Below are positions 1 through 51,773 of a DNA stretch of 51,773 nucleotides, one piece after another. The first letter of the stretch is position 1. Every line of letters starts with the position of its first letter. This stretch comes from Candidatus Margulisiibacteriota bacterium. Lineage in GTDB: Bacteria; Margulisbacteria; WOR-1; XYC2-FULL-46-14. Location: NCBI GenBank assembly GCA_042563095.1, contig JBHPMS010000004.1, positions 1-51,773 on the forward strand, in the 5' to 3' direction. The translations under genes and the position numbers were made by a program. The notes beneath the pieces were generated by a model, which had not been told where the DNA came from, did no database searches, and was given only the letters and a program-made list of their open reading frames with translations.

Positions 1-206
1 GTAATTAGTGCTGAGGTGAAAGGAATAGGCAAGAAGAATGTTGCTTTTAACATTAGATTGATTATTGATGCGCTTAGAGTAATCGACTCAAAAGAGGTAT
101 TACTGGAACTAAGTACACCGCTTAGTCCCGGAATAATACGGCCAGATAATAATGATGAATACGTTTACATTGTAATGCCAATCAGGACACAAGAAGCAGT
201 ATCGGC

Positions 207-210
<4 letters not shown>
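1..210 (+). CDS. dnaN: DNA polymerase III beta clamp, C-terminal part (truncated by window start)
   Basis: AFNIRLIIDAL...LSPGIIRP...YIVMPIR matches the beta-clamp C-terminus; lies upstream of gyrB. Confidence 0.9.
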
Positions 211-2469
<2,259 letters not shown>

Positions 2470-2482
2470 GGGGAAGTAATAA

Positions 2483-4996
2483 ATGTCAGCTAAGAAAAAA
2501 GCCATGCCTGCCGGCAGGCAGGAGAAAGAAGCCATGCAGGCCAGAAGGACTGAGCAGATAATTGTTTCTCCAATCGAACAGGAGATGAAGTCATCTTATA
2601 TCGACTACGCCATGTCAGTTATTGTTGGCCGGGCGCTGCCGGATGTGCGTGATGGGCTTAAGCCGGTCCACCGCAGAATCCTCTATGCTATGGATGAACT
2701 CGGATTACAGCCGAATAAACCGTATAAAAAGTCAGCCCGTGTAGTTGGTGAAGTATTAGGTAAATACCATCCCCACGGCGATACTGCGGTCTATGATTCA
2801 TTGGTTAGAATGGCGCAAAACTTTTCACTCCGTTACATGCTGGTAGATGGGCAGGGAAACTTTGGTTCAGTTGACGGAGACTCAGCCGCAGCAATGCGTT
2901 ATACAGAAACGAGACTTGGTAAAATTTCTACCATGATGCTTGAGGATATCGAAAAAGAGACTGTCAACTTTGGCCCAAACTTTGATGAATCACTACAGGA
3001 GCCGTTAGTCTTACCGGCAAAATTCCCTAACTTATTAGTCAATGGTTCTTCTGGCATTGCGGTTGGTATGGCTACCAATATCCCGCCGCACCATTTAGGC
3101 GAAGCGATCGATGGCGTGATCGCCTTAATCGATAATCCAGACACAGAGATCTCTGAGCTTATGAAAATTATTAAAGGCCCTGATTTTCCGACCGGCGCCT
3201 TAATCTGTGGAAGAAATGGAATCAAAGATGCTTATACAACTGGTCGTGGCATTATCAAAGTTCGTGCGCGAGTAGAAGAAGAAGAACACCGGGGCAAGGA
3301 CATAATTATTGTTACCGAGCTGCCGTATCAGATTAACAAAGCGGAATTGATCGGGCAGATTGCAGAGCTCGTAAAAGATAAAAAGATTGTTGGGATTTCT
3401 GACCTGAGAGATGAATCAGACCGAAAAGGGATGCGGATCTATATTGAAGCAAAGAAGGACGTAAACCGCGAAGTTGTTTTAAACCAGCTTTATAAAAAGA
3501 CCCGGCTGGAAACTACTTTTGGGATAAACCTGGTTGCGCTGGTTAACGGGGAGCCAAAAACCTTAAATCTTAAAGATATGCTCTCTGCATATTTAAAACA
3601 CCGCGAAGAAGTAGTTGTCCGGCGGACCAAGTATGAATTAAAAAAAGCTGAAGAGCAATCCCATATTTTAGAAGGTTTGTTGATTGCAGTTGCCAACATC
3701 GACAAGATCATCAAATTAATCCGTGGATCAAAAAATCCGGATGAAGCTCGCAAAGGATTGATGAAAAACTTTAAACTTTCACAAATCCAGGCACAGGCAA
3801 TTCTTGATTTAAAATTACAACGCCTGACCCAACTGGAACGCTATAAAATTGATGAGGACTATAAAAAAGTACAAAAGAGAATTAAAGAACTGAAAAAAAT
3901 CCTTTCTGCCCGCACAGAGGTATTAAGCGTCATTAAAGAAGAACTGCTCGAAGTGAAGGACAAATACAACGATAAACGTCGGACCACTTTAACATCGGCG
4001 GTTGAGGATATCGAAATAGAATCTTTGATCCCAGAAGAAGAGGTGGCGGTCCTGGTAACGGTTGACGGGTATGTCAAACGCATGCCAGTAACTGCTTTCC
4101 GGGCACAGCTGCGTGGCGGGCGTGGTGTAACTGGAATGACAACGCGGGGAGAGGACCAGATTGACAGTCTCTTTGTTGCTTCTACCCACGATTATGTCCT
4201 CTTCTTTACCAACAAGGGAAGAGTTTACAAGTTAAAAGTTTATGACCTGCCAACCGCATCGCGTGCCGGCAAAGGACAGTCGATTGCAAACGTCTTGCAG
4301 GTCGGGCAGGGTGAAGTCGTCACCGCAAATGTAATGGTCAGGTCTTTTGAAGAAAAAACCTTTTTGGTAATGGCTACTAAAAATGGACTTATTAAAAAAG
4401 TTAACGTTGCAGATTTTGCAAATATTAGGCGCAGCGGCATAATCGCAATAAAATTGAAAGGGGACGATGAACTGCGCTGGGTCAAAGAGACGGATGGTAA
4501 GCTGGAAATACTCCTTGGCGCACAGGGCGGGCTGATGATCCGTTTCAGCGAAAAAGATGTCCGGCCGATGGGGAGGTCTGCGTCCGGAGTGCGGGGGATC
4601 AGGCTCAAAAAAGAGGATAAGGTTGTCTCGATGGACATCGTAAGCCCCAGGGACGATTTGCTGTTAGTCTCACAGAGCGGTTTTGGAAAACGGATGAAGA
4701 TTTCTGAGTTTGGAGCTCAGAACCGTGGAGGCAAGGGGCATATTGCGATGAAGCTGAGGAATAATGATAAAGTTGCAGCGATGAAAATTATTCATTCCAA
4801 TGATGAATTACTTTTTGTCACCAGAAACGGGACAATGAGCAGGCAAAAAGCTTCGGGCATATCGACTCAAGGGCGCTATGCTAAAGGAGTCAGGATCCAA
4901 CGGCTTGATGCTGACGATATAGTTGTAGACTTAGCTCGGGTGGTAAGCCAGGAAGAAGAAGTGGCAGTAGCCGAAGGCAAGAAGATGCAATCTTAA
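2483..4996 (+). CDS. gyrA: DNA gyrase subunit A
   Basis: [14 protein letters not shown], GyrA-box-like QLRGGRG, C-terminal pinwheel repeats. Confidence 0.98.
2505..2520. repeat. Perfect 16-bp palindrome TGCCTGCCGGCAGGCA inside the gyrA 5' end
   Basis: Read directly; AAGCCATGC direct repeat at 2499-2507 and 2529-2537. Confidence 0.8.
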
Positions 4997-5535
4997 TTAG
5001 CCGGCCCAATGCCAGCGGCGACAATTTCACAAACTATATCTGCGGCTTTAATGATTGCCGGTTCAATGATTACTAAGTCTTCTTTAGAAAATTTGTTTAA
5101 TACATAATTGCTAGTTTCTTCCCCTAGCCTTTTACCGATGCCAACCCTGACCCGGGTAAAGCTTGAAGTTTTGGCATATTTAATAATTGATTCTACCCCG
5201 TGATGCCCGCCGGCACTGCCAGACTGCCTGATTCGAATTTTACCAACCGGAAGATCAACATCGTCATAGATTATAATTAAATGTTGTGGCCCGGTTTTGT
5301 ACCAGGAAAACAACTCAAACAGAACTTCCCCAGAGTTGTTCATATAAGTTTGTGGTTTTATTAAAACAACTTTATGGCTTTTTATTTTTGCTTCTGCAAG
5401 ATCCGAGCGGCAACGAGATTTGTAACGAGAAATCTTTAAACGAAGCGCCAGTTCATCGATAATCCGAAAACCTAGATTGTGGCGGGTCTTTATATATTTT
5501 TGGCCAGGATTGCCTAACCCAAGAATTAGGTGCAT
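4993..5535 (-). CDS. pth: Peptidyl-tRNA hydrolase
   Basis: [25 protein letters not shown]. Confidence 0.97.
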
Positions 5536-5536
5536 T

Positions 5537-6361
5537 TTATTTTAAGTATAATCTGTACTCTGCTCCAAAACGAACATCGGTTGATGGCCGTGAATCTTTT
5601 TCTTTATACCAGATTAAGCTTAATACTTCAAGATGAAGGTTAAAGTTACTAAACGGCTCAAGCTGGATACCCGGCCCGACGACTAAATTATTCAGCCAGG
5701 CCTCTGGTCGTCCCGACAGGTTAAGGTTGGTCCTCAGGTATGGTTTTACTCCAGCATCATTTAAGTAAATTCCCGTTTTTTGCTCATGTGCTAAAAGATA
5801 AGTCTTAAAACCGCCCTGATAAAAATTACTGGAGCGATAAGAAAGATTACTCCAAACTTCTGCCCAAATAGCTTTTAAATCTGGATCAGCCTGGTTCCAC
5901 TCGTGATAAAGGTCAAAGCCAATTCTTTGGTCGCTAGTTAAAACCTGGTTGGTTGTTGCGGTGGCCTCGTCTTTAAAAAAAGAGGCTTCTAATACTTCTG
6001 CAAAAACCTTAACATCTTTTATCCATTCATCTGACCAATTTGATGCCTCATATGCTTCAAAAGGGAGCAGGCGTACACCAAAACCGGTTGCAGAAATATT
6101 GTTCCAATAATTTTGATCCTGGCTGGCAGTTAATAAATAGACCACGTAAGGAGAAAAAGAAGGAATATCGGGGAGCTCATCCGTTAAATCAACACCTGCC
6201 CGGATATCGCTTCTTGCCAGGAAAGCGTTAAAGCCAGTTTTTTCGGCGTTAGTAGTGTAGTAAGCAGCTTTGTTCCAGGTATCCAGCCATGGGACAAATG
6301 CGAATGCAGCTTGCACCATTAAAATTAGTAGTATAGTCGTAACAAGACTGTTCTTAATCAT
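5537..6361 (-). CDS. Exported protein, probable outer-membrane beta-barrel with two internally duplicated halves
   Basis: Signal peptide (AAFA); alternating beta-strand pattern; YWNN..GFGVRLLPF vs WLNN..GPGIQLEPF. Confidence 0.55.
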   Translation of the reverse strand: MIKNSLVTTILLILMVQAAFAFVPWLDTWNKAAYYTTNAEKTGFNAFLARSDIRAGVDLTDELPDIPSFSPYVVYLLTASQDQNYWNNISATGFGVRLLPFEAYEASNWSDEWIKDVKVFAEVLEASFFKDEATATTNQVLTSDQRIGFDLYHEWNQADPDLKAIWAEVWSNLSYRSSNFYQGGFKTYLLAHEQKTGIYLNDAGVKPYLRTNLNLSGRPEAWLNNLVVGPGIQLEPFSNFNLHLEVLSLIWYKEKDSRPSTDVRFGAEYRLYLK

Positions 6362-6388
6362 ATTATTTGCTCCTATCTATCTATATAT

Positions 6389-6415
6389 GTATCGGCCAAA
6401 AAGAGGAAAAATTTC
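6389..6415 (-). promoter_or_regulatory. sigma28/FliA-like promoter GAAA-N15-GCCGATAC
   Basis: Close to the TAAA-N15-GCCGATAA consensus; 27 nt upstream of the 6361 start. Confidence 0.65.
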
Positions 6416-6422
6416 AGACAAT

Positions 6423-7082
6423 TTAACGCAGGGTAAATTTTATGTTATCCAGGCAATAATCAATTGCACCGGTTTTACTGCCGGCAACAGCAATCAGCTG
6501 CATTTGCAACAGGCCGCCAGAAGCATTCTGTTTTTGTGGATTCCAAATGTTGTCGCCTGCATTTGGATTATTATCAACAAAACTTGAAAAAGGAACCGCA
6601 ACCCGTTTCCAGCCGCTCCAATCAATCTTTTGCTCATAAACAAAACGATCATCAAAAACCGGAGCATAAGCTTTTTTCGGATCTTGCTCGATTTGCCAAT
6701 TACCGTTGTCGTCGTCATAAAGTTCGATTTTTAATGATCCGTTTTCCGGGCCAGCGCTGTAGATGTCCATTTCGATGTACGAATATTGTGAGAGATCGAG
6801 TTCCCCCTTTGCCAGATAAGTTCCCATGCCGCCGACATACCAGTCGATCGCCTTTCCGGTTAGCGCAAGGGAATAAGCGCCTTTGGCCGGATTACGCTTA
6901 AACATTGTTGTTACATTATCAAAGACCCACCATTCCGGACTGGCAGTTATTTCTCCATCCTCAAAATTGTCGATCATGTAAGCAGAAGCAACGGTGGCTT
7001 GTTCTTGGGCCGGCGGTTTTCCAAAAGCGAAAGCCGGGACCATCAGAGCTAAAACCATTAAGACGACGAATGTTTTTCTCAT
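6423..7082 (-). CDS. Exported carbohydrate-binding (CBM11/CIA30-like) beta-sandwich protein
   Basis: Signal peptide; IDNFEDG, DLSQYSYI, DWSGWKRVAVPFSSF, LDNIKF are typical of galactose-binding-like domains. Confidence 0.65.
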   Translation of the reverse strand: MRKTFVVLMVLALMVPAFAFGKPPAQEQATVASAYMIDNFEDGEITASPEWWVFDNVTTMFKRNPAKGAYSLALTGKAIDWYVGGMGTYLAKGELDLSQYSYIEMDIYSAGPENGSLKIELYDDDNGNWQIEQDPKKAYAPVFDDRFVYEQKIDWSGWKRVAVPFSSFVDNNPNAGDNIWNPQKQNASGGLLQMQLIAVAGSKTGAIDYCLDNIKFTLR

Positions 7083-7157
7083 AACTTATTATATATTTGT
7101 TTTCTTATAAGTGTCAACTTTATGTTATAATAAAAAAATAGATAAGGAGGAATAACC

Positions 7158-7613
7158 ATGGCTAAAAAAATGTTTGCACTAATTTTAGGAATCTTGTTGA
7201 TCTCTTCCCAGGCATATGGCGCAGCGTCAAGTATCGGATATGTTGATTTGCAAAAAACGCTTAAAGCATATAAAAACACCGCAAAGACACAGAAAGAACT
7301 GGATAAAAAACAAAAAGCTTACCAGGAAGACTTCACCAAGTTTCAAAAAAAACTTTCTGATGCTGAAAATTCGGGGAAGAGCAAAAACGAACTTGAAAAG
7401 ATGAGAAAAGATATGGAAACAAAGCTTTCAAAAAATCAGTCAGAAATAATGGCTTTTAACCAACAATTCAACTCTGCCCTGCAGAGTAAGATTTTAAAGG
7501 CGGCCGGCGCCATTTCAAAAAGATTGGGGCTTGATCTGGTTATGGATAAACAAGCGGTGATAGTTGGCGGGCTCGATATAACCGATATGTTGATTACCGA
7601 AATCAACAAATAA
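7158..7613 (+). CDS. skp: OmpH/Skp periplasmic chaperone
   Basis: IGYVD after the signal peptide, coiled coil, C-terminal DIT motif; next to lpxD. Confidence 0.85.
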
Positions 7614-7620
7614 CAACAGC

Positions 7621-8532
7621 GTGATTCTATCAGAAGTTGCAAAAATAATCGCCGGCTCGATTAATGGTGATGCTTCGCTTGAGATAAAAGAAATCTCAAA
7701 TATCGAAAATGTAAAAGCTGGAGGGCTTTGTTTTGTTTTAGAGGAAAAAAATCTCAAAAAAGCGGATGCATCTGCCGCAACTGTACTGGTCGTTAAAAAA
7801 GGATGGGCCGCTGAAAAAGTAACGATCGAAGTTGAACACCCGCGCATAGCTTTGGCCGCAATCTTGCCACACTTTTCAAAAAGGGGAAAGCCAAAAGTAG
7901 AAATCCATGATAAGGCGGTTATCGCAAAGAGCGCCAAGATTGGGGAAAAGGCATCAATCGGACCATTTGTGGTAATCGGTGAAAATGTGGTGGTTGGCGA
8001 CAACGTTGTAATTCACCCCGGTGTTACAATTTATGACAATGTTACTATCGGAAACAATGTAATCCTTCACGCCGGAGCAGTCATTGGCGTAGATGGCTAC
8101 GGCTTTGTTCCAACCAAAGAGCTGCCGATAAAAATACCTCAAATCGGCACGGTTGTGATTGAAGACGATGTTGAAATCTATGCTAATGCCTGTATTGCCA
8201 GAGGGGTGCTGGGAGAGACCCGGCTTGGGCGGGGGACCAAAATTGATAACTTGACCCACGTTGCCCATAATTGTAGCTTTGGAGAAGCTTGCTTGATTAC
8301 TGGTCAGGTTGGGTATGCAGGCTCAGTTACCATGGGGCACCACGTTATGGTGGCAGGACAGGCTGGATTTAATGGACATATCAAGGTAGGGGACAATTGT
8401 GTTGTCTTGGGTAAGGCAGGAGTTACAAAAGATATTCCTGCCAACACAGTAATTTCTGGTTTTCCGGCACAAGCACATAAAAAAGAACTACAACGTCAGG
8501 CGAAATTGAATAAGCTGCTTGAAGAAAAATGA
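7621..8532 (+). CDS. lpxD: UDP-3-O-acyl-glucosamine N-acyltransferase
   Basis: Hexapeptide repeats, [22 protein letters not shown]. Confidence 0.95.
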
Positions 8533-9635
8533 GGATCGCATTTTTTGCGGATTCTTACAAACCATTCTTAAGCGGTGTTACCAACTCGATCGAAATCTTA
8601 GTAAAAGAACTACGTAAATTAGGGCACCAGGTCTACATCTTTGCCCCAAAGTATCCGGGGCACGTTGATACCGATAAAGACATTGTCCGTTTTCCATCAA
8701 TCGGGACGCACTATCCAAAATTTCGACTGGCAATACCATATGTTAACCGAATCCCAAAGGTAGATTTAATCCACGCCCAAACTCCATTTCAGGTAGGATT
8801 AATGGCTCGCTATCTTGCTCGTCGGGAAGGAGTACCGCTAGTATATTCTTTCCACACGCTTTTTACCAAATATGTCCATTATGCCAAATTTATTCCTGAG
8901 CCGCTCTCTAAAATGAGCCTGGTCACCTATATTCGCTCTTTTTGCCGGGGAGCTAACGCGATCATAACACCTTCTGAACTATCAGCAAGGGTGTTGCGCA
9001 GCTGGGGCGTAAAAAAAGACATCAAGATAATTCCATCAGGAGTAGAGATAGAAGCGGTAAAGAGAAAAGAACTCTCTCGAAAATTAAGGAAAAGTTATTC
9101 AGTCCCGATCGATGCAAAAGTATTAATATATGTCGGAAGAATTTCAAAAGAGAAGAATTTGCCTTTTTTAATCAGGGCGTACAAAAAAATCTACAAGAAG
9201 AACAGCAATGTTTACCTGGTTATGGTTGGGGGAGGACCTTATGTTGAAAAAATTCAAAAGGAGAGATTACCCAACTTAATTTTAACTGGCGAAGTCCCAT
9301 ATCCAGAGGTCCTGGCCCATTATGCCATGGGGGATGTCTTTGTTTTTAGCTCCCTTACCGAAACGCAAGGTTTGGTGGTGGCAGAAGCAAAAGCTATGGG
9401 CTTGCCGGTAGTCGCAATTTTTGCAGGGGCGCTGGTTGGAACGGTCTTATCCGGTATCGACGGCTACCTGGTTTCACGCAGCCAACAATCTTTTGTCGAG
9501 CATGTAAATCGACTGTTAGCAGACGATAACCTTCGCAAAAAAATGGGTTTTCAAGCTTACGGTGATGCCAGGGACCGTTTTTCTTCTGACAAGGTTGCAA
9601 AGCAGGTCGAACGGGTATATAATTCTCTATTATGA
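8529..9635 (+). CDS. Glycosyltransferase family 4 (GT-B)
   Basis: [24 protein letters not shown]. Confidence 0.92.
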
Positions 9636-10351
9636 GAAATGTATTATTGTGCTTATTTTTCTGTGTATTGTCGGTTGGATCAGTAAGTGCTTATTCCTTT
9701 CCAATGCCGACGATGAACGGAAGCTCCGGCTTAGCGCGTATTCCGGATGCAACCGTTATTCCCTATAAAAATTGGAACCTCTCTCTAGATTACGGGACAA
9801 AATATGTAGCTGGAGGGAATCCGGAGAATGTCCCGTCGATGTACTACAAGGCAAATCTCGGGACTTTTCAAAACTTTGAACTAGGATTAGTTGGCGGGTA
9901 TAATAATGCCGGGACAGATATCCGCGAAGGCGTTTTTATCAACTTAAAATATTCTCCAAACATTGGAGATGGAACCGACCCGCTGCTTTTAGCTATTGGA
10001 GTTGAAAATTTATCATCAAAAACACAAACAGGGCTATATATGGTTGCAACCAAGCCTTTCAGGCAAGGCCCTAAGCTTTCGTTCGGTTTCTTGGCTGATT
10101 TTCCCGGAAACCGCTTCCGACCGCTCGGGATGGCTGGACTTGATATTCCAGTCGGAACACTTTCAATATTAATGGATCTTTTTGCCGGCGAAACAGTTTT
10201 CCAGTTTAATGCCGGCTTGCGCTATTTCCTCTTCCCCACTTTTGCACTAGAGCTGCGCGGCGTAAATATTTTGGGGGATACTAATAATGCTCAAGCGGCC
10301 AAAGATCCTAAACAGATCTTGATCGGCTTTTCCTGGGCTAATCCTTTCTAG
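9632..10351 (+). CDS. YjbH-like outer-membrane protein
   Basis: Signal peptide, G-SGL-RIP-A N-terminal motif, beta strands, C-terminal Phe. Confidence 0.6.
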   Translation: MRNVLLCLFFCVLSVGSVSAYSFPMPTMNGSSGLARIPDATVIPYKNWNLSLDYGTKYVAGGNPENVPSMYYKANLGTFQNFELGLVGGYNNAGTDIREGVFINLKYSPNIGDGTDPLLLAIGVENLSSKTQTGLYMVATKPFRQGPKLSFGFLADFPGNRFRPLGMAGLDIPVGTLSILMDLFAGETVFQFNAGLRYFLFPTFALELRGVNILGDTNNAQAAKDPKQILIGFSWANPF

Positions 10352-10396
10352 CAAAAATAGGCTGAAATTTTTTTATTTGATTGCGTATATTAATAC

Positions 10397-10846
10397 GTGC
10401 AAAGTATCAACAAATTAAATGGTTTAACAAAGAGAAAATTATCTGGACGAGATTACTTGTCCAAGCTAGTTTCACAATTTAATGGCACGAGAGAATTAAA
10501 CACAAAAGTGGCGACCTTTATTTTAATATGGGAAAAAAGCCCTGAACTTGCGATCAAGCTGGGGCGTTGTGTTACATTAGGCCCAAGTGTACAGGAAAAA
10601 ATTGTTAATTGTTTCGGTGAAATAGTTTGTGAAAGTGAAGATGTAGATGAAAAAAACGAAGCAGCACGAACGTTGGTTTCGTTGAATTTTCCTGGCGTAA
10701 GAGCACTATTTGAGCTTATTGTTGAACAAACAAAAACACACTTGTCTGGCAAAGGGTTCTTGAACTGTCCATGGTTATTTGTTAAACCACTTGACACCTA
10801 TGCTGTGGCTGTGACGGCATTAAGCTTTTTATTTACGTGTGAATAG
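10397..10846 (+). CDS. Hypothetical protein (helical)
   Basis: 149-aa ORF filling the intergenic gap; no recognised motif. Confidence 0.5.
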   Translation: MQSINKLNGLTKRKLSGRDYLSKLVSQFNGTRELNTKVATFILIWEKSPELAIKLGRCVTLGPSVQEKIVNCFGEIVCESEDVDEKNEAARTLVSLNFPGVRALFELIVEQTKTHLSGKGFLNCPWLFVKPLDTYAVAVTALSFLFTCE

Positions 10847-10890
10847 CTGTTCTGATAGCCCCATTAATATTTCTGTGATAAAATTGTTTT

Positions 10891-11970
10891 ATGGTTAAAA
10901 TCCGATCAGCGTTAGACAACCTTTCTGAGTATACTCCTGGAAAAAATCCAGAAAATGAAAAAGTCATCAAATTAGCCTCGAACGAAAATGCTTTGGGGCC
11001 ATCTCCCAAAGCGGTCGCCGAGATAAAAAAGCAGTTAAAAAATCTTTCCATCTACCCCGACAAGAATTCAGGGTTGTTAACGAGGGCGTTGGCAGAAAAA
11101 TACTCGATTTCAGAAAACAATATAATTATTGGCAATGGCTCTGACGAGATCATGCAACTGTTGGCTGCAGCTTATCTTTCGGCCGGAGACGAGGTTTTAA
11201 TTGCTAAGAATACTTTCTCGGTCTATGAATTTGTGGCCCGCTTGTTTGATGGGGATCTGATATTTGTTGATCTAAAAAATTATGCTTATGACCTCCCGGC
11301 CTTTGCAGAAAAAAGCAGCGAAAAAACCAAGCTGATCTTCTTATGCAATCCAAATAATCCGACCGGTACAATTTTTTCAGCAGCTGAGCTCGATTCTTTT
11401 TTGGCTAATATCCCCGACCAGTATATTGTAGTGGTTGATGAAGCATATGCTGATTATACTGAATCAGACATCTTCCCGGATGCACTTAAATATGTCCGGG
11501 AAGGGGAAAACGTTATTGTTCTTAGGACTTTTTCAAAAATTTTCGGCTTAGCCGGCTTGCGCTGTGGTTACGGGATTGCAAAAGAGGAAATTATTAAATA
11601 TCTCAGGATGGTTAAGCTTCCATTTAATGTTAATCGTTTGGCGGTCAATGCTGCAGTTGCAGCATTGGAAGATAAAGAACATATTGAAAAAAGTTTAGAG
11701 AACAACAAAAAAGGCAAAGAATATTTATATGAAGAGCTTAAGAAATTGAAAGATAAGGTATATTTTCTTGAAACAGAATCAAATTTTATTTGCATAAAAG
11801 TTAATCAGCCAGCAGACCAGGTCTTCCTCAAGCTAATGTCAGAAGGCGTAATTGTCCGACCGCTAACTTCGTTTGGGATGCCGGAACACTTGCGAGTGAC
11901 AATTGGAACTCCAGCTCAGAATAAGAAGTTTATTAAGGCCTTCAGGTCGGCGTTGGAAGCGGCACGATAA
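10891..11970 (+). CDS. hisC: Histidinol-phosphate aminotransferase
   Basis: KLASNEN, GNGSDE, CNPNNPTG, DEAY, RTFSKIFGLAGLRCG. Confidence 0.95.
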   Translation: MVKIRSALDNLSEYTPGKNPENEKVIKLASNENALGPSPKAVAEIKKQLKNLSIYPDKNSGLLTRALAEKYSISENNIIIGNGSDEIMQLLAAAYLSAGDEVLIAKNTFSVYEFVARLFDGDLIFVDLKNYAYDLPAFAEKSSEKTKLIFLCNPNNPTGTIFSAAELDSFLANIPDQYIVVVDEAYADYTESDIFPDALKYVREGENVIVLRTFSKIFGLAGLRCGYGIAKEEIIKYLRMVKLPFNVNRLAVNAAVAALEDKEHIEKSLENNKKGKEYLYEELKKLKDKVYFLETESNFICIKVNQPADQVFLKLMSEGVIVRPLTSFGMPEHLRVTIGTPAQNKKFIKAFRSALEAAR

Positions 11971-11985
11971 TAGGAACGAACCGCA

Positions 11986-12014
11986 TTGACTAAAATTATA
12001 CATTAGTGTATAAT
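11986..12014 (+). promoter_or_regulatory. sigma70 promoter TTGACT-N17-TATAAT overlapped by inverted repeat ATTATACA-ttag-TGTATAAT
   Basis: Read directly. Confidence 0.75.
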
Positions 12015-12028
12015 CAACAATAGATAAT

Positions 12029-13156
12029 ATGAAAAACCCTTTTTACTACGGTGAAGCAGCTACCGGTGAATACTTTACGAATCGGACCGAAGAGATTAAA
12101 AGCTTACATTCAGATCTTAGTCGGGGCCAAAACGTCATTATTTTTTCGCCTCGTCGTTATGGAAAAACATCTTTGATTAAAAAGGTATTGGGCCAGCTTA
12201 AAAAAGATGGCCTTTTAGTTGTTTATGCAGATCTCTGCGCGGCCACTTCAAAGAAAAAATTTATTGAAATACTTACCGGCGCAATTGCTAAAGCTATTGA
12301 GGGGGATATAAGTAAAATTGCAAAGCTATTAAAGCAATTGCTTCCAAGGATAATCCCAAAGATTATTATTAATACAGAAGGGCTACCAGGGCTAGAGCTA
12401 GAATTCAAAGGGACCAAAAGAAATATTTCTTTAATTCTGGATGAACTGTTTGAGCTGGTGCCTAAATTTATAAAGAAAAAAAGAAAACAGGCAGTGATTG
12501 TGCTGGATGAATTTCAGGAGATCCTAAATTTTGAAGACGATGAAATTGAGCGGACTTTTCGATCACACCTCCAATTTCATAAAGGGATATCCTATGTTTT
12601 TATGGGCAGTAAAAAGCACTTGATTTATGATATGTTTAGCAATCCCAACCGCCCTTTTTATAAAAGTGGGCGAATGTTTCCTTTGCAAAAAATTAAAGCT
12701 GCTGACTTTGAGCCGTTTATCAGGAAGAGTTTTAAAAACTCGGGAATTGAGATAGATGGCATATCGATAAAGACTATCCTGGATATTTCAGAATGTCATC
12801 CTTATTACACCCAGTTAATCTGCAGTATTCTGTGGGACCGTTGTATAGGTATAAAGAAGATAGGGAAAGTCGATATAACCTCTGCACTAAAAGAAGCAAT
12901 CGCCAGATCATCTGCAATTTACCTTGAAATATTCGACAATCTTACACATCCTCAAAAAAGGTTATTAGAGGCCATTTCAAAAGATTCTTCAGATAGCATA
13001 TATTCAAAAGAGTTTATCCTGGAGAATGAACTAGGAGCAGCGACCTCGATTCAACGCAGCATTAAAGCACTTATAAGGAAGGGACTTGTAGAAAAAGGGA
13101 ACGGGGATTACATATTTTCTGATATTATTTTTTATAAGTGGCTGCGAGCAAAATAA
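12029..13156 (+). CDS. AAA+/'archaeal-type' P-loop ATPase with C-terminal winged helix
   Basis: NPF, FTNR, SPRRYGKTS (Walker A), VIVLDEFQ (Walker B), HPYYTQ. Confidence 0.85.
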   Translation: MKNPFYYGEAATGEYFTNRTEEIKSLHSDLSRGQNVIIFSPRRYGKTSLIKKVLGQLKKDGLLVVYADLCAATSKKKFIEILTGAIAKAIEGDISKIAKLLKQLLPRIIPKIIINTEGLPGLELEFKGTKRNISLILDELFELVPKFIKKKRKQAVIVLDEFQEILNFEDDEIERTFRSHLQFHKGISYVFMGSKKHLIYDMFSNPNRPFYKSGRMFPLQKIKAADFEPFIRKSFKNSGIEIDGISIKTILDISECHPYYTQLICSILWDRCIGIKKIGKVDITSALKEAIARSSAIYLEIFDNLTHPQKRLLEAISKDSSDSIYSKEFILENELGAATSIQRSIKALIRKGLVEKGNGDYIFSDIIFYKWLRAK

Positions 13157-13185
13157 GAAGTTTATCAGCATAATGAAGAAGGTAT

Positions 13186-13230
13186 TACCGGGAATCCCGG
13201 CGGATTGACAAAACACCAGGATTCCCGGTA
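13186..13230. repeat. 12-bp inverted repeat TACCGGGAATCC/GGATTCCCGGTA (terminator- or operator-like)
   Basis: Read directly; encloses a TTGACA at 13205-13210 and is followed by TTTT. Confidence 0.6.
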
Positions 13231-13258
13231 TTTTCCATAAAAATATCATAAAGATGTA

Positions 13259-13287
13259 TTGACATAATACATAATATGTAATAATAT
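13259..13287 (+). promoter_or_regulatory. sigma70 promoter TTGACA-N17-TAATAT with spacer palindrome TACATA-a-TATGTA; near-leaderless start
   Basis: Read directly; ATG at 13295 with no SD. Confidence 0.6.
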
Positions 13288-13294
13288 AGTACAT

Positions 13295-14644
13295 ATGTAT
13301 AACAGAAGAGTTATTAAGTTTTTAGATAAATGGAGACAAAGAAAGCAAAGAAAGCCCTTGATATTGAGAGGTGCCAGGCAAGTTGGGAAGACATCGGCAG
13401 TAGAAATTTTTGCAAAAAGATACTTTAAATACTTAATTGATATCAACCTAGAGAAAGCTGAACATTTGAGGTTATTTAATAATCAGCCTTCGCTAGATGA
13501 ATTTTTAACAATTATCAAAGCAGAGTTTAAAATTTCTATCATTCCCGGAGAAACGTTAATTTTTATTGATGAAATTCAAAATTCTCCTCACTTAATAAAA
13601 CTGTTGAGATTTTTTTATGAAGAACGTCCAGAATTACATATTATAGTGGCAGGTTCATTATTGGAGGCAATGATTACAAGAGAGGGTTTCTCTTTCCCGG
13701 TAGGTAGGGTGGAGTTTTGTTATATGTATCCATTGGACTTTTTTGAATACCTTGAGGCAAAACAAGAAAACGAACTTCTAAAGATGTTAAAAACTTATGA
13801 ACTTTCGCAAACAATTCCTGAGGCGATACATCAAATGGCACTTAGAATTTTTTATGAGTATGCGATGATAGGGGGGATGCCGGAGGCGGTGGCAGAATAT
13901 TTATCAAACCACGATATAAATAATGTTGTTAAAATATACTCTGCTTTGATGGCCGGTTACCTGGACGATGTCTATAAATATGCCTCGCAAGCTGATGCAA
14001 AATACATCAGCTTTATAATAGAAAATGCTCCACTTTTTGCTGGGACGCAAATAACCTACGAAAAATTCGGAGGATCTAATTTTCGTAGTCGTGAAATGAG
14101 CAAGGCTTTTACATTATTAGAAAAAGTTAGGTTGCTCTACCAAATCCGAGCAACCCAAAGCAATAGCTTGCCTTTGGTTCCAAAAGAGAGGAGGGCAAAA
14201 AAGTTAATATATGTTGATATCGGACTAATTAACTATCGCCTGAACGTCTTAAATGAGTATTTGAGCATTAATGATTTTGGCGGTTTTTTTAGGGGGAAAA
14301 TGGCCGAACAACTAGTTGCTCAAAATATTTTTTCACAATATATTGATGAGGTTCCAAGGATTTATTATTGGGCGAGAGACAGAAAGGAAGGAAGCGCCGA
14401 AGTAGACTTCTGTCTCAACTTCAAAGGGAAGACTTTGGGGGTTGAAGTCAAAAGCGGGAAAGTTGGGAGATTAAAATCCCTAAGCATTTTTGCTAAATAT
14501 AATCAAGAAAGTACACTTATAAGAGTTTATAGCGGCAGGTTAACCAAAGAAAAAATAAATAATAGAAATATGATTTCCCTTCCCTTTTATATGGTGCCGA
14601 GAATATTTGATTTTATTGATACAAATAGTGGATCAAGTCCATGA
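13295..14644 (+). CDS. AAA_14 ATPase with DUF4143-like / PD-(D/E)xK C-terminus
   Basis: GARQVGKT, IFIDEIQ, GGMPE, EVDF...VEVKSG. Confidence 0.9.
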   Translation: MYNRRVIKFLDKWRQRKQRKPLILRGARQVGKTSAVEIFAKRYFKYLIDINLEKAEHLRLFNNQPSLDEFLTIIKAEFKISIIPGETLIFIDEIQNSPHLIKLLRFFYEERPELHIIVAGSLLEAMITREGFSFPVGRVEFCYMYPLDFFEYLEAKQENELLKMLKTYELSQTIPEAIHQMALRIFYEYAMIGGMPEAVAEYLSNHDINNVVKIYSALMAGYLDDVYKYASQADAKYISFIIENAPLFAGTQITYEKFGGSNFRSREMSKAFTLLEKVRLLYQIRATQSNSLPLVPKERRAKKLIYVDIGLINYRLNVLNEYLSINDFGGFFRGKMAEQLVAQNIFSQYIDEVPRIYYWARDRKEGSAEVDFCLNFKGKTLGVEVKSGKVGRLKSLSIFAKYNQESTLIRVYSGRLTKEKINNRNMISLPFYMVPRIFDFIDTNSGSSP

Positions 14645-15708
14645 CCAATAAAACACCTCTCTACACTAAACACCTCGAACTAAAAGCTAAAATGATTCCC
14701 TTTGCCGGGTGGGAGATGCCAATATCTTATCCAACCGGGATAATTGCTGAACATAAAGCAGTTAGAGCTTCTTGTGGGATTTTTGATATTGGGCATATGG
14801 GACTTATCAAGATTAAAGATAAAAGAGAAAAGATAAAAGCTATGGAAGATTATATTAATAAAATTACAACGAATGATGTGAGGAAATTGGTGGATTATTC
14901 ATCGCAGTATTCGATTATTTGTAATGAGGAGGGGGGGGTTGTAGATGATATCCTAGTATATAAATTTCCGGAACATTATACTCTTGTTGTCAATGCCTCC
15001 AATACTGATAAAGTGATTGATTGGCTTTCAAAATTTAGCGGAGAGATACAGTTTGAACTTCTAACCAATGTCAGTCTGCTAGCGGTGCAGGGGCCACAAG
15101 CAAAGGGGGTGATTGAAAAATTGACCGGAACAGCTCCGGCAGTTAAAAGAAATCACTGTTATCATTACAAAGACCTGATTATTTCGAGAACCGGATATAC
15201 CGGAGAAGACGGGTACGAACTTTTTGTGCCGCATAAGACAATAGAAGAGCTCTGGGGATTTTTCATTGACCAAAAAGTTAAGCCGTGCGGATTGGGATGT
15301 CGTGATACGCTCCGCCTGGAAGCAGGTTACCCACTTTACGGGAACGAATATAATGATAAGACCACTCCGCTGGAAGCCGGTTATAACTGGGCGGTTAAAC
15401 TGGACAAAGGACAATTTGTTGGACAAGAGAAGCTCATAACCGAAAAAGAAACGGGTGTCCACAAACGGTTGGTTGGAATGGTCTTATCCGAAAAAACGGT
15501 TCCTCGCCATGGTTTTAAAGTTTTTGATGTGGGGGCGGGGCAGATCGGGGAGGTTACCTCCGGAACCTTTTCACCCTCACTTGAAAAACCGATCGCAATG
15601 GCGTATATTAATAGTGGATACACGGGGAACCAGCTTGATGTAGAAATCAGAGGGAAAAGGGTCTCGGCCGAAATTGTAAGCCTCCCGTTCTATAAAAGAA
15701 AAACATGA
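14641..15708 (+). CDS. gcvT: Glycine cleavage T protein
   Basis: FAGWEMP, FDIGHMG, SRTGYTGEDGYE, GLGCRDTLRLEAG. Confidence 0.97.
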   Translation: MTNKTPLYTKHLELKAKMIPFAGWEMPISYPTGIIAEHKAVRASCGIFDIGHMGLIKIKDKREKIKAMEDYINKITTNDVRKLVDYSSQYSIICNEEGGVVDDILVYKFPEHYTLVVNASNTDKVIDWLSKFSGEIQFELLTNVSLLAVQGPQAKGVIEKLTGTAPAVKRNHCYHYKDLIISRTGYTGEDGYELFVPHKTIEELWGFFIDQKVKPCGLGCRDTLRLEAGYPLYGNEYNDKTTPLEAGYNWAVKLDKGQFVGQEKLITEKETGVHKRLVGMVLSEKTVPRHGFKVFDVGAGQIGEVTSGTFSPSLEKPIAMAYINSGYTGNQLDVEIRGKRVSAEIVSLPFYKRKT

Positions 15709-16007
15709 CGATTGATTACAAAAAGACTTATTATTACATTGCCACCCTGATTGCTTTTTTTATTCTTTTCTGGGGAGCGATTGATTTGTTAAGCGCGCTC
15801 TCTAGCTTTACGATCAACGATTTGGATAAAGCAAAAACACCCCAACAACAAAAACAACCAATCGATGATTATTATCAAGGGAAAATGACCCGTGAGCGGA
15901 TGAGCGATAGTTTGGTGCGTGTTCTGGTTGCGGGGAGTGTATTTATCTACTGCCGTAAAAAAATAGACACGTTGGAGGAGAAAAAACATGTATCCAGAAG
16001 AACTTAA
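15705..16007 (+). CDS. Small two-TM membrane protein inserted in the gcv operon
   Basis: Two hydrophobic segments; overlaps both neighbours. Confidence 0.65.
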   Translation: MTIDYKKTYYYIATLIAFFILFWGAIDLLSALSSFTINDLDKAKTPQQQKQPIDDYYQGKMTRERMSDSLVRVLVAGSVFIYCRKKIDTLEEKKHVSRRT

Positions 16008-16365
16008 ATATTCAAAAGACCATGAATGGATCAAGGTTGAGGGCAACATTGTAACCATAGGTATTTCGGAATATGCACAGGCGGCATTGGGGGATGTGGT
16101 TTATGTTGAGCTTCCCAAAATTGGAGAAGAAATCAAAGCAGAGCAAGAGTTTGGAGTTGTTGAATCAGTAAAGACGGTATCAAATTTAATTGCGCCTGTA
16201 TCCGGAAAAGTAGTAGAAGAAAATTCTGAGCTAGCTTCAACGCCCGCACTGGTTAACCAGGAGCCGTATGGAAAAGGGTGGATGATAAAAATCGAAATGG
16301 CTAATCCTCAAGAAGTTGAAAAATTGATGGGAGCAAAAGATTACGTAGATCAACTTTCGGCATGA
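15988..16365 (+). CDS. gcvH: Glycine cleavage H protein
   Basis: HEW, LGDVVYVELP, VESVK lipoyl-Lys. Confidence 0.97.
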   Translation: MYPEELKYSKDHEWIKVEGNIVTIGISEYAQAALGDVVYVELPKIGEEIKAEQEFGVVESVKTVSNLIAPVSGKVVEENSELASTPALVNQEPYGKGWMIKIEMANPQEVEKLMGAKDYVDQLSA

Positions 16366-17582
16366 AAGACATCCCACCAAAAGTTTGCCTGACCAAAGAG
16401 CTGAGCCTTCCAAAAGCAGCAGTTGAATCGGAAGTATTGAACGAACTTTATAGCCTCTCAAAAAAAAACCTAAATAGTAATGACTATGTTACTTTTTTAG
16501 GGGCCGGGAGTTACAACCACTTTATCCCCTCGGTTGTAAAACATATCTGTTCGCGGTCAGAATTCTATACCGCTTATACTCCTTATCAGGCAGAGGCAAG
16601 CCAGGGAACATTGCAAGTTATCTTTGAATACCAATCGATGATCTGTAACATAACTGGAATGGATGTGGCAAATGCATCGATGTATGATGGTTCGACCGCA
16701 ATGGCGGAGGCCGCACTATTAGCTTGTTCCCGGACCGGAAGGAATAAAATTGTTGTTTCAAAAACAGTCCCCCCAAACTATCGCCAGGTGTTAAAAACTT
16801 ATGCCGCTGGAGCTGATAAAACAGTTGTTGAGATCGATTTTGGTTCAGCTACAATTTCAAAGGACGCTGCTTGTGTGATTGTGCAACAACCTAATTTTTT
16901 CGGCTGTATCGAGCAACTAGATGGTTTAGCAGAGAAAATTCATAAGAACGGCTCTCTCTTTATTGTTTCGGTCGATCCAATTTCGCTCGGAATATTAAGA
17001 CCGCCTGGCGAGTATGGAGCTGATATTGTAGTAGGGGAAGGGCAATCACTTGGAAATCCGCAATGTTTTGGTGGCCCGGGATTAGGCGTTTTTGCAGTAA
17101 AAAATTCTCTGGTGCGGCAGCTTCCGGGTCGGATTGTTGGGATGACCGAGGATAAGGCCGGTGCCCCGGCGTACTGCTTAACACTTCAAACTCGCGAGCA
17201 GCATATTCGACGTGAACGGGCTGGATCTAACATTTGCAGCAACGAAGCTCTTTGTGCATTAGCTGCTGCAGTATATTTAACTTCGGTCGGGGCGAAAGGT
17301 TTGAAAAAGGCCGCAGAAACTTCGATGGAGCAAGCGCACTACTTGGCTGAAAAACTGAAAGATAAATTATTATTCCCTAAAGCAGTCTTTTTCAAAGAAT
17401 TTGCAATTAAGCTTGATAAGCCGGTATCCGAAATAAATAAGAAACTACTAAAAAATAATATTATCGGCGGCTTTGACCTTTCAAAATTCTATCCGGAATA
17501 TAAGAACTGTATGCTGATTGCGGTTACAGAACAGATAAAGAAAGAAGACCTGGAGCGGTTTGCAAAATTAATTCAGGCTTAG
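16362..17582 (+). CDS. gcvPA: Glycine dehydrogenase subunit 1
   Basis: TAYTPYQAEASQG, NASMYDG, LQTREQHIRRE..SNIC. Confidence 0.95.
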   Translation: MKDIPPKVCLTKELSLPKAAVESEVLNELYSLSKKNLNSNDYVTFLGAGSYNHFIPSVVKHICSRSEFYTAYTPYQAEASQGTLQVIFEYQSMICNITGMDVANASMYDGSTAMAEAALLACSRTGRNKIVVSKTVPPNYRQVLKTYAAGADKTVVEIDFGSATISKDAACVIVQQPNFFGCIEQLDGLAEKIHKNGSLFIVSVDPISLGILRPPGEYGADIVVGEGQSLGNPQCFGGPGLGVFAVKNSLVRQLPGRIVGMTEDKAGAPAYCLTLQTREQHIRRERAGSNICSNEALCALAAAVYLTSVGAKGLKKAAETSMEQAHYLAEKLKDKLLFPKAVFFKEFAIKLDKPVSEINKKLLKNNIIGGFDLSKFYPEYKNCMLIAVTEQIKKEDLERFAKLIQA

Positions 17583-18083
17583 GTCTTTCCTCGATAACGG
17601 TTTGTCGATCACAAAGCCTTCCCCTCCCAAAACGACCTCCTCTTCCCCGTTTACCGTAATTTTGACCTTATCAATGCCGGGGAGTTCGGTGAAACTATAG
17701 ACGATCTGTCCGATCAGGGCTTGAATCCGAGAGGCGCCGCCGCCATAGCCTTCTAATTTTTGGTTGAAGTCTACCAGGGCGATGTTTTTAATTCTAGTAA
17801 CACTCAAAATAGCAGTATCGGCAGGGATTTCGGAATAAAAACCCTTTACCTGCTCATCTCGATTTGGCCCGGTTGTTATGGAGTTTGCAATTGTTAGAAG
17901 GGGGGAGTTGTCGTTTAACTTGCGCTTAACCGATTTTAACTTTTCATCCTTTAAAAAGTAAACCTTAACGTTTGAAGCGAAAACGAAAAGGTTAATCAAA
18001 TAAGCAAAAACAAAGAGCAGTGCAATTGAGCCAAGGCGGAGTAAAAACTTTTTATTATTTAATAGCCTTTTAACTTTTCGCAT
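17568..18083 (-). CDS. GerMN-domain membrane-anchored protein
   Basis: TM anchor, VYF, GP...G..SEIP, QIVYSFTE..GIDKV; start moved to ATG 18083. Confidence 0.85.
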   Translation of the reverse strand: MRKVKRLLNNKKFLLRLGSIALLFVFAYLINLFVFASNVKVYFLKDEKLKSVKRKLNDNSPLLTIANSITTGPNRDEQVKGFYSEIPADTAILSVTRIKNIALVDFNQKLEGYGGGASRIQALIGQIVYSFTELPGIDKVKITVNGEEEVVLGGEGFVIDKPLSRKDLSLN

Positions 18084-18150
18084 ACCAGTAGTTATAGTAT
18101 AACATAGCAGTTTCACTTTAGAAAAGAGCTGCTCTAATGTATAATATAAT

Positions 18151-18357
18151 ATGCAAAATCCGCCCGAAAAAACCAGGCTGCTTATAAAGATTAATGCTCC
18201 AATGAAAAAGATCGAACAGGCGGTTAGCCAAATTAATGCAATCAAAACAGGCCACCTGACAGAACAGCAGCAGAGAGCAATCAACAACATTAAAACAAAT
18301 TATCAGGAATTTGTTGATCGGTTGACTTTATATTTAACAGGAAAAGAGCTTGCATAA
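18151..18357 (+). CDS. Small degenerate HisKA(DHp)-like helical hairpin lacking the phospho-His
   Basis: IKINAPM...KTGHLTEQQQRAINNI aligns by eye to HELRTPL...G.LTE.Q...L. Confidence 0.5.
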   Translation: MQNPPEKTRLLIKINAPMKKIEQAVSQINAIKTGHLTEQQQRAINNIKTNYQEFVDRLTLYLTGKELA

Positions 18358-18551
18358 TGTCAGAAAAAAAAGATAGAATAGTGCACAAACTATTACATCC
18401 CTTAATTTTGATCCATGGTTATACTACATTAATAGCGGATGACCCGGACTTTCCTATTAGCAAGAAAGAAAAGAAAATAATCGGAGAGCTGGGAGGAGAG
18501 GCTCTAAAATTGTCGAGTATAATTAGGAGGCACGTAAATCGATATGAATGA
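18357..18551 (+). CDS. Small stand-alone HisKA(DHp)-like protein
   Basis: H-box-like IVHKLLHPLILIHGYTTLI. Confidence 0.55.
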   Translation: MSEKKDRIVHKLLHPLILIHGYTTLIADDPDFPISKKEKKIIGELGGEALKLSSIIRRHVNRYE

Positions 18552-18930
18552 GGAAAAAAGAAAAAAACTCGGAGAAAAAACTCTGCCACTGATCAAGGAG
18601 AGCAGGGAAAAAGCAGCTCAGTTTAACTATGCAGAAATAAAGCTTGAGCAGAGAACGTTAATGCAAAAAACATTCAGAGAACAGGGGGAAAGGCTGGAAA
18701 ACAATTTGCAGCTTTATGTTAAAGGAGAAAGCTTTGAGATTCCAGAGGAAGAAAAGGATCTCTTAGAGCACAAGCTCTTAAAACCGTTAGTAGTAGTACA
18801 TTTGGCGGCCTCTGCCATAATTGATGGGAGCGTTGGGAAGATTAGCGAACCTCAAATGAAAAAGATGGTCAGGATCAGGAATCTAATGAAACAAATTGAG
18901 AAAGAAGTGCGGCACTGTTTCAATAAATAG
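18544..18930 (+). CDS. Protein with C-terminal HisKA(DHp)-like hairpin
   Basis: LEHKLLKPLVVV...DGSVGKISEPQ. Confidence 0.55.
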   Translation: MNEEKRKKLGEKTLPLIKESREKAAQFNYAEIKLEQRTLMQKTFREQGERLENNLQLYVKGESFEIPEEEKDLLEHKLLKPLVVVHLAASAIIDGSVGKISEPQMKKMVRIRNLMKQIEKEVRHCFNK

Positions 18931-18974
18931 TAGTTGTAAATAAGAGAAAAAAAGGGGTATAATTATTTAGGCTT

Positions 18975-19355
18975 ATGGCAGAAGAAAAACCGAAAAAAAT
19001 ATTGATTGTTGAAGATGCGCCAGAAGTTTTGATGATCCTAGAAAACTTTTTGCGTGTACATGGTTTTGAGGTTCAGACCGCACTCGATGCTTACCAGGGA
19101 TTAGACCGGATTGAGAGTGATATGCCAGATTTGATCCTGCTCGATGTCAGGATGCCGGGGATGGATGGCTACCAGTTTTGTGAAAAGATTAAAACTGACG
19201 AAAAGTACAAACACGTTCCAATTATCATTGTTTCGGTCAAATGTTCACCGGAAGATGTTAAGAAAGGGATAGACAAAGGGGCTTCGGCCTATATCCCCAA
19301 ACCGTTTGATCCGGATGAAGTTATTGCAAAAGTAAAAGAACTCCTCTCACAATAG
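18975..19355 (+). CDS. Stand-alone response-regulator receiver domain
   Basis: ILIVED, PDLILLDVRMPGMDG, YIPKPF; no output domain. Confidence 0.95.
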   Translation: MAEEKPKKILIVEDAPEVLMILENFLRVHGFEVQTALDAYQGLDRIESDMPDLILLDVRMPGMDGYQFCEKIKTDEKYKHVPIIIVSVKCSPEDVKKGIDKGASAYIPKPFDPDEVIAKVKELLSQ

Positions 19356-19359
19356 CGCT

Positions 19360-22140
19360 GTGGATTTTCTTTCCGATAAACTATCAAGCGGGAGCAGACG
19401 AATTGTCATAAACGCACTCCCGCAACCGGCCAGGGCTGTTTTTTTCTCAACACTTATAAAACAAGATCAGCGGCCTTTTTTGATTGTTACGGCCCATTTG
19501 CACGAGGCGGTTGCACTGGCAAGTACAATTGGAGGAGAACTTTTTCCGGCACCAGATGGGGGACTTGAAACAACCGCTGCCAGGCTTAAACTTTTAAACA
19601 CACTGCCAAAAATCATAGTTGCGCCGCTTAAGGCATTGATGAGAAAAACAACCTCAAAATTAGAAATTAGAAAATCAAGATTAGAAATTAGGGCCAATAC
19701 CGAGTACTCAGTTGAACAATTAATTTCAAAGTTTGTGCAGTTTGGTTACACAAGACAGGAAATTGTGGGAGAGAGGGGAGAGTTTGCGGTGAGAGGGGGG
19801 ATTGTTGATATATTTTTTGATGATCCGGTCAGGATCGAATTTTTTGGAGAAAAAGTTGAATCAATCCGCAGCTTTGATTGTGCAACGCAGCGCTCAATAA
19901 AAAAGCTGGGCTCGGTAACAATATATCCAACCACGGAGGAAGGGAATACTTCTTTTTTTGAACACCTGGATAAAAAGACCGTAATCTTCTGGGACGAGCC
20001 GATGAAGCTCAGGCTGATCGCAGAAAGAAACTTAGACGAAGAAGTTGCTCCAGGCGTATCTTTTGAGGAAATAGAGAATTTCTTAAAGAACTTTCAAGTG
20101 ATTGAAAATAATCCGCTGGAAGATGGGATAAAAATTGGTTTGTCAGATTTTGGGCAGGAGGCATTAACGCAGCCTGAAAAGAAAGTTAAAAAACCTAAAA
20201 AACCCGCAGCCGAAGGGATTAACCGGGAGCTCTTGCTTGAGCTGAAAGCTGGCGACCTGGTAGTGCATGAAAACTATGGAATTGGGATTTATGGCGGGAT
20301 GCAGAAGATGGAGGTGGATCAGGTTACCCAGGAATACTTATTAATTAATTATGCCAAAGAGGACCGCCTCTTTGTCCCGCTGCAGCAGATGGGATTGATC
20401 GAAAAGTATTCTGGCGGAGTTGCTCCAAAGATCCATCGGCTTTCAGGCGGAGAGTGGAAAAAAACCAGGCAGAAAATTGAGAAAGGGTTAGAAAAACTTA
20501 CTAAAGATCTTCTGCTCCTTTATGCAGTGCGGAATAAATCAACCGGTTTTTCTTTCCCGTCTGAATCGGAATGGCAGCATGACCTGGCCGGCTCTTTTCA
20601 ATACGAAGAGACCGCTGATCAGCGTAAGGCTATAAGTGATGTAAAAAAAGATATGGAGTCGGCCCTGCCGATGGACCGGTTAGTTTTGGGGGATGTGGGG
20701 TATGGCAAGACAGAGGTTGCACTGAGGGCCTCCTTTAAAGCCGCGGTTTCTGGTAAGCAGGTGGCAGTCTTGGCCCCTACCACAATTCTGGTAGAGCAGC
20801 ATTATGCGACTTTTGAAGCTCGCCTAAAACCGTATCCGGTAAAAGTTGCAGGGCTTAGCCGCTTTAAATCAAAAGAGGAGCAGAAAATAATTGTAGAGCA
20901 GATCAAAAATGGAGAGATTGATATAGTTATCGGGACCCATCGCTTATTGCAAAAAGATATTACATTTGCTGATCTTGGGCTTTTGATCATTGACGAGGAA
21001 CAGCGTTTTGGAGTAGGGCATAAAGAAAAGATCAAACAATTCAAGAAAAACGTTGATGTATTAACTCTTTCCGCCACCCCCATACCCCGAACGCTCAACA
21101 TGTCGTTATCGGGTGTTCGTGACATGAGCTTGATAAACACGGCTCCACTCGACCGCTTACCGATTAGAACCCACGTTTTACCCTGGAATGAGTCGTTGAT
21201 AAAAGAAGTCATTGATCGTGAGCTTGATCGGGGTGGGCAAGTGTATTTTGTCCATAACTTTGTACAAACCATTAATAACCGGGCAAAAAAAATAAAAGAG
21301 CTAATTCCTGACGCGAAGGTTGGGATTGCCCATGGGCAGATGCGGGAATTTGAACTGGCCAAAGTTATGCGCAACTTTTTAGAACGCAAATATGATGTCT
21401 TAGTCTGCACTACCATAATCGAATCGGGGCTTGATATCCCGAACGTAAACACAATGCTGGTTGACCATGCCGAACGCTTTGGCCTGGCCCAGCTTTATCA
21501 ACTACGCGGCCGGATCGGCCGCTCCCCAACTCGAGCATATGCTTATCTGCTTTACCATAAAGAAGAGTTGTTAACCGAGGTTGCGCTCGAGCGGCTCAAG
21601 GCAATTCAAGAATTTACCCGGCTCGGTTCTGGTTATCGGCTGGCTTTGCGTGATCTTGAAATCCGTGGAGCGGGAACACTATTGGGTGCCAGGCAATCCG
21701 GGCATATTGCTCAGATTGGATTTGATATGTACTGCGATCTTTTGGAAGAGGCCGTGAGAAAAGCGAAGGGGATCGAGATACCAGCCCCAAGGCAGGTTGT
21801 GGTTGATATAAAAATATCAGCTTACATTCCGGACGATTATATCACTGACGAAAAACAACGTATTGCTACTTATCGCAGACTAACTCTTTTAGACTCAACC
21901 GAAAAACTTCAGGAGATGAAAAAAGAACTAATTGACCGCTTTGGTAAGATTCCGCAACAATTAAAAATACTCATAAAAATCATTCAGCTAAAAATCATTG
22001 CACAAAAAGCAGGGATTAAAATAATCAGGGAAGAGGGCCGACAGCTTTATGTTGAATGGTTTGACGGCAGGCACAAGCTTTTTAAAAAGCCTAATTCAGA
22101 TATTCTTTTACAAGTTTTGGAGAAGAAGTTTCGGCAATAA
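19360..22140 (+). CDS. mfd: Transcription-repair coupling factor (compact)
   Basis: RGGIVDIF, VVHENYGIG, GDVGYGKTEVA, DEEQRFGV, QLRGRIGRS, TRCF tail. Confidence 0.95.
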   Translation: MDFLSDKLSSGSRRIVINALPQPARAVFFSTLIKQDQRPFLIVTAHLHEAVALASTIGGELFPAPDGGLETTAARLKLLNTLPKIIVAPLKALMRKTTSKLEIRKSRLEIRANTEYSVEQLISKFVQFGYTRQEIVGERGEFAVRGGIVDIFFDDPVRIEFFGEKVESIRSFDCATQRSIKKLGSVTIYPTTEEGNTSFFEHLDKKTVIFWDEPMKLRLIAERNLDEEVAPGVSFEEIENFLKNFQVIENNPLEDGIKIGLSDFGQEALTQPEKKVKKPKKPAAEGINRELLLELKAGDLVVHENYGIGIYGGMQKMEVDQVTQEYLLINYAKEDRLFVPLQQMGLIEKYSGGVAPKIHRLSGGEWKKTRQKIEKGLEKLTKDLLLLYAVRNKSTGFSFPSESEWQHDLAGSFQYEETADQRKAISDVKKDMESALPMDRLVLGDVGYGKTEVALRASFKAAVSGKQVAVLAPTTILVEQHYATFEARLKPYPVKVAGLSRFKSKEEQKIIVEQIKNGEIDIVIGTHRLLQKDITFADLGLLIIDEEQRFGVGHKEKIKQFKKNVDVLTLSATPIPRTLNMSLSGVRDMSLINTAPLDRLPIRTHVLPWNESLIKEVIDRELDRGGQVYFVHNFVQTINNRAKKIKELIPDAKVGIAHGQMREFELAKVMRNFLERKYDVLVCTTIIESGLDIPNVNTMLVDHAERFGLAQLYQLRGRIGRSPTRAYAYLLYHKEELLTEVALERLKAIQEFTRLGSGYRLALRDLEIRGAGTLLGARQSGHIAQIGFDMYCDLLEEAVRKAKGIEIPAPRQVVVDIKISAYIPDDYITDEKQRIATYRRLTLLDSTEKLQEMKKELIDRFGKIPQQLKILIKIIQLKIIAQKAGIKIIREEGRQLYVEWFDGRHKLFKKPNSDILLQVLEKKFRQ

Positions 22141-22411
22141 GTTTGCCGTTTTGGTCTTTTATCATAAGCACACCATCTTTAACAATGATCTGGTCGTTAT
22201 AAATATTATTCTGATGAACCTTTTTTAAGTAGAGACCGATTAAAAATTCCGCCATTTGAGGATTTATATGTCCTCTTACAAACGGATGCGGCTCTATTTG
22301 AATTTCTGTGTGCCTGGCTTTTATTACCGGAGCCTTATGATGCTTCCGCCAGAGTTTTTTCAGCGCCGCTTCAAGGCGGTCAAGATATGATATTGGTTTC
22401 TTCTTGTGCAT
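22091..22411 (-). CDS. Hypothetical basic protein
   Basis: Translationally coupled to 22411-23124 (TAATG overlap). Confidence 0.55.
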   Translation of the reverse strand: MHKKKPISYLDRLEAALKKLWRKHHKAPVIKARHTEIQIEPHPFVRGHINPQMAEFLIGLYLKKVHQNNIYNDQIIVKDGVLMIKDQNGKLIAETSSPKLVKEYLN

Positions 22412-23124
22412 TAGACCGGCCTCCCTCCATTCAACACAGAAAGGCTTCTTCCTCCCTTTTCGGCTGCCTGTTGTGATATGCCGAGTTCAGGAGCAAGGCG
22501 TGCAAATAATTTGGCTGGCTGATGAACTGTTGAAGTTTTGTTTTTTGCTGTTACATGATGCGCACCGTGTGCATGTTGTAATTTTTCTCCACGAAAATGG
22601 GGTGTTCTATTATGTGCCACTGCATTAATTTGTTCATGTGGATGGCTTTTTTGCTTTCCAAGTAATATTTCAGCAGCATTTTGTTGGTTTGGATTTTTTG
22701 CAATGCGATTAATTCTACCGGCAAATTTTGATGCGTTTTGTTTGGCAAGTTTCTTTAATGGTTTGGGTAATTTTTTTGGTGTACCCGGTTTGTCAGGCAA
22801 TGGAGTCATTTCTTCAAAAAGGGCTATGGCCGCTCCTCCGGTTTCAGCCAGGTCAGAGATGCCAACCTTTTCAAGAATTTCGTTCAAAGTTAAACCGGAA
22901 AAAGAAAGACCGATACTGTCATCAATGAATTTTACAGCACCAATAACTTTTTTCTTTAAAAAATCAATTCCTTCTCTTGCAACTTTTTCATTTTGTTCTG
23001 GTATTTTTGCTTCTTGCTGGTGCCCCGCATTAGTTTTTTTGGCAAGAATCTCTGTATAAGACATAAGCCTTGGTTTGTGTGATGTTTGAGGAACTTTTTT
23101 TGGTATTTGTGCGTTGAAAGCCAT
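22411..23124 (-). CDS. Hypothetical basic, His/Lys/Pro-rich protein
   Basis: SD GGAGG and sigma28-like promoter upstream. Confidence 0.65.
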   Translation of the reverse strand: MAFNAQIPKKVPQTSHKPRLMSYTEILAKKTNAGHQQEAKIPEQNEKVAREGIDFLKKKVIGAVKFIDDSIGLSFSGLTLNEILEKVGISDLAETGGAAIALFEEMTPLPDKPGTPKKLPKPLKKLAKQNASKFAGRINRIAKNPNQQNAAEILLGKQKSHPHEQINAVAHNRTPHFRGEKLQHAHGAHHVTAKNKTSTVHQPAKLFARLAPELGISQQAAEKGGRSLSVLNGGRPV

Positions 23125-23142
23125 CTCTTCCCTCCACTTATA

Positions 23143-23169
23143 TTATCGATATAATAAGGAAAAAACTTG
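23143..23169 (-). promoter_or_regulatory. sigma28-like promoter CAAG-N15-ATCGATAA
   Basis: Read directly. Confidence 0.6.
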
Positions 23170-23170
23170 T

Positions 23171-23308
23171 GCCCTCACCCTGGTTTTTTTGATAATTGAT
23201 TGCGAATTGATTTTAGTCCCTCTCCCATTCAATAATATTTTGTAATATGTATGGGAGAGGGACAACGAACCAATTCCTGTGCTAAGATCAAGATATGAGG
23301 GTGAGGGC
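23171..23308. repeat. Nested inverted-repeat (REP/MITE-like) element
   Basis: GCCCTCACCCT(23171-81)/AGGGTGAGGGC(23298-308) enclosing GTCCCTCTCCCAT(23216-28)/ATGGGAGAGGGAC(23251-63). Confidence 0.8.
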
Positions 23309-23704
23309 GTGAAAGAATTCGATAGATTAGTAAAAATCGTCAAAAAACTGCGTAAAGAGTGCCCTTGGGACCGCCGGCAGACCCATAAGAGCTTGCGTCC
23401 GTATATGCTCGAAGAGACCAACGAGGCGATCGAAGCGATTAACAAGCGCGACTATATCCAACTGGCGGAGGAGCTGGGCGATCAGCTGCTCCACATCCTG
23501 ATGCACGCCGAAATCAGCAAAACATTCACGGTAAAGGATATTATCAGGCATATCACCGAAAAAATGGTCCGGCGGCATCCGCACGTATTTGCGAAAAAAA
23601 AAGTCCGGGGCGTGAAGGATGTTTTAAGAAACTGGGAAGCAATTAAAAAAAAAGAAGACAGAACACGGCAATCTGGTGTAAAATTAAGAAGAAATGAAAA
23701 ATAA
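23309..23704 (+). CDS. mazG: Single-domain MazG nucleotide pyrophosphohydrolase
   Basis: [28 protein letters not shown]; GTG start at 23309. Confidence 0.9.
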
Positions 23705-26700
23705 ACAGTTTGATTGGCGCAATTTAGTATTATACGGAATTTTAGCTTTATTGCTGCTTTCCTTGTTTGCACCATTAATGGGAGAGGCTGACCGCGCTAC
23801 AGAAATTTCGTTTTCAGAATTTTTAAACTACCTGGATGCCGGCCAGATCAAAGAAGTTACTATTAACGGTGAAATAATAACCGGGAATTTAAAAACAGGC
23901 AAAAACTTCAAATCTCGCTCATACAATTATCCCAATCTGGTCTCTGTGTTAAGGGATAAAAATGTTGCGATCAAGGTTGAAAATCCAGCTGAGAATGCCT
24001 GGATTATGGGATTTTTATTCCAGCTGATGCCCGTTATTTTATTTATGGCAATATTTTATTGGTTAATATTACGGCAGGCTTCTTCTATGAATAACCAGGC
24101 GATGGCTTTTGGTAAGTCGAAAGCTAAACCATTACAGGGTAAAACCAACATAACATTTGCTAATGTTGCCGGAGTGGATGAGGCCAAGGAAGAGCTTTAT
24201 GAAATTGTAGACTTCTTAAAAAATCCGAAAAAGTATCAGGCGCTTGGCGCAAAAATTCCTAAGGGATTGATATTAATGGGGGCGCCTGGCACCGGAAAAA
24301 CGCTTTTGGCCAGGGCGATTGCTGGAGAAGCGGGTGTCCCGTTCTTCTCCATATCAGGATCAGATTTTGTAGAGATGTTTGTAGGGGTGGGGGCATCAGT
24401 GACAGGAGACACACCGGTTTTAATTAGAGAGGAAGAAAAAACCAGATTGTTGCCGATAGGAGAGTTTATCGATCAATATTATAAATCGGACGTAGAAGGG
24501 TATTTACCAATTGAAGGAGTTAGGACATTAGGCTATGAAGGAAAAACTACACAAAGATATTCTTCTGAAAAGAAATTTTTCGGTCAAAGTAATTGGAAAG
24601 GCGTTAAAGGAGTATATCGCCATAAAGTAAATGAAATTTATGAAATAGAATTTTCTGACGGAGCGGTAAAAACAACTGGTGACCATAGCATCTTTGTAAG
24701 GGAAGGAAACCACATTGTTTCTAAAGAAGCTTCGGAGTTAAAAGTTGGTGAAAAACTGGTAAATTTGCCATTTAAAGTTCGTGGGAAATATTCGCCTGAA
24801 TTAGGCACCCAACATCATGTGCGAGCTTTTAATTTTCCTGCCCAGGTTGATTTAGAACTAGAGCTGTGGGAAGAACTCCCTACCTGGTTTAATAAAATCG
24901 TTTATTCAATCGTAAAAAAAGAAGCAATGCTCCAGAGTCAGATTGGAGCTAAGGTTGGAGTAACCGGATCTGCTGTTGGAACCTGGCAGAGAGAGGAGAA
25001 AAAGCCGCAATATCTTTCAAGTGTTTCAAAGTATCCATATTTACCTAAAACAGTAAAAGTCACATCCCAGCTAATGAAGCTACTTGGCTATTATACGGCC
25101 GAAGGACGAGATAATAATGGATTGGAATTTATTTTTGGAATTCACGAAGGCGAAGTGATTAGAGATTGTATCGAATTAATGAAAAATACTTTTAATGTTG
25201 AACCACGGCTGGAAACAACCAATACAAATTCTGTCAGGATTCATTATGTTGCACCTTTGGGAGATTTTTTTGCACGGCATTGTGGTAACGGGAGCCATAA
25301 AAAGCATGTGCCAGAATTCATTTGGGATCTTCCGGAGGAATACTTTCTTTCATACTTAGAGGGGTGGTCAATTGGTGATGGATATATAACTACAAATGAA
25401 AAGTTAAGCATTACTTCGGTTAGTTATCAGCTAATTTTAGAGATGAGCTGGCTTTGTGCAATGCATGGCATAAAGGTTGGTATCAGGCATGGTAAAAATA
25501 AACCGGGAAGAATTATCCAAAAAAAACCACTCCCGGGCGGGGAATATTGGAGTATTGTTATCGGAAAGACCAGTAATCCTTTTATTCAACAATCTTCTCC
25601 AACAAAACAGATTAAAAAATCGGTTATCACAAAGATAGTTAAAAAAGAATTCAAGGGTTTTGTGTATGATCTTTGTGGATGTGATAACGAGGCCTTCTTT
25701 GGCGGAGAAAAACCTATCCTCTTACATAATAGTCGTGTACGTGGAGTATTTAAAGAAGCAAAAAAACAAACTCCTTCCATTATTTTTATGGACGAGATCG
25801 ATGCGGTTGGAAGACATCGAGGAGCGGGCTTAGGCGGAGGGCATGACGAAAGAGAACAAACCTTAAATCAGCTACTAGTTGAAATGGATGGATTTGATCC
25901 GAATATAAATATTATTGTTATAGCCGCAACCAACCGGCCAGACATCCTTGATCCGGCGCTCTTGAGACCAGGGCGCTTTGACCGCCAGATTGTTTTGGAT
26001 AAGCCAGACCTAAAAGGCAGAAAAGAGATATTAGATATTCATGCTAAAAATAAACCGTTAGAAGATGCTGTAGAGCTAAGTATTTTGGCCCGTCGGACAC
26101 CTGGATTTACCGGGGCGGATTTAGAAAATGTTTTAAATGAAGCAGCCATCTTAGCCGCTCGAGCTGAAAAGAAAAAGATCTCGATGAAAGAATGTGAAGA
26201 AGCGGTGGACCGGGTAATGGCGGGGCCAGAGCGGAAGAGCCGGGTGGTTTCTGATAAAGAGAAAAAAATTATTGCCCACCACGAAGTTGGCCATGCGCTG
26301 CTTTCAAAAATACTGCCCGGGGCAGATTCGGTACACAAGATATCAATTCTTCCACGCGGAATGGCGTTGGGTTATACCCTTCAACTTCCACTCGAAGATA
26401 AATATTTAATTTCAAAAAAACAGATTATGGATGAAATAACAGTGCTTTTAGGCGGCCGTTCTGCCGAAGAGATCTTCTTTTCTGAATTAACTTCCGGGGC
26501 ACATAATGATTTGGAACGTGCCACTCAATTGGCCAAAAGGATGGTTTGTGAATACGGGATGTCTGAACTTGGTCCGCGTACTTTTGGACGGAAGGACCGG
26601 CAGGTTTTTCTAGGCCGCGACATTGCCGAAATGAAAGATTATTCAGAAGATACTGCTGACGAAATTGATAAAGAAATAGATAAAATAATTGCGGCTTGCA

Positions 26701-26840
26701 ATAAACGCGCAAAAAAAATACTCTCATGCAACAAGGCTAAGGCGGAAGAGATTGCTGCTGTTTTGATGGAGAAAGAAACACTTGAAGGGGAAGCCTTAGA
26801 AAATGTTCTCAAGGGTATAGCTGCAGAAGAAGAATGTTAG
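23694..26840 (+). CDS. ftsH: ATP-dependent zinc metalloprotease FtsH precursor containing an intein (603-aa extein)
   Basis: 2 [13 protein letters not shown] pore loop, FMDEID, SRH, HEVGH. Confidence 0.97.
24396..25730 (+). mobile_element. Intein with LAGLIDADG homing endonuclease (445 aa)
   Basis: FVGVGA|SVTGDTPV ... TTGDHS ... LLGYYTAEG ... [10 protein letters not shown] ... VYDL ... LLHN|SRVR; removal restores FVGVGASRVR. Confidence 0.95.
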
Positions 26841-27706
26841 AATGTGTTCCAAATTTTTCGGAAGGAACTGATCAAAACGTAATTGATGAGATTGTTTCTT
26901 CTATAAAATCGTGTAAAATCCTTGATGTTCACTCGGACGATGACCATAATCGTACAGTTGTAACAATGGTTGGCGAGCCAAAAGAAGTAGAAGCCGGGGC
27001 GTTTGAGCTTTGCCAGAGCGCGATTAACAATATCGACATTAATAAACACAGCGGAGTGCATCCTTTTATTGGAGCGGTTGATGTTATTCCTCTTATCCCT
27101 CTATCCGGTTCCAGCATGCATGAGGCAAAAGAATCTGCTTATAATCTAGGGGATAAACTTTGGAAAGACCTCCGCCTGCCGGTCTATTTTTACGGCCAGG
27201 CCGCAAAGAGTGAGGATAGAGTTAATCTTCCACACGTTAGAAAAGGAGGATACGCCCTATTAAAAAAAGAAATTGATGAAAAAGAACGGCAGCCAGATTT
27301 TGGGATCGGCTTGCATAAAACCGCTGGAGCGGTTGCGGTCGGGGCGCGTGATTTTTTGATTGCTTTTAATGTGAATATTGGCACCACTGATGTTTTAATC
27401 GCAGAGTCAATCGGTAAAAATATTCGCGAAAAATATTCTGGCCTTTCTGGCGTGAGAGCTCTCGGGCTTTATCTTAAGAGCCGCAATATCTGCCAGGTCT
27501 CGGTTAATTTAACTGATTGCAATCAAACCAGCCTTAAACATGTTTACGATAAAATTAAATATTGGGCTAAAGAATATAAGGTAAATATCATAGAATCAGA
27601 ATTAATTGGCCTGGTTCCACAAGCGGCAGTTTTTAAAGGGATGAAAGACTATTTAGGGCTAAACGATTTTTCGATCGACAAAATATTAGTGGAGAAGATA
27701 ATATGA
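26834..27706 (+). CDS. ftcD: Glutamate formimidoyltransferase (no cyclodeaminase domain)
   Basis: [47 protein letters not shown]. Confidence 0.92.
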
Positions 27707-27880
27707 TTAAGAAAGAAATAAAAACATGTCCGTATCACGCTGGCTGATTTTGAAGGGAAAGCCTATGGCGGCCACCTGATGCCGGGCACAATCGTTTATG
27801 CTGCCGAATTTGTTATCAACGAATTTGTTGGGGCAGAACTAAAGAGGGGGAAGGATCAAGTAACCGGTTTGCCGTTGTAG
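27703..27880 (+). pseudogene. Remnant of a DUF296/PPC-domain gene
   Basis: Frame from 27722 reads KHVRITLADFEGKAYGGHLMPGTIVYAAEFVINEFVGAELKRGKDQVTGLPL*; nearby ATG 27703 is out of frame. Confidence 0.7.
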
Positions 27881-27911
27881 GAATAATGCAATAAAAAAAC
27901 AAGAAATCCCA

Positions 27912-27967
27912 TTGACAACATGCACAGAAATGCATATAATAGTATATATATAATGCATGTAAATGCA
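27912..27967 (+). promoter_or_regulatory. Consensus sigma70 promoter TTGACA-N17-TATAAT with two TGCA-N6-TGCA operator-like boxes
   Basis: Boxes at 27921-27934 and 27954-27967. Confidence 0.8.
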
Positions 27968-28439
27968 ACAAGGAAATATGATAATGTCTAAAAACAAGCT
28001 AAAAAAATTGAAATTAAGGCAGGTTTCAGAATCTATTAAAAAGGGTGTTTTATATGATGCTAATTTGATTGGTTTAAGGTTAAAAGAGATAAGAGCAGCC
28101 TTAGGAATGACGCAAAAGCAGTTAGCAAAAAGACTTGGAGTAGATCCGTCGGTTGTTTCGAAAATAGAAGAAAGAGCGGGGAATTGTAATCTAAAAACAT
28201 TATTAAAGCTAGTAACCGCATTACAATGTAAAATTAAAATAGCAGTTGTAGCGGGAGCATCGTTAGAAAGCATTGTGAAAAATCAAGCAAAAAAAGCAGC
28301 AAAAAAAATATTGGACAGGACCTATTCGAATATGGCATTGGAAAAACAAGCCCCAAGAAAAAGCGCCTATCGTTATCAGTTTAAGGAAATTGTAGAAGAT
28401 TTATGTAATAATCCTGGTCCTGAACTTTGGGAAGAATAG
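27963..28439 (+). CDS. Xre-HTH protein, 'mobile mystery protein A' type (true start may be a later ATG)
   Basis: IRAALGMTQKQLAKRLGV, NMALEKQ, terminal LW; paired with Fic gene. Confidence 0.85.
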   Translation: MQQGNMIMSKNKLKKLKLRQVSESIKKGVLYDANLIGLRLKEIRAALGMTQKQLAKRLGVDPSVVSKIEERAGNCNLKTLLKLVTALQCKIKIAVVAGASLESIVKNQAKKAAKKILDRTYSNMALEKQAPRKSAYRYQFKEIVEDLCNNPGPELWEE

Positions 28440-29056
28440 TGCCGAAGTTTGAGGCAATAGAAGGCGCAACACCAATTGAAGATGCATCAGATTTGATCCC
28501 AACTCACATCTTAGCTCGTTCAGAGCTTAATGAGTGGGAGGCCGCTAATATTTTAAAGGCCGCCAGAAAATATTTGGGTAAGAGGAAAAAATGGAAACTT
28601 GATATTGCTTTTATTAAAGAAGTCCATCAAAAGATGTTTGATGAAACCTGGAAGTGGACTGGTAAATTTAGGCAGAGGAACTTTAACCTTGGAGTTGACT
28701 GGCATAACATTCAAGAAAGATTAAAAGCTTTAGTTGATGATATTTCTTTTTGGGGGGAGAAAGAAAGCGATTTAGATTTAATTGAACAGAGTGTTCGGAT
28801 CCATCATCGACTAGTTAAGATCCACCCATTTGTGAATGGCAATGGACGACACGCTCGTCTGGTTGCTGATATATTTTTGTTTTCTAATAATCACAAATTA
28901 CCAATTTGGCCCAATAATGAATTAATAGAAGAGACCGATATTAGAAAGAGATATATTGAAGCACTGAAAGAGGCTGATAAAGGGAATTACAAAATGCTTG
29001 AGAAATTTACAAAAGATTTATTTATCCCAAAGAGTCAAGAAATTTCCTCATGTTAG
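28427..29056 (+). CDS. Fic-domain protein, 'mobile mystery protein B' type
   Basis: GATP, ELNEWEAANI, HHRLVKIHPFVNGNGRHAR. Confidence 0.9.
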   Translation: MGRIVPKFEAIEGATPIEDASDLIPTHILARSELNEWEAANILKAARKYLGKRKKWKLDIAFIKEVHQKMFDETWKWTGKFRQRNFNLGVDWHNIQERLKALVDDISFWGEKESDLDLIEQSVRIHHRLVKIHPFVNGNGRHARLVADIFLFSNNHKLPIWPNNELIEETDIRKRYIEALKEADKGNYKMLEKFTKDLFIPKSQEISSC

Positions 29057-29782
29057 TTGCCTGTGCCAATAGTGTATCAGCATCAGAAAAATCCTCGATT
29101 GTGATATATTGTGGTCTAAGTTTTTTTTCTTTTAATAAATATTCCAGAATTCGATATTCAAGCTCTCCGGACGCTTGATGATCATCCCTCAGCATCCCAA
29201 GCTTAAATGGATTTTCTTCTAGAGCCACATGATCTGTTGTGAATACCGGATGACTAGTATGAATCTCGGTCAGCCTTCCCAAAACAGCCCCATCTACCTC
29301 TTCTAATCTTTCTTTAAAGAGTTCTAATAAAATAGCTTGTCTTTTGGATTCATCTCCTTTTATAAATCTTTCTTGGACCGGGATTTGAGCATAATTAAAA
29401 CACATAATCATAAAATGACCGATATCAAATACAAAACCAATTCTGCTATCTACTTGTGCGAACATTATATTAATAAAATCTGGCAGAGAAACTTCTGGGT
29501 GTAATAATTGAGCTGGAGGGTTCTCAATGGAGGCCTGGATCCCACTTTGCAAGAATGGAGTTAGGCGGCTATTGGTTTGTGTGACTATGGTATCTATTTT
29601 TAATGGATGATCACCGGACTCAGGTGCTCCACCAAAACCGTACTATTGCCTTCTCTCATTGCTAGATCAGAAGTAGTTTTATGCTCAAATGCTTCAACCG
29701 TTTTAGATAAATTGTCAGGAAGCTTTACTCTTTCCCTATAAGGGAAAGTAATTTTTATATTTTCTCCAACTCTAGCTGGCAT
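29022..29782 (-). pseudogene. Probably frameshifted xylose-isomerase/AP-endonuclease-2-like TIM-barrel gene
   Basis: ASIENPP, GFVFDIGH, EIH motifs in the downstream frame, which stays open to 29642 and overlaps the upstream ORF (ATG 29782, SD GGAGG). Confidence 0.5.
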
Positions 29783-29806
29783 GTTAATTCTCCTCCATCT
29801 AAATAA

Positions 29807-29833
29807 ATTTCGATCAATCATCGAAAAAATTTC
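29807..29833 (-). promoter_or_regulatory. sigma28-like promoter GAAA-N15-ATCGAAAT
   Basis: Same spacing as the other copies; weaker -10 match. Confidence 0.45.
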
Positions 29834-29885
29834 AACTTAAATTGTATTTCTAAAGCTGTTATAATGATTTAAGAGAGGTTATAAG

Positions 29886-30158
29886 ATGAAAAAATTAAAT
29901 GAAGAATATAAGATAATTGAAGTACCGAAAAAGGGAGGGGTAACAATAACTGATAGTACCCTTAAAAAATTTGGTTTTAAGGGGATGAAACTAGTTTTAT
30001 TGAAAACGCCTGAATACATAACACTCAAAAAACTTCATTCTGCCTCAGATGATGAATTAAGAAAAGCAATTAATGACATAAGAGGATTTGCAAAAAATAA
30101 AGGTATTACCAGGTCTGATGTTGCAAAGGCAATCAGTGCAGCCAAAAAATCAAAGTAA
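29886..30158 (+). CDS. AbrB/MazE-like antitoxin
   Basis: KKGGVTI..LKKFG; C-terminal KGITRSDVAKAI; directly upstream of PIN gene. Confidence 0.7.
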   Translation: MKKLNEEYKIIEVPKKGGVTITDSTLKKFGFKGMKLVLLKTPEYITLKKLHSASDDELRKAINDIRGFAKNKGITRSDVAKAISAAKKSK

Positions 30159-30554
30159 GTGCTTAAAGTAGTATTTGATACAAACATTTTTGTTTCCGGA
30201 ATAATCTGGCAGGGACTGCCGGGAGAGGCACTAGCAAACTGGCTTTCTAATAAAATTGAGTTAGTTATTTCAAGACAAATTCTTGAAGAATTAACGAATA
30301 CTCTTAGAAGGCTGGATGTTCCAGAAGAAAAGGTAAATGTTTTATTAAATCAAATTTTAGGTAAAGCAACTATTGTTGATCCTCAAATAAAAGTAAACTT
30401 AGTAAAGAAAGATCCATCAGACAATAAATTTCTAGAATGTGCTATCGAAGGGAAGGTTGGTTATGTAATAAGCGGAGATAAGCATCTTTTGGAAATAAAA
30501 AAAATTAACGGGATTCAGATTATTAGCGCAAGAAAGTTATTGGAACTACTATGA
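30159..30554 (+). CDS. PIN-domain putative toxin
   Basis: VVFDTNIFVS, DPSDNKFLECA, ISGDKHLL. Confidence 0.92.
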   Translation: MLKVVFDTNIFVSGIIWQGLPGEALANWLSNKIELVISRQILEELTNTLRRLDVPEEKVNVLLNQILGKATIVDPQIKVNLVKKDPSDNKFLECAIEGKVGYVISGDKHLLEIKKINGIQIISARKLLELL

Positions 30555-33118
30555 CCCAGGAATTTCCAAAAACGTATAATTCAAAAGAGACCGAGGCGAA
30601 GTGGTATGAATTCTGGGAGAAAAATGGTCTGTTTACTCCAGATAAGAATTCAAAGGCCGAACCGTTTACAATTGTAATTCCACCCCCAAACGTTACCGGC
30701 TCGCTCCATATGGGACATGCTCTCGATAACTCACTTCAAGATGTTCTTGTCCGCTACAAAAGGATGCAAGGCTTTAACACCCTCTGGGTGCCAGGGACTG
30801 ATCATGCTGGAATTGCTACCCAAAACGTAGTTGAGAAAGCTTTGAAAAAAGAAGGTAAGGCCAAAGATGATCTGGGACGGGAAAAATTTGTTGAAAGGGT
30901 GTGGGAGTGGAAAAAAGAATATGGGGGAAGAATAACTCGACAACTGCGCAGGCTCGGAGCTTCGTGTGACTGGACCAGAGAAAGATTCACGATGGACGAG
31001 GGGCTTTCAAAAGCGGTCCGCCGAGAATTTGTTCAGCTATATAAAGAAGGATTAATTTATCGCGGTAAAAGAATAATTAACTGGTGCCCGCGCTGCTGCA
31101 CCGCACTTTCAGACATCGAAGTAGAACATAAAACTCAAAAGGGAAAACTCTGGTACATCAAATACGGTGATGTAGTAGTTGCAACAACGAGGCCAGAGAC
31201 AATGCTGGGCGATACTGCGGTTGCAATCAATCCGAAAGATGAGAGATATAAAAAGCTGCACGGGAAAAGTTTAACTTTACCGCTGGTTGGGAGAAAAATT
31301 CCAGTGATAACCGATCCTTTTGTCGATCCGGAATTTGGAACCGGAGCAGTCAAGGTTACTCCAGCTCATGATCCAAACGACTATGCTATGGGGGAGAGGC
31401 ATAATCTCCCAAAGATAAATATCTTTACTCCTGATGCGAAAATCACACTGGAAGAATTCGAAGACAGGGAAAAAGAGGGAGTGCAGGGATTATCAGGGAT
31501 GAACAGGGAAATAGCCCGCAAAGAAATCGTAAAGCTTTTGGATGAACAGGGCTTTCTTGAAAAGATTGAGGATCATGAAAATTCGATAGGGCACTGTTAC
31601 CGTTGTAAGCAGATTGTTGAGCCGTATCTTTCTGACCAGTGGTTTGTAAAGATCGGGCCATTAGCGGAAGAAGGGATAAAGGCGGTTGAAGATGGAAAAA
31701 TCAAATTTGTTCCTGAACGCTGGATAAAAGTTTATCTGCAATGGATGACTAACCTAAGGGACTGGTGTATCTCACGCCAGCTCTGGTGGGGCCACCAAAT
31801 CCCAGTCTGGTATCGAGGAGAAGAAATCCACGTGGGAGAAGAGGGGCCGCAGGGGGATGGCTGGGTACAAGATCCGGATGTTTTTGATACCTGGTTTTCA
31901 TCTGCCCTTTGGCCGTTCTCAACACTCGGTTGGCCCGAGGAAACGAAAGACCTAAAAACCTATTATCCAACTTCAGTTCTAGTAACCGGTTACGACATTA
32001 TAACCTTCTGGGTTTCGCGCATGATCATGACCGGGATGCATTTTATGAAAAAAGAGCCGTTCGGGACGGTCTTTATCCACGGGCTGGTGCGCGACATAAC
32101 CGGGAAAAAGATGAGTAAATCGCTTGGCAATGTTATCGACCCGATCGACGTGATTGATCATGCTGGCGCTGATGCCTTGCGCTTTGCCCTGATTTCTCTG
32201 GTGGTTGGACAGGGGCAGGATATTAAGCTTTCGGAGGATAAAATTGCTGAAGCGAAGGCGTTCTCGACTAAGCTTTGGAATATTGCCCGCTTTGCTTTAA
32301 CCTCCAATGTCAAACCTCAAACTTCAAAACAAATCCAAACCGATAAATGGATACTTTCACGTTACAACAAGACCGTCAAAGAAGTATCAGGGATGCTTGA
32401 TCAGTTTGAGCTTGGGGCGGCGGCGCAGAAACTTTATAAATTTGTCTGGTCAGAATTCTGTGATTGGTATGTTGAATTTTCTAAACAGAAACCGAATCCG
32501 GAAGTGCTCTTTTATGTATTGGATGGAATCCTAAAATTACTGCATCCTTTTATGCCGTTTATTACGGAAGAGGTCTATCAACGGATCTGTGCAACGAATC
32601 AACGGGTAGAATCAATTATGATTCAGGAGTGGCCGAAGGTTGATGAAAAGTTGATTGATGAAAAAGCAGAAAAAGAAATTGAGGACTTAATTGAGGTCAT
32701 TTCTGCACTACGACGCATTAGAGCAGAATATAGTATTCCATATTCAAAGCCGATCGCTGTTCAACTGGCCACCAAAAAGAAATTTGACCTTGAGACGATA
32801 AAAAGGTTTATTAAGGCTGCCGAGGTAAAAGTTGTTACAGAAATTGATAAAAAAGCAAAACAATCTGCAGTGGAAGTTACAGGTGCTGCAGAAATACTAG
32901 TCCCGCTTACAGGCGTTATTGACCTAGAAAAGGAAAAAGCGAGAATCGAAAAGGAAAAAGCTACTGTTGAACAGGGATTAAAGAAAGTTGAACAAAGATT
33001 AGCCAATAAAAAATTTACCGAAAAAGCACCGCCAGAAGCAATTACTGCAGCTCAAGAGCAGAAAGAAGAATTAGGGAAGAAATTTGAGCTGTTAAATAAC
33101 AGAATCAGAAACTTATAA
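30551..33118 (+). CDS. valS: Valyl-tRNA synthetase
   Basis: PPPNVTGSLHMGH, DWCISRQLWWGH, KMSKS, coiled-coil tail. Confidence 0.98.
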   Translation: MTQEFPKTYNSKETEAKWYEFWEKNGLFTPDKNSKAEPFTIVIPPPNVTGSLHMGHALDNSLQDVLVRYKRMQGFNTLWVPGTDHAGIATQNVVEKALKKEGKAKDDLGREKFVERVWEWKKEYGGRITRQLRRLGASCDWTRERFTMDEGLSKAVRREFVQLYKEGLIYRGKRIINWCPRCCTALSDIEVEHKTQKGKLWYIKYGDVVVATTRPETMLGDTAVAINPKDERYKKLHGKSLTLPLVGRKIPVITDPFVDPEFGTGAVKVTPAHDPNDYAMGERHNLPKINIFTPDAKITLEEFEDREKEGVQGLSGMNREIARKEIVKLLDEQGFLEKIEDHENSIGHCYRCKQIVEPYLSDQWFVKIGPLAEEGIKAVEDGKIKFVPERWIKVYLQWMTNLRDWCISRQLWWGHQIPVWYRGEEIHVGEEGPQGDGWVQDPDVFDTWFSSALWPFSTLGWPEETKDLKTYYPTSVLVTGYDIITFWVSRMIMTGMHFMKKEPFGTVFIHGLVRDITGKKMSKSLGNVIDPIDVIDHAGADALRFALISLVVGQGQDIKLSEDKIAEAKAFSTKLWNIARFALTSNVKPQTSKQIQTDKWILSRYNKTVKEVSGMLDQFELGAAAQKLYKFVWSEFCDWYVEFSKQKPNPEVLFYVLDGILKLLHPFMPFITEEVYQRICATNQRVESIMIQEWPKVDEKLIDEKAEKEIEDLIEVISALRRIRAEYSIPYSKPIAVQLATKKKFDLETIKRFIKAAEVKVVTEIDKKAKQSAVEVTGAAEILVPLTGVIDLEKEKARIEKEKATVEQGLKKVEQRLANKKFTEKAPPEAITAAQEQKEELGKKFELLNNRIRNL

Positions 33119-33892
33119 AACCTTAAATATTCTATCAATCATTTCACAACGACCGGTTTTTCCATCAATGGTTAAAACTACACCGTTAAAAATTCCAGGG
33201 CCTTTATCTTCCGGCTCGTATCTTTTGGGTAAGTTTGTCAAATAACGTTCGATAATCGGTTCGATCTGGACGCCGATAATAGAATTCTGCGCTCCAACCA
33301 TACCGACATCGGTAATATATCCAGTCCCTTTTGGCAGTACCCTTTCATCTGCAGTTTGAATGTGTGTGTGGGTCCCCAGTACAGCAGACACTTGCCCATC
33401 TAAAAAATGACCGAGTGCATTTTTTTCGGAGCTCGCTTCGGCATGGAAATCGACAATAATGATAGAAGTCTCTTTTTTGATCTTTTTTATAATCGGCTCA
33501 ATGGTTCGGAATGGACAATCGAGCGCCGGCATAAAAACACGGCCGGCTAAATTAATAATCCCAACTTTAAAATGATCCTTTTCGGCAATTGCGTATTCAT
33601 TGCCCGGAGCTCCAGGAGGATAATTAGCCGGTCGCACTAACTTATCGCAGTAGTCAATCTCTTTTAAAAATTCCTTTTTTTCCCAAACATGGTTCCCGGA
33701 GGTGAAAAAATCGACTCCAGAAAATACCATCTCGTCGTAAGTTTTTTTAGTAATGCCAGACCCGTGCGCCAGGTTTTCGCCGTTGGCAATTACAAAGTCA
33801 ACCGGATTATTTTTGCGAAAATCTTCTAGAATCTGCTTGGTGATCTTCCGCCCGAACTTGCCGATGATATCGCCGACAAAAAGGACCTTCAT
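33113..33892 (-). CDS. ymdB: YmdB-family metallophosphoesterase
   Basis: GDIIG, NGEN, GNH, DFHAE, GTHTH; follows rny. Confidence 0.93.
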   Translation of the reverse strand: MKVLFVGDIIGKFGRKITKQILEDFRKNNPVDFVIANGENLAHGSGITKKTYDEMVFSGVDFFTSGNHVWEKKEFLKEIDYCDKLVRPANYPPGAPGNEYAIAEKDHFKVGIINLAGRVFMPALDCPFRTIEPIIKKIKKETSIIIVDFHAEASSEKNALGHFLDGQVSAVLGTHTHIQTADERVLPKGTGYITDVGMVGAQNSIIGVQIEPIIERYLTNLPKRYEPEDKGPGIFNGVVLTIDGKTGRCEMIDRIFKVL

Positions 33893-35451
33893 TATTTGGC
33901 TACATCTTGTGAGCGAGTTTCACGGATAACCGTTACCCGAACTTCGCCTGGATAATCAAGTTCTGACTCGATTTTTTTGGCAATATCGTGAGCTAGCTTT
34001 GCAGATCCACTATCATCAATCTTATCTGGCTGAACAATTACCCTGACTTCTCGACCAGCCTGGATTGCAAATACTTTTTCAACTCCATTAAAAGCTTTAG
34101 CTACATTCTCCAGATTTTGCAGTCGTTTTACATAAGCTTCGAGCGAATCTCGCCTTGCTCCAGGTCGAGCGGCCGAAATTGCATCCGCTACCACTGCCAA
34201 CACCGCCTCAATTGTAGTCGGCTGGTTATCCAGGTGGTGGGTTTCTATAATATGGACAATCTCGGGGCTCTCTCCTGCCTTCTGTGCAAAAAGTGCTCCT
34301 AATTTAGTATGGGTTCCTTCAGCATCCTGGTCGATTGCTTTTCCGATATCGTGTAACAGTCCACCCCGCTTTGCGAGTTTAACATTAACGCCAAGTTCAG
34401 CAGCTAACATCCCACAAAGGTAAGCGACTTCTTTTGAGTGCTGTAATACGTTCTGCCCATAACTGGTCCGATAGTGTAATCTTCCGAGCAATTGGATAAG
34501 TACAGCGGGAAGGCCTTGTACATCAACTTCAAACGCGGCCTGTTCCCCCTGCTCCCACATTGCTGCTTTTGCTTCTTGTTTTGATTTGTTATACATCTCT
34601 TCAACGCGTGCAGGATGGATCCTTCCGTCAACTATTAGTTTGCTTAAAGTTCTTCGGGCAATCTCGCGGCGGAGCGGATCAAAGCTCGATAAAATTACAG
34701 CTTCGGGGGTATCATCTACGACCAAATCTACTCCGGTCGAAGTTTCAAACGCACGGATATTCCTGCCTTCGCGTCCTATGATTCGTCCTTTCATATCATC
34801 GGATGGAAGCTCGACCATCGTGGTAGTTGTTTCAACCACATGGTCAACAGCACAACGCTGAATTGCCGTTGCCAAAATTTCGCGGCTCTTTTTGTCAGCT
34901 TCTTTTTTAGTCTCTTCCTCTATCTTTTTGATCACCTTCCCGGCTTCTTCTTGAATCGTTTTCTCTACGTTGGTAAGTAGAATTTTTTTAGCGTCTTCTT
35001 TTGAAAGTTTTGCAACTTTTTCAAGATTCTCAACTTCTTGCAGGCGCAGTTTTTCTATCTCAACCTTTTTTGTTTCTAATTCTTCTTTTTGGGTAGTAAT
35101 TTGCTTGGATTGACTCTCAATATCTGCAAGCTTTTTATCGATATTTTCTTCTTTCTGCTCCAGACGCCGCTCTTGCCGGTTTAATTCTGCCTTCCTCTCC
35201 CGCGCTTCCTGCTCAATCTCTTTGCGTTGCTTAACTGCTTCTTCCTTTGCTTCGATGATTACTTCTTTTCTTTTAGTTTCTGCTTCTTTTTTGGCATCTT
35301 CCAAAATCCGCCTGGCGGACTCTTCGGCAATCATCAGCTTTTTATCGGCAACCTTTCTTCTAATCAAAAGCAAGATTAATCCAAGCGCTAATGCAATTGC
35401 TCCGCCCGCAACGAGCGATATTATAAGTGATATAAAAAATTCCATATTCAT
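33892..35451 (-). CDS. rny: Ribonuclease Y
   Basis: TM, coiled coil, KGRIIGREGRNIR (KH), LLHDIGK (HD); start set at MNMEF with SD AGGAG. Confidence 0.97.
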   Translation of the reverse strand: MNMEFFISLIISLVAGGAIALALGLILLLIRRKVADKKLMIAEESARRILEDAKKEAETKRKEVIIEAKEEAVKQRKEIEQEARERKAELNRQERRLEQKEENIDKKLADIESQSKQITTQKEELETKKVEIEKLRLQEVENLEKVAKLSKEDAKKILLTNVEKTIQEEAGKVIKKIEEETKKEADKKSREILATAIQRCAVDHVVETTTTMVELPSDDMKGRIIGREGRNIRAFETSTGVDLVVDDTPEAVILSSFDPLRREIARRTLSKLIVDGRIHPARVEEMYNKSKQEAKAAMWEQGEQAAFEVDVQGLPAVLIQLLGRLHYRTSYGQNVLQHSKEVAYLCGMLAAELGVNVKLAKRGGLLHDIGKAIDQDAEGTHTKLGALFAQKAGESPEIVHIIETHHLDNQPTTIEAVLAVVADAISAARPGARRDSLEAYVKRLQNLENVAKAFNGVEKVFAIQAGREVRVIVQPDKIDDSGSAKLAHDIAKKIESELDYPGEVRVTVIRETRSQDVAK

Positions 35452-35464
35452 TTTAATTTCTCCT

Positions 35465-35502
35465 TTCTCCTTCGTCCCGACTTTCGTCGGGATTTCGGAG
35501 AA
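35465..35502. repeat. Hairpin TCCCGAC-tttc-GTCGGGA with outer TTCTCC/GGAGAA arms in the recA-rny spacer
   Basis: Read directly; loop is GAAA on the coding strand. Confidence 0.65.
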
Positions 35503-35517
35503 CAAGTCTTGCAGAGC

Positions 35518-36555
35518 CTATTTTTTTACTTTTTTTGAATCTACTTTTACAATTGTAACCTCTTCGTTTTGAATTCCTAATGCTTTCTTTAATTGAGTTT
35601 CAAGCTTATTCTTAGCTGCAGGATGTTCTTTTAAATATCGCCTGGCAGCGTCATAACCCTGACCAATTCGCTCTCCAGCAAGAGAATACCAGGAACCGCT
35701 CTTTTCAATTATGTTATTTTGTAAGGCTAAGTCTAAGAGTTCTGCTTCTTTTGAAATTCCTTCCCCGTGGATTAGGACAAACGAAGCATTTCTGAAAGGA
35801 GGGGCAACCTTATTCTTCACAACCTTTACAATTACGCGGGTGCCTATAATCTTATCTCCTTCTTTGATTTTTTCTCTTGCTCTAACATCTAATCTTACAG
35901 AGGAATAAAACTTGAGTGCTCGTCCTCCCGGGGTTGTTTCTGGATTTCCAAAGAATACTCCAATCTTTTCTCTCAATTGGTTGATAAAAACAATCACCGT
36001 TCTTGACTTAGAAGCAACCGCAGTTAGTTTTCTTAACGCCTGTGACATAAGCCTGGCCTGCAGCCCCATCTGTGCATCCCCCATCTCCCCCTCAACCTCA
36101 GATTTTGGGACCAGTGCGGCAACTGAATCGATAACAATGATATCAATTGCACCGGAACGGACCAGCGTTTCACAAATTTCAAGTGCTTGCTCACCGTAAT
36201 CGGGCTGTGAAACTAAAAGATTATTAATATCTACTCCCAATTTTTTTGCATAAACCGGATCCATCGCGTGTTCTGCATCAATAAAAGCAGCGGTTCCCCC
36301 TGCTTTTTGGGCCATTGCAATTGCTTGCAAAGAAACCGTAGTTTTACCCCCTGATTCTGGACCAAATATTTCGATTACCCTTCCGCGCGGCAAGCCTCCA
36401 ACTCCCAAAGCTGCGTCCAATCCGATCGAGCCGGTTGGGATTGTTTGGATGTTTAACTTCGAGTTTTCACCCATCTTTAAAATCGAACCCTTCCCGTAAT
36501 TTTTTTCGATCTGAGAAATTGCCAAATCTAATGCTTTACTTTTTCCGTTACTCAT
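35518..36555 (-). CDS. recA: Recombinase RecA
   Basis: [35 protein letters not shown]. Confidence 0.99.
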
Positions 36556-36595
36556 AATTCTTCCTCCTCGTCTGCCGCTAGGCAGGCTTTATATT

Positions 36596-37126
36596 TTATC
36601 CGCCCAAGTGTTGCCACAATAGGCCGATTGCAGCTTGCGCTGCTTTTTCTCTAATTTCTTTCCTGCTTCCTTGCAGGTGCAATTCTTTTACGTCACTGCC
36701 GTTGAGTGACGAAAGGGCAACAAAAACCAGGCCAACTGGAGCAGGTGGCTCCGGAGTTGGTCCGGCACAACCGGTTGCAGAAATGCCGATATCAGTTTTA
36801 AAACGCTGTCGGATTCCTTCTGCCATTGCCGAGGCTACTTCTTTTGAAATTGCCCCTTTGCTTGCGATCAAATTACCAGGAACTTTAAGCTCAGCCACTT
36901 TGATCCGGTTGTGATAGCTTACAACCGCCCCCATAAAGTAACTAGAGCTTCCGGCAATATTGGTCAAACGTTGTGCGATCATGCCACCAGTAAGTGATTC
37001 TGCAACAGAGACCGTCTGGTGTTTTTGCTTTAGCAGATCAGCAATCTGGTCATCAGTAATACGCCCAAGCCCTGCTAGAACTTTGGATGAAAAACTTTCT
37101 AATTTAATTTCAGTTCTGTCTGACAT
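36596..37126 (-). CDS. cinA: CinA C-terminal domain / PncC nicotinamide-nucleotide amidase
   Basis: AESLTGG, GSSSYF, MAEG, TGCAGP; start moved to ATG 37126. Confidence 0.88.
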   Translation of the reverse strand: MSDRTEIKLESFSSKVLAGLGRITDDQIADLLKQKHQTVSVAESLTGGMIAQRLTNIAGSSSYFMGAVVSYHNRIKVAELKVPGNLIASKGAISKEVASAMAEGIRQRFKTDIGISATGCAGPTPEPPAPVGLVFVALSSLNGSDVKELHLQGSRKEIREKAAQAAIGLLWQHLGG

Positions 37127-37592
37127 AATCAATTCCAGAGATAATCGAAGCAATAACTGCCAGCCATAAAACGATTTCTGCATTGGGGAGGCTAATGATT
37201 AGCATCCCAGTTGCAAGCAACTGTAAGACCGTTTTTATTTTTGCCGGCCAACTAGCTGCAACAACTGCTCCATCACGAGCTTTTATTAACCGCCAACCGG
37301 AAATCGCGATTTCCCTGATTACAATCAGGATGACCGGTATAGATGAGGCTGCCCCCGCCTCTACTAAAACAATCAGAATCGATATAACAAGGATCTTATC
37401 CGCTAAGGGATCAGCAAATTTACCAAAATCGGTAATCTGCTTTAAGCGCCGTGCCAAATATCCATCCAGCCCATCGCTTAAGGCAGAAACTGCGAAGAGG
37501 ATAAAAGCCCAAAAGGGGTAGCCGTTTAACAAAAGGGTGATTATAAAGGGGAGTAGGCTAATTCGGAAAAGCGTAATTACATTCGGGATCAA
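37110..37592 (-). CDS. pgsA: CDP-diacylglycerol--glycerol-3-phosphate phosphatidyltransferase
   Basis: PN.IT..R, DGLDGYLAR, GKFADPLADK. Confidence 0.95.
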   Translation of the reverse strand: MIPNVITLFRISLLPFIITLLLNGYPFWAFILFAVSALSDGLDGYLARRLKQITDFGKFADPLADKILVISILIVLVEAGAASSIPVILIVIREIAISGWRLIKARDGAVVAASWPAKIKTVLQLLATGMLIISLPNAEIVLWLAVIASIISGIDYVRQN

Positions 37593-38779
37593 GTAATTAG
37601 AGTGGCAGTAAGATCATAAGCAGAAGCAGAAACAACTTTGGCATGCACAAACCGGCCATAGCGTTCCTGTCCACACTGCATTAATCTAACTTCACTATCA
37701 ATTCCGGGCGCTGAACGATACGTGCGGCCATAAAAATACGAACCGCGTTTTCCTTCACAGAGTACCTCAAAAGTCCTTCCGATGAGGCTATTGTTTAGCG
37801 CCTTTGAAATCTTTTTTTGTTTAGCCATAATTTTTTGGAATCTATAATCTTTAACCCTTTGAGAAACCTGCCCCCTCATTTTTGCTGCAGGCGTTCCCTC
37901 TTCTCTGCTATATTTGAAAACCCCGAGCTTATCAAATTTAATTCTGGAAACAAAATCCAATAATTTGTTAAAATCGGAGCCTTTTTCACCTGGAAATCCG
38001 ACGATTAAACTCGTTCGGATTACAATTCCTGGTATCGCCTCCCTGATTCTAAAAATAAGATTTTCAATATCTGAACCGGATTTCTGGGTACGGTTCATCC
38101 CTTTTAATATATTATCACTAATATGTTGAATTGGCAAGTCGATGTATTTGCAAATTTTCGGCTCATTTGCAATAATTTTGATCAGTTTATTGCTCAAGTT
38201 TTTTGGATGAGCATACAGAAATCTTATCCACTTTAACTTTTTTATTTTGGCTGTTTTTTTTAATAATTCAGGTAGTTGTGGATGAGTAGTAGTCTCTTGT
38301 GCAATGTAAATTATTTCACGCACACCTTTTTGTGCAAGATTTTTAACCTCTGCTAGAATATCAGCAATTTCACGAAATCTTAACCTGCCTCTTATTTTTG
38401 GGATCAAACAGTATGAGCAGTGATTATTGCATCCCTCTGCAATTTTTACATAAGCTGTCCACGGTTGTGTTGCTTTGATGCGGGGTGTTTTGGAGTCGAA
38501 GAGGCCGATCGAATTGATGGTGCGAAAAGGAAGATCGCGGTTCCAAACGGGTAGACATCCAGCTAGGTATATCTTTTTCTTGTATTTTCGAAGATATTTT
38601 ATTGTTGCTTTTACTTCATTACGAGCAGATTTTAGAAAAGCGCAGGTGTTGATAATAAAAAAATCGGCATCTTTTTCTATTGTGGTAATCTGATAGCCTT
38701 GTGTAACTAATTTACCCATCAAAACTTCGGTATCGGTCAGGTTTTTTGGGCAACCGAGCGAGATGATGCAAACCTTCAT
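37589..38779 (-). CDS. rimO: Ribosomal protein S12 methylthiotransferase
   Basis: SLGCPKN, NTC.F, KIAEGCNNHCSYC, YSREEGT. Confidence 0.93.
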   Translation of the reverse strand: MKVCIISLGCPKNLTDTEVLMGKLVTQGYQITTIEKDADFFIINTCAFLKSARNEVKATIKYLRKYKKKIYLAGCLPVWNRDLPFRTINSIGLFDSKTPRIKATQPWTAYVKIAEGCNNHCSYCLIPKIRGRLRFREIADILAEVKNLAQKGVREIIYIAQETTTHPQLPELLKKTAKIKKLKWIRFLYAHPKNLSNKLIKIIANEPKICKYIDLPIQHISDNILKGMNRTQKSGSDIENLIFRIREAIPGIVIRTSLIVGFPGEKGSDFNKLLDFVSRIKFDKLGVFKYSREEGTPAAKMRGQVSQRVKDYRFQKIMAKQKKISKALNNSLIGRTFEVLCEGKRGSYFYGRTYRSAPGIDSEVRLMQCGQERYGRFVHAKVVSASAYDLTATLIT

Positions 38780-39267
38780 CTATAATTTACAAACTGTAAC
38801 TCGATCGGGATATTTGCGGTTTTAATTAGTTTCATCGCGGCCTGGAGGTTGTCGATTTTAGCAGAAGAAACTCTAAGCTGATCTCCCTGAATCTGGCTTT
38901 GGACTTTTAGTTTTGATTCTTTTATCTTTTTATTAATCTCTTTTGCAATTTCCTGTGAAATACCCTGCTTAATCTTAATGTCCTGTTTTTTCAATCCTCT
39001 GAGTGAATCCTCTACTTTCTGCGGATCTAAGAATTTAAGCGATATGCCCCGTTTTACCAATTTTCCTTTCAAAATATCGATTACACTATTTAGTTTATAA
39101 TCATCATCGGAGACAATTTTTAAAACTTCCCCTTCCAGCTTGATGCTGCTTTTACTCCCCTTAAAATCGAAACGGTTGACGATTTCTTTCATCGCAATAT
39201 TAACGGCATTTCCCACTTCTTGCAGGTTTGCTTTTGATGTTATATCGAATGAATGATCTTTTGCCAT
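38776..39267 (-). CDS. yajQ: YajQ family cyclic-di-GMP-binding protein
   Basis: SFDI, NRFDFKGS, IQGDQLRV, LQFVNYR. Confidence 0.95.
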   Translation of the reverse strand: MAKDHSFDITSKANLQEVGNAVNIAMKEIVNRFDFKGSKSSIKLEGEVLKIVSDDDYKLNSVIDILKGKLVKRGISLKFLDPQKVEDSLRGLKKQDIKIKQGISQEIAKEINKKIKESKLKVQSQIQGDQLRVSSAKIDNLQAAMKLIKTANIPIELQFVNYR

Positions 39268-39282
39268 AATTTTCCTTTAAAA

Positions 39283-39356
39283 AGCCTCCGGGCGGAGTCG
39301 AACCGCCGACCTAGTGCTTACCATGCACTCGCTCTGTCCGTCTGAGCTACAGAGGC
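39283..39356 (-). tRNA. tRNA-Thr(GGT), CCA not encoded
   Basis: GCCTCTG/CGGAGGC acceptor, GCTC/GAGC D stem, AGTGC-ATGGTAA-GCACT anticodon arm, GGCGG-TTCGACT-CCGCC T arm. Confidence 0.96.
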
Positions 39357-39958
39357 ATTATACAATCTTTTAGGGCCAGAGTGCACCACTCAAGAATTAT
39401 TTGCTTAAGTTTAGAGTTGCACACCAATAATGTTAATGTACCATATTTACTCTTTTTTTTGTAGCTGCCCCCTTTACTTTTTCTGATAAAAACATGCCGA
39501 ATTTGTTTTTTTGTTATTCCGATGTTTTTTGACCAATAAGAGATGGCCTTTGTTTTATTAACATCATCAAAAATATTCAATTCTGCCCTAATTTTGTTTT
39601 CTTTGACGCCACAAATTATTCTTAAAAAATACAAAAAGGTCTTTAGAATGTCTGGATTCGTATTTCCAAGGGCAACTTTGTGTTTCCCTTGTTTTGTTCC
39701 TTCTCCAAGGTAAAGACCTATTCCAATGAAAAAAAGCAATAATTGATAATGTGATTTTATGTTGTCAATGATTTTGAAGGGATCTCCATCGGGATTTCTC
39801 TTTTTATACGTGGCATCACTCCAGCTTCTAGCTTTTATTTCCCCCTTATTCATCCAATACCTAACCATCTTTTCTGAGACGCCCAGATTTTCACCAACTT
39901 CTTTTGCAGAAAATCCTTTCGAATATTCTTCTTTTATTTTATTAATTAATTTGTTCAT
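39347..39958 (-). CDS. HTH + single LAGLIDADG-like domain protein
   Basis: SAKEVGENLGVSEKMVRYW (HTH); IGLYLGEGTK...LGNTNPDILKTFLYFL; YWS; YGT. Confidence 0.7.
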   Translation of the reverse strand: MNKLINKIKEEYSKGFSAKEVGENLGVSEKMVRYWMNKGEIKARSWSDATYKKRNPDGDPFKIIDNIKSHYQLLLFFIGIGLYLGEGTKQGKHKVALGNTNPDILKTFLYFLRIICGVKENKIRAELNIFDDVNKTKAISYWSKNIGITKKQIRHVFIRKSKGGSYKKKSKYGTLTLLVCNSKLKQIILEWCTLALKDCIMPL

Positions 39959-40046
39959 TTAGTCAGGAGAGCAATGTAATAATAAGAATAACAATGCCCA
40001 TAAAATTATCTTATCATAGAACGTAATAAGAAAAAAGAAAAAGTTT

Positions 40047-40083
40047 TCCCTCTCTTCTTGGGAGAGGGGCAAAGGGTGAGGGC
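40047..40083. repeat. Partial second copy of the CCCTCTC/GGGAGAGGG/AGGGTGAGGGC element
   Basis: Same arms as 23171-23308. Confidence 0.7.
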
Positions 40084-40084
40084 G

Positions 40085-40111
40085 CAAGTTTATCTCTTGT
40101 AAATACGATAT
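40085..40111 (+). promoter_or_regulatory. sigma28-like promoter CAAG-N15-TACGATAT
   Basis: Read directly. Confidence 0.55.
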
Positions 40112-40138
40112 AGTATAATAAAAGGGGAGGCGATAAAG

Positions 40139-40261
40139 ATGACAAAGTTAAGGGAAGTATTTAAAAAATTATTAAAGCTAGAAAAAGGGATTAAGTCTTT
40201 AAAGAAAGAAATTAAAGCTGCAAAGCTGGCGCAAATAAAGAAAAGAAAATTTAAGGCTTAA
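40139..40261 (+). CDS. Cationic peptide A, 40 aa: MTKLREVFKKLLKLEKGIKSLKKEIKAAKLAQIKKRKFKA
   Basis: SD GGGGAGG; second copy at 41677 differs at many synonymous positions. Confidence 0.75.
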   Translation: MTKLREVFKKLLKLEKGIKSLKKEIKAAKLAQIKKRKFKA

Positions 40262-40292
40262 TTCTTTTCGACCAATAGTTCAAAAGAGAATA

Positions 40293-41471
40293 TTAAACAA
40301 AAGCGCTTAAGAACTTTGAGGCGCCGATTACCCTGATATGCCCTTTGATATAATCGACATTTTCTTCGTTTACAACTTCAAAAACATGCGGGATTTTTAG
40401 CTTTAAACTAAAGTACTTAAGGCTTTCTGACATTGATTTTGATGAGCTTTTGGCCTCCGCACAAAACCACGGCTTATTATCGATGCAAACCAAAAAATCT
40501 ACCTCTCTTTGTTCTTTATCCCTAATATAATAGAGCCGGGCCTTATAGCCTTCGACATCACAGAGGAAATCGCAGAACTTTAAAAGATGAGACGCGATCA
40601 TGTTTTCAAATTTTATGTTTTCATCTTTTATTTCCGACCAGTCCCACAGGTAAGCCTTAGGTTCTTTCCGCAGGGCTTTTATAAGAGTGCTTTGAAAAGG
40701 ATATATTCTAAAATAATAAAAAAACTTTTCCAGTACGTTTGCCCATAATGTTATTGTCTTGTGGTTCACCTCCAAATCTTCGCGCAATGAATTTAAAGAG
40801 AAAAGAGACCCGATTTTATCAGGCAGAAGATCAACCATAATTTGCAATGCCGATAAATCCCGCAAGTTTTCAACGTCCCGGATATCCTCCTTGATTAGCC
40901 TGTCTGCTTTGGAGGCGTGCCAGCGGCGCAAAGACCTTTCGTTTTGTTTTATAAATACTTCGGGGAAACCGCCGAATTTAAAAAGCAAATCGAATATGTT
41001 TTTATTCTGTCCGTGATTATTTGTAAAGTCCAACTTTGTAAACGGAAGGGGATAAGCATCTTTGTTTAACAGCTCTCCCAGAGACAGCGGGTGCAGACGG
41101 TAAAAGTGATATCTGCCCATTAATGAATCCCCGCCTTTTCGATAAACATCCAGCCGCGCGCTTCCCGTTACGAGGATATTAAACCTGCTTTTGTTTTTGT
41201 CATATTCTCCTTTTATATAATTTTTCCACTTTTTATATTTATGAATTTCATCAAAGATTAAAAGCTTTTTATCGGCCGGGAGTTTGTCGGCAAGAATGGT
41301 TTTTCTGTCTGATTGTTTGTCCCAGTTCAGGCAGGTATAGTTGTTTAAATAGTGCTTTTCTCCGATTTGGTTTGCGAATGTAGTTTTCCCAACCTGGCGC
41401 GGTCCGGAGATAAAAGCCATTTTTTCTTTCAGGTCTTCTAAGACATACTTTTCTAAATATCGATTAATCAT
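40293..41471 (-). CDS. AAA_14 ATPase with DUF4143-like C-terminus
   Basis: GPRQVGKTT, FDEIHK, TGSARL, GGFPE, REVDF..EAK; start moved to ATG 41471 (SD AGGAG). Confidence 0.9.
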   Translation of the reverse strand: MINRYLEKYVLEDLKEKMAFISGPRQVGKTTFANQIGEKHYLNNYTCLNWDKQSDRKTILADKLPADKKLLIFDEIHKYKKWKNYIKGEYDKNKSRFNILVTGSARLDVYRKGGDSLMGRYHFYRLHPLSLGELLNKDAYPLPFTKLDFTNNHGQNKNIFDLLFKFGGFPEVFIKQNERSLRRWHASKADRLIKEDIRDVENLRDLSALQIMVDLLPDKIGSLFSLNSLREDLEVNHKTITLWANVLEKFFYYFRIYPFQSTLIKALRKEPKAYLWDWSEIKDENIKFENMIASHLLKFCDFLCDVEGYKARLYYIRDKEQREVDFLVCIDNKPWFCAEAKSSSKSMSESLKYFSLKLKIPHVFEVVNEENVDYIKGHIRVIGASKFLSAFV

Positions 41472-41505
41472 TTTGCCAAACTCCTTAACAACAAGCTTCC
41501 TACAA

Positions 41506-41554
41506 ATTATACCAAAGTATAAAAAATAGTCAAACAAATTACACCCGGGTATAA
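41506..41554 (-). promoter_or_regulatory. sigma70 promoter TTGACT-N16-TATAAT with two TTA(T/C)AC-N4-GTATAA boxes
   Basis: Boxes at 41507-41522 and 41539-41554. Confidence 0.7.
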
Positions 41555-41676
41555 AAACCGCGCGGAACGATATGGATGAGATTGAAAAAGAGCTGTATTA
41601 TGAAGGGACCAGGGCAAAAAGGTTGAAATTGCAGATTGTTTAATAAAGAGGGATGTGGTAATCTGCCAAAAAAGGG

Positions 41677-41808
41677 GTGATAAAAAAGGCTACGCTGAGG
41701 GAATTATTTAAAAAAATAATAAAACTGGAAAAAGGGATAAAATCATTAAAGAAAGAAATTAAAGCTGCAAAGCTGGCGCAGATTTAAAGTAGAAAATTTA
41801 AAGCTTAA
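41677..41808 (+). pseudogene. Decayed copy of cationic peptide A
   Basis: ATLRELFKKIIKLEKGIKSLKKEIKAAKLAQI*SRKFKA*; no ATG at the equivalent position (possible GTG at 41677), internal TAA at 41785. Confidence 0.75.
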
Positions 41809-42026
41809 CGTTTTTCGATTAACAACTCAAAAATATTCTTTTCGGCATATATTTTTCTGGTTTCTCCGTATGGAAGCGTAATCAATATTTTGTATTGCCA
41901 GAGATAAACGCCAACTAGAATGAATAGAATAAAGCCATAAACCGCAACTCTTTGTACGACTTTTACCTGCAGCTCCATATCTTCATCCAGGAAATTTTCA
42001 AGCCAGGCTGACAATTTTCTTTTCAT
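41805..42026 (-). CDS. Small single-TM protein coupled to the ABC exporter
   Basis: ATGA overlap with exporter stop; hydrophobic VAVYGFILFILVGVYLW. Confidence 0.65.
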   Translation of the reverse strand: MKRKLSAWLENFLDEDMELQVKVVQRVAVYGFILFILVGVYLWQYKILITLPYGETRKIYAEKNIFELLIEKR

Positions 42027-43774
42027 GAAACCTGCTCCTTCTGCTGTAGTTTGTAAAGAGAATAAAATTCCCCCTTATTTTTAATTAGTTCTTTGAATGA
42101 GCCTTTTTCATGCACTGCGTTTTCTTTAATCACAACGATTTGATCAGCGGTTTGGACTGACGAAATGCGGTGAGTGATTACAATTACAGTTTTGTCTTTT
42201 GTAAACTCTTTTAAATTGTTTAAGATATTATGCTCGCTTAAAACATCAAGTGCAGAAGTTGCTTCGTCCAGGATCAATATCTTTACATTGCGATAAACAG
42301 CCCTGGCAATCATCAGCCGTTGTTTCTGTCCGCCCGAAAGTCCAATCCCGGTCTCTCCGATAAAAGTGTCATACTGTTGCGGCAGGGTCATAATAAAGTC
42401 ATGGATTTCAGCACAATTACAGGCAGAGATTGCTCTATTGCGATCAACCTTTGTTCCATAGGAGCCATAAGTAATGTTTTCCAAAACTGTTCCAGTAAAT
42501 GGATTTGATCCCTGGGAAACAATCGAAATGTTAGAACGTAACGATATTAGTGATATATGTTTCATATTGTATTTGTCAATAATGATTTGTCCGTTAGAAG
42601 GTTCAATAAAGCGTTGCATCAGATCAATGATGGTGCTTTTTCCTGCTCCACTCATCCCTACAAAGGCGGTAGTGGTGCCAGGCTGTGCTTCAAAATTAAT
42701 ATTTTGCAGAGTCGGTTTTTTTGAGCCTTGATAACAGAAGGTTACATTTTCAAATTTAATTGTTCCATCCATTTTGAAAAGAATAAATGTTTTGCTCTCG
42801 TGGTAGGCTTCGGTTTCTGCTGAAAAAATTTCATCTACTCTTCTCATGGAGACCAGGCTGCTGACTACAGATTTGTAAATCGAGCCGAGGTCCATAAAAG
42901 GTTGGTGGACTTGCCCAAGGTATATGAGGATTGCCATAACTTCTCCAATAGTAATGTGTCCGGTAATTACGCGGTATCCTCCGTACCACCCGATGGCAGT
43001 AGTCCAAATTTTTATTATGCTGTTATCGAGAAAGGCATTCAACATCCCCATAAATGAATTTTCCCTGATCAGCCGAAACATCGCTTTTAATTTGTCGGCC
43101 AGGCGATTGGCTTCATAGATTCCCTGGTTAAATGATTTGATAGTTTTTATATCTCCAATTTTTTCTTGGTAGAAAGCATAGATTTCTGATTCTTTTTCTT
43201 GCGCCCGCTGGGCTACATCTGCAAAACGGCCAGCAAAAAGATGGGTTTGGATAAAGTAAAGCGGAATTCCAAGCAGGGCCATTAAGGTTAGTGTTTTATC
43301 GATTGTGAAACAGATGACCAGCAAGGCAATTAAGCGGAGTGTAGTTTGAATAATAACAGGGATTAGTTCGGCAATTGCGTCAACTACTACTTCAATATCA
43401 TCACTAATCCTAACGATCATATCCCCAACATGTTTTTCATTAATGGTTGCCATTGGAAGTTTTTGCAGGTGATCGTAAAATTTCTTTTTTAGATCAATGG
43501 AGAGCCGTTGGTGAATAAAATTATCTAAATAAGTAGTAATGTTGCCAAAAAGGGCATTAAAAAAGAAAATAATTAGTCCCAGGACCAACATTAGGTTTAA
43601 AAGATAAAGGTCCTGGTTGGGGTAAGCATAATCAATCAAGACTTTTGTTATCAGGGGCATAACCATTCCCAATAGGACGGTGATTCCGATCGAGATCAGG
43701 GAGATTACGCTTTTGTCCCAATAAGGTACAACGATTTGGACATAACGTTTTAATAATGGCCAATCTTTTTTCAT
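42023..43774 (-). CDS. ABC exporter, fused permease+ATPase (MsbA/peptide-exporter class, no C39 peptidase domain)
   Basis: TM domain, GMSGAGKST, LSGGQKQR, ILDEATSALD, H-loop. Confidence 0.95.
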   Translation of the reverse strand: MKKDWPLLKRYVQIVVPYWDKSVISLISIGITVLLGMVMPLITKVLIDYAYPNQDLYLLNLMLVLGLIIFFFNALFGNITTYLDNFIHQRLSIDLKKKFYDHLQKLPMATINEKHVGDMIVRISDDIEVVVDAIAELIPVIIQTTLRLIALLVICFTIDKTLTLMALLGIPLYFIQTHLFAGRFADVAQRAQEKESEIYAFYQEKIGDIKTIKSFNQGIYEANRLADKLKAMFRLIRENSFMGMLNAFLDNSIIKIWTTAIGWYGGYRVITGHITIGEVMAILIYLGQVHQPFMDLGSIYKSVVSSLVSMRRVDEIFSAETEAYHESKTFILFKMDGTIKFENVTFCYQGSKKPTLQNINFEAQPGTTTAFVGMSGAGKSTIIDLMQRFIEPSNGQIIIDKYNMKHISLISLRSNISIVSQGSNPFTGTVLENITYGSYGTKVDRNRAISACNCAEIHDFIMTLPQQYDTFIGETGIGLSGGQKQRLMIARAVYRNVKILILDEATSALDVLSEHNILNNLKEFTKDKTVIVITHRISSVQTADQIVVIKENAVHEKGSFKELIKNKGEFYSLYKLQQKEQVS

Positions 43775-43862
43775 TTTAGTAAGTATAATACTATTTTATT
43801 ATACAAGCAATAGAATAGGAGGAATATTGCTTTTTGCAGGGTTTAGATGTAGAATTATCAAA

Positions 43863-45817
43863 ATGCCAAATGAAGTTTTAAAAACTTCGGTTTTTATCCT
43901 GCTTTTTTCTTTTCTTTCTTTTACCGCTTCAGCCCAATTCCTGGATGTCCCATTAACCAGCCCGATCCATGACGCCATCAAACTTTTAGCGGATGAAGGG
44001 ATAGTGCGGGTTGGCGCTGATAAAATATTTAACCCGAACGCCCTTATCAACCGCTATGAAATGTCGGTTTTGATCTTCCGCACCCTGCGTAAGACGTTGG
44101 GAAAAGATATTCCTCCAGCCGAGCCGCAGACAATGAGCCGGTTTTTTAAAGATATACCAAAGGGGCATTATGCTTATGATTCTGTCAGCCGCTTATTTAA
44201 ATCCGGGGTCGTATCAAAACCGTATAAGTCGGTGTTTAAAGGGGACAGTTCGGTCAGCCGATACGAATTTTATACAGCGGCAGCTAAGATGCTAAAAAAA
44301 ACCGGCAAAGGGCTTAAAGCGTCCGACCCCCAAAAAAAAGATACGTTTATTCTGACCTTGATGTTTTGCACTGGGCTTATCCGTCTATAGTCAGCTTGAT
44401 CCGGGCAGGGTATGTTCCGGAGCCAAAAGATAATACCGAACTATTTGAGGGAGAGGATTGGGTTACCCGGAAGGAGGCGGCGGCGCTGCTCTATTTTGTG
44501 GTCAAACGGGCTGCCGGCAGCGAACAGAAGCCGCCGGCGGCAGAAAAAAAGAGCTATCCGGATGTCCCGGCCGGCCACTACGCCGCGGACGATATTGCGG
44601 AACTGCTGGAAGCGGGGATACTTACCCTGCATGCCGAAAAAAAGTTTAAAGGGGGAAGGCCGGTAACGCGCTACCAGGCGATCGACCTGTTGGCTCAGTT
44701 GTTGGAGCAAGTCTTGTCCGGACAGGGAGGACTTAAGCAGGCTGCTTATGACCTGCGCTACAAAGATGTTTCCCTGCTACATCCGGCTTATTTGGACTAC
44801 GGTTTTGATTTTTCAATGAGCAATACAGCCAGCTTGGCACAGGGAAACCTGACCCAAGCTTCGGCCAGCCAGTTAGCCAATATAGCGTTTGACCGGAGCC
44901 TGGGGAATACCGCCCGCGGTTATGTCAATCTAAGGGGTAGTTATAACTTTGGCCAGACCACCGCAATAAACTCTTCAATAACTCAGGCTTATCTGGTATA
45001 TAATGCTGATCCATTTCATCTCCAGGCCGGCCGATTTCCGCTCTATGAGACCTATGACCCGTTTGGCAACAGTATTTTTGTTGATTCATTGCAAGATATG
45101 GTAGTGGTGGAGGGGTCGAAAAACTTTGGCCGGATAATGGGAGCTGTTAGCAAACTGGTCAATGTGGGGATTTTACAGGATGATTCCAAGGCAGGATTGG
45201 TCCTCTATCAACCGGAGCTCCCCCTTGAGCTTAGCCTGGGGTTTGCTCTGGTGACAGACCCAACTGACCCGAGCGGGGCATACAGCAGCGCCCGGCTTCC
45301 ATGCAATATTACACAGCTCTATATTGGCGTGCGTGTTCCGGCCAACAAGAATGTTACCCTTACACTTGAAGGCGCACAGGTATCTTTGAGTAATGAGGAA
45401 ACCGTGCTTCCGTATATTGGATTTACCAATGTGACCGATACAAAAGCATATCAAGCTTCCATTTCTTTTATAACCGATGACCTCAAGAACCAGTACTCTT
45501 TAGGTTACCAGAATATCGGGGAGGATTATTATATGGCAGAACTGCTCGATCCGGCGGCGCTGGTAGGTGGAGGGCAGGGGACCAGCGCCTATTTATATAA
45601 ATGGAGAAACTATATCAATAACCGGGAACATATCGGTGTCGGAATAGAATATATCATGTCTGGAGGAGAGAACCTCCAGAACAAGATAAATCTGTTATAC
45701 AGCCGGAGAATGTCCGACCAGATATATTCCAAGGCGACCGTAACCAGGACTGATGTCAAGACCGCCGGCGGGCAGGGCAGCTGGGATATTACCGGGCTGT
45801 TGGCGGCCTATTTTTGA
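43863..45817 (+). pseudogene. Multi-SLH outer-membrane beta-barrel, copy 1; frameshifted at A8 (44332-44339)
   Basis: Two ORFs join via one extra A into a paralog of 47608-49989; four full SLH repeats; ends AAYF. Confidence 0.85.
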
Positions 45818-45819
45818 TG

Positions 45820-45846
45820 CAAGAAATGCGGGTAGAAACACGATAA
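45820..45846 (+). promoter_or_regulatory. sigma28-like promoter CAAG-N15-CACGATAA
   Basis: Read directly. Confidence 0.6.
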
Positions 45847-45866
45847 TATAAACAGAGGTGAGTGTT

Positions 45867-45980
45867 ATGAAACGCCAGAAACAAGTAAAGATATCTGAAG
45901 CGATCAAAAGGATCAGAAAAGAGGTCAAAGAGCGCAAAGTGTCACTTAAGCAATTGAAGCTGGACGGGCAGAGATCATAA
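45867..45980 (+). CDS. Cationic peptide B, 37 aa: MKRQKQVKISEAIKRIRKEVKERKVSLKQLKLDGQRS
   Basis: SD GAGGTG; alignable to peptides C and D. Confidence 0.7.
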   Translation: MKRQKQVKISEAIKRIRKEVKERKVSLKQLKLDGQRS

Positions 45981-46033
45981 ACTGAACAGATAAGCGGCTC
46001 TTCCTAAAAATCGGTTCAAAGATTTTGGTAAAC

Positions 46034-47241
46034 CTATAGATATTGCCAGGGGACCAGGGTGATTTTGTCGGTCAGCTTTTCCGGCCGGCTGCCCATAGTA
46101 ATTACATAACCCTTTTTTGCAACTTTTGGATAATCATCAAGAAAATTAATGAGCCCTTTTATTTGAGCTGTCCCAACCCTTTTGGACGCTTTGATCTCGA
46201 TCGGAATAACCTTGTTCCCAAGGTCAATAATACAATCAACCTCGGCTCCGGCGGAGGTGCGCCAATAATTAACCCGGTAGTCCTTGTTCAAAAGACGGAT
46301 CCTGCGAATTATCTCAAGCATTACCGCGTGCTCAAATAAAACTCCTTTTTGAGTATTTATAAGACCTTTAGTTAAAGGCAATCGGCAAATCGCGTTTCTG
46401 ACCCCAAGATCAAAAAAGTAGAAACGGGGAGAGGTTAAAAGGCGCTTGCGGGCCCTTTTTGTGTATGGTTCAATTCTTTCAACAATAAGCGTATCTACCA
46501 ATAAATTATAGAATTCCTTAACCGCAGGAGCGCTGACCCCGGATTCCATAGAAAGCCTGTTAAAATTCGGGCTGGTTCCGGACTCTTGTGCCGCCAGCTC
46601 TAAAAAACGCGAGAATGCGCCGATCTTTCTGCTGAGGGACTCCGCGCGGATCTCTTCTTCCAAATAGATATGGGAATATGCCTTAATAAAATCAGAACGG
46701 TCGTTATCGTTTTTTAAGGTGATGTTTTTCGGGAGCGACCCAAAAACCAGGCTTTTTTCAAAAGAATAGTCCGGCTTATTGATAACCACCGCAGTTCTGG
46801 TATATAATTTTCTTTTATCAATCCCAGCTCTCCATATGTAAACGGATCCATGTGAAAGTATTTTATTCTGCCGGGGAGCAGGTTGGTCCCTTTTCTTCTC
46901 AGTTTTCTGGCGGAAGAACCGGTAATTATAAAACTGGCCAGGTTTTTATCAAGCAGGTATTGGATAGCATCAAATAGTTCCGGTATCTTTTGGGCTTCAT
47001 CAATAAAAACCAGCGGCCTCTTTTTATTAGCCTCGATCTGGCGGATCAAGACAGCGGGGTCTTTTTCCAGCTCCATCCTGGTAGACGGGTTTTGCAGCAA
47101 AAAACTCATGCTGTTGCGTTTGTCTTTCAGCAAGCTTTCGATCAGGGTTGTTTTGCCGACCTGTCTGGGCCCCAGGATAAGAGCCGAGTGTCCCTGCTTT
47201 ATTAAACGCTTTAATTGCTTCTCTAGATTTCTTAATAACAC
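46034..47241 (-). pseudogene. Frameshifted AAA_14/DUF4143-like ATPase
   Basis: GPRQVGKTT/FIDEAQK in 46714-47241; GSLP...EVD..IEIK in 46034-46789; frame change near 46790. Confidence 0.85.
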
Positions 47242-47261
47242 TTTATATCTGCCTTGTAAAA

Positions 47262-47294
47262 ATAAAGTATACTTTATAATATCCCGGATGTCAA
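47262..47294 (-). promoter_or_regulatory. sigma70 promoter TTGACA-N17-TATACT with perfect palindrome ATAAAGTATACTTTAT over the -10
   Basis: Read directly. Confidence 0.7.
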
Positions 47295-47310
47295 GGGGGA
47301 GGAGCCTCAG

Positions 47311-47523
47311 TTACGCCAGCAATGCTGCCGGCAGCTCTTTAATTTCTTCTCGATTGGCAAAGGAGCTTTCAGGTCCGATTATCTCCGCTTCTCCAAAATA
47401 TACTTGAAGCGCCATACCAAGCAGTACGGTAATGCCAATAGATATTAAAGAAATTATACTTTTATCCCAGTAGGGGATTCCCAGTTGGATATAACGCCTT
47501 AATAGCGGCCAGTCTTTCTTCAT
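47311..47523 (-). pseudogene. Deleted remnant of a second ABC exporter
   Basis: First 37 aa (MKKDWPLL...SLISIGITVLLGM) closely match 42023-43774, then an unrelated tail. Confidence 0.85.
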
Positions 47524-47607
47524 GTTTTAGATAGTATATTATGTTTTAGGTGCAGTTTCAATGGGGGCTTGCATATAGGGTTTCATATAATGTATAATTT
47601 GCGAATT

Positions 47608-49989
47608 ATGAGAAAAATTATAACTTTGTTCCTATTATTATTGGTTTTTAGCCTGGCAGCTAACGCAGAATTTGTTGACGTCCCAAAACAAAATCCTCTA
47701 AGTGATGTTTTACAACTGTTATCGGTTGAAAGAGTAGTAAGCCCTGGCAGAGGGAGTAAGACTTTTAATCCTGATGCAAATATTACACGCTACGAAATGG
47801 CTGCAATATTATATCGAACTTTGAGGCGCATTCGAAGTATCCCCGCGGCTTCGACCACAACGATGAAGGTTCATTTTAAGGATATCAATCCCAAGCATTA
47901 TGCCTATGATGCTGTTCGCAGGCTACACAAAGCAGAGATTCTCTCAAAACCGAAGAAGAATAAGTTTATGGGGAATCAAAAAGTTAAACGCTATGAAATG
48001 GTTGCCGCTTTTGCCAAGCTCTTAAAAAAAACCCCGGTTTATAATATCTACGAAGTGCCGGAGGAATCGGTCTACATGTATAGTGATGTTAAACAGAATC
48101 ATTGGTCTTTTCCATACATGCTGGATTTAATAGAACGGGGCTATCTACCGGTGCCAGAGGGTGCACAGGATCATTTTAGCGGGGAGCAGTACGCCACCAG
48201 AAAAGAAGTTGCGGTCCTCTCTTACTTTTTAATGAGAAAGATGACAGAGTTGCGCAGAAATATTTCTAGTAAAAAGACCGCAACGATTGCTGCTCAAGCC
48301 AGCCTTCCCCAATCGTATCGTGATGTGCCAAACAGCCATGCTGTGGCTAGTGATATCTACGAATTAGCCGAAGCTGGAATTTTAAGTCCAGGCAAAGGAG
48401 ATCTTTTTAGGGGGAATGATTCTCTCACTCGTTACGAAGCGATGGAGTTGTTGACCCGGATATTAGAATCAGTTTTGGGACCCTTAACTGAGGCCGATTA
48501 TGATCTAGGATACAAAGATGTTTCGGTTCTCAATTCTTCTTATCCTTCCATTCAAAAACTAATAAAATTGGGAATCTTGCCAATGGGGAACAATCAAGAA
48601 TTGTTCAACGGGCAAAATATGGTAACCCGCTACCAAATGATTTATTCTTTCTTTCTTCCGATCGAAGATATTTTGACCGGAGTAACTGTTTTTCAGAAGG
48701 CCAGCCCAAAGATTATTTATCACGATGTCCCAAAAGATCATTTTACTTATCCGGTTATTCAAAAACTAATTGGCCTGGGAACTTTACGGGGCGGAGCAAA
48801 TTATACATTTAATGGGAACGATTATGTAGGTAGATATGAGGCGGCCCATTTTATTACAAACTTGCTAAAGACGGTTTACACCACAATTGAGGATGTAAAA
48901 GCAATTGAAACTCCAGAATATTTGGATTATGGATTTGATTTTTCGTTGACCACGACTTTAGATTATTTGCAAAGGGAGAACACAAAATCAAGTGGGGGAA
49001 CGATGAGCCGTGCCTATGCTTATCAAACAGCCACACTTATCTTTAAGGGGAATGCGGGGAAAGATATTAGCGGGTACCTGAATCTAAAGACCTCCTACTA
49101 TTTTGGTCAGTTGACCACCCCCAGTACCAGCTTCTCCCTGGGATATTTAACTTTAAAAAGGAGACCGCTCACAATTCAAGCTGGAAGGACTGCTTATTAC
49201 AATGGGTATGATCCATTTGGAAATAGTTTGTTTGCAGATACTAGCAGTTCAGATTTAATTATTGTACAAGGAGCAAACCAGCTATTAAAAGGTTCGTTTG
49301 CAGTTGGGAAGTTGATCTATTTGGCAAATGATATATCATTTGATTCCAACATTGCTTCATTATATATAACACCACGCCTTAAACTCTTTAATCGGGCAGA
49401 ATTTTCATTTGGTTTAAACATGATGAATGATCCGCTTGATCCGAGTGGTTTATACACCGGTGGTATTTTACCAACCCGAATTACCCATCTTTATGCCGGA
49501 TCGAGAATTTCTCTAAATGATCGCTTTAAACTAAATCTGGAGGGAGCAAGTGTAGCCTATAGTAATGAAAGTGTAGTTTTACCTTACGTCGGATATTTAA
49601 CTAAAAAAGATTTAACTGCTTTTCAAACCGCATTAACTTATTACTCTCCAGATTATAAGCGACAACTATCAATTGGCTACCAGAGTATCGGGGATGATTT
49701 TTACATGGCACAATTCATCAGCCCGGGGGTTCAGGTTGGAGGAGGGCAGGGTACTACCGCATATCTGATCAAATATAGAAATTATTTTACAGGTGGAAAT
49801 TATGTTGGTCTATTGTTAGAGAATATTTCCAGGGATGGAACCAATACCACCAATCGCTACAATCTATTATACAATTTACGCCTAGCAGATCGAGCCTATC
49901 TCCGCTTTGATTTGATTAGAACAGATGACAATACCAGCAGTAAACGGAGCAGTTGGAACCTAACCGGAAAGACCTATATTTATTTTTAA
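47608..49989 (+). CDS. Multi-SLH (six repeats) outer-membrane beta-barrel, copy 2 (intact)
   Basis: Signal peptide; six (F/Y)xD(V/I)...R(Y/K)(E/Q) repeats; beta-rich C-terminus ending YIYF; start moved to ATG 47608. Confidence 0.88.
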   Translation: MRKIITLFLLLLVFSLAANAEFVDVPKQNPLSDVLQLLSVERVVSPGRGSKTFNPDANITRYEMAAILYRTLRRIRSIPAASTTTMKVHFKDINPKHYAYDAVRRLHKAEILSKPKKNKFMGNQKVKRYEMVAAFAKLLKKTPVYNIYEVPEESVYMYSDVKQNHWSFPYMLDLIERGYLPVPEGAQDHFSGEQYATRKEVAVLSYFLMRKMTELRRNISSKKTATIAAQASLPQSYRDVPNSHAVASDIYELAEAGILSPGKGDLFRGNDSLTRYEAMELLTRILESVLGPLTEADYDLGYKDVSVLNSSYPSIQKLIKLGILPMGNNQELFNGQNMVTRYQMIYSFFLPIEDILTGVTVFQKASPKIIYHDVPKDHFTYPVIQKLIGLGTLRGGANYTFNGNDYVGRYEAAHFITNLLKTVYTTIEDVKAIETPEYLDYGFDFSLTTTLDYLQRENTKSSGGTMSRAYAYQTATLIFKGNAGKDISGYLNLKTSYYFGQLTTPSTSFSLGYLTLKRRPLTIQAGRTAYYNGYDPFGNSLFADTSSSDLIIVQGANQLLKGSFAVGKLIYLANDISFDSNIASLYITPRLKLFNRAEFSFGLNMMNDPLDPSGLYTGGILPTRITHLYAGSRISLNDRFKLNLEGASVAYSNESVVLPYVGYLTKKDLTAFQTALTYYSPDYKRQLSIGYQSIGDDFYMAQFISPGVQVGGGQGTTAYLIKYRNYFTGGNYVGLLLENISRDGTNTTNRYNLLYNLRLADRAYLRFDLIRTDDNTSSKRSSWNLTGKTYIYF

Positions 49990-49998
49990 AATTGCACG

Positions 49999-50025
49999 CA
50001 AGTTTTTCGGGACTTGCTGCGATAG
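49999..50025 (+). promoter_or_regulatory. sigma28-like promoter CAAG-N15-TGCGATAG
   Basis: Read directly. Confidence 0.6.
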
Positions 50026-50057
50026 TAGCTGTAGTACGACAAAAGGAGGAGATTGCC

Positions 50058-50210
50058 ATGAGCAACAAAAAGGATACAAAGGTTTCTTCTGGCTACCAGA
50101 GTAAGGATTCCACACTAAAGGATATCAAGCTTTCAAAAGTTCTTCGCAAGCTCAGCGTAGTTGCATCAAAAAAACCCAAGTTTAGGTCGTTTAAGCAGTA
50201 CAGTTCATAG
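50058..50210 (+). CDS. Cationic peptide C, 50 aa: MSNKKDTKVSSGYQSKDSTLKDIKLSKVLRKLSVVASKKPKFRSFKQYSS
   Basis: SD AGGAGG; ATG 50058. Confidence 0.75.
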   Translation: MSNKKDTKVSSGYQSKDSTLKDIKLSKVLRKLSVVASKKPKFRSFKQYSS

Positions 50211-50222
50211 GAGGAATAAAAA

Positions 50223-51221
50223 ATGAGAAAGGGAATACTTATTTGTTTGGCTTTTTTTCTGATGGCAAGTGTTGGTAATGCTTATGAGACGATGATTATT
50301 GAAAGCAATCCTACGACCGGTGTTCTTCAAGAAGACCAGAGCACTGTTACATTGGATCCTTCAGGCAGTACAACGATTAATTATGATGCTCTTGGGCAGG
50401 ATCCAAAATACCTGGCGACAGTAGATGGAGGAGCAGTAATACCAGATTCTTCGGACGGGAGTACAAATCCCGGGACAATTCCTGATATTACAGCTCCAGT
50501 AGAAGATACTCCTTTGGGATCGGGCGGGGAAGGGAAGCTGGTGACACCAGCGAATACTGGTATTAGTTTGACTACCCCAACTATTAGCGGAGCGGTCGAA
50601 GACCAATTGCCGCAATTAAGAGATGTTCAAGATGTTGAAGCTATAGTTCCTTCTGGCGGGAACACTACGCCGCTTGTAACTTTTGATCCTAAAAAATTTA
50701 CGACACTTCCAACAATTGATCCCAAAAAGGTCAATACTAATCCGCCTCTTAATATTGTTCCCGTTACAAAGTTCATTGCCGAAGATGCTGAAACACCTCC
50801 AGTGGATGCAGATAAAGAGGCGGGTCCGGTTCTGCCATCCGCTTCAGACGCCAATCGAACAAGCAGGATTACGAGAAATCCGGATACTGATGCTGTACAA
50901 ACTCCGGCTCAGGCAAGAGATTTGGATACCGAAGCATTACAAAGGGCAAATGATCCTGGTGCCGGCGGCAAGGTTGTTGTCTACAAAGACCAAGAATCTG
51001 GTAAAACTATAGTTTATAAAGGCTCAAGCGCGGAGAGGACATCAAAGAGAGTATGGAAGTATCATCCTAATACTTCCCCAGAGTGGGCACAAAAAGAATA
51101 CTCTCCAGCAGAGAGAGCGCAAATCGAGCAGATAGAACTAGCTAGAAAGAAAACTGCGAAAAAGAAAATTGCCGCGAAGTACAAATATAAACAAGACCTT
51201 TATAAATTATTGAAGAGATAG
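50223..51221 (+). CDS. Secreted low-complexity Pro/Thr/Asp-rich protein with basic C-terminal helix
   Basis: SD AGGAGG; Sec signal peptide; compositional bias. Confidence 0.8.
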   Translation: MRKGILICLAFFLMASVGNAYETMIIESNPTTGVLQEDQSTVTLDPSGSTTINYDALGQDPKYLATVDGGAVIPDSSDGSTNPGTIPDITAPVEDTPLGSGGEGKLVTPANTGISLTTPTISGAVEDQLPQLRDVQDVEAIVPSGGNTTPLVTFDPKKFTTLPTIDPKKVNTNPPLNIVPVTKFIAEDAETPPVDADKEAGPVLPSASDANRTSRITRNPDTDAVQTPAQARDLDTEALQRANDPGAGGKVVVYKDQESGKTIVYKGSSAERTSKRVWKYHPNTSPEWAQKEYSPAERAQIEQIELARKKTAKKKIAAKYKYKQDLYKLLKR

Positions 51222-51237
51222 AGGGGGGAGAGTAATA

Positions 51238-51354
51238 ATGAAAAAGGTTAAATTAGTTGATGTCATAAAAAAGATTAGTTCAGCAGCAAAGAAGAACAAG
51301 ATTAAGTTCCGCCAGCTGCAGGCGATCAAGAAAGGGGATAATTCCAAAGCCTAG
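51238..51354 (+). CDS. Cationic peptide D, 38 aa: MKKVKLVDVIKKISSAAKKNKIKFRQLQAIKKGDNSKA
   Basis: G-rich SD; alignable to peptides B and C. Confidence 0.75.
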   Translation: MKKVKLVDVIKKISSAAKKNKIKFRQLQAIKKGDNSKA

Positions 51355-51447
51355 ACTAAATCTGAGAAACCACTTGACAAAACTATAATTCTAATATATA
51401 TTACATCCATGATATAGGACAAATATGTCCAATAATGGAGACATAAT

Positions 51448-51773
51448 ATGATTAGGGAAGAATTACAAACGAGAGCAAATGCAGAAGGCCTGCCTTTAAA
51501 AATTATCGAGAAAGAAGCTTTGCAGATTTATATTTTGGGTGAGTTTTTTTCCCTGCCAGAATCATCCCATTTTACCTTTCAAGGAGGAACCTGTTTACGG
51601 TTAGTCTATGGAGGCGTGCGCTATTCTGAAGATCTTGATTTTGTGACAACTGCAAAAGAGAATGATATTGCATGTTTAATCAAGAAACTTTCCTCCTCTT
51701 TAGGGCAGGTAGGGCCTTTATTTGAGGGGAGGATCGAAATCTTAAAGCAAAAAACATCAGAAACATTTTGCCG
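51448..51773 (+). CDS. AbiEii-type nucleotidyltransferase (type IV TA toxin family), truncated by window end
   Basis: FQGGTCLRLVYGGVRYSEDLDF; TTGACA at 51374 and GGACA-aata-TGTCC palindrome at 51417-51430. Confidence 0.88.
   Translation, partial: MIREELQTRANAEGLPLKIIEKEALQIYILGEFFSLPESSHFTFQGGTCLRLVYGGVRYSEDLDFVTTAKENDIACLIKKLSSSLGQVGPLFEGRIEILKQKTSETFC

Follow-up and report, generated by a model that had tools for sequence, protein, structure and literature searches.

The six motifs examined here, which lie in a window of 51,773 nucleotides (the whole stretch of DNA that was analysed), appear from sequence comparison to be genuine promoters of two related kinds, both of them found throughout the class WOR-1/Saganbacteria, whose members are uncultured. 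Both kinds are probably read by two sigma factors of the flagellar type, which would thereby switch on many genes of unknown function.

Two promoter classes in the window

The preliminary description listed six exactly spaced sites, and their coordinates and strands proved correct: 6389-6415 (-) and 29807-29833 (-), here assigned to class A, and 23143-23169 (-), 40085-40111 (+), 45820-45846 (+) and 49999-50025 (+), here assigned to class B. Each consists, as had been noticed, of a 4-nt -35 core followed by 15 nt and by nnCGA(T/A)A, with CGA(T/A)A present in all six, and each is found 24-38 nt (from the C of CGA to the start codon) upstream of a start bearing a Shine-Dalgarno sequence. Their assignment to one regulon has to be modified: the sigma-28-like character stands, but there are two motif classes instead of one, and this half genome has about 61 sites of class A and 12 of class B. 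The promoters and their targets are as follows.

6381..6426 (-): class A promoter, intergenic, 34.4 bits; A-rich 6426-6417, -35 TGAAATTT 6416-6409, CGATA 6394-6390, TAG 6383-6381; C of CGATA 33 nt from the ATG at 6361; transcription predicted to begin at G 6381
4993..6361 (-): class A target operon, a 274-aa signal-peptide protein and, 1 nt downstream, peptidyl-tRNA hydrolase
5537-6361 (-): the 274-aa signal-peptide protein; no Pfam family, YaiO-like outer-membrane beta-barrel
4993-5535 (-): peptidyl-tRNA hydrolase, Pfam Pept_tRNA_hydro
29799..29844 (-): class A promoter, 28.7 bits; -35 TGAAATTT 29834-29827, CGAAA 29812-29808, TAG 29801-29799; ATG 30 nt away, at 29782
29600..29782 (-): class A target, 60-aa ORF with GGAGG Shine-Dalgarno; no Pfam family
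23130..23180 (-): class B promoter, 32.9 bits; GGGTGAGGG box 23180-23172, -35 CACAAGTTT 23171-23163, CGATAAT 23148-23142; ATG 24 nt away, at 23124
22091..23124 (-): class B target, two basic proteins (237 aa, pI 10.1; 106 aa, pI 9.9); no Pfam family
40074..40118 (+): class B promoter, 25.3 bits; GGGTGAGGG box 40074-40082, -35 GCGCAAGTTT 40082-40091, CGATA 40106-40110; ATG 33 nt away, at 40139
40139..40261 (+): class B target, 40-aa peptide, 40% Lys+Arg, pI 10.8
45817..45850 (+): class B promoter, the weakest of four, 20.8 bits; -35 ATGCAAG 45817-45823, without TTT, its first base also ending the stop codon of the gene upstream; CGATAAT 45841-45847
45867..45980 (+): class B target, 37-aa peptide, 38% Lys+Arg, pI 11.1; missed by the gene caller
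49996..50033 (+): class B promoter, 33.3 bits; -35 ACGCAAGTTT 49996-50005, CGATA 50020-50024; ATG 38 nt away, at 50058
50058..51221 (+): class B target operon, a 50-aa basic peptide, then a 332-aa signal-peptide protein
50058-50210 (+): the 50-aa basic peptide, pI 10.4
50223-51221 (+): the 332-aa signal-peptide protein; no family
10353..10400 (+): seventh, class-A-like site, earlier unlisted and a promoter with low confidence; -35 TGAAATTT 10363-10370, -10 GTATATTAAT, no CGATA; 23.4 bits

The 274-aa product had been called an orphan outer-membrane barrel; it does appear to be a barrel, but not an orphan, as an Atlas search gave a feature score of 0.96 to the Phage_OMP barrel cluster and a TM of 0.73 to the YaiO family. 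The TIM barrel that had been proposed for the 332-aa protein is not supported, this protein showing no confident fold (pLDDT 0.40). Of the five window proteins encoded 3' of class B sites, four are direct targets and one is the 332-aa product of a second gene; none had a Pfam match at E 0.01. Three of the class B targets are peptides of 37-50 aa with 28-40% Lys+Arg.

The motifs in the genome

Both classes share the CGATA -10 element (with A at -11) 17 nt downstream of the 4-nt -35 core, an upstream A-tract, and a downstream TAG some 13 nt after the C of CGATA, at which, by analogy with the solved open complex of Pseudomonas aeruginosa sigma-28, the transcript would start. They differ at three positions of the -35 element, TGAAATTT versus GCAAGTTT.

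When the two classes are pooled into one degenerate pattern, enrichment is absent by count and evident by position. The window contains 9 matches versus 5.72 +/- 1.98 expected from 100 shuffles, 8 of which reach 9, and the genome contains 125 versus a mean of 101.3 and a maximum of 122 in 10 Markov-2 simulations; of these 125 matches, 44 fall within the intergenic DNA that makes up 6.5% of the genome.

Class A has the architecture TGAAATTT-N14-CGATA..TAG, with CGAWA in a looser form. The strict pattern, which is not data-trained, gave 17 matches in the genome, all 17 intergenic, versus 0.4 expected. With a matrix built from 74 sites and scored on the same genome on which it was trained, 61 distinct sites reach at least 20 bits; 57 of them are intergenic, and for 47 a start on the same strand follows within 150 nt (median distance, 43 nt), with no matches on the reversed or complemented genome and 0.05 per Markov-3 intergenic simulation. 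Two of the sites (C12:56491 and C12:57798) are not independent, being near-identical copies. Class B, (AT)GCAAGTTT-N14-CGATAAT with CGATA as the minimal -10, is represented by 12 sites, all intergenic; its strict and likewise untrained pattern gave 12 matches, 11 of them intergenic, versus 3.9 expected in total. Each letter of CGATA is worth 1.4-2.0 bits in the class B matrix, the seeds having been chosen by CGATA.

The class A regulon is much larger than that of class B and includes rpoD, topA, a RelA/SpoT-like gene, cheR (preceded by a class A site), a GGDEF gene and numerous genes without a Pfam family. The expectation that the targets are mostly orphans was borne out: outside the window, 26 of 37 scanned class A targets and all five scanned class B targets had no Pfam match at E 0.001 or better.

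Distribution among relatives and relation to housekeeping promoters

The strict class A pattern was found in all 41 WOR-1/Saganbacteria genomes, at 5-199 matches per genome (0-3 in the reversed control), and the strict class B pattern likewise in 41 of 41, at 5-31 per genome (control, 0-4). Among 54 genomes from other classes of the phylum, class A counts go down to 0-52. Consensus sigma-70 promoters number 2-12 strict matches per genome, and class A is thus at least as common as these.

In this genome, TTGACA, TGCTATAAT and TATAAT are enriched upstream of genes. No class A site occurs in the 150 nt upstream of any of the 19 tRNA genes, and seven of the 19 have TAnAAT within 60 nt; since tRNA genes use ordinary TATAAT promoters, neither class can be taken for the housekeeping promoter. 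The sites themselves depart from the housekeeping form, TTGACA-N17-TATAAT with T at -7, in having A at -7 and no TTG. These data support the view that the sites belong to a genome-wide and class-wide promoter system apart from the canonical TTGACA/TATAAT promoters.

Candidate sigma factors and flagellar-type genes

A FliA/WhiG-like sigma factor had been expected in this genome; none was found in the 52%-complete assembly. Members of the class WOR-1/Saganbacteria possess two conserved FliA-like paralogues, of about 250 aa (in 53 of 55 class relatives) and about 200 aa (in 55 of 55), and both genes are probably missing here through a contig break. The 250-aa paralogue sits beside flgB-flgC-fliF. 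The 200-aa paralogue is the last gene of the flhA operon and shows a two-domain build (regions 2 and 4) without region 3. FliA_WhiG is the top NCBIfam model for both (144.5 and 83.1 bits; 131-146 and about 83 bits among relatives), and its curated cut-off (TIGR02479, 189.6 bits) was passed in none of the 41 genomes; the 200-aa form does pass the broad sigma70-ECF superfamily model (72.6 bits versus a cut-off of 42.9). In its region 4.2, the helix SESQVSRI is matched in the alignment by FliA SESRVSQL, and this recognition helix is unchanged in those members of the phylum that have zero class A matches.

A study of P. aeruginosa sigma-28 (PMC12784957) gives the consensus as TAAAGTTT-N11-GCCGATAA, with the -10 element spanning (-15)GCCGATAA(-8) and the -7 base staying unflipped. 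The motifs resemble sigma-28 (FliA/SigD/WhiG) promoters in the 4-nt -35 core, in the 15+2 nt to CGA, and in the -10 core CGATA(A/T), but their -35 element opens with TG or GC rather than TA. The sigma-28-type consensus that had been claimed for them is upheld for the -10 core and the spacing and, in part, for the -35 sequence: class B GCAAGTTT shares AAGTTT with TAAAGTTT and class A TGAAATTT shares AA.TTT, both without the leading TA. The GC extended -10 is absent from class A (0.1 bit at both positions in the matrix), and class B shows a weak C/A preference alone. The sigma factors themselves differ from the P. aeruginosa protein: R97 of P. aeruginosa, which reads the extended -10 (PMC12784957), aligns, via the E. 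coli protein, with Tyr in the 250-aa paralogue; the 200-aa paralogue is devoid of the region that holds this residue; and both have Arg in place of the -35-reading Gln.

Flagellar genes do occur in the lineage: the genome carries fliK-fliM-fliN-fliO-fliP-fliR-flhB-flhA and fliF. In one relative (G013), class B promoters head flagellar-type secretion operons, and both sigma genes belong to co-directional operons with class B promoters at the head, one of which starts with FliK (Flg_hook, 36 bits); the fliK site is weak in the genome studied here, at 14.3 bits. The G013 class B targets have Ser/Thr/Asn-rich starts and no signal peptide. Flagellin was not found in 21 genomes, and a search for the FliG C-terminal domain and the MotB plug found neither; the export apparatus seems to lack every part needed for swimming.

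Taken together, these observations make it fairly probable that the six sites are promoters of two classes, each read by a FliA/WhiG-like (group 3, sigma-28-type) sigma factor and not by the housekeeping RpoD; we infer the recognition of the motifs by FliA-like sigmas, the pairing of sigma with class, the point where transcripts begin and whatever cascade may connect the two sigmas. In the simplest reading, there would be one FliA-like paralogue per promoter class. Class B would head, as in G013, the type III export operons, including both sigma genes, together with genes for small basic or Ser/Thr-rich proteins without known family, and the class A paralogue would serve the large regulon, from rpoD, topA and the RelA/SpoT-like gene to cheR and the GGDEF gene.

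Alternative explanations

The sites could instead be RpoD (sigma-70) promoters with a weak GATAAT-like -10, in which the -35 element is replaced by binding sites of two lineage-specific activators (TGAAATTT and GCAAGTTT). CGATAAT does contain GATAAT, with five of six positions as in TATAAT; a second GCAAGTT box follows one helical turn downstream in some class B promoters of relatives, as might be expected of a factor site; and window sites 23148 and 40106, like two sites in G013, have a GGTGAGG box directly next to the -35. However, the most conserved -10 letters of class A are the G (1.8 bits) and A (1.6 bits) of CGA, with A where sigma-70 needs its most conserved T (-7); the -35 spacing takes one fixed value in 56 of the 74 matrix-building sites; and the canonical sigma-70 promoters of this genome, which the tRNA genes use, are of another form. 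The RpoD itself, encoded in a dnaG-rpoD operon (386 bits to the RpoD model versus a cut-off of 354), has the standard residues in regions 2.4 and 4.2. Such an origin of the sites appears improbable, and still less can be said for reading of class A in this genome by a 397-aa RpoD-like protein encoded on contig C80, which we regard as very unlikely. This protein is the only alternative sigma found in the assembly, has His and Ile for the -12-reading Gln and Thr of primary sigmas (WWIRHAIIR in region 2.4 versus WWIRQAITR in Bacillus subtilis SigA), and has its own class A site upstream (29.8 bits), yet its region 4.2, TRERIRQI, is that of a canonical TTGACA reader, and it has no orthologue in 40 relatives (nearly all have RpoD only, at about 40% identity), all of which possess class A sites, and often in far greater number.

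A single sigma factor might also read both classes, inasmuch as TG-AAATTT and TGCAAGTTT, when aligned by TG, represent a common core plus one extra base, and the -10, the downstream TAG and the upstream A-tract are common to both. Moreover, two relatives (G001 and G020) have both motif classes and no 250-aa paralogue at E 1e-15 or better, although in G001 a missing contig is the likelier cause, since this genome is also without FliF, the neighbour of that sigma elsewhere. The two -35 forms make up discrete clusters with no continuum (ATGCAAGT is near-invariant in the 14 G013 sites judged bona fide), and two paralogues are conserved across the class; a single reader is, on balance, to be given little weight. 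As to chance matches or copies of one repeated element, the pooled pattern is not enriched by count, the two window sites at 23148 and 40106 have a longer GGGTGAGGGC box in common, and class A has its near-identical C12 copies. This explanation, practically negligible in our estimate, is refuted by the intergenic placement of the strict matches (17/17 and 11/12) and of 57 of the 61 class A matrix sites, by the presence of both motifs in 41 of 41 genomes, and by reversed-control counts near zero; besides, the spacers are not conserved and the target genes differ.

Comparison with known systems and possible function

With two sigma-28-type readers as the preferred explanation, the system would differ from that of the well-studied sigma-28 in having two classes and two paralogues, both under the curated family cut-off, and in that the targets are mostly non-flagellar and without known family; the best fit of the candidate sigmas to FliA_WhiG and their location in flagellar-type operons are shared features. 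The two paralogues appear to have split the -35 specificity while keeping the -10.

Sigma-28-type factors with non-motility targets occur elsewhere. In Chlamydia, such a factor has a small regulon that includes the late gene hctB, with its very basic, lysine-rich product, and the secretion machine is an injectisome; the lysine/arginine-rich peptides behind three of the window class B promoters are similar, but the sites here number from tens to hundreds, and the apparatus for export is of the flagellar type. In Campylobacter jejuni, which is motile and has flagellin, the sigma-28 regulon comprises non-flagellar proteins exported through the flagellum. Here, too, the organism has a flagellar export gate and sigma-28-type promoters precede genes for non-flagellar proteins, but the parts for motility named above were not found and export of the targets is putative. 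The sigma-W/ECF-type promoters of B. subtilis (TGAAAC-N16-CGTA) resemble class A, TGAAAT-N16-CGATA, and the 200-aa paralogue is two-domain like the ECF sigmas; the -10, however, has CGA rather than CGT, and the protein scores best with FliA_WhiG. Finally, E. coli has a sigma-32 heat-shock promoter between dnaG and rpoD. The class A motif is not the sigma-32 consensus, and no RpoH-like sigma was seen, but a class A promoter, also of the alternative-sigma type, lies between dnaG and rpoD, directly upstream of rpoD, here and at the rpoD loci of 7 of 11 relatives.

The preliminary description saw in these sites the drive of a developmental or secretion programme. A more specific version, which we offer as a speculation with the odds clearly against it, is that the flagellum-derived type III export machine, devoid of filament, stator and torque domain, serves as a secretion and checkpoint device: the class B paralogue would build the machine together with its exported substrates, small lysine-rich peptides and Ser/Thr-rich proteins without known family, and the class A paralogue would then switch on hundreds of promoters, those of rpoD, topA and the RelA/SpoT-like gene among them. 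If so, this would be a whole-cell developmental switch akin to the late sigma-28/hctB programme of Chlamydia, though far more extensive.

We know of nothing on the organisation of transcription in Saganbacteria/Margulisbacteria, which have no cultured member, and a full-text literature search yielded no study of their promoters or sigma factors. The 26-bit class-wide motif offers a ready means of annotating these genomes for transcription units and regulons, and it would link dozens of genes of unknown function to a flagellar-type export apparatus. According to a preprint, Margulisbacteria often defeat a sigma-70-based promoter predictor.

Two promoter classes within one pooled pattern

The preliminary description had gathered six promoter-like sites of the window under the pattern (C/G)AA(G/A)-N15-nnCGA(T/A)A and attributed them to a single regulon. 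All six are indeed present at the coordinates and on the strands claimed for them, each consisting of a 4-nt -35 core, 15 nt, two free bases and CGA(T/A)A, and each lies 24-38 nt (from the C of CGA to the start codon) upstream of a start with a Shine-Dalgarno sequence. The count of so degenerate a pattern says little: there are 9 matches in the window versus 5.72 +/- 1.98 in shuffled sequences (at least 9 in 8 of 100 shuffles), and 125 in the whole genome (1.007 Mb in 80 contigs, 39.8% G+C, 52% complete) versus a mean of 101 in 10 Markov-2 simulations. It is the position that is unusual, with 44 of the 125 genomic matches being intergenic in a genome of which, by the gene caller, 6.5% is intergenic. 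The expected genome-wide enrichment is thus borne out for position and not for the pooled count.

A genome-wide listing of all CGA(T/A)A occurrences in intergenic DNA upstream of genes revealed two sharp, long motifs, class A and class B, which share a sigma-28-type -10 element (CGATA) and differ at three -35 positions. The original observation is real, but it pooled two distinct classes:

Promoter sites in the window (position, strand, class, score)
6394, (-), class A, 34.4 bits
29812, (-), class A, 28.7 bits
23148, (-), class B, 32.9 bits
40106, (+), class B, 25.3 bits
45841, (+), class B, 20.8 bits
50020, (+), class B, 33.3 bits
10363-10400, (+), a seventh, weaker, class-A-like site

Since sequence is not conserved in the spacers, the sites are not copies of one element; the exception is a near-identical class A pair with identical leaders, 1.3 kb apart (C12:56491 and C12:57798, (+)), one promoter being followed by a receiver-domain gene and the other by a gene without known family.

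The class A consensus is aAAAT-n4-TGAAATTT-N14-(C/T/A)GATA(A/T)ATAnnTAG. Scanned with a two-block matrix (26 bits) at a threshold of 20 bits, the genome yields 61 distinct sites; 57 lie between genes, and for 47 a same-strand start follows within 150 nt, at a median distance of 43 nt. The corresponding number of sites is zero on the reversed genome and on the complemented genome, and 0.05 in Markov-3 simulations of intergenic composition. Since this matrix was trained on the genome that it scored, the untrained strict pattern TGAAATTT-N14-CGAWA is the cleaner test: it occurs 17 times, always between genes, versus 0.4 expected. The most conserved letters of the class A -10 element are the G and A of CGA, and position -7, where sigma-70 needs T, is occupied by A. 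In the solved Pseudomonas aeruginosa sigma-28 open complex, the -10 element reads (-15)GCCGATAA(-8), with A-11 flipped and the -7 base not (PMC12784957); were this register to apply here, the G of the conserved class A TAG would fall at +1.

For class B, the consensus is (AT)GCAAGTTT(T)-N13/14-CGATAAT. Its strict form, CAAGT-N16-CGAWA, is found 12 times in the genome (11 of 12 intergenic) versus 3.9 expected in total, and a matrix derived from the relative G013 (14 sites) together with this genome (10 sites) yields 12 genomic sites scoring at least 20 bits, all of them between genes. Among the matches listed for relatives, the prevailing form is CAAGTTTT...(C/A)CGATA, which is even nearer to the sigma-28 consensus. 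A GGGTGAGG(G/A) box (GGTGAGG) abuts the class B -35 element at window 23172-23180 (-) and 40074-40082 (+), and the same box occurs at G013:C1:81861 and 1028465, one of these two sites being upstream of fliK. As a strict pattern, this box is sporadic, with 12 matches in 9 of 41 genomes versus 6 in the reversed control, so it is not a general class B element. Some class B promoters of relatives contain a second GCAAGTT box within the spacer, about 11 nt downstream of the first (for example, G013:C1:169996, G026:C14:7605, G032:C21:10150 and G015:C4:171500); these may represent the same orthologous promoter in each genome, or the site of a second factor.

Housekeeping promoters and phylogenetic spread

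Given its numbers, class A might be considered the housekeeping promoter of this organism. In the same upstream regions, TTGACA, TGCTATAAT and TATAAT are enriched in sense orientation, and TTGACA-N16-18-TATAAT occurs 11 times in the genome, each time between genes. Upstream of the 19 tRNA genes, no class A site occurs within 150 nt, and TAnAAT occurs within 60 nt in 7 cases. The sigma gene on contig C1, which follows dnaG, scores 386 bits with the RpoD model (cut-off 354) and encodes standard region 2.4 and 4.2 sequences. It is because of these tRNA promoters and RpoD residues that class A is not to be regarded as the housekeeping promoter. A class A site lies directly upstream of rpoD itself, both here (27.5 bits) and at 7 of 11 rpoD loci of relatives.

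Both classes extend across the WOR-1/Saganbacteria, the class of the Margulisbacteria in which RecA, 84% identical to that of a candidate division WOR-1 bacterium, places this genome. Strict class A matches are present in 41 of 41 genomes of this class (5 to 199 each; 0-3 in the reversed-pattern control), as are strict class B matches (5 to 31 each; control 0-4); by comparison, these genomes contain only 2-12 copies each of the perfect sigma-70 consensus TTGACA-N17-TATAAT, a pattern of similar information content. In a survey of 110 genomes of the phylum, class A was found in 55 of 55 relatives of the class and 0-52 times in each of 54 genomes of other classes, 8 of which had none.

A flagellar-type export apparatus

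The assumption that flagellar genes would be absent did not hold: in this genome, fliK, fliM, fliN, fliO, fliP, fliR, flhB and flhA form one operon, and fliF is located elsewhere. The export-apparatus loci, also found in the relatives G013, G018, G002 and G001, are here:

C23:12623-20890, export-apparatus locus
C5:245-766, export-apparatus locus

FlhA is encoded in 39 of 41 genomes of the class, and rod proteins and FliF were each found in 4 of 5 genomes checked. The N-terminal domain of flagellin was found in none of 21 genomes, and its C-terminal domain, the C-terminal domain of FliG and the MotB plug in none of 5 (three of them 95-99% complete), a search that divergent versions could escape. 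Flagellin, not having been found at all, is thereby dismissed as a class B target. The apparatus may be a non-motile, flagellum-derived secretion machine.

Candidate sigma factors

Apart from RpoD, this assembly contains a single sigma gene, encoding an odd RpoD-like protein:

C80:24035-25228 (locus L004:1471-2664), (-), 397 aa, RpoD-like, with a 140-aa N-terminal extension

This protein scores below every NCBIfam cut-off, its gene is preceded by a class A site, and its region 2.4 reads WWIRHAIIR versus WWIRQAITR in primary sigmas, the two changed residues being those that read position -12 in E. coli sigma-70. No orthologue was found in 40 relatives, and a search of genome contigs for related loci was likewise empty; therefore, this protein cannot explain a class-wide motif.

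The relatives possess two conserved sigma paralogues for which FliA_WhiG, the sigma-28 family model, is the best NCBIfam match. The 250-aa form scores 144.5 bits (131-146 across relatives, below the curated cut-off of 189.6) and occurs in 53 of 55 class relatives with 60-69% identity. The 200-aa form, comprising regions 2 and 4 only, scores 83 bits; all 55 class relatives have it, as do 52 of the 54 genomes from elsewhere in the phylum. The sigma factor had been expected in the present assembly; tblastn found neither form in it, the assembly being 52% complete. As judged from coordinates, the 250-aa gene of this organism most likely lies in an assembly gap, because in G013 this gene ends 1.1 kb upstream of fliF and here fliF stands at the very start of contig C5.

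Each sigma gene of G013 is part of a long operon of co-directional genes, and the only promoter detected for either operon is the class B promoter at its head (FliK was named by Pfam match, the rod genes, FliF and FlhA by family-search coordinates, and the others from position):

Operon 1: fliK ... 250-aa sigma, flgB, flgC, fliF
Operon 2: rod gene ... flhB, flhA, small ORF, 200-aa sigma

A conserved ORF of about 126 aa always separates flhA from the 200-aa sigma gene (G013:C1:266508-266888, with equivalents in G001, G002 and G018), and its product is a candidate partner of the 200-aa sigma, such as an anti-sigma factor or chaperone.

Taken together, the -10 element, the spacing, the FliA-like sigmas and the link to the flagellar operons support the sigma-28-like reading in kind, as far as sequence can tell; what did not stand are its details, namely, a single regulon, no flagellar genes and a sigma factor within the assembly. 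Against a strict definition of FliA, the system falls short on several points: its sigmas score under the curated threshold, its -35 element has no TA, and the GC of the extended -10 element is absent. The data are best described as a putative two-paralogue, two-class system of this uncultured class, a variant of the known sigma-28 kind with what would be an unusually large and mostly uncharacterised regulon; all functional statements on it derive from sequence.

Pairing of sigma factors and promoter classes

In region 4.2, the helix of the 200-aa form (SESQVSRI) is similar to SESRVSQL of solved FliA proteins, and that of the 250-aa form (SRSKVNRL) is more altered, which hints at the 200-aa form as the reader of the more canonical class B. 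Against this hint, both paralogues carry Arg at the position of P. aeruginosa Q228, which reads the -35 element (PMC12784957). Both also have Ser at the position of S224, so that structure does not discriminate between them. Phylum members without class A matches have exactly the same helix in their 200-aa form. Covariation across the phylum did not settle the pairing, the region 4.2 helices of 9 other-class genomes being out of step with class A counts. Neither did the distribution of the paralogues: G001 and G020 have both motifs but, at E 1e-15, no 250-aa form. This absence is probably an assembly gap, since G001 also lacks fliF, the neighbour of the 250-aa gene.

Targets

Outside the window, 26 of 37 scanned class A targets (rpoD, being already known, was excluded) have no Pfam match at E 0.001 or better, against a background of 17 of 56 window proteins without Pfam match. 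Those with a match include a LacI-type regulator, a response regulator, a GGDEF protein, CheR, a RelA/SpoT-like protein, topoisomerase I and a 1530-aa SNF2 helicase-methyltransferase. In the window, one class A unit comprises a YaiO-like outer-membrane barrel followed by peptidyl-tRNA hydrolase, and the other is a 60-aa ORF.

No family was found for any of the five class B targets outside the window or, at E 0.01, for the five proteins encoded behind class B sites within it, namely four direct targets and the 332-aa product of a second gene. Lys+Arg make up 28-40% of the residues in three of these window targets, which are peptides of 37-50 aa. In G013, 14 of 19 strict class B matches were judged bona fide, and their targets are FliK, a transglutaminase-like protein, a TPR protein and proteins without family. 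These proteins have Ser/Thr/Asn-rich starts and no signal peptide and in this respect look like flagellar export substrates, a matter of resemblance only.

Genes for AAA_14/DUF4143 ATPases are scattered in the window next to class B promoters:

12029-14644, AAA_14/DUF4143 ATPase gene
40293-41471, AAA_14/DUF4143 ATPase gene
46034-46789, AAA_14/DUF4143 gene, ATPase half absent

The window also contains, at 23694-26840 (+), a gene for an FtsH protein of 1048 aa with an intein (Intein_splicing and LAGLIDADG_3 matches) inside its AAA domain.

What the first reader, a model, noticed from the sequence alone, without database searches (positions are those of the whole stretch)
40085..51354. Candidate undescribed system: small cationic peptides + ABC exporter + multi-SLH outer-membrane barrel, in a duplicated module
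Seen: peptide A, ATPase, peptide A' (decayed), TM protein, ABC exporter <> SLH barrel, peptide B, ATPase (pseudo), ABC remnant <> SLH barrel, peptide C, secreted protein, peptide D. In both modules the exporter and barrel are divergent across a similar ~85-nt spacer, and a peptide gene directly follows the barrel. Established: MsbA-class exporters move peptides; SLH domains tether outer-membrane barrels to the cell wall; a terminal Phe is the BAM signal. Inference: this is a dedicated peptide secretion or handling locus in a diderm, for example leaderless bacteriocin-like peptides or signals. No HlyD/TolC or modifying enzymes are seen in the window. I do not recognise this architecture as a named system.
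Basis: partly seen in the sequence, partly recalled or inferred. Interest (0 to 1): 0.85.

Follow-up and report, generated by a model that had tools for sequence, protein, structure and literature searches.

The report
Saganbacterial SLH-barrel, mini-protein and exporter module
An uncultivated Saganbacterium carries a conserved, undescribed gene set: an ABC exporter, a tiny membrane protein, an unusual wall-anchored outer-membrane barrel, and small lysine-rich proteins predicted to dock onto the barrel's wall-binding domains.

Summary
Every listed gene is present at the stated coordinates.

The small ORFs look like real genes:
- 12 of 13 family members have a Shine-Dalgarno site and an ATG start.
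- Between two relatives, differences fall 3/1/14 by codon position.

The organism is a Candidatus Saganbacteria MAG, about 52% complete. Four gene families share one patchy distribution across 65 genomes of the class:
- an ABCB-type exporter (11 of 65)
- a 73-aa single-pass membrane protein (11 of 65)
- a six-SLH, 18-strand OmpM-like barrel (12 of 65)
- a 37-54-aa leaderless cationic mini-protein (9 convincing of 65)

The mini-protein gene follows the barrel gene in 8 of 11 relatives and occurs nowhere else in them. Only 11 family members turned up among 5.8 billion proteins.

A controlled complex prediction places the mini-protein's conserved helix on the barrel-proximal SLH triad, not in the barrel (ipSAE 0.71; best control 0.00).

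My reading is a dedicated envelope module in which the exporter delivers a signal-less SLH-binding subunit. That step is inferred, not shown.

"Bacteriocin" is not. Relatives often have radical-SAM genes beside the exporter, so its cargo stays open.

The window copy is rearranged: a partial duplication, two frameshifts, and DUF4143 ATPase genes at both junctions.

The parts
42023..43774 (-). ABCB-type (type IV fold) half-transporter, 583 aa. Orthologues in most relatives carry an extra C-terminal Sigma70_r4-like HTH of about 80 aa that is absent here.
   Evidence: Pfam ABC_membrane 1.6e-39 and ABC_tran 1.5e-29. No NCBIfam cut-off is reached: MsbA 373/602, HlyB-type 358/726. Orthologues at 54% identity or more occur in 11 of 65 class genomes; the next best hits are 34-37%. 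The G003 orthologue has Sigma70_r4 at 26.9 bits.
41805..42026 (-). TM73: a 73-aa single-pass membrane protein. Its start overlaps the ABC stop by 4 nt, and it always follows the exporter gene.
   Evidence: No Pfam family. Profile A4 matches 11 of 65 class genomes, the same genomes that hold the ABC orthologue, and matches nothing convincing in the other 81 genomes of the phylum. 63 proteins in 5.77e9, all 'hypothetical'.
47569..49989 (+). Intact OmpM-like outer-membrane protein (SLH2): signal peptide, six SLH repeats forming two triads, an 18-strand barrel, and a terminal Phe.
   Evidence: Pfam SLH 1.3e-28. Six TR[YK][EQ] motifs. AF2 models have pLDDT 80.6 (barrel) and 77.9 (full length), with 18 strands. 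Foldseek hits are OmpM1, AlgE and Occ/OprD. The barrel domain occurs in 12 of 65 class genomes.
43827..45817 (+). Second barrel paralogue (SLH1). It is frameshifted at an A8 run (44332-44339), and the region has GC 0.47-0.50 against about 0.40 elsewhere.
   Evidence: Two overlapping frames. Read across the A-run, the sequence continues the SLH repeat. 38-48% identical to SLH2. In the tree it sits as (SLH2,(SLH1,(G003,G001))) with 97/96 support. GC profile.
45867..45980 (+). pepB: 37-aa leaderless Lys-rich mini-protein, starting 49 nt after the SLH1 stop.
   Evidence: GAGGTG SD plus ATG. 50% identical to the G003 and G001 orthologues, which lie after their barrels. 46.4 bits to the family profile.
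50058..50210 (+). pepC: 50-aa mini-protein, starting 68 nt after the SLH2 stop. It was the partner chain in the complex test.
   Evidence: AAGGAGG SD plus ATG. Family profile 35.2 bits. Predicted to dock on SLH2 residues 248-432 (793-aa numbering from window 47608) through its residues 20-48: ipSAE 0.71, best control 0.00.
51238..51354 (+). pepD: 38-aa mini-protein paralogue, not next to a barrel (16 nt after the orphan 332-aa gene).
   Evidence: SD plus ATG. 45.3 bits to the family profile.
40139..40261 (+). pepA: 40-aa mini-protein, the most divergent member. It lies inside one arm of a 157-nt direct repeat.
   Evidence: SD plus ATG. 30.2 bits to a profile that includes pepA itself. Repeat D1 is 40129-40285 and 41676-41832 at 80% identity.
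41677..41787 (+). pepA': decayed copy of pepA in the other repeat arm.
   Evidence: GTG start, weak SD, and a stop four codons early.
47311..47523 (-). Remnant of a second exporter gene. Only 47407-47523 is homologous. It is divergent from SLH2.
   Evidence: 39 aa at 79% identity to the ABC N-terminus. About 75% nucleotide identity.
40293..41537 (-). AAA_14/DUF4143 ATPase 1, flanked by the 157-nt repeat. Probably an insertion and not part of the system.
   Evidence: Pfam. Repeats. In G001 the TM73 gene is followed directly by tRNA-Thr(GGT), whereas here about 2.4 kb intervenes before the same tRNA at 39283-39356.
46034..47241 (-). AAA_14/DUF4143 ATPase 2, split over two frames, sitting at the truncation point of the exporter remnant. 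Not part of the system.
   Evidence: Pfam AAA_14 on 46714-47241 and DUF4143 on 46034-46789.
50223..51221 (+). 332-aa protein with an N-terminal signal-like segment. An orphan, not part of the conserved set.
   Evidence: No Pfam or NCBIfam family. Found in 1 of 65 class genomes, its own.

Best explanation
The region encodes a Saganbacteria-specific envelope module of four gene families.

(1) An ABCB-type half-transporter in the inner membrane.
(2) Its constant 70-aa single-pass membrane partner (TM73).
(3) An atypical OmpM-like outer-membrane protein. Its periplasmic part is six SLH repeats in two triads, joined directly to an 18-strand barrel.
(4) A leaderless 37-54-aa lysine-rich helical mini-protein, translated from its own ribosome-binding site just after the barrel gene.

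Shown:
- The four families share one phyletic pattern and cluster together.
- The mini-protein genes are under purifying selection.
- They occur only beside this barrel.

Predicted: the mini-protein lays the hydrophobic face of its conserved helix (consensus [VI]-K-[IL]-x-[DE]-[AV]-[IL]-x-x-[IL]) against the long helices of the barrel-proximal SLH triad.

Inferred:
- The SLH array is periplasmic and the mini-protein has no signal peptide. The exporter with TM73 is therefore the likely route across the inner membrane.
- The mini-protein then acts as a bound subunit or ligand of the tether-porin, changing its wall attachment or gating the barrel. It does not act as a free toxin.

The window copy is a rearranged version: a partial second module (exporter remnant, second barrel, second peptide), two extra peptide paralogues, frameshifts in one barrel and one ATPase, DUF4143 ATPase genes at both junctions, and loss of the exporter's HTH tail.
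For: Phyletic profile in 65 class genomes:
- barrel domain 12
- TM73 11 (two of these, G005 and G046, were not in the profile)
- ABC orthologue at 54% identity or more 11, with a gap down to 34-37%
- peptide 10 at E<=0.05, of which 9 are barrel genomes and 1 is a weak hit inside a 452-aa frame
All fall in the same genomes.

Linkage:
- ABC and TM73 lie on the fetched barrel stretch in 8 of 11 relatives. In one more they are 13 kb away on the same contig, and in one on another contig.
- The peptide gene is next after the barrel in 8 of 11 relatives and after both window barrels. The same holds in further metagenome contigs.

Coding evidence: an SD in 12 of 13 peptide genes, and codon-position differences of 3/1/14.

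Rarity: 11 proteins in 5.77e9 and 4 among 1.84e9 representatives.

Complex test: ipSAE 0.71, 0.70 and 0.72, with the best of 3 controls at 0.00. That mark was reached by 58 of 80 solved complexes and 2 of 110 mismatched pairs; these counts hold only roughly, because my own alignments were used. The runs agree in at least 71% of contacts. Partner pLDDT is 56-59. The interface is SLH2 residues 248-432 and peptide residues 20-48. These include the family's conserved hydrophobic positions.

The SLH triad 2 is the most conserved part of the protein (column majority 0.62, against 0.48 for triad 1 and 0.54 for the barrel). It is net acidic in 8 of 10 orthologues, while all 12 peptides carry +6 to +13.

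The barrels' signal peptides lack a twin-arginine motif, as read. I therefore take export to be Sec-type and unfolded, which is an inference.
Against: - No experiment or expression data exist. The docking is one model's confidence, with a modest partner pLDDT of 56-59.
- Interface columns are not more conserved than the rest of triad 2 (0.60 against 0.63, Mann-Whitney p=0.67).
- Triad 2 is net basic in G003 (+8) and G001 (+10), so charge complementarity fails in 2 of 10 orthologues.
- Two near-complete relatives have exporter, TM73, receiver and barrel but no detectable peptide: G015 (94% complete) and G052 (97%). The peptide may therefore be dispensable or replaceable.
- Nothing shows that the exporter moves the peptide. 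In relatives it sits beside B12- and SPASM-type radical-SAM genes, and in G046 also beside a U32-like peptidase and GT2 genes. That suggests a different, tailored cargo.
- The window's two frameshifts could be assembly errors or real decay. No reads could be checked.
Confidence: 0.45

Rival explanations
1. The mini-proteins are leaderless secreted peptides (bacteriocin-like or signals). The ABC exporter moves them across the inner membrane and the SLH barrel moves them across the outer membrane. The SLH triad would then be only a transient periplasmic docking site for cargo.
For: The co-inheritance and clustering are the same as for the best explanation. The peptides are leaderless and cationic. 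The window holds four intact paralogues where relatives have one, a pattern typical of diversifying effectors. The barrel resembles the substrate-specific 18-strand exporters and channels AlgE and Occ.
Against: The peptides are very hydrophilic (hydrophobic fraction 0.26-0.42) and lack Trp. From recall, that is unlike the leaderless bacteriocins I know. No immunity-like gene is conserved. The predicted interface is large, about 25 of 50 residues and 143-161 contacts, and lies on the SLH array, with no barrel residue among the confident (<8 A) contacts listed. That fits a stable subunit better than a passing cargo. No HlyD-type adaptor was found.
Confidence: 0.2
2. The exporter and barrel move a radical-SAM-tailored product, either a RiPP or a modified lipid or glycan. 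The mini-protein is only an accessory of the barrel (assembly factor, plug or regulator). The window copy has lost the biosynthetic genes.
For: B12-binding radical-SAM genes sit next to the exporter in G003, G005 (three to four copies), G015, G028 (three) and G046. Their best NCBIfam hit is ApyD at 239 bits, below the 750 cut-off. SPASM maturase-like genes (DynA-like 189/450, PapB-like 215/340) lie next to the barrel or exporter in G001, G003, G046, G052, L043 and L050. G046 also has three GT2 genes and a U32-like peptidase between exporter and barrel. ApyD is a peptide beta-methylase (PMC10635010, passages read).
Against: No radical-SAM gene lies within 8 kb in G043 or in the window. The enzyme types and numbers vary from genome to genome. 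No conserved precursor was found: the 74-aa Cys-bearing ORF in G001 is unique, and it does not match the peptide profile (hhalign probability 0.3%). All rSAM hits are below family cut-offs.
Confidence: 0.2
3. The mini-proteins are cytoplasmic, for instance nucleic-acid-binding or translational regulators of the barrel operon. On this reading the predicted docking is an artefact.
For: The peptides have a strong positive charge, low hydrophobicity and no export signal. The interface is no more conserved than its surroundings.
Against: A regulator would not be expected to score 0.71 against 0.00 for controls through its conserved hydrophobic face. There is no match to any DNA- or RNA-binding family: the best Pfam E-values are 0.03-0.18. 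The strict one-to-one pairing with this one barrel subfamily, among the many SLH proteins in each genome, argues against a general regulator.
Confidence: 0.1
4. The small ORFs are chance reading frames in AT- and Lys-codon-rich spacers of a decaying, mis-assembled region.
For: There are two frameshifted genes, a gene remnant and repeats in an 11-kb stretch of a 52%-complete MAG.
Against: The ORFs have SD sites, third-position-biased divergence, and a conserved position and motif across 7 of the class's 13 families and in independent assemblies. Public annotations call several of them as genes.
Confidence: 0.03

Closest known systems
OmpM-type outer-membrane tether/porins (Veillonella parvula OmpM1, Deinococcus SlpA)
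   Same: An N-terminal periplasmic SLH region plus a C-terminal beta-barrel ending in Phe. OmpM1 is the top Foldseek hit of the barrel-only model (E 1e-10); with the full-length model it ranks 25th, behind OccD2 and AlgE. OmpM homologues were already reported in Saganbacteria (10.1101/2021.05.31.446380, passages read).
   Different: OmpM1 is a trimer with one SLH per chain, a triple coiled-coil stalk and a 16-strand barrel (PMC10628300, passages read). This protein has six SLH repeats in one chain, no coiled-coil stalk in the model, and 18 strands. It also comes with a cognate mini-protein and an exporter, which the passages I read do not describe for OmpM.
Type I secretion and peptide-exporting ABC systems (HlyB/HlyD/TolC, PCAT bacteriocin exporters)
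   Same: An ABCB-fold half-transporter clustered with an outer-membrane barrel and small peptides. HlyB and PCAT1 are among the solved relatives, at 269 and 259 bits.
   Different: There is no membrane-fusion protein and no TolC in the locus, and no C39 peptidase domain or double-glycine leader. HlyB-type and bacteriocin-ABC models score below their cut-offs. The outer-membrane partner is an SLH-anchored porin-like barrel.
Leaderless peptide export (leaderless bacteriocins; staphylococcal PSM with the Pmt exporter). Recalled, not tested.
   Same: Small signal-less helical peptides with a dedicated ABC exporter.
   Different: Those systems are in monoderm organisms, their peptides are far more hydrophobic, and no SLH barrel is involved. 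Here the predicted destination is a periplasmic domain.
Small single-pass partners of transporters (e.g. AcrZ with AcrB). Recalled.
   Same: TM73 is a roughly 70-aa bitopic protein always encoded with its transporter.
   Different: There is no sequence relation. No binding test of TM73 with the exporter was run.
18-strand substrate-specific barrels (AlgE alginate exporter, Occ/OprD channels)
   Same: Strand number and overall barrel shape. TM-score normalised to the query is up to 0.69.
   Different: Sequence identity is only about 10%. There is no SLH region in those proteins, and no evidence here of polysaccharide export.
Radical-SAM RiPP clusters with exporters (dynobactin or darobactin type, ranthipeptides, aminopyruvatide)
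   Same: Relatives' loci hold SPASM and B12 radical-SAM genes whose best NCBIfam hits are DynA, PapB and ApyD.
   Different: All scores are below the cut-offs. The window has none of these genes. No precursor was identified. The mini-proteins lack Trp, and only 1 of 12 has a Cys.

Membership tests
OmpM (outer-membrane attachment porin) | SLH domain present (definition used in 10.1101/2021.05.31.446380: SLH plus a beta-barrel porin) | tested here: met
   Pfam SLH 1.3e-28 on SLH2, and SLH also on both halves of SLH1. Six TR[YK][EQ] motifs.
OmpM (outer-membrane attachment porin) | C-terminal beta-barrel | tested here: met
   AF2 pLDDT 80.6, pTM 0.76, 18 strands. OmpM1 is the top Foldseek hit.
OmpM (outer-membrane attachment porin) | Single SLH per chain, joined by a coiled-coil stalk to a 16-strand barrel, assembling as a trimer (VpOmpM1, PMC10628300) | tested here: not met
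   Six SLH repeats in two blocks, short low-confidence linkers with no long coiled coil, and 18 strands. The oligomeric state was not tested.
MsbA lipid A flippase | Score above the NCBIfam equivalog cut-off | tested here: not met
   TIGR02203 373.4 bits against 602, and NF008381 317.9 against 867.
MsbA lipid A flippase | Housekeeping distribution, present in essentially all genomes of the clade | tested here: not met
   Orthologues occur in 11 of 65 class genomes. A separate MsbA-like gene at 34% identity lies on contig C7.
Type I secretion system | HlyB-type ABC protein above the family cut-off | tested here: not met
   TIGR01846 358 bits against 725.6.
Type I secretion system | Membrane-fusion protein (HlyD) and a TolC-like OEP in or with the locus | tested here: not met
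   There is no HlyD_D23 hit in the assembled genome, which is 52% complete. The only OEP hit is on contig C46.
Peptidase-containing bacteriocin ABC exporters (PCAT) | N-terminal C39 peptidase domain and a double-glycine leader on the cargo | tested here: not met
   The exporter begins directly with its transmembrane domain at residue 24 of ABC_membrane. TIGR01193 scores 302 against 524. The peptides have no GG leader.
Radical-SAM RiPP biosynthetic cluster | Maturase gene(s) next to a precursor peptide | tested here: inconclusive
   There are none in the window. In relatives, rSAM genes are present but below all equivalog cut-offs, and no recurrent precursor was found.
Leaderless bacteriocins | Antimicrobial activity, a hydrophobic or aromatic-rich helical fold, and an immunity gene | not testable with these tools
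   Composition argues against membership: hydrophobic fraction 0.26-0.42 and no Trp. Activity is untested.

The most novel reading that the evidence does not exclude
SLH domains are known only as binders of cell-wall polymers. Here they would have a dedicated protein ligand: a signal-less cationic mini-protein. A private ABC exporter with its 70-aa partner would pump it into the periplasm, and it would clamp the barrel-proximal SLH triad of an atypical OmpM. The result would be a switchable outer-membrane tether or gate built from parts with no described counterpart.
Probability: 0.3. Interest if true: 0.85.

Novelty: new variant of a known kind. Interest (0 to 1): 0.7.

Why it matters
OmpM-type proteins are thought to be the ancestral way diderm Terrabacteria fasten their outer membrane to the wall. 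How that attachment is regulated is unknown.

If confirmed, this module would add three things:
- a protein ligand for SLH domains
- a non-Sec route for a periplasmic subunit
- a TolC- and HlyD-free pairing of an ABC exporter with an outer-membrane barrel

It also defines two unannotated small-protein families: the mini-protein (11 known sequences) and TM73 (63). Routine MAG annotation labels them 'hypothetical' or misses them.

The proposal can be tested with synthetic peptide and a recombinant SLH triad, even though the organisms are uncultivated.

Tried and rejected
No earlier findings were seen.
- Sequencing runs: none was listed for 43700-51400 and no RNA holder was listed. The two frameshifts and expression could therefore not be checked, and read laying was not used.
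- Terminator and promoter scan: 15 terminator-like sites against 13.4 expected. Uninformative.
- Interface conservation test: negative. Interface columns 0.60 against 0.63 for the rest of triad 2, p=0.67.
- The 74-aa Cys-bearing ORF upstream of the PapB-like rSAM in G001 was considered as a longer family member or precursor. hhalign against the peptide profile gave probability 0.3%. Rejected as a family member.
- Pfam at E<=1 on the peptides, TM73 and the 332-aa protein gave nothing meaningful. The best peptide hits were E 0.03-0.18.
- ESM Atlas on TM73: the best feature score was 0.79, below the level the tool calls a lead. No family.
- Foldseek with the full-length model returned only barrel matches, so it could not confirm the SLH-triad fold.
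- Own-genome tblastn for the relatives' rSAM genes and CheY-like receiver found no orthologue-level rSAM hit. The best was 28% identity at the end of contig C30. The best receiver hit was 47% on C40. The genome is only 52% complete, so absence is not shown.
- Peptide search in the G015, G052 and G059 loci at E<=10: nothing.
- I considered the ATPases as system parts and rejected this. They are absent from all 11 relatives' loci and sit at rearrangement junctions.
- Literature: searches found no paper describing an SLH barrel with a leaderless peptide and an ABC exporter, or this locus in Saganbacteria. Only the held library was searched. Supplementary files were not consulted, so the OmpM survey's supplementary tables might list these proteins.

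Full report
**What is in the window.**

The order on the window is:
- tRNA-Thr(GGT) 39283-39356 (-)
- an HTH protein 39347-39958 (-)
- pepA 40139-40261 (+)
- an AAA_14/DUF4143 ATPase 40293-41537 (-)
- pepA' 41677-41787 (+)
- a 73-aa single-pass membrane protein, TM73, 41805-42026 (-)
- an ABC_membrane plus ABC_tran exporter 42023-43774 (-)
- SLH barrel 1 in two frames (43827-44390 and 44366-45817)
- pepB (ATG 45867 to 45980)
- a second DUF4143 ATPase in two frames (46714-47241 and 46034-46789)
- a 39-aa remnant of a second exporter gene (47407-47523, -)
- the intact SLH barrel 2, 47569-49989
- pepC 50058-50210
- a 332-aa signal-peptide protein 50223-51221
- pepD 51238-51354
- an AbiEii fragment running off the end

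The barrel-1 frameshift sits at an A8 run (44332-44339). Read one base further, the frame continues with a normal SLH repeat. The window is contig C34 of a 1.0-Mb, 80-contig, 52%-complete MAG. Record titles of its relatives place it in Candidatus Saganbacteria, phylum Margulisiibacteriota.

**The small ORFs are genes.**

Twelve of 13 family members, in the window and in relatives, have a GGAGG-like Shine-Dalgarno site 5-10 nt before an ATG. Only pepA' does not.

Over the 27-codon core, the G003 and G001 orthologues share 11 identical codons, differ synonymously in 11 and non-synonymously in 5. Differences by codon position are 3/1/14. That is the signature of selection on a protein.

The shared core is [VI]-K-[IL]-x-[DE]-[AV]-[IL]-x-x-[IL] in the window's family. 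In other families it reads [ST]-L-[KR]-[KE]-A-L. All 12 aligned peptides are net +6 to +13. Their hydrophobic fraction is 0.26-0.42, none has Trp, and one has a Cys. None shows a signal-peptide-like segment, judged by eye.

**Conserved neighbourhood.**

Full-length relatives of barrel 2 exist in 11 other genomes of the class.

The exporter orthologue and TM73 are placed as follows:
- On the fetched barrel stretch in 8 of the 11 relatives: G001, G003, G004, G015, G028, G043, G049 and G052.
- 13 kb away on the same contig in G046.
- On another contig in the fragmented G005.
- Not found in G059, which is 84% complete and has its barrel at a contig end.

Orientation varies. The genes are divergent in the window's family, convergent in most others, and co-oriented in G004.

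Outside the window's family, a 126-aa CheY-like receiver follows TM73. Most exporter orthologues are about 80 aa longer and carry a Sigma70_r4-like HTH at the C-terminus (26.9 bits). The window's exporter and G052's lack it.

A mini-protein gene is the next gene after the barrel in 8 of 11 relatives. Gaps are 12-52 nt in six of them, 295 nt in G001, and 267 nt with a zinc-ribbon ORF between in G004. The same arrangement appears in further metagenome contigs L043, L048 and L050, the last of them weak.

G015 and G052 have the other four genes but no detectable peptide.

**Phyletic profile.**

Counts in the 65 genomes of the class:

| Gene family | Genomes |
|---|---|
| Barrel domain | 12 |
| TM73 profile | 11 |
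| Exporter orthologue (54-70% identity; next best 34-37%) | 11 |
| Peptide profile at E<=0.05 | 10 |

Of the 10 peptide matches, nine are barrel genomes and one is a weak hit (E 0.011) inside a 452-aa frame.

The peptide and TM73 profiles match their own member sequences by construction. The informative results are these:
- TM73 was found in two genomes that had not contributed to the profile.
- No barrel-less genome has any of the three.
- No relative has a second peptide copy, while the window has four intact copies plus one decayed copy, all within 11 kb.

In 146 genomes of the phylum, TM73 appears only in those class members plus one weak hit.

Among 5.77 billion proteins the peptide profile found 11 sequences and the TM73 profile found 63. 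All named ones are 'hypothetical', from Margulis- or Saganbacteria, apart from one binned as Methylococcales. An exhaustive HMM search of 1.84 billion representatives found only 4 peptide members.

The 332-aa protein occurs only in this genome. The DUF4143 ATPases are absent from all relatives' loci.

**The barrel protein.**

SLH2 has six SLH repeats. In numbering from window 47608, their TR[YK][EQ] motifs fall at residues 60, 127 and 197, then at 274, 340 and 408.

AlphaFold2 on my alignments gives:
- for the barrel domain, pLDDT 80.6 and pTM 0.76, with 18 strands
- for the full length, pLDDT 77.9, with two helical SLH blocks separated by low-confidence linkers (217-234 and 429-440) and strands from 442 to 792

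With the barrel-only model Foldseek ranks V. parvula OmpM1 first by E-value; AlgE and Occ/OprD channels, all 18-stranded, score the higher TM values (up to 0.69). With the full-length model OccD2 and AlgE lead and OmpM1 ranks 25th.

OmpM is defined as SLH plus a barrel and was already noted in Saganbacteria (10.1101/2021.05.31.446380, passages read). VpOmpM1 is a trimer with one SLH per chain, a triple coiled-coil stalk and 16 strands (PMC10628300, passages read).

This protein is therefore an OmpM-like variant. Six SLH repeats in one chain would give two intramolecular triads; that SLH repeats assemble in threes is recalled from S-layer protein structures and was not tested here. There is no stalk.

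**Peptide-barrel test.**

I folded full-length SLH2 (alignment of 10 sequences) with pepC (alignment of 12) against controls.
- ipSAE was 0.71, 0.70 and 0.72.
- The best of three controls scored 0.00.
- The mark was reached by 58 of 80 solved complexes and 2 of 110 mismatched pairs. These counts hold only roughly, because my own alignments were used.
- The runs agree in at least 71% of contacts.
- Partner pLDDT was 56-59.

The model supports binding. It does not show it.

The interface is not in the barrel. It comprises SLH2 residues 248-432, meaning the first helices of repeats 4 and 5 and the C-terminal halves of the long helices of repeats 4, 5 and 6. On the peptide it comprises residues 20-48. 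The tightest contacts are at L25, V28, L29, L32 and F42, which are the conserved hydrophobic positions of the family.

Triad 2 is the most conserved part of the protein. It is net acidic in 8 of 10 orthologues, with G003 and G001 as the exceptions. The interface columns are no more conserved than the rest of the triad.

I know of no solved SLH-peptide complex, so memory of one is unlikely to explain the pass. That statement rests on recall.

**Mechanism proposed.**

Shown: four co-inherited, clustered gene families, and real mini-protein genes tied to this barrel.

Predicted: the mini-protein binds the barrel-proximal SLH triad.

Inferred:
- An even number of strands puts the N-terminal SLH array in the periplasm.
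- The barrels' signal peptides lack a twin-arginine motif, so I infer that export is Sec-type and unfolded.
- The mini-protein has no signal peptide, so it needs another route across the inner membrane. The exporter and TM73, which are never found without the barrel, are the obvious candidates.

I therefore read the set as a dedicated module that delivers an SLH-binding subunit to an atypical tether-porin. There it may alter wall attachment or gate the channel. Confidence in the whole chain is about 0.45. Confidence that the four genes form one functional unit is much higher.

**Rivals.**

The window's four paralogues would fit it. It is weakened by the peptides' hydrophilicity and by the large, stable-looking interface.

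A second rival is that the exporter's true cargo is a radical-SAM-tailored product.
- B12-binding rSAM genes abut the exporter in G003, G005, G015, G028 and G046.
- SPASM rSAM genes abut the barrel or exporter in G001, G003, G046, G052, L043 and L050.
- G046 adds GT2 and U32-like genes.

All of these score below family cut-offs. Their best hits are DynA-, PapB- and ApyD-like; ApyD is a peptide beta-methylase (PMC10635010, passages read). They vary in type and number, they are absent within 8 kb in G043 and in the window, and no recurrent precursor was found.

Weaker rivals are a cytoplasmic regulator role and chance ORFs.

**History of the window copy.**

In G001 the TM73 gene is followed directly by tRNA-Thr(GGT) and then EF-Tu. 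The window has the same tRNA, but about 2.4 kb intervenes. That stretch holds pepA', ATPase 1, pepA and the HTH gene. ATPase 1 is flanked by a 157-nt direct repeat at 80% identity. The repeat carries pepA or pepA' together with the last codons of TM73.

The second module keeps only 39 codons of its exporter, cut off where ATPase 2 begins.

In the barrel tree the topology is (SLH2,(SLH1,(G003,G001))) with 97/96 support, and the SLH1 region has GC 0.47-0.50. The two barrels therefore either diverged before those genera split, or one of them came from a related lineage.

**Verdict.**

There is no support for a bacteriocin, and there is a new, testable prediction that the peptide is a ligand of the SLH array.

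Literature searches found no description of it. Supplementary files were not seen.

Noticed in passing
window 40293-41537 and 46034-47241; repeats at 40129-40285 and 41676-41832: AAA_14/DUF4143 ATPase genes sit at both rearrangement junctions of the locus. One is flanked by a 157-nt direct repeat at 80% identity. The other begins where the second exporter copy is cut off. tblastn shows at least seven further copies in this half-genome: contig C1 (three), C9, C10, C22, and window 13295-14644. This suggests the gene family is mobile, or inserts by duplicative recombination.
   Followed up: partly
L021 14800-15060, L022 16150-16395 (exporter orthologues in relatives): Most orthologues of the exporter carry a C-terminal Sigma70_r4-like helix-turn-helix of about 80 aa fused to the ABC ATPase domain (Pfam 26.9 bits). 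I do not recall an ABC exporter fused to a sigma-factor DNA-binding region. The window's exporter and G052's lack it.
   Followed up: partly
L023 5499-5879, L024 1225-1611, L026 12080-12460, L040 10578-10958: Outside the window's family, a 126-aa single-domain CheY-like receiver always follows the TM73 gene. No histidine kinase was seen in the fetched loci.
   Followed up: partly
L022 12716-12940 (-): A 74-aa ORF with a Cys-bearing tail lies directly upstream of a PapB-like SPASM radical-SAM gene, in the same operon direction as the barrel and mini-protein in G001. It is a possible RiPP precursor. It does not match the mini-protein profile.
   Followed up: partly
L040 2895-8220 (G005) and L049 7829-12404: Three to four tandem paralogous B12-binding radical-SAM genes lie divergent from the exporter. 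They are 42-45% identical to G003's B12 rSAM in G005 (L040) and 27-35% in L049.
   Followed up: no
window 43827-46000: The frameshifted barrel paralogue and pepB lie in a stretch of GC 0.47-0.50, against about 0.36-0.41 for their neighbours. This hints at acquisition from another lineage.
   Followed up: partly
window 44332-44339: The barrel-1 frameshift is in an A8 homopolymer. It could be assembly error, decay or slipped-strand phase variation. No reads were available to tell.
   Followed up: partly
window 39347-39958 (-): A 203-aa protein has an N-terminal HTH and a weak LAGLIDADG_3-like stretch (E 0.12). Its 3' end overlaps the tRNA-Thr gene by 10 nt. It is absent at the same position in G001.
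   Followed up: no
window 51448-51771 (+): The N-terminal part of an AbiEii-type nucleotidyltransferase (type IV toxin-antitoxin / abortive-infection family) runs off the contig end (Pfam 9.2e-11).
   Followed up: no
L021 6995-8335 (+): In G003, an IS-like gene (HTH plus weak rve_3) is inserted between the barrel and the radical-SAM genes.
   Followed up: no
protein P0046: One TM73 homologue is labelled as coming from a 'Methylococcales bacterium' MAG. All other named homologues are from Margulis- or Saganbacteria. This may be a mis-binned contig or a transfer.
   Followed up: no

Follow-up and report, generated by a model that had tools for sequence, protein, structure and literature searches.

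A lysine-rich small-protein family encoded behind SLH and beta-barrel genes in Candidatus Saganbacteria

Introduction

Are the short, Lys-rich reading frames of this locus genuine genes, and what might their products do in the cell? Small proteins regularly go unnoticed, and next to nothing is known about those of uncultured phyla. In the window, i.e., the whole 51,773-nt stretch of a Candidatus Margulisiibacteriota genome that was analysed, a first-pass annotation had picked out four peptides (A, B, C and D) sharing a motif described as amphipathic, and had suggested leaderless antimicrobial helices, an export or recognition signal in the motif or, alternatively, histone-like proteins. Here, this barely catalogued family turns out to be conserved, to evolve under purifying selection and to be linked with a defined module of genes for an SLH barrel, an ABC exporter, a putative 73-aa membrane protein and radical SAM enzymes. 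The strongest clue that the locus offers went unseen in the first pass: the peptides' connection with the SLH-barrel gene.

Peptide genes and coding evidence

The four Lys-rich peptides of 37–50 aa are all present where they had been placed, rich in Lys and Arg and preceded by strong Shine–Dalgarno (SD) sequences. Peptide A (40139–40261, + strand, 40 aa) is intact and is both the most divergent and the most amphipathic member, while peptide B (45867–45980, + strand, 37 aa from its ATG) starts 50 nt past the first of two barrel genes described below. Peptide C (50058–50210, + strand, 50 aa) starts 69 nt past the second barrel gene; the longer ORF inside which alone it had been visible is an 85-aa TTG frame at 49953–50210. 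Peptide D (51238–51354, + strand, 38 aa) starts 17 nt past a 332-aa orphan ORF that follows C (50223–51221, + strand). The orphan is a putative secreted protein with a signal peptide read by eye; it has no match in Pfam, NCBIfam or PADLOC and no homologue in 65 genomes of the class. The counts of K+R against D+E are 16/3 in A, 14/4 in B, 14/3 in C and 13/2 in D. No Cys and no double-glycine site is seen in any of the four, in agreement with the first-pass annotation; Trp is absent as well, and B has no aromatic residue at all. A GGAGG-like site lies 6–10 nt upstream of the ATG in each of A–D, and a 4-mer of this kind precedes merely 209 of 638 long ORFs in the window's genome. Across the family, members are Lys-rich and 37–60 aa long, with Lys well in excess of Arg, a net charge of +6 to +13 and, as judged by eye, neither signal peptide nor membrane segment.

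In addition, a decayed duplicate of A, here called A' (41677–41787, + strand), had been missed; its ATG has become AAG and a stop stands at codon 34. A and A' belong to a 157-nt direct repeat (40129–40285 and 41676–41832, 80% identical), and A' occupies the ancestral peptide slot, convergent to the operon of the 73-aa and ABC genes. The window therefore holds four live copies and one dead copy of the peptide family. Between A and A', dN/dS is 0.09 (0.069/0.79, over 32 codons), and between one pair of orthologs, from genomes G001 and G003, it is 0.24 (0.34/1.39); both orthologs and purifying selection are thus documented. Orthologs of B occur in two of the three other genomes compared from the same bacterial family. 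A, B, C and D are real genes of a previously undescribed small-protein family.

Similarity among the peptides and the shared motif

Similarity beyond shuffled controls was found by Smith–Waterman alignment against 1000 shuffles for the pairs B–D (z 5.1), C–D (z 4.2) and A–B (z 3.6), while the weak pairs A–D, B–C and A–C reached z 1.4–2.2. When 21,120 six-frame frames of the genome were searched, the top non-self matches of each peptide were the others of the four. The motif is rare as well: in its strict first-pass form it occurs six times in 1.19 million residues of the genome, four of which are A–D, and in a loose 10-residue form at the helix start, [VIT]-[KST]-[LI]-x-[DEKN]-[AV]-[ILMF]-x-x-[ILM], it occurs 14 times in the same 21,120 frames, again including A–D. 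The loose form was found in 19 of 20 family sequences tested. Identity within the motif exceeds that of both flanks in five of five subgroups (in close orthologs, 0.83 versus 0.50 and 0.43), and the sequence outside these 10 residues changes fast. As the best-conserved stretch of the peptides, the motif fits the earlier idea of an export or recognition signal. Narrower HMMs of the peptides failed to reach distant members, and a profile–profile test of the close clade against the distant subgroups gave P 0.0096 and a probability of 4%; homology between them is suggested by position and the short motif.

Peptide B was modelled by AlphaFold2 as one helix over residues 9–36 (pLDDT 78), and family members are predicted to form one long helix. 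The best 18-residue hydrophobic moments of A–D are 0.39–0.61, with p = 0.05 (A), 0.18 (B), 0.11 (C) and 0.41 (D) against shuffles, so that the term amphipathic can be kept for A and does not hold above shuffles for B, C and D. Hydrophobic residues make up 30–42% of the peptides, whose mean hydrophobicity is −0.05 to 0.19.

Distribution and database matches

In relatives among Candidatus Saganbacteria/Margulisiibacteriota, similar peptides are encoded in the same slot, right behind an SLH and beta-barrel gene, and as far as searched the family is restricted to Candidatus Saganbacteria, a sister group of Cyanobacteria. About a dozen members were found in public databases, and the three with a source name are all called hypothetical; among the window's peptides, A and C alone were matched in a word-index search of a public protein collection. 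No match to A–D was obtained in Pfam, NCBIfam, PHROGs, PADLOC or PDB sequences, where the best E-value (0.016) belonged to an unrelated toxin component and designed coiled coils stood above 0.6. Likewise, 15 family members have no Pfam family in common, and the best ESM Atlas score was 0.81, with clusters that are unnamed. A resemblance to ribosomal protein bS21 (PF01165) was considered and ruled out: each of five genomes has one separate rpsU, and the peptides remained unmatched. Literature searches brought up no title or abstract that deals with a small gene behind OmpM-type genes or with Saganbacteria peptides.

SLH and beta-barrel genes

OmpM-type tethers and porins of Terrabacteria combine an SLH domain with a beta-barrel (10.1101/2021.05.31.446380; PMC10628300), and OmpM homologues have been reported in Saganbacteria and Margulisbacteria (10.1101/2021.05.31.446380); a small trailing gene is unmentioned in the passages of that preprint (10.1101/2021.05.31.446380) on synteny, neighbours and downstream genes. 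The window carries two genes of this type. The first (43827–45817, + strand) consists of two overlapping frames, 43827–44390 and 44366–45817, a split which reflects either a frameshift or an assembly error; its N-terminal piece aligns with residues 19–155 of the second barrel protein, and its C-terminal piece is 40% identical to it. The second (47569–49989, + strand) is intact and encodes 806 aa with an aromatic last residue. The SLH domain (PF00395) was matched at E 1.3e-28 in barrel 2 and at 1.3e-11 and 5.9e-06 in the two pieces of barrel 1, while a C-terminal outer-membrane beta-barrel is probable from a conserved C-terminal part of 380 residues ending in Phe. Both proteins resemble OmpM in their layout, with SLH domains in front and, behind them, a C-terminal part of barrel size with an aromatic end. 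The barrel–peptide unit, together with the ABC gene, was duplicated long ago, the two barrels being 40% identical.

The normal place of the peptide gene is that of the last cistron behind one SLH and beta-barrel gene, 12–70 nt downstream of it and with its own strong ribosome-binding site. A trailing-ORF rule was defined as an ATG ORF of 35–62 aa with at least 24% K+R and an SD-like 4-mer, starting within 100 nt of the stop of an ORF of at least 250 aa. Of 504 long ORFs in the window's genome, three satisfy this rule, and the frames trailing them are B, C and D. Outside this genome, the rule is passed at 11 of 17 non-redundant barrel loci, and two further loci, where the peptide lies farther downstream or has 23% K+R, bring the count to 13 of 17. 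In genome G002, the two regions examined around other SLH genes have no trailing ORF. The barrel type itself differs from OmpM tethers in being present in 12 of 146 genomes of the phylum; since five genomes that lack it have 11–19 other SLH matches each, it is an accessory paralogue and not the general tether.

ABC exporter, 73-aa protein and radical SAM neighbours

Upstream of barrel gene 1 and on the opposite strand lies an MsbA/HlyB-like ABC exporter gene (42023–43774, − strand), whose product has transmembrane and ATPase domains (Pfam ABC_membrane and ABC_tran) and no peptidase domain. Its best NCBIfam match is MsbA with 373 bits, under the cut-off of 602, and it scores nearly equally against MsbA, HlyB-type and bacteriocin-exporter models. 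Downstream of it, a conserved 73-aa protein of no known family is encoded (41805–42026, − strand); its one hydrophobic stretch is read as a probable membrane helix (alignment of 11 homologues), and it could conceivably be an immunity protein. A remnant of a second ABC gene copy (47311–47523, − strand; first 39 residues 79% identical) stands divergent from barrel gene 2. The 73-aa protein is present in 11 of 65 class genomes, all of them among the 12 barrel genomes, and small-frame peptide matches are likewise confined to barrel-bearing genomes; barrel, peptide, ABC exporter and 73-aa protein share one set of about 12 genomes. Most loci examined also have a receiver-only response regulator next to the module; the REC protein encoded at 18975–19355 of the window was ruled out as the module's regulator (30% identity).

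In several lineages, B12-type and SPASM-type radical SAM (rSAM) genes of the peptide-modifying kind also stand beside the module, and candidate maturase genes were located near it in L045, L050, L056, L059, G003, G005, G015 and G046. In L050, L056 and L059, the gene immediately 3' of the peptide gene encodes a B12-rSAM protein. In G003, five rSAM genes surround the ABC gene and the gene for the 73-aa protein, at 15 kb or less from barrel and peptide; the best matches were to ApyD and DynA, both RiPP enzymes, and all fell under cut-off. G005 and G015 have close rSAM copies adjoining the module, while the copy in G046 is more distant (E 2e-44). The window has no such gene, and a search of its genome, which is 52% complete, found none at E 1e-30.

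Comparison with known systems

Leaderless class II bacteriocins have a hydrophobic, usually Trp-containing core and fold into a compact helical bundle. With these and with phenol-soluble modulins, which are likewise leaderless cationic peptides exported by ABC transporters, A–D share size, charge, helix and the lack of a leader or double-glycine site, as well as several diverged copies and a gene set in which an ABC exporter is joined by a small protein of the membrane. Like leaderless bacteriocins, A–D are cationic and free of Cys bridges and, judged by sequence, would be leaderless. However, A–D have no Trp, their hydrophobicity is far lower, and one helix instead of a compact bundle is predicted; their genes share a transcript with an outer-membrane barrel gene and not with the exporter, their host has two membranes, and no known bacteriocin family in Pfam or NCBIfam was matched.

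RiPP precursors are the second point of comparison, such as that of aminopyruvatide (ApyA) with its rSAM maturase ApyD (PMC10635010); the maturases DarE and DynA, of darobactin and dynobactin (names from NCBIfam), were compared as well. Like RiPP precursors, the peptides exist in several copies with a conserved, recognition-like motif beside a hypervariable tail, a division into conserved part and variable core that is found in five of five subgroups, and in relatives an ABC exporter and B12-rSAM/SPASM genes, candidates for maturase genes with matches far below the curated cut-offs, lie near the peptide gene. In contrast to RiPP systems, no maturase was found in the window or elsewhere in its half-assembled genome, and neither a recognition-element domain nor a protease was identified; A–D also lack the aromatic or Cys motifs on which enzymes of the ApyD/DarE/DynA type act.

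Possible functions of the peptides

The reading that we put forward, tentatively and at somewhat short of an even chance, is that the peptides are ribosomal peptides made for export, with the motif as recognition element and the tail as payload. The 10-residue motif at the helix start would be recognised by the exporter, and also by the maturase where one is present, while the payload would lie in the tail, which changes fast; transport over the inner membrane would fall to the ABC protein, and the co-transcribed barrel might be its way out or its site of action. The co-inherited ABC exporter and the rSAM neighbours of peptide-modifying type in relatives fit an exported peptide. Several observations weigh against export. 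The peptides fall short of typical membrane-active helices in hydrophobicity, which would also count against the antimicrobial role suggested in the first pass, and B, C and D are no more amphipathic than shuffles. A leader-cleavage motif is missing, as is a peptidase domain in the ABC protein, and the module has no adaptor of the usual size to span the periplasm. A porin-sized barrel does not normally pass a peptide of 4–6 kDa. In G001 and G003, the ABC gene is 5–9 kb off and not adjacent, and in 4 of 17 loci the peptide is absent behind the barrel while the ABC, 73-aa and regulator genes are kept. In addition, all rSAM family matches are below curated cut-offs, and enzymes of this kind are common in the class (24 of 65 genomes). 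A complex prediction for the 73-aa protein with peptide B gave no answer (score 0.00, no control runs) and is evidence for neither side.

A wider form of the export reading, which is speculative and which we rate as a long shot, would be a new peptide natural-product route in two-membraned Terrabacteria. In it, Lys-rich precursors would share a transcript with an SLH-anchored outer-membrane barrel of their own, and would be modified by several B12-dependent and SPASM radical SAM enzymes and exported by the ABC protein with its 73-aa partner; the barrel would act as a dedicated exit replacing a TolC-type channel and adaptor, the motif as a shared tag, and the four diverged copies of the window as a small payload library. 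Should the peptides prove to be cargo, Saganbacteria would gain their first described system for peptide export or natural products, and an OmpM-type barrel would take on a new role; if they are not, the family would still offer a handle on the making or control of the accessory barrel.

Two other explanations, each of which we regard as unlikely, keep the peptides inside the cell. First, a Lys-rich helix may bind RNA or DNA in the cytoplasm, as a small RNA chaperone, as an autoregulator of the highly expressed barrel mRNA or as a nucleoid protein like HctB. The high net charge, the apparent lack of signal peptide and membrane segment, and a predicted single helix with a narrow hydrophobic stripe all suit such a binder, and co-transcription with one gene would suit a cis-acting regulator. 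However, no nucleic-acid-binding family or fold was matched, the bS21 comparison failed, and Lys far outnumbers Arg; moreover, fast change outside 10 residues and dispensability are both atypical of nucleoid- or ribosome-associated proteins, and co-inheritance with the exporter module would be left unexplained. The histone-like alternative of the first pass, for which Chlamydia HctB (Hc2) had served as precedent, finds nothing beyond charge: HctB is likewise Lys-rich and basic, but A–D are far shorter single 28-residue helices without such repeats, match no nucleoid-protein family, with no HctB/Hc2 family match at E up to 10, and are linked to an envelope module instead of developmental genes.

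Second, the peptides might be non-exported envelope accessories at the inner face of the cytoplasmic membrane, acting on the ABC exporter, the 73-aa protein or the barrel precursor in the manner of small regulators of transporters; this also appears improbable. It would account for the strict barrel linkage and the co-inheritance with the ABC and 73-aa genes, and a positively charged helix could lie on the anionic surface of a membrane. Nevertheless, the known small transporter regulators are hydrophobic membrane peptides, which A–D are not, the module persists without a peptide at the four loci noted above, and four diverged copies per genome are hard to square with a stoichiometric subunit.

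That the frames have no protein function, being open by chance in A-rich trailing sequence or serving at the RNA level (for instance, as a translated 3' end protecting the barrel mRNA), agrees with their Lys-rich, A-rich, low-complexity sequence and with 3' ends that abut or overlap convergent genes in many loci, but is highly improbable in view of both dN/dS values, a capped-helix motif kept at the amino-acid level despite saturated synonymous divergence, the strong SD on every copy and the selectivity of the trailing-ORF rule for B, C and D.

Inserted ATPase genes

An AAA_14/DUF4143 ATPase gene, the PADLOC candidate defence gene PDC-S01 (40293–41537, − strand), lies between the A and A' repeats; it is an insertion and is outside the module. 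A second DUF4143/PDC-S01 ATPase gene (46034–47241, − strand), split in two frames, is convergent to B. Defence-type genes entered the locus later, behind each peptide; the two ATPases were ruled out as recent duplicates, being 21% identical. An Rfam scan of the window returned a single match, a tRNA at 39283–39356.

Lysine-Rich Small Proteins

Four short ATG ORFs for lysine-rich peptides lie on the plus strand between 40.1 and 51.4 kb, each with a GGAGG-like site 6–10 nt before its ATG: A (40139–40261, 40 aa), B (45867–45980, 37 aa), C (50058–50210, 50 aa) and D (51238–51354, 38 aa). The first-pass annotation described them as peptides with 13–16 K+R against 2–4 D+E, a strong SD and no Cys, and all of this is present (K+R/D+E of 16/3, 14/4, 14/3 and 13/2, respectively; Trp is also absent), as is the nesting of C inside a longer TTG frame. 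A fifth copy, A′ (41677–41787), had not been reported; it lies within a 157-nt direct repeat of the A region (80% identity), and the two repeats enclose a DUF4143 ATPase gene. Its start has changed from ATG to AAG and a stop stands at codon 34. Over 32 codons, A and A′ show eight synonymous and five non-synonymous codon differences (dN 0.069, dS 0.79), and the duplicate therefore stayed coding for most of its history.

Two of the checks proposed earlier, an HMM scan of relatives and dN/dS on orthologs, gave positive results. Searched with an HMM of the five window copies alone, two of the three further genomes assigned to this family each yielded a small ORF, 43 and 44 aa long (per-genome E 9e-6 and 9e-5), and this ortholog pair has a dN of 0.34 against a dS of 1.39; the remaining pairs were saturated or too near each other for a dependable ratio. 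These peptides are a real, selected and lineage-restricted small-protein family. A word-index search of 5.8 billion proteins returned 11 members, all of 44–60 aa, of which the only three bearing a source name are annotated as hypothetical, two of them under Margulisiibacteriota. When 1.84 billion representatives were searched exhaustively by HMM, seven matched at E ≤1e-3, and no peptide match was found in Pfam, NCBIfam, PADLOC, PHROGs, PDB sequences or Rfam. Most members terminate in Ala or Ser, frequently with Lys or Arg before it (alignment A8; P0008, P0012).

Shared Motif

When local alignment scores were compared with 1000 shuffles of the partner, the similarity between the peptides was above chance for A–B (z 3.6), B–D (5.1) and C–D (4.2), while A–C, A–D and B–C were weak (1.4–2.2), so the family is joined transitively. 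Six-frame translation of the window's genome (1.0 Mb, 52% complete) gives 21,120 frames of 25 aa or longer; in a search of all of them, each peptide had the other peptides as its top non-self matches, and the five-copy HMM found no further matches. The strict motif of the first-pass annotation occurs six times in 1.19 million residues, four of these being A–D. A helix-start pattern defined after the data had been seen, [VIT]-[KST]-[LI]-x-[DEKN]-[AV]-[ILMF]-x-x-[ILM], has a background of 10 matches outside A–D in the same 1.19 million residues of this genome, and 19 of the 20 family sequences examined carry it. It is common to all peptides trailing the SLH-barrel genes described below except those of loci L056 and L059, the latter judged by eye outside that count.

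The helix-start motif is the best-conserved segment in all five subgroups; identity among close orthologs is 0.83 in the motif, 0.50 before and 0.43 after it, and in one distant subgroup 0.58 against 0.24 and 0.21 in the flanks. Narrower HMMs did not reach the distant subgroups, and profile–profile comparison aligned the motif with a P of only 0.0096; the case for common descent of all subgroups is therefore a joint one, made from position, size, composition and the short motif. AlphaFold2 (15-row alignment) predicts one helix for residues 9–36 of B (mean pLDDT 78). Amphipathicity is weaker than proposed: best 18-residue hydrophobic moments are 0.39–0.61, and shuffled sequences attain them with p 0.05 for A, 0.18 for B, 0.11 for C and 0.41 for D.

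Position behind the SLH-Barrel Gene

An SLH-domain gene whose conserved C-terminal part spans 380 residues and ends in Phe precedes B (barrel 1, 50 nt gap) and C (barrel 2, 69 nt gap), and both B orthologs likewise sit after such a gene. It is an outer-membrane tether/porin of the OmpM type, with a putative beta-barrel, a type reported from Saganbacteria and Margulisbacteria (10.1101/2021.05.31.446380). This barrel type is present in only 12 of 146 phylum genomes, all of one class, and five barrel-free genomes have 11–19 other SLH matches each, which makes the barrel an accessory paralogue.

All barrel loci that could be found were gathered (10 from genome contigs and 11 from metagenome contigs), and 17 were left after removing one cut at the barrel and three duplicates. 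A trailing ORF was defined as an ATG ORF of 35–62 aa with at least 24% K+R and an SD-like 4-mer at −16 to −4, starting no more than 100 nt past the stop of a long ORF. In the window's genome, this rule singled out three of 504 ORFs of at least 250 aa, yielding B, C and D, and it also applied at 11 of the 17 barrel loci. At L048, the peptide lies 268 nt downstream with a zinc-finger ORF in between; at L056, its K+R is 23%; and L043, L047, L054 and L060 (4 of 17) have no trailing peptide. L051–L053 are near variants of each other, and the loci are therefore not fully independent. The peptide gene is thus shown to be a trailing cistron of the accessory SLH-barrel gene.

Between barrel and family peptide, genome G001 (L041, 4084–4248) has a second strongly basic ORF with an SD (54 aa from GTG, 51 aa from ATG; K+R 41%), which may be a further diverged member. 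At L041, L044, L045, L046 and L051–L053, the 3′ end of the peptide gene meets that of a convergent gene (receiver regulator, pyrE or radical SAM), with spacing from a 6-nt gap to a 12-nt overlap; this leaves no terminator space, so the transcripts probably overlap.

Exporter Module and Radical SAM Neighbours

Next to the barrel gene, in convergent or divergent orientation, most loci also hold an ABC exporter, a 70–76-aa putative one-helix membrane protein and a receiver-only regulator. Of the 65 class genomes, 11 encode the small putative membrane protein, which is well conserved, and all 11 belong to the barrel-bearing 12; the one remaining genome of that set is 84% complete and has its barrel at a contig end. 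Small-frame peptide matches are confined to barrel-bearing genomes (9 of 11 judgeable), by a model built including those sequences. These distributions show the barrel gene to be co-inherited with the exporter module. In the window, A′ occupies the usual peptide slot, convergent to the ABC exporter gene (42023–43774) and the 73-aa membrane protein gene (41805–42026), and the regulator is missing from the module. Upstream of barrel 2, at 47311–47523, a second ABC copy survives as a remnant of 39 residues with 79% identity. The ABC exporters of G001 (L120, 9407–11395) and G003 (L121, 13060–15060) are about 80 residues longer than that of the window, and the extension has a weak sigma-70 region 4 (helix-turn-helix) match.

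At L050, L056 and L059, the peptide gene is closely followed, in the same orientation, by a gene for a B12-binding radical SAM enzyme (34 nt away at L050, 12 nt at L056), and L045 has two convergent ones. In G003, the 15 kb beside the barrel and peptide include genes for a SPASM enzyme, whose best match DynA scores 189 bits (cut-off 450), for a 488-aa radical SAM protein and for three B12 enzymes that match ApyD best (226–263 bits, cut-off 750), along with the ABC gene and the 73-aa gene; every radical SAM family match is well under its cut-off. ApyD is described in PMC10635010 as a B12 enzyme methylating a Tyr of a ribosomal precursor peptide. G005 and G015 carry near copies of the G003 B12 enzymes on the contig that holds the module, and in G046 a more distant copy (E 2e-44) stands 2 kb away from the 73-aa gene. 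This association calls for caution: enzymes of the kind are widespread in the class (present in 24 of 65 genomes at 1e-30), and none was found in the window or the assembled half of its genome. The PapB-like SPASM radical SAM gene beside the G001 barrel (L041, 619–1740) has its own upstream ORF (300–524, 74 aa, Cys-rich C-terminus), and the two look like a separate precursor–maturase pair.

Possible Function

Tentatively, we regard the peptides as putative export products, in which the helix-start motif would act as the recognition element for export and the variable tail as the payload; where radical SAM genes accompany them, the peptides might also be modified. The strong positive charge would also suit a cytoplasmic RNA or DNA binder, an unlikely role for products of genes trailing a barrel co-inherited with an exporter; the histone-like suggestion of the first-pass annotation draws on charge and nothing else, and its antimicrobial label appears weakened by low hydrophobicity. 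A non-exported accessory of the module would also fit the gene position and is held to be similarly unlikely. Given the dN/dS values, it is highly improbable that these ORFs have no protein function.

History of the Region

The two barrels are 40% identical, and their duplication is therefore old. A and B are each followed by a DUF4143 ATPase gene, the two being unrelated but both matching the PADLOC candidate defence gene PDC-S01, and D is followed by an AbiEii fragment; together with a tRNA gene (39283–39356), they mark a variable, defence-gene-collecting region, within which the peptide genes are retained. Barrel 1 (43827–45817) is in two overlapping frames (43827–44390 and 44366–45817), through either a frameshift or an assembly error, and B behind it is intact. 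Several genes in 46034–47523 are decayed, including the ABC copy, reduced to its first 39 codons, and the second DUF4143 ATPase (46034–47241) is split into two frames. The window has three AAA_14/DUF4143 ATPase genes (13295–14644, 40293–41537 and 46034–47241), and both of the two tested match PDC-S01. The AbiEii-type gene (51448–51771) starts 94 nt past D, has no AbiEi-type gene upstream and is truncated by the window's end; a promoter-like site (51374–51402) lies between it and D. Elsewhere, the stretch 27963–30554 has an HTH gene together with a Fic/DOC gene, and a PIN-domain gene immediately before valyl-tRNA synthetase, all likely of toxin–antitoxin type. The FtsH gene (23694–26840, 1048 aa) has an intein-splicing domain match within its AAA domain.
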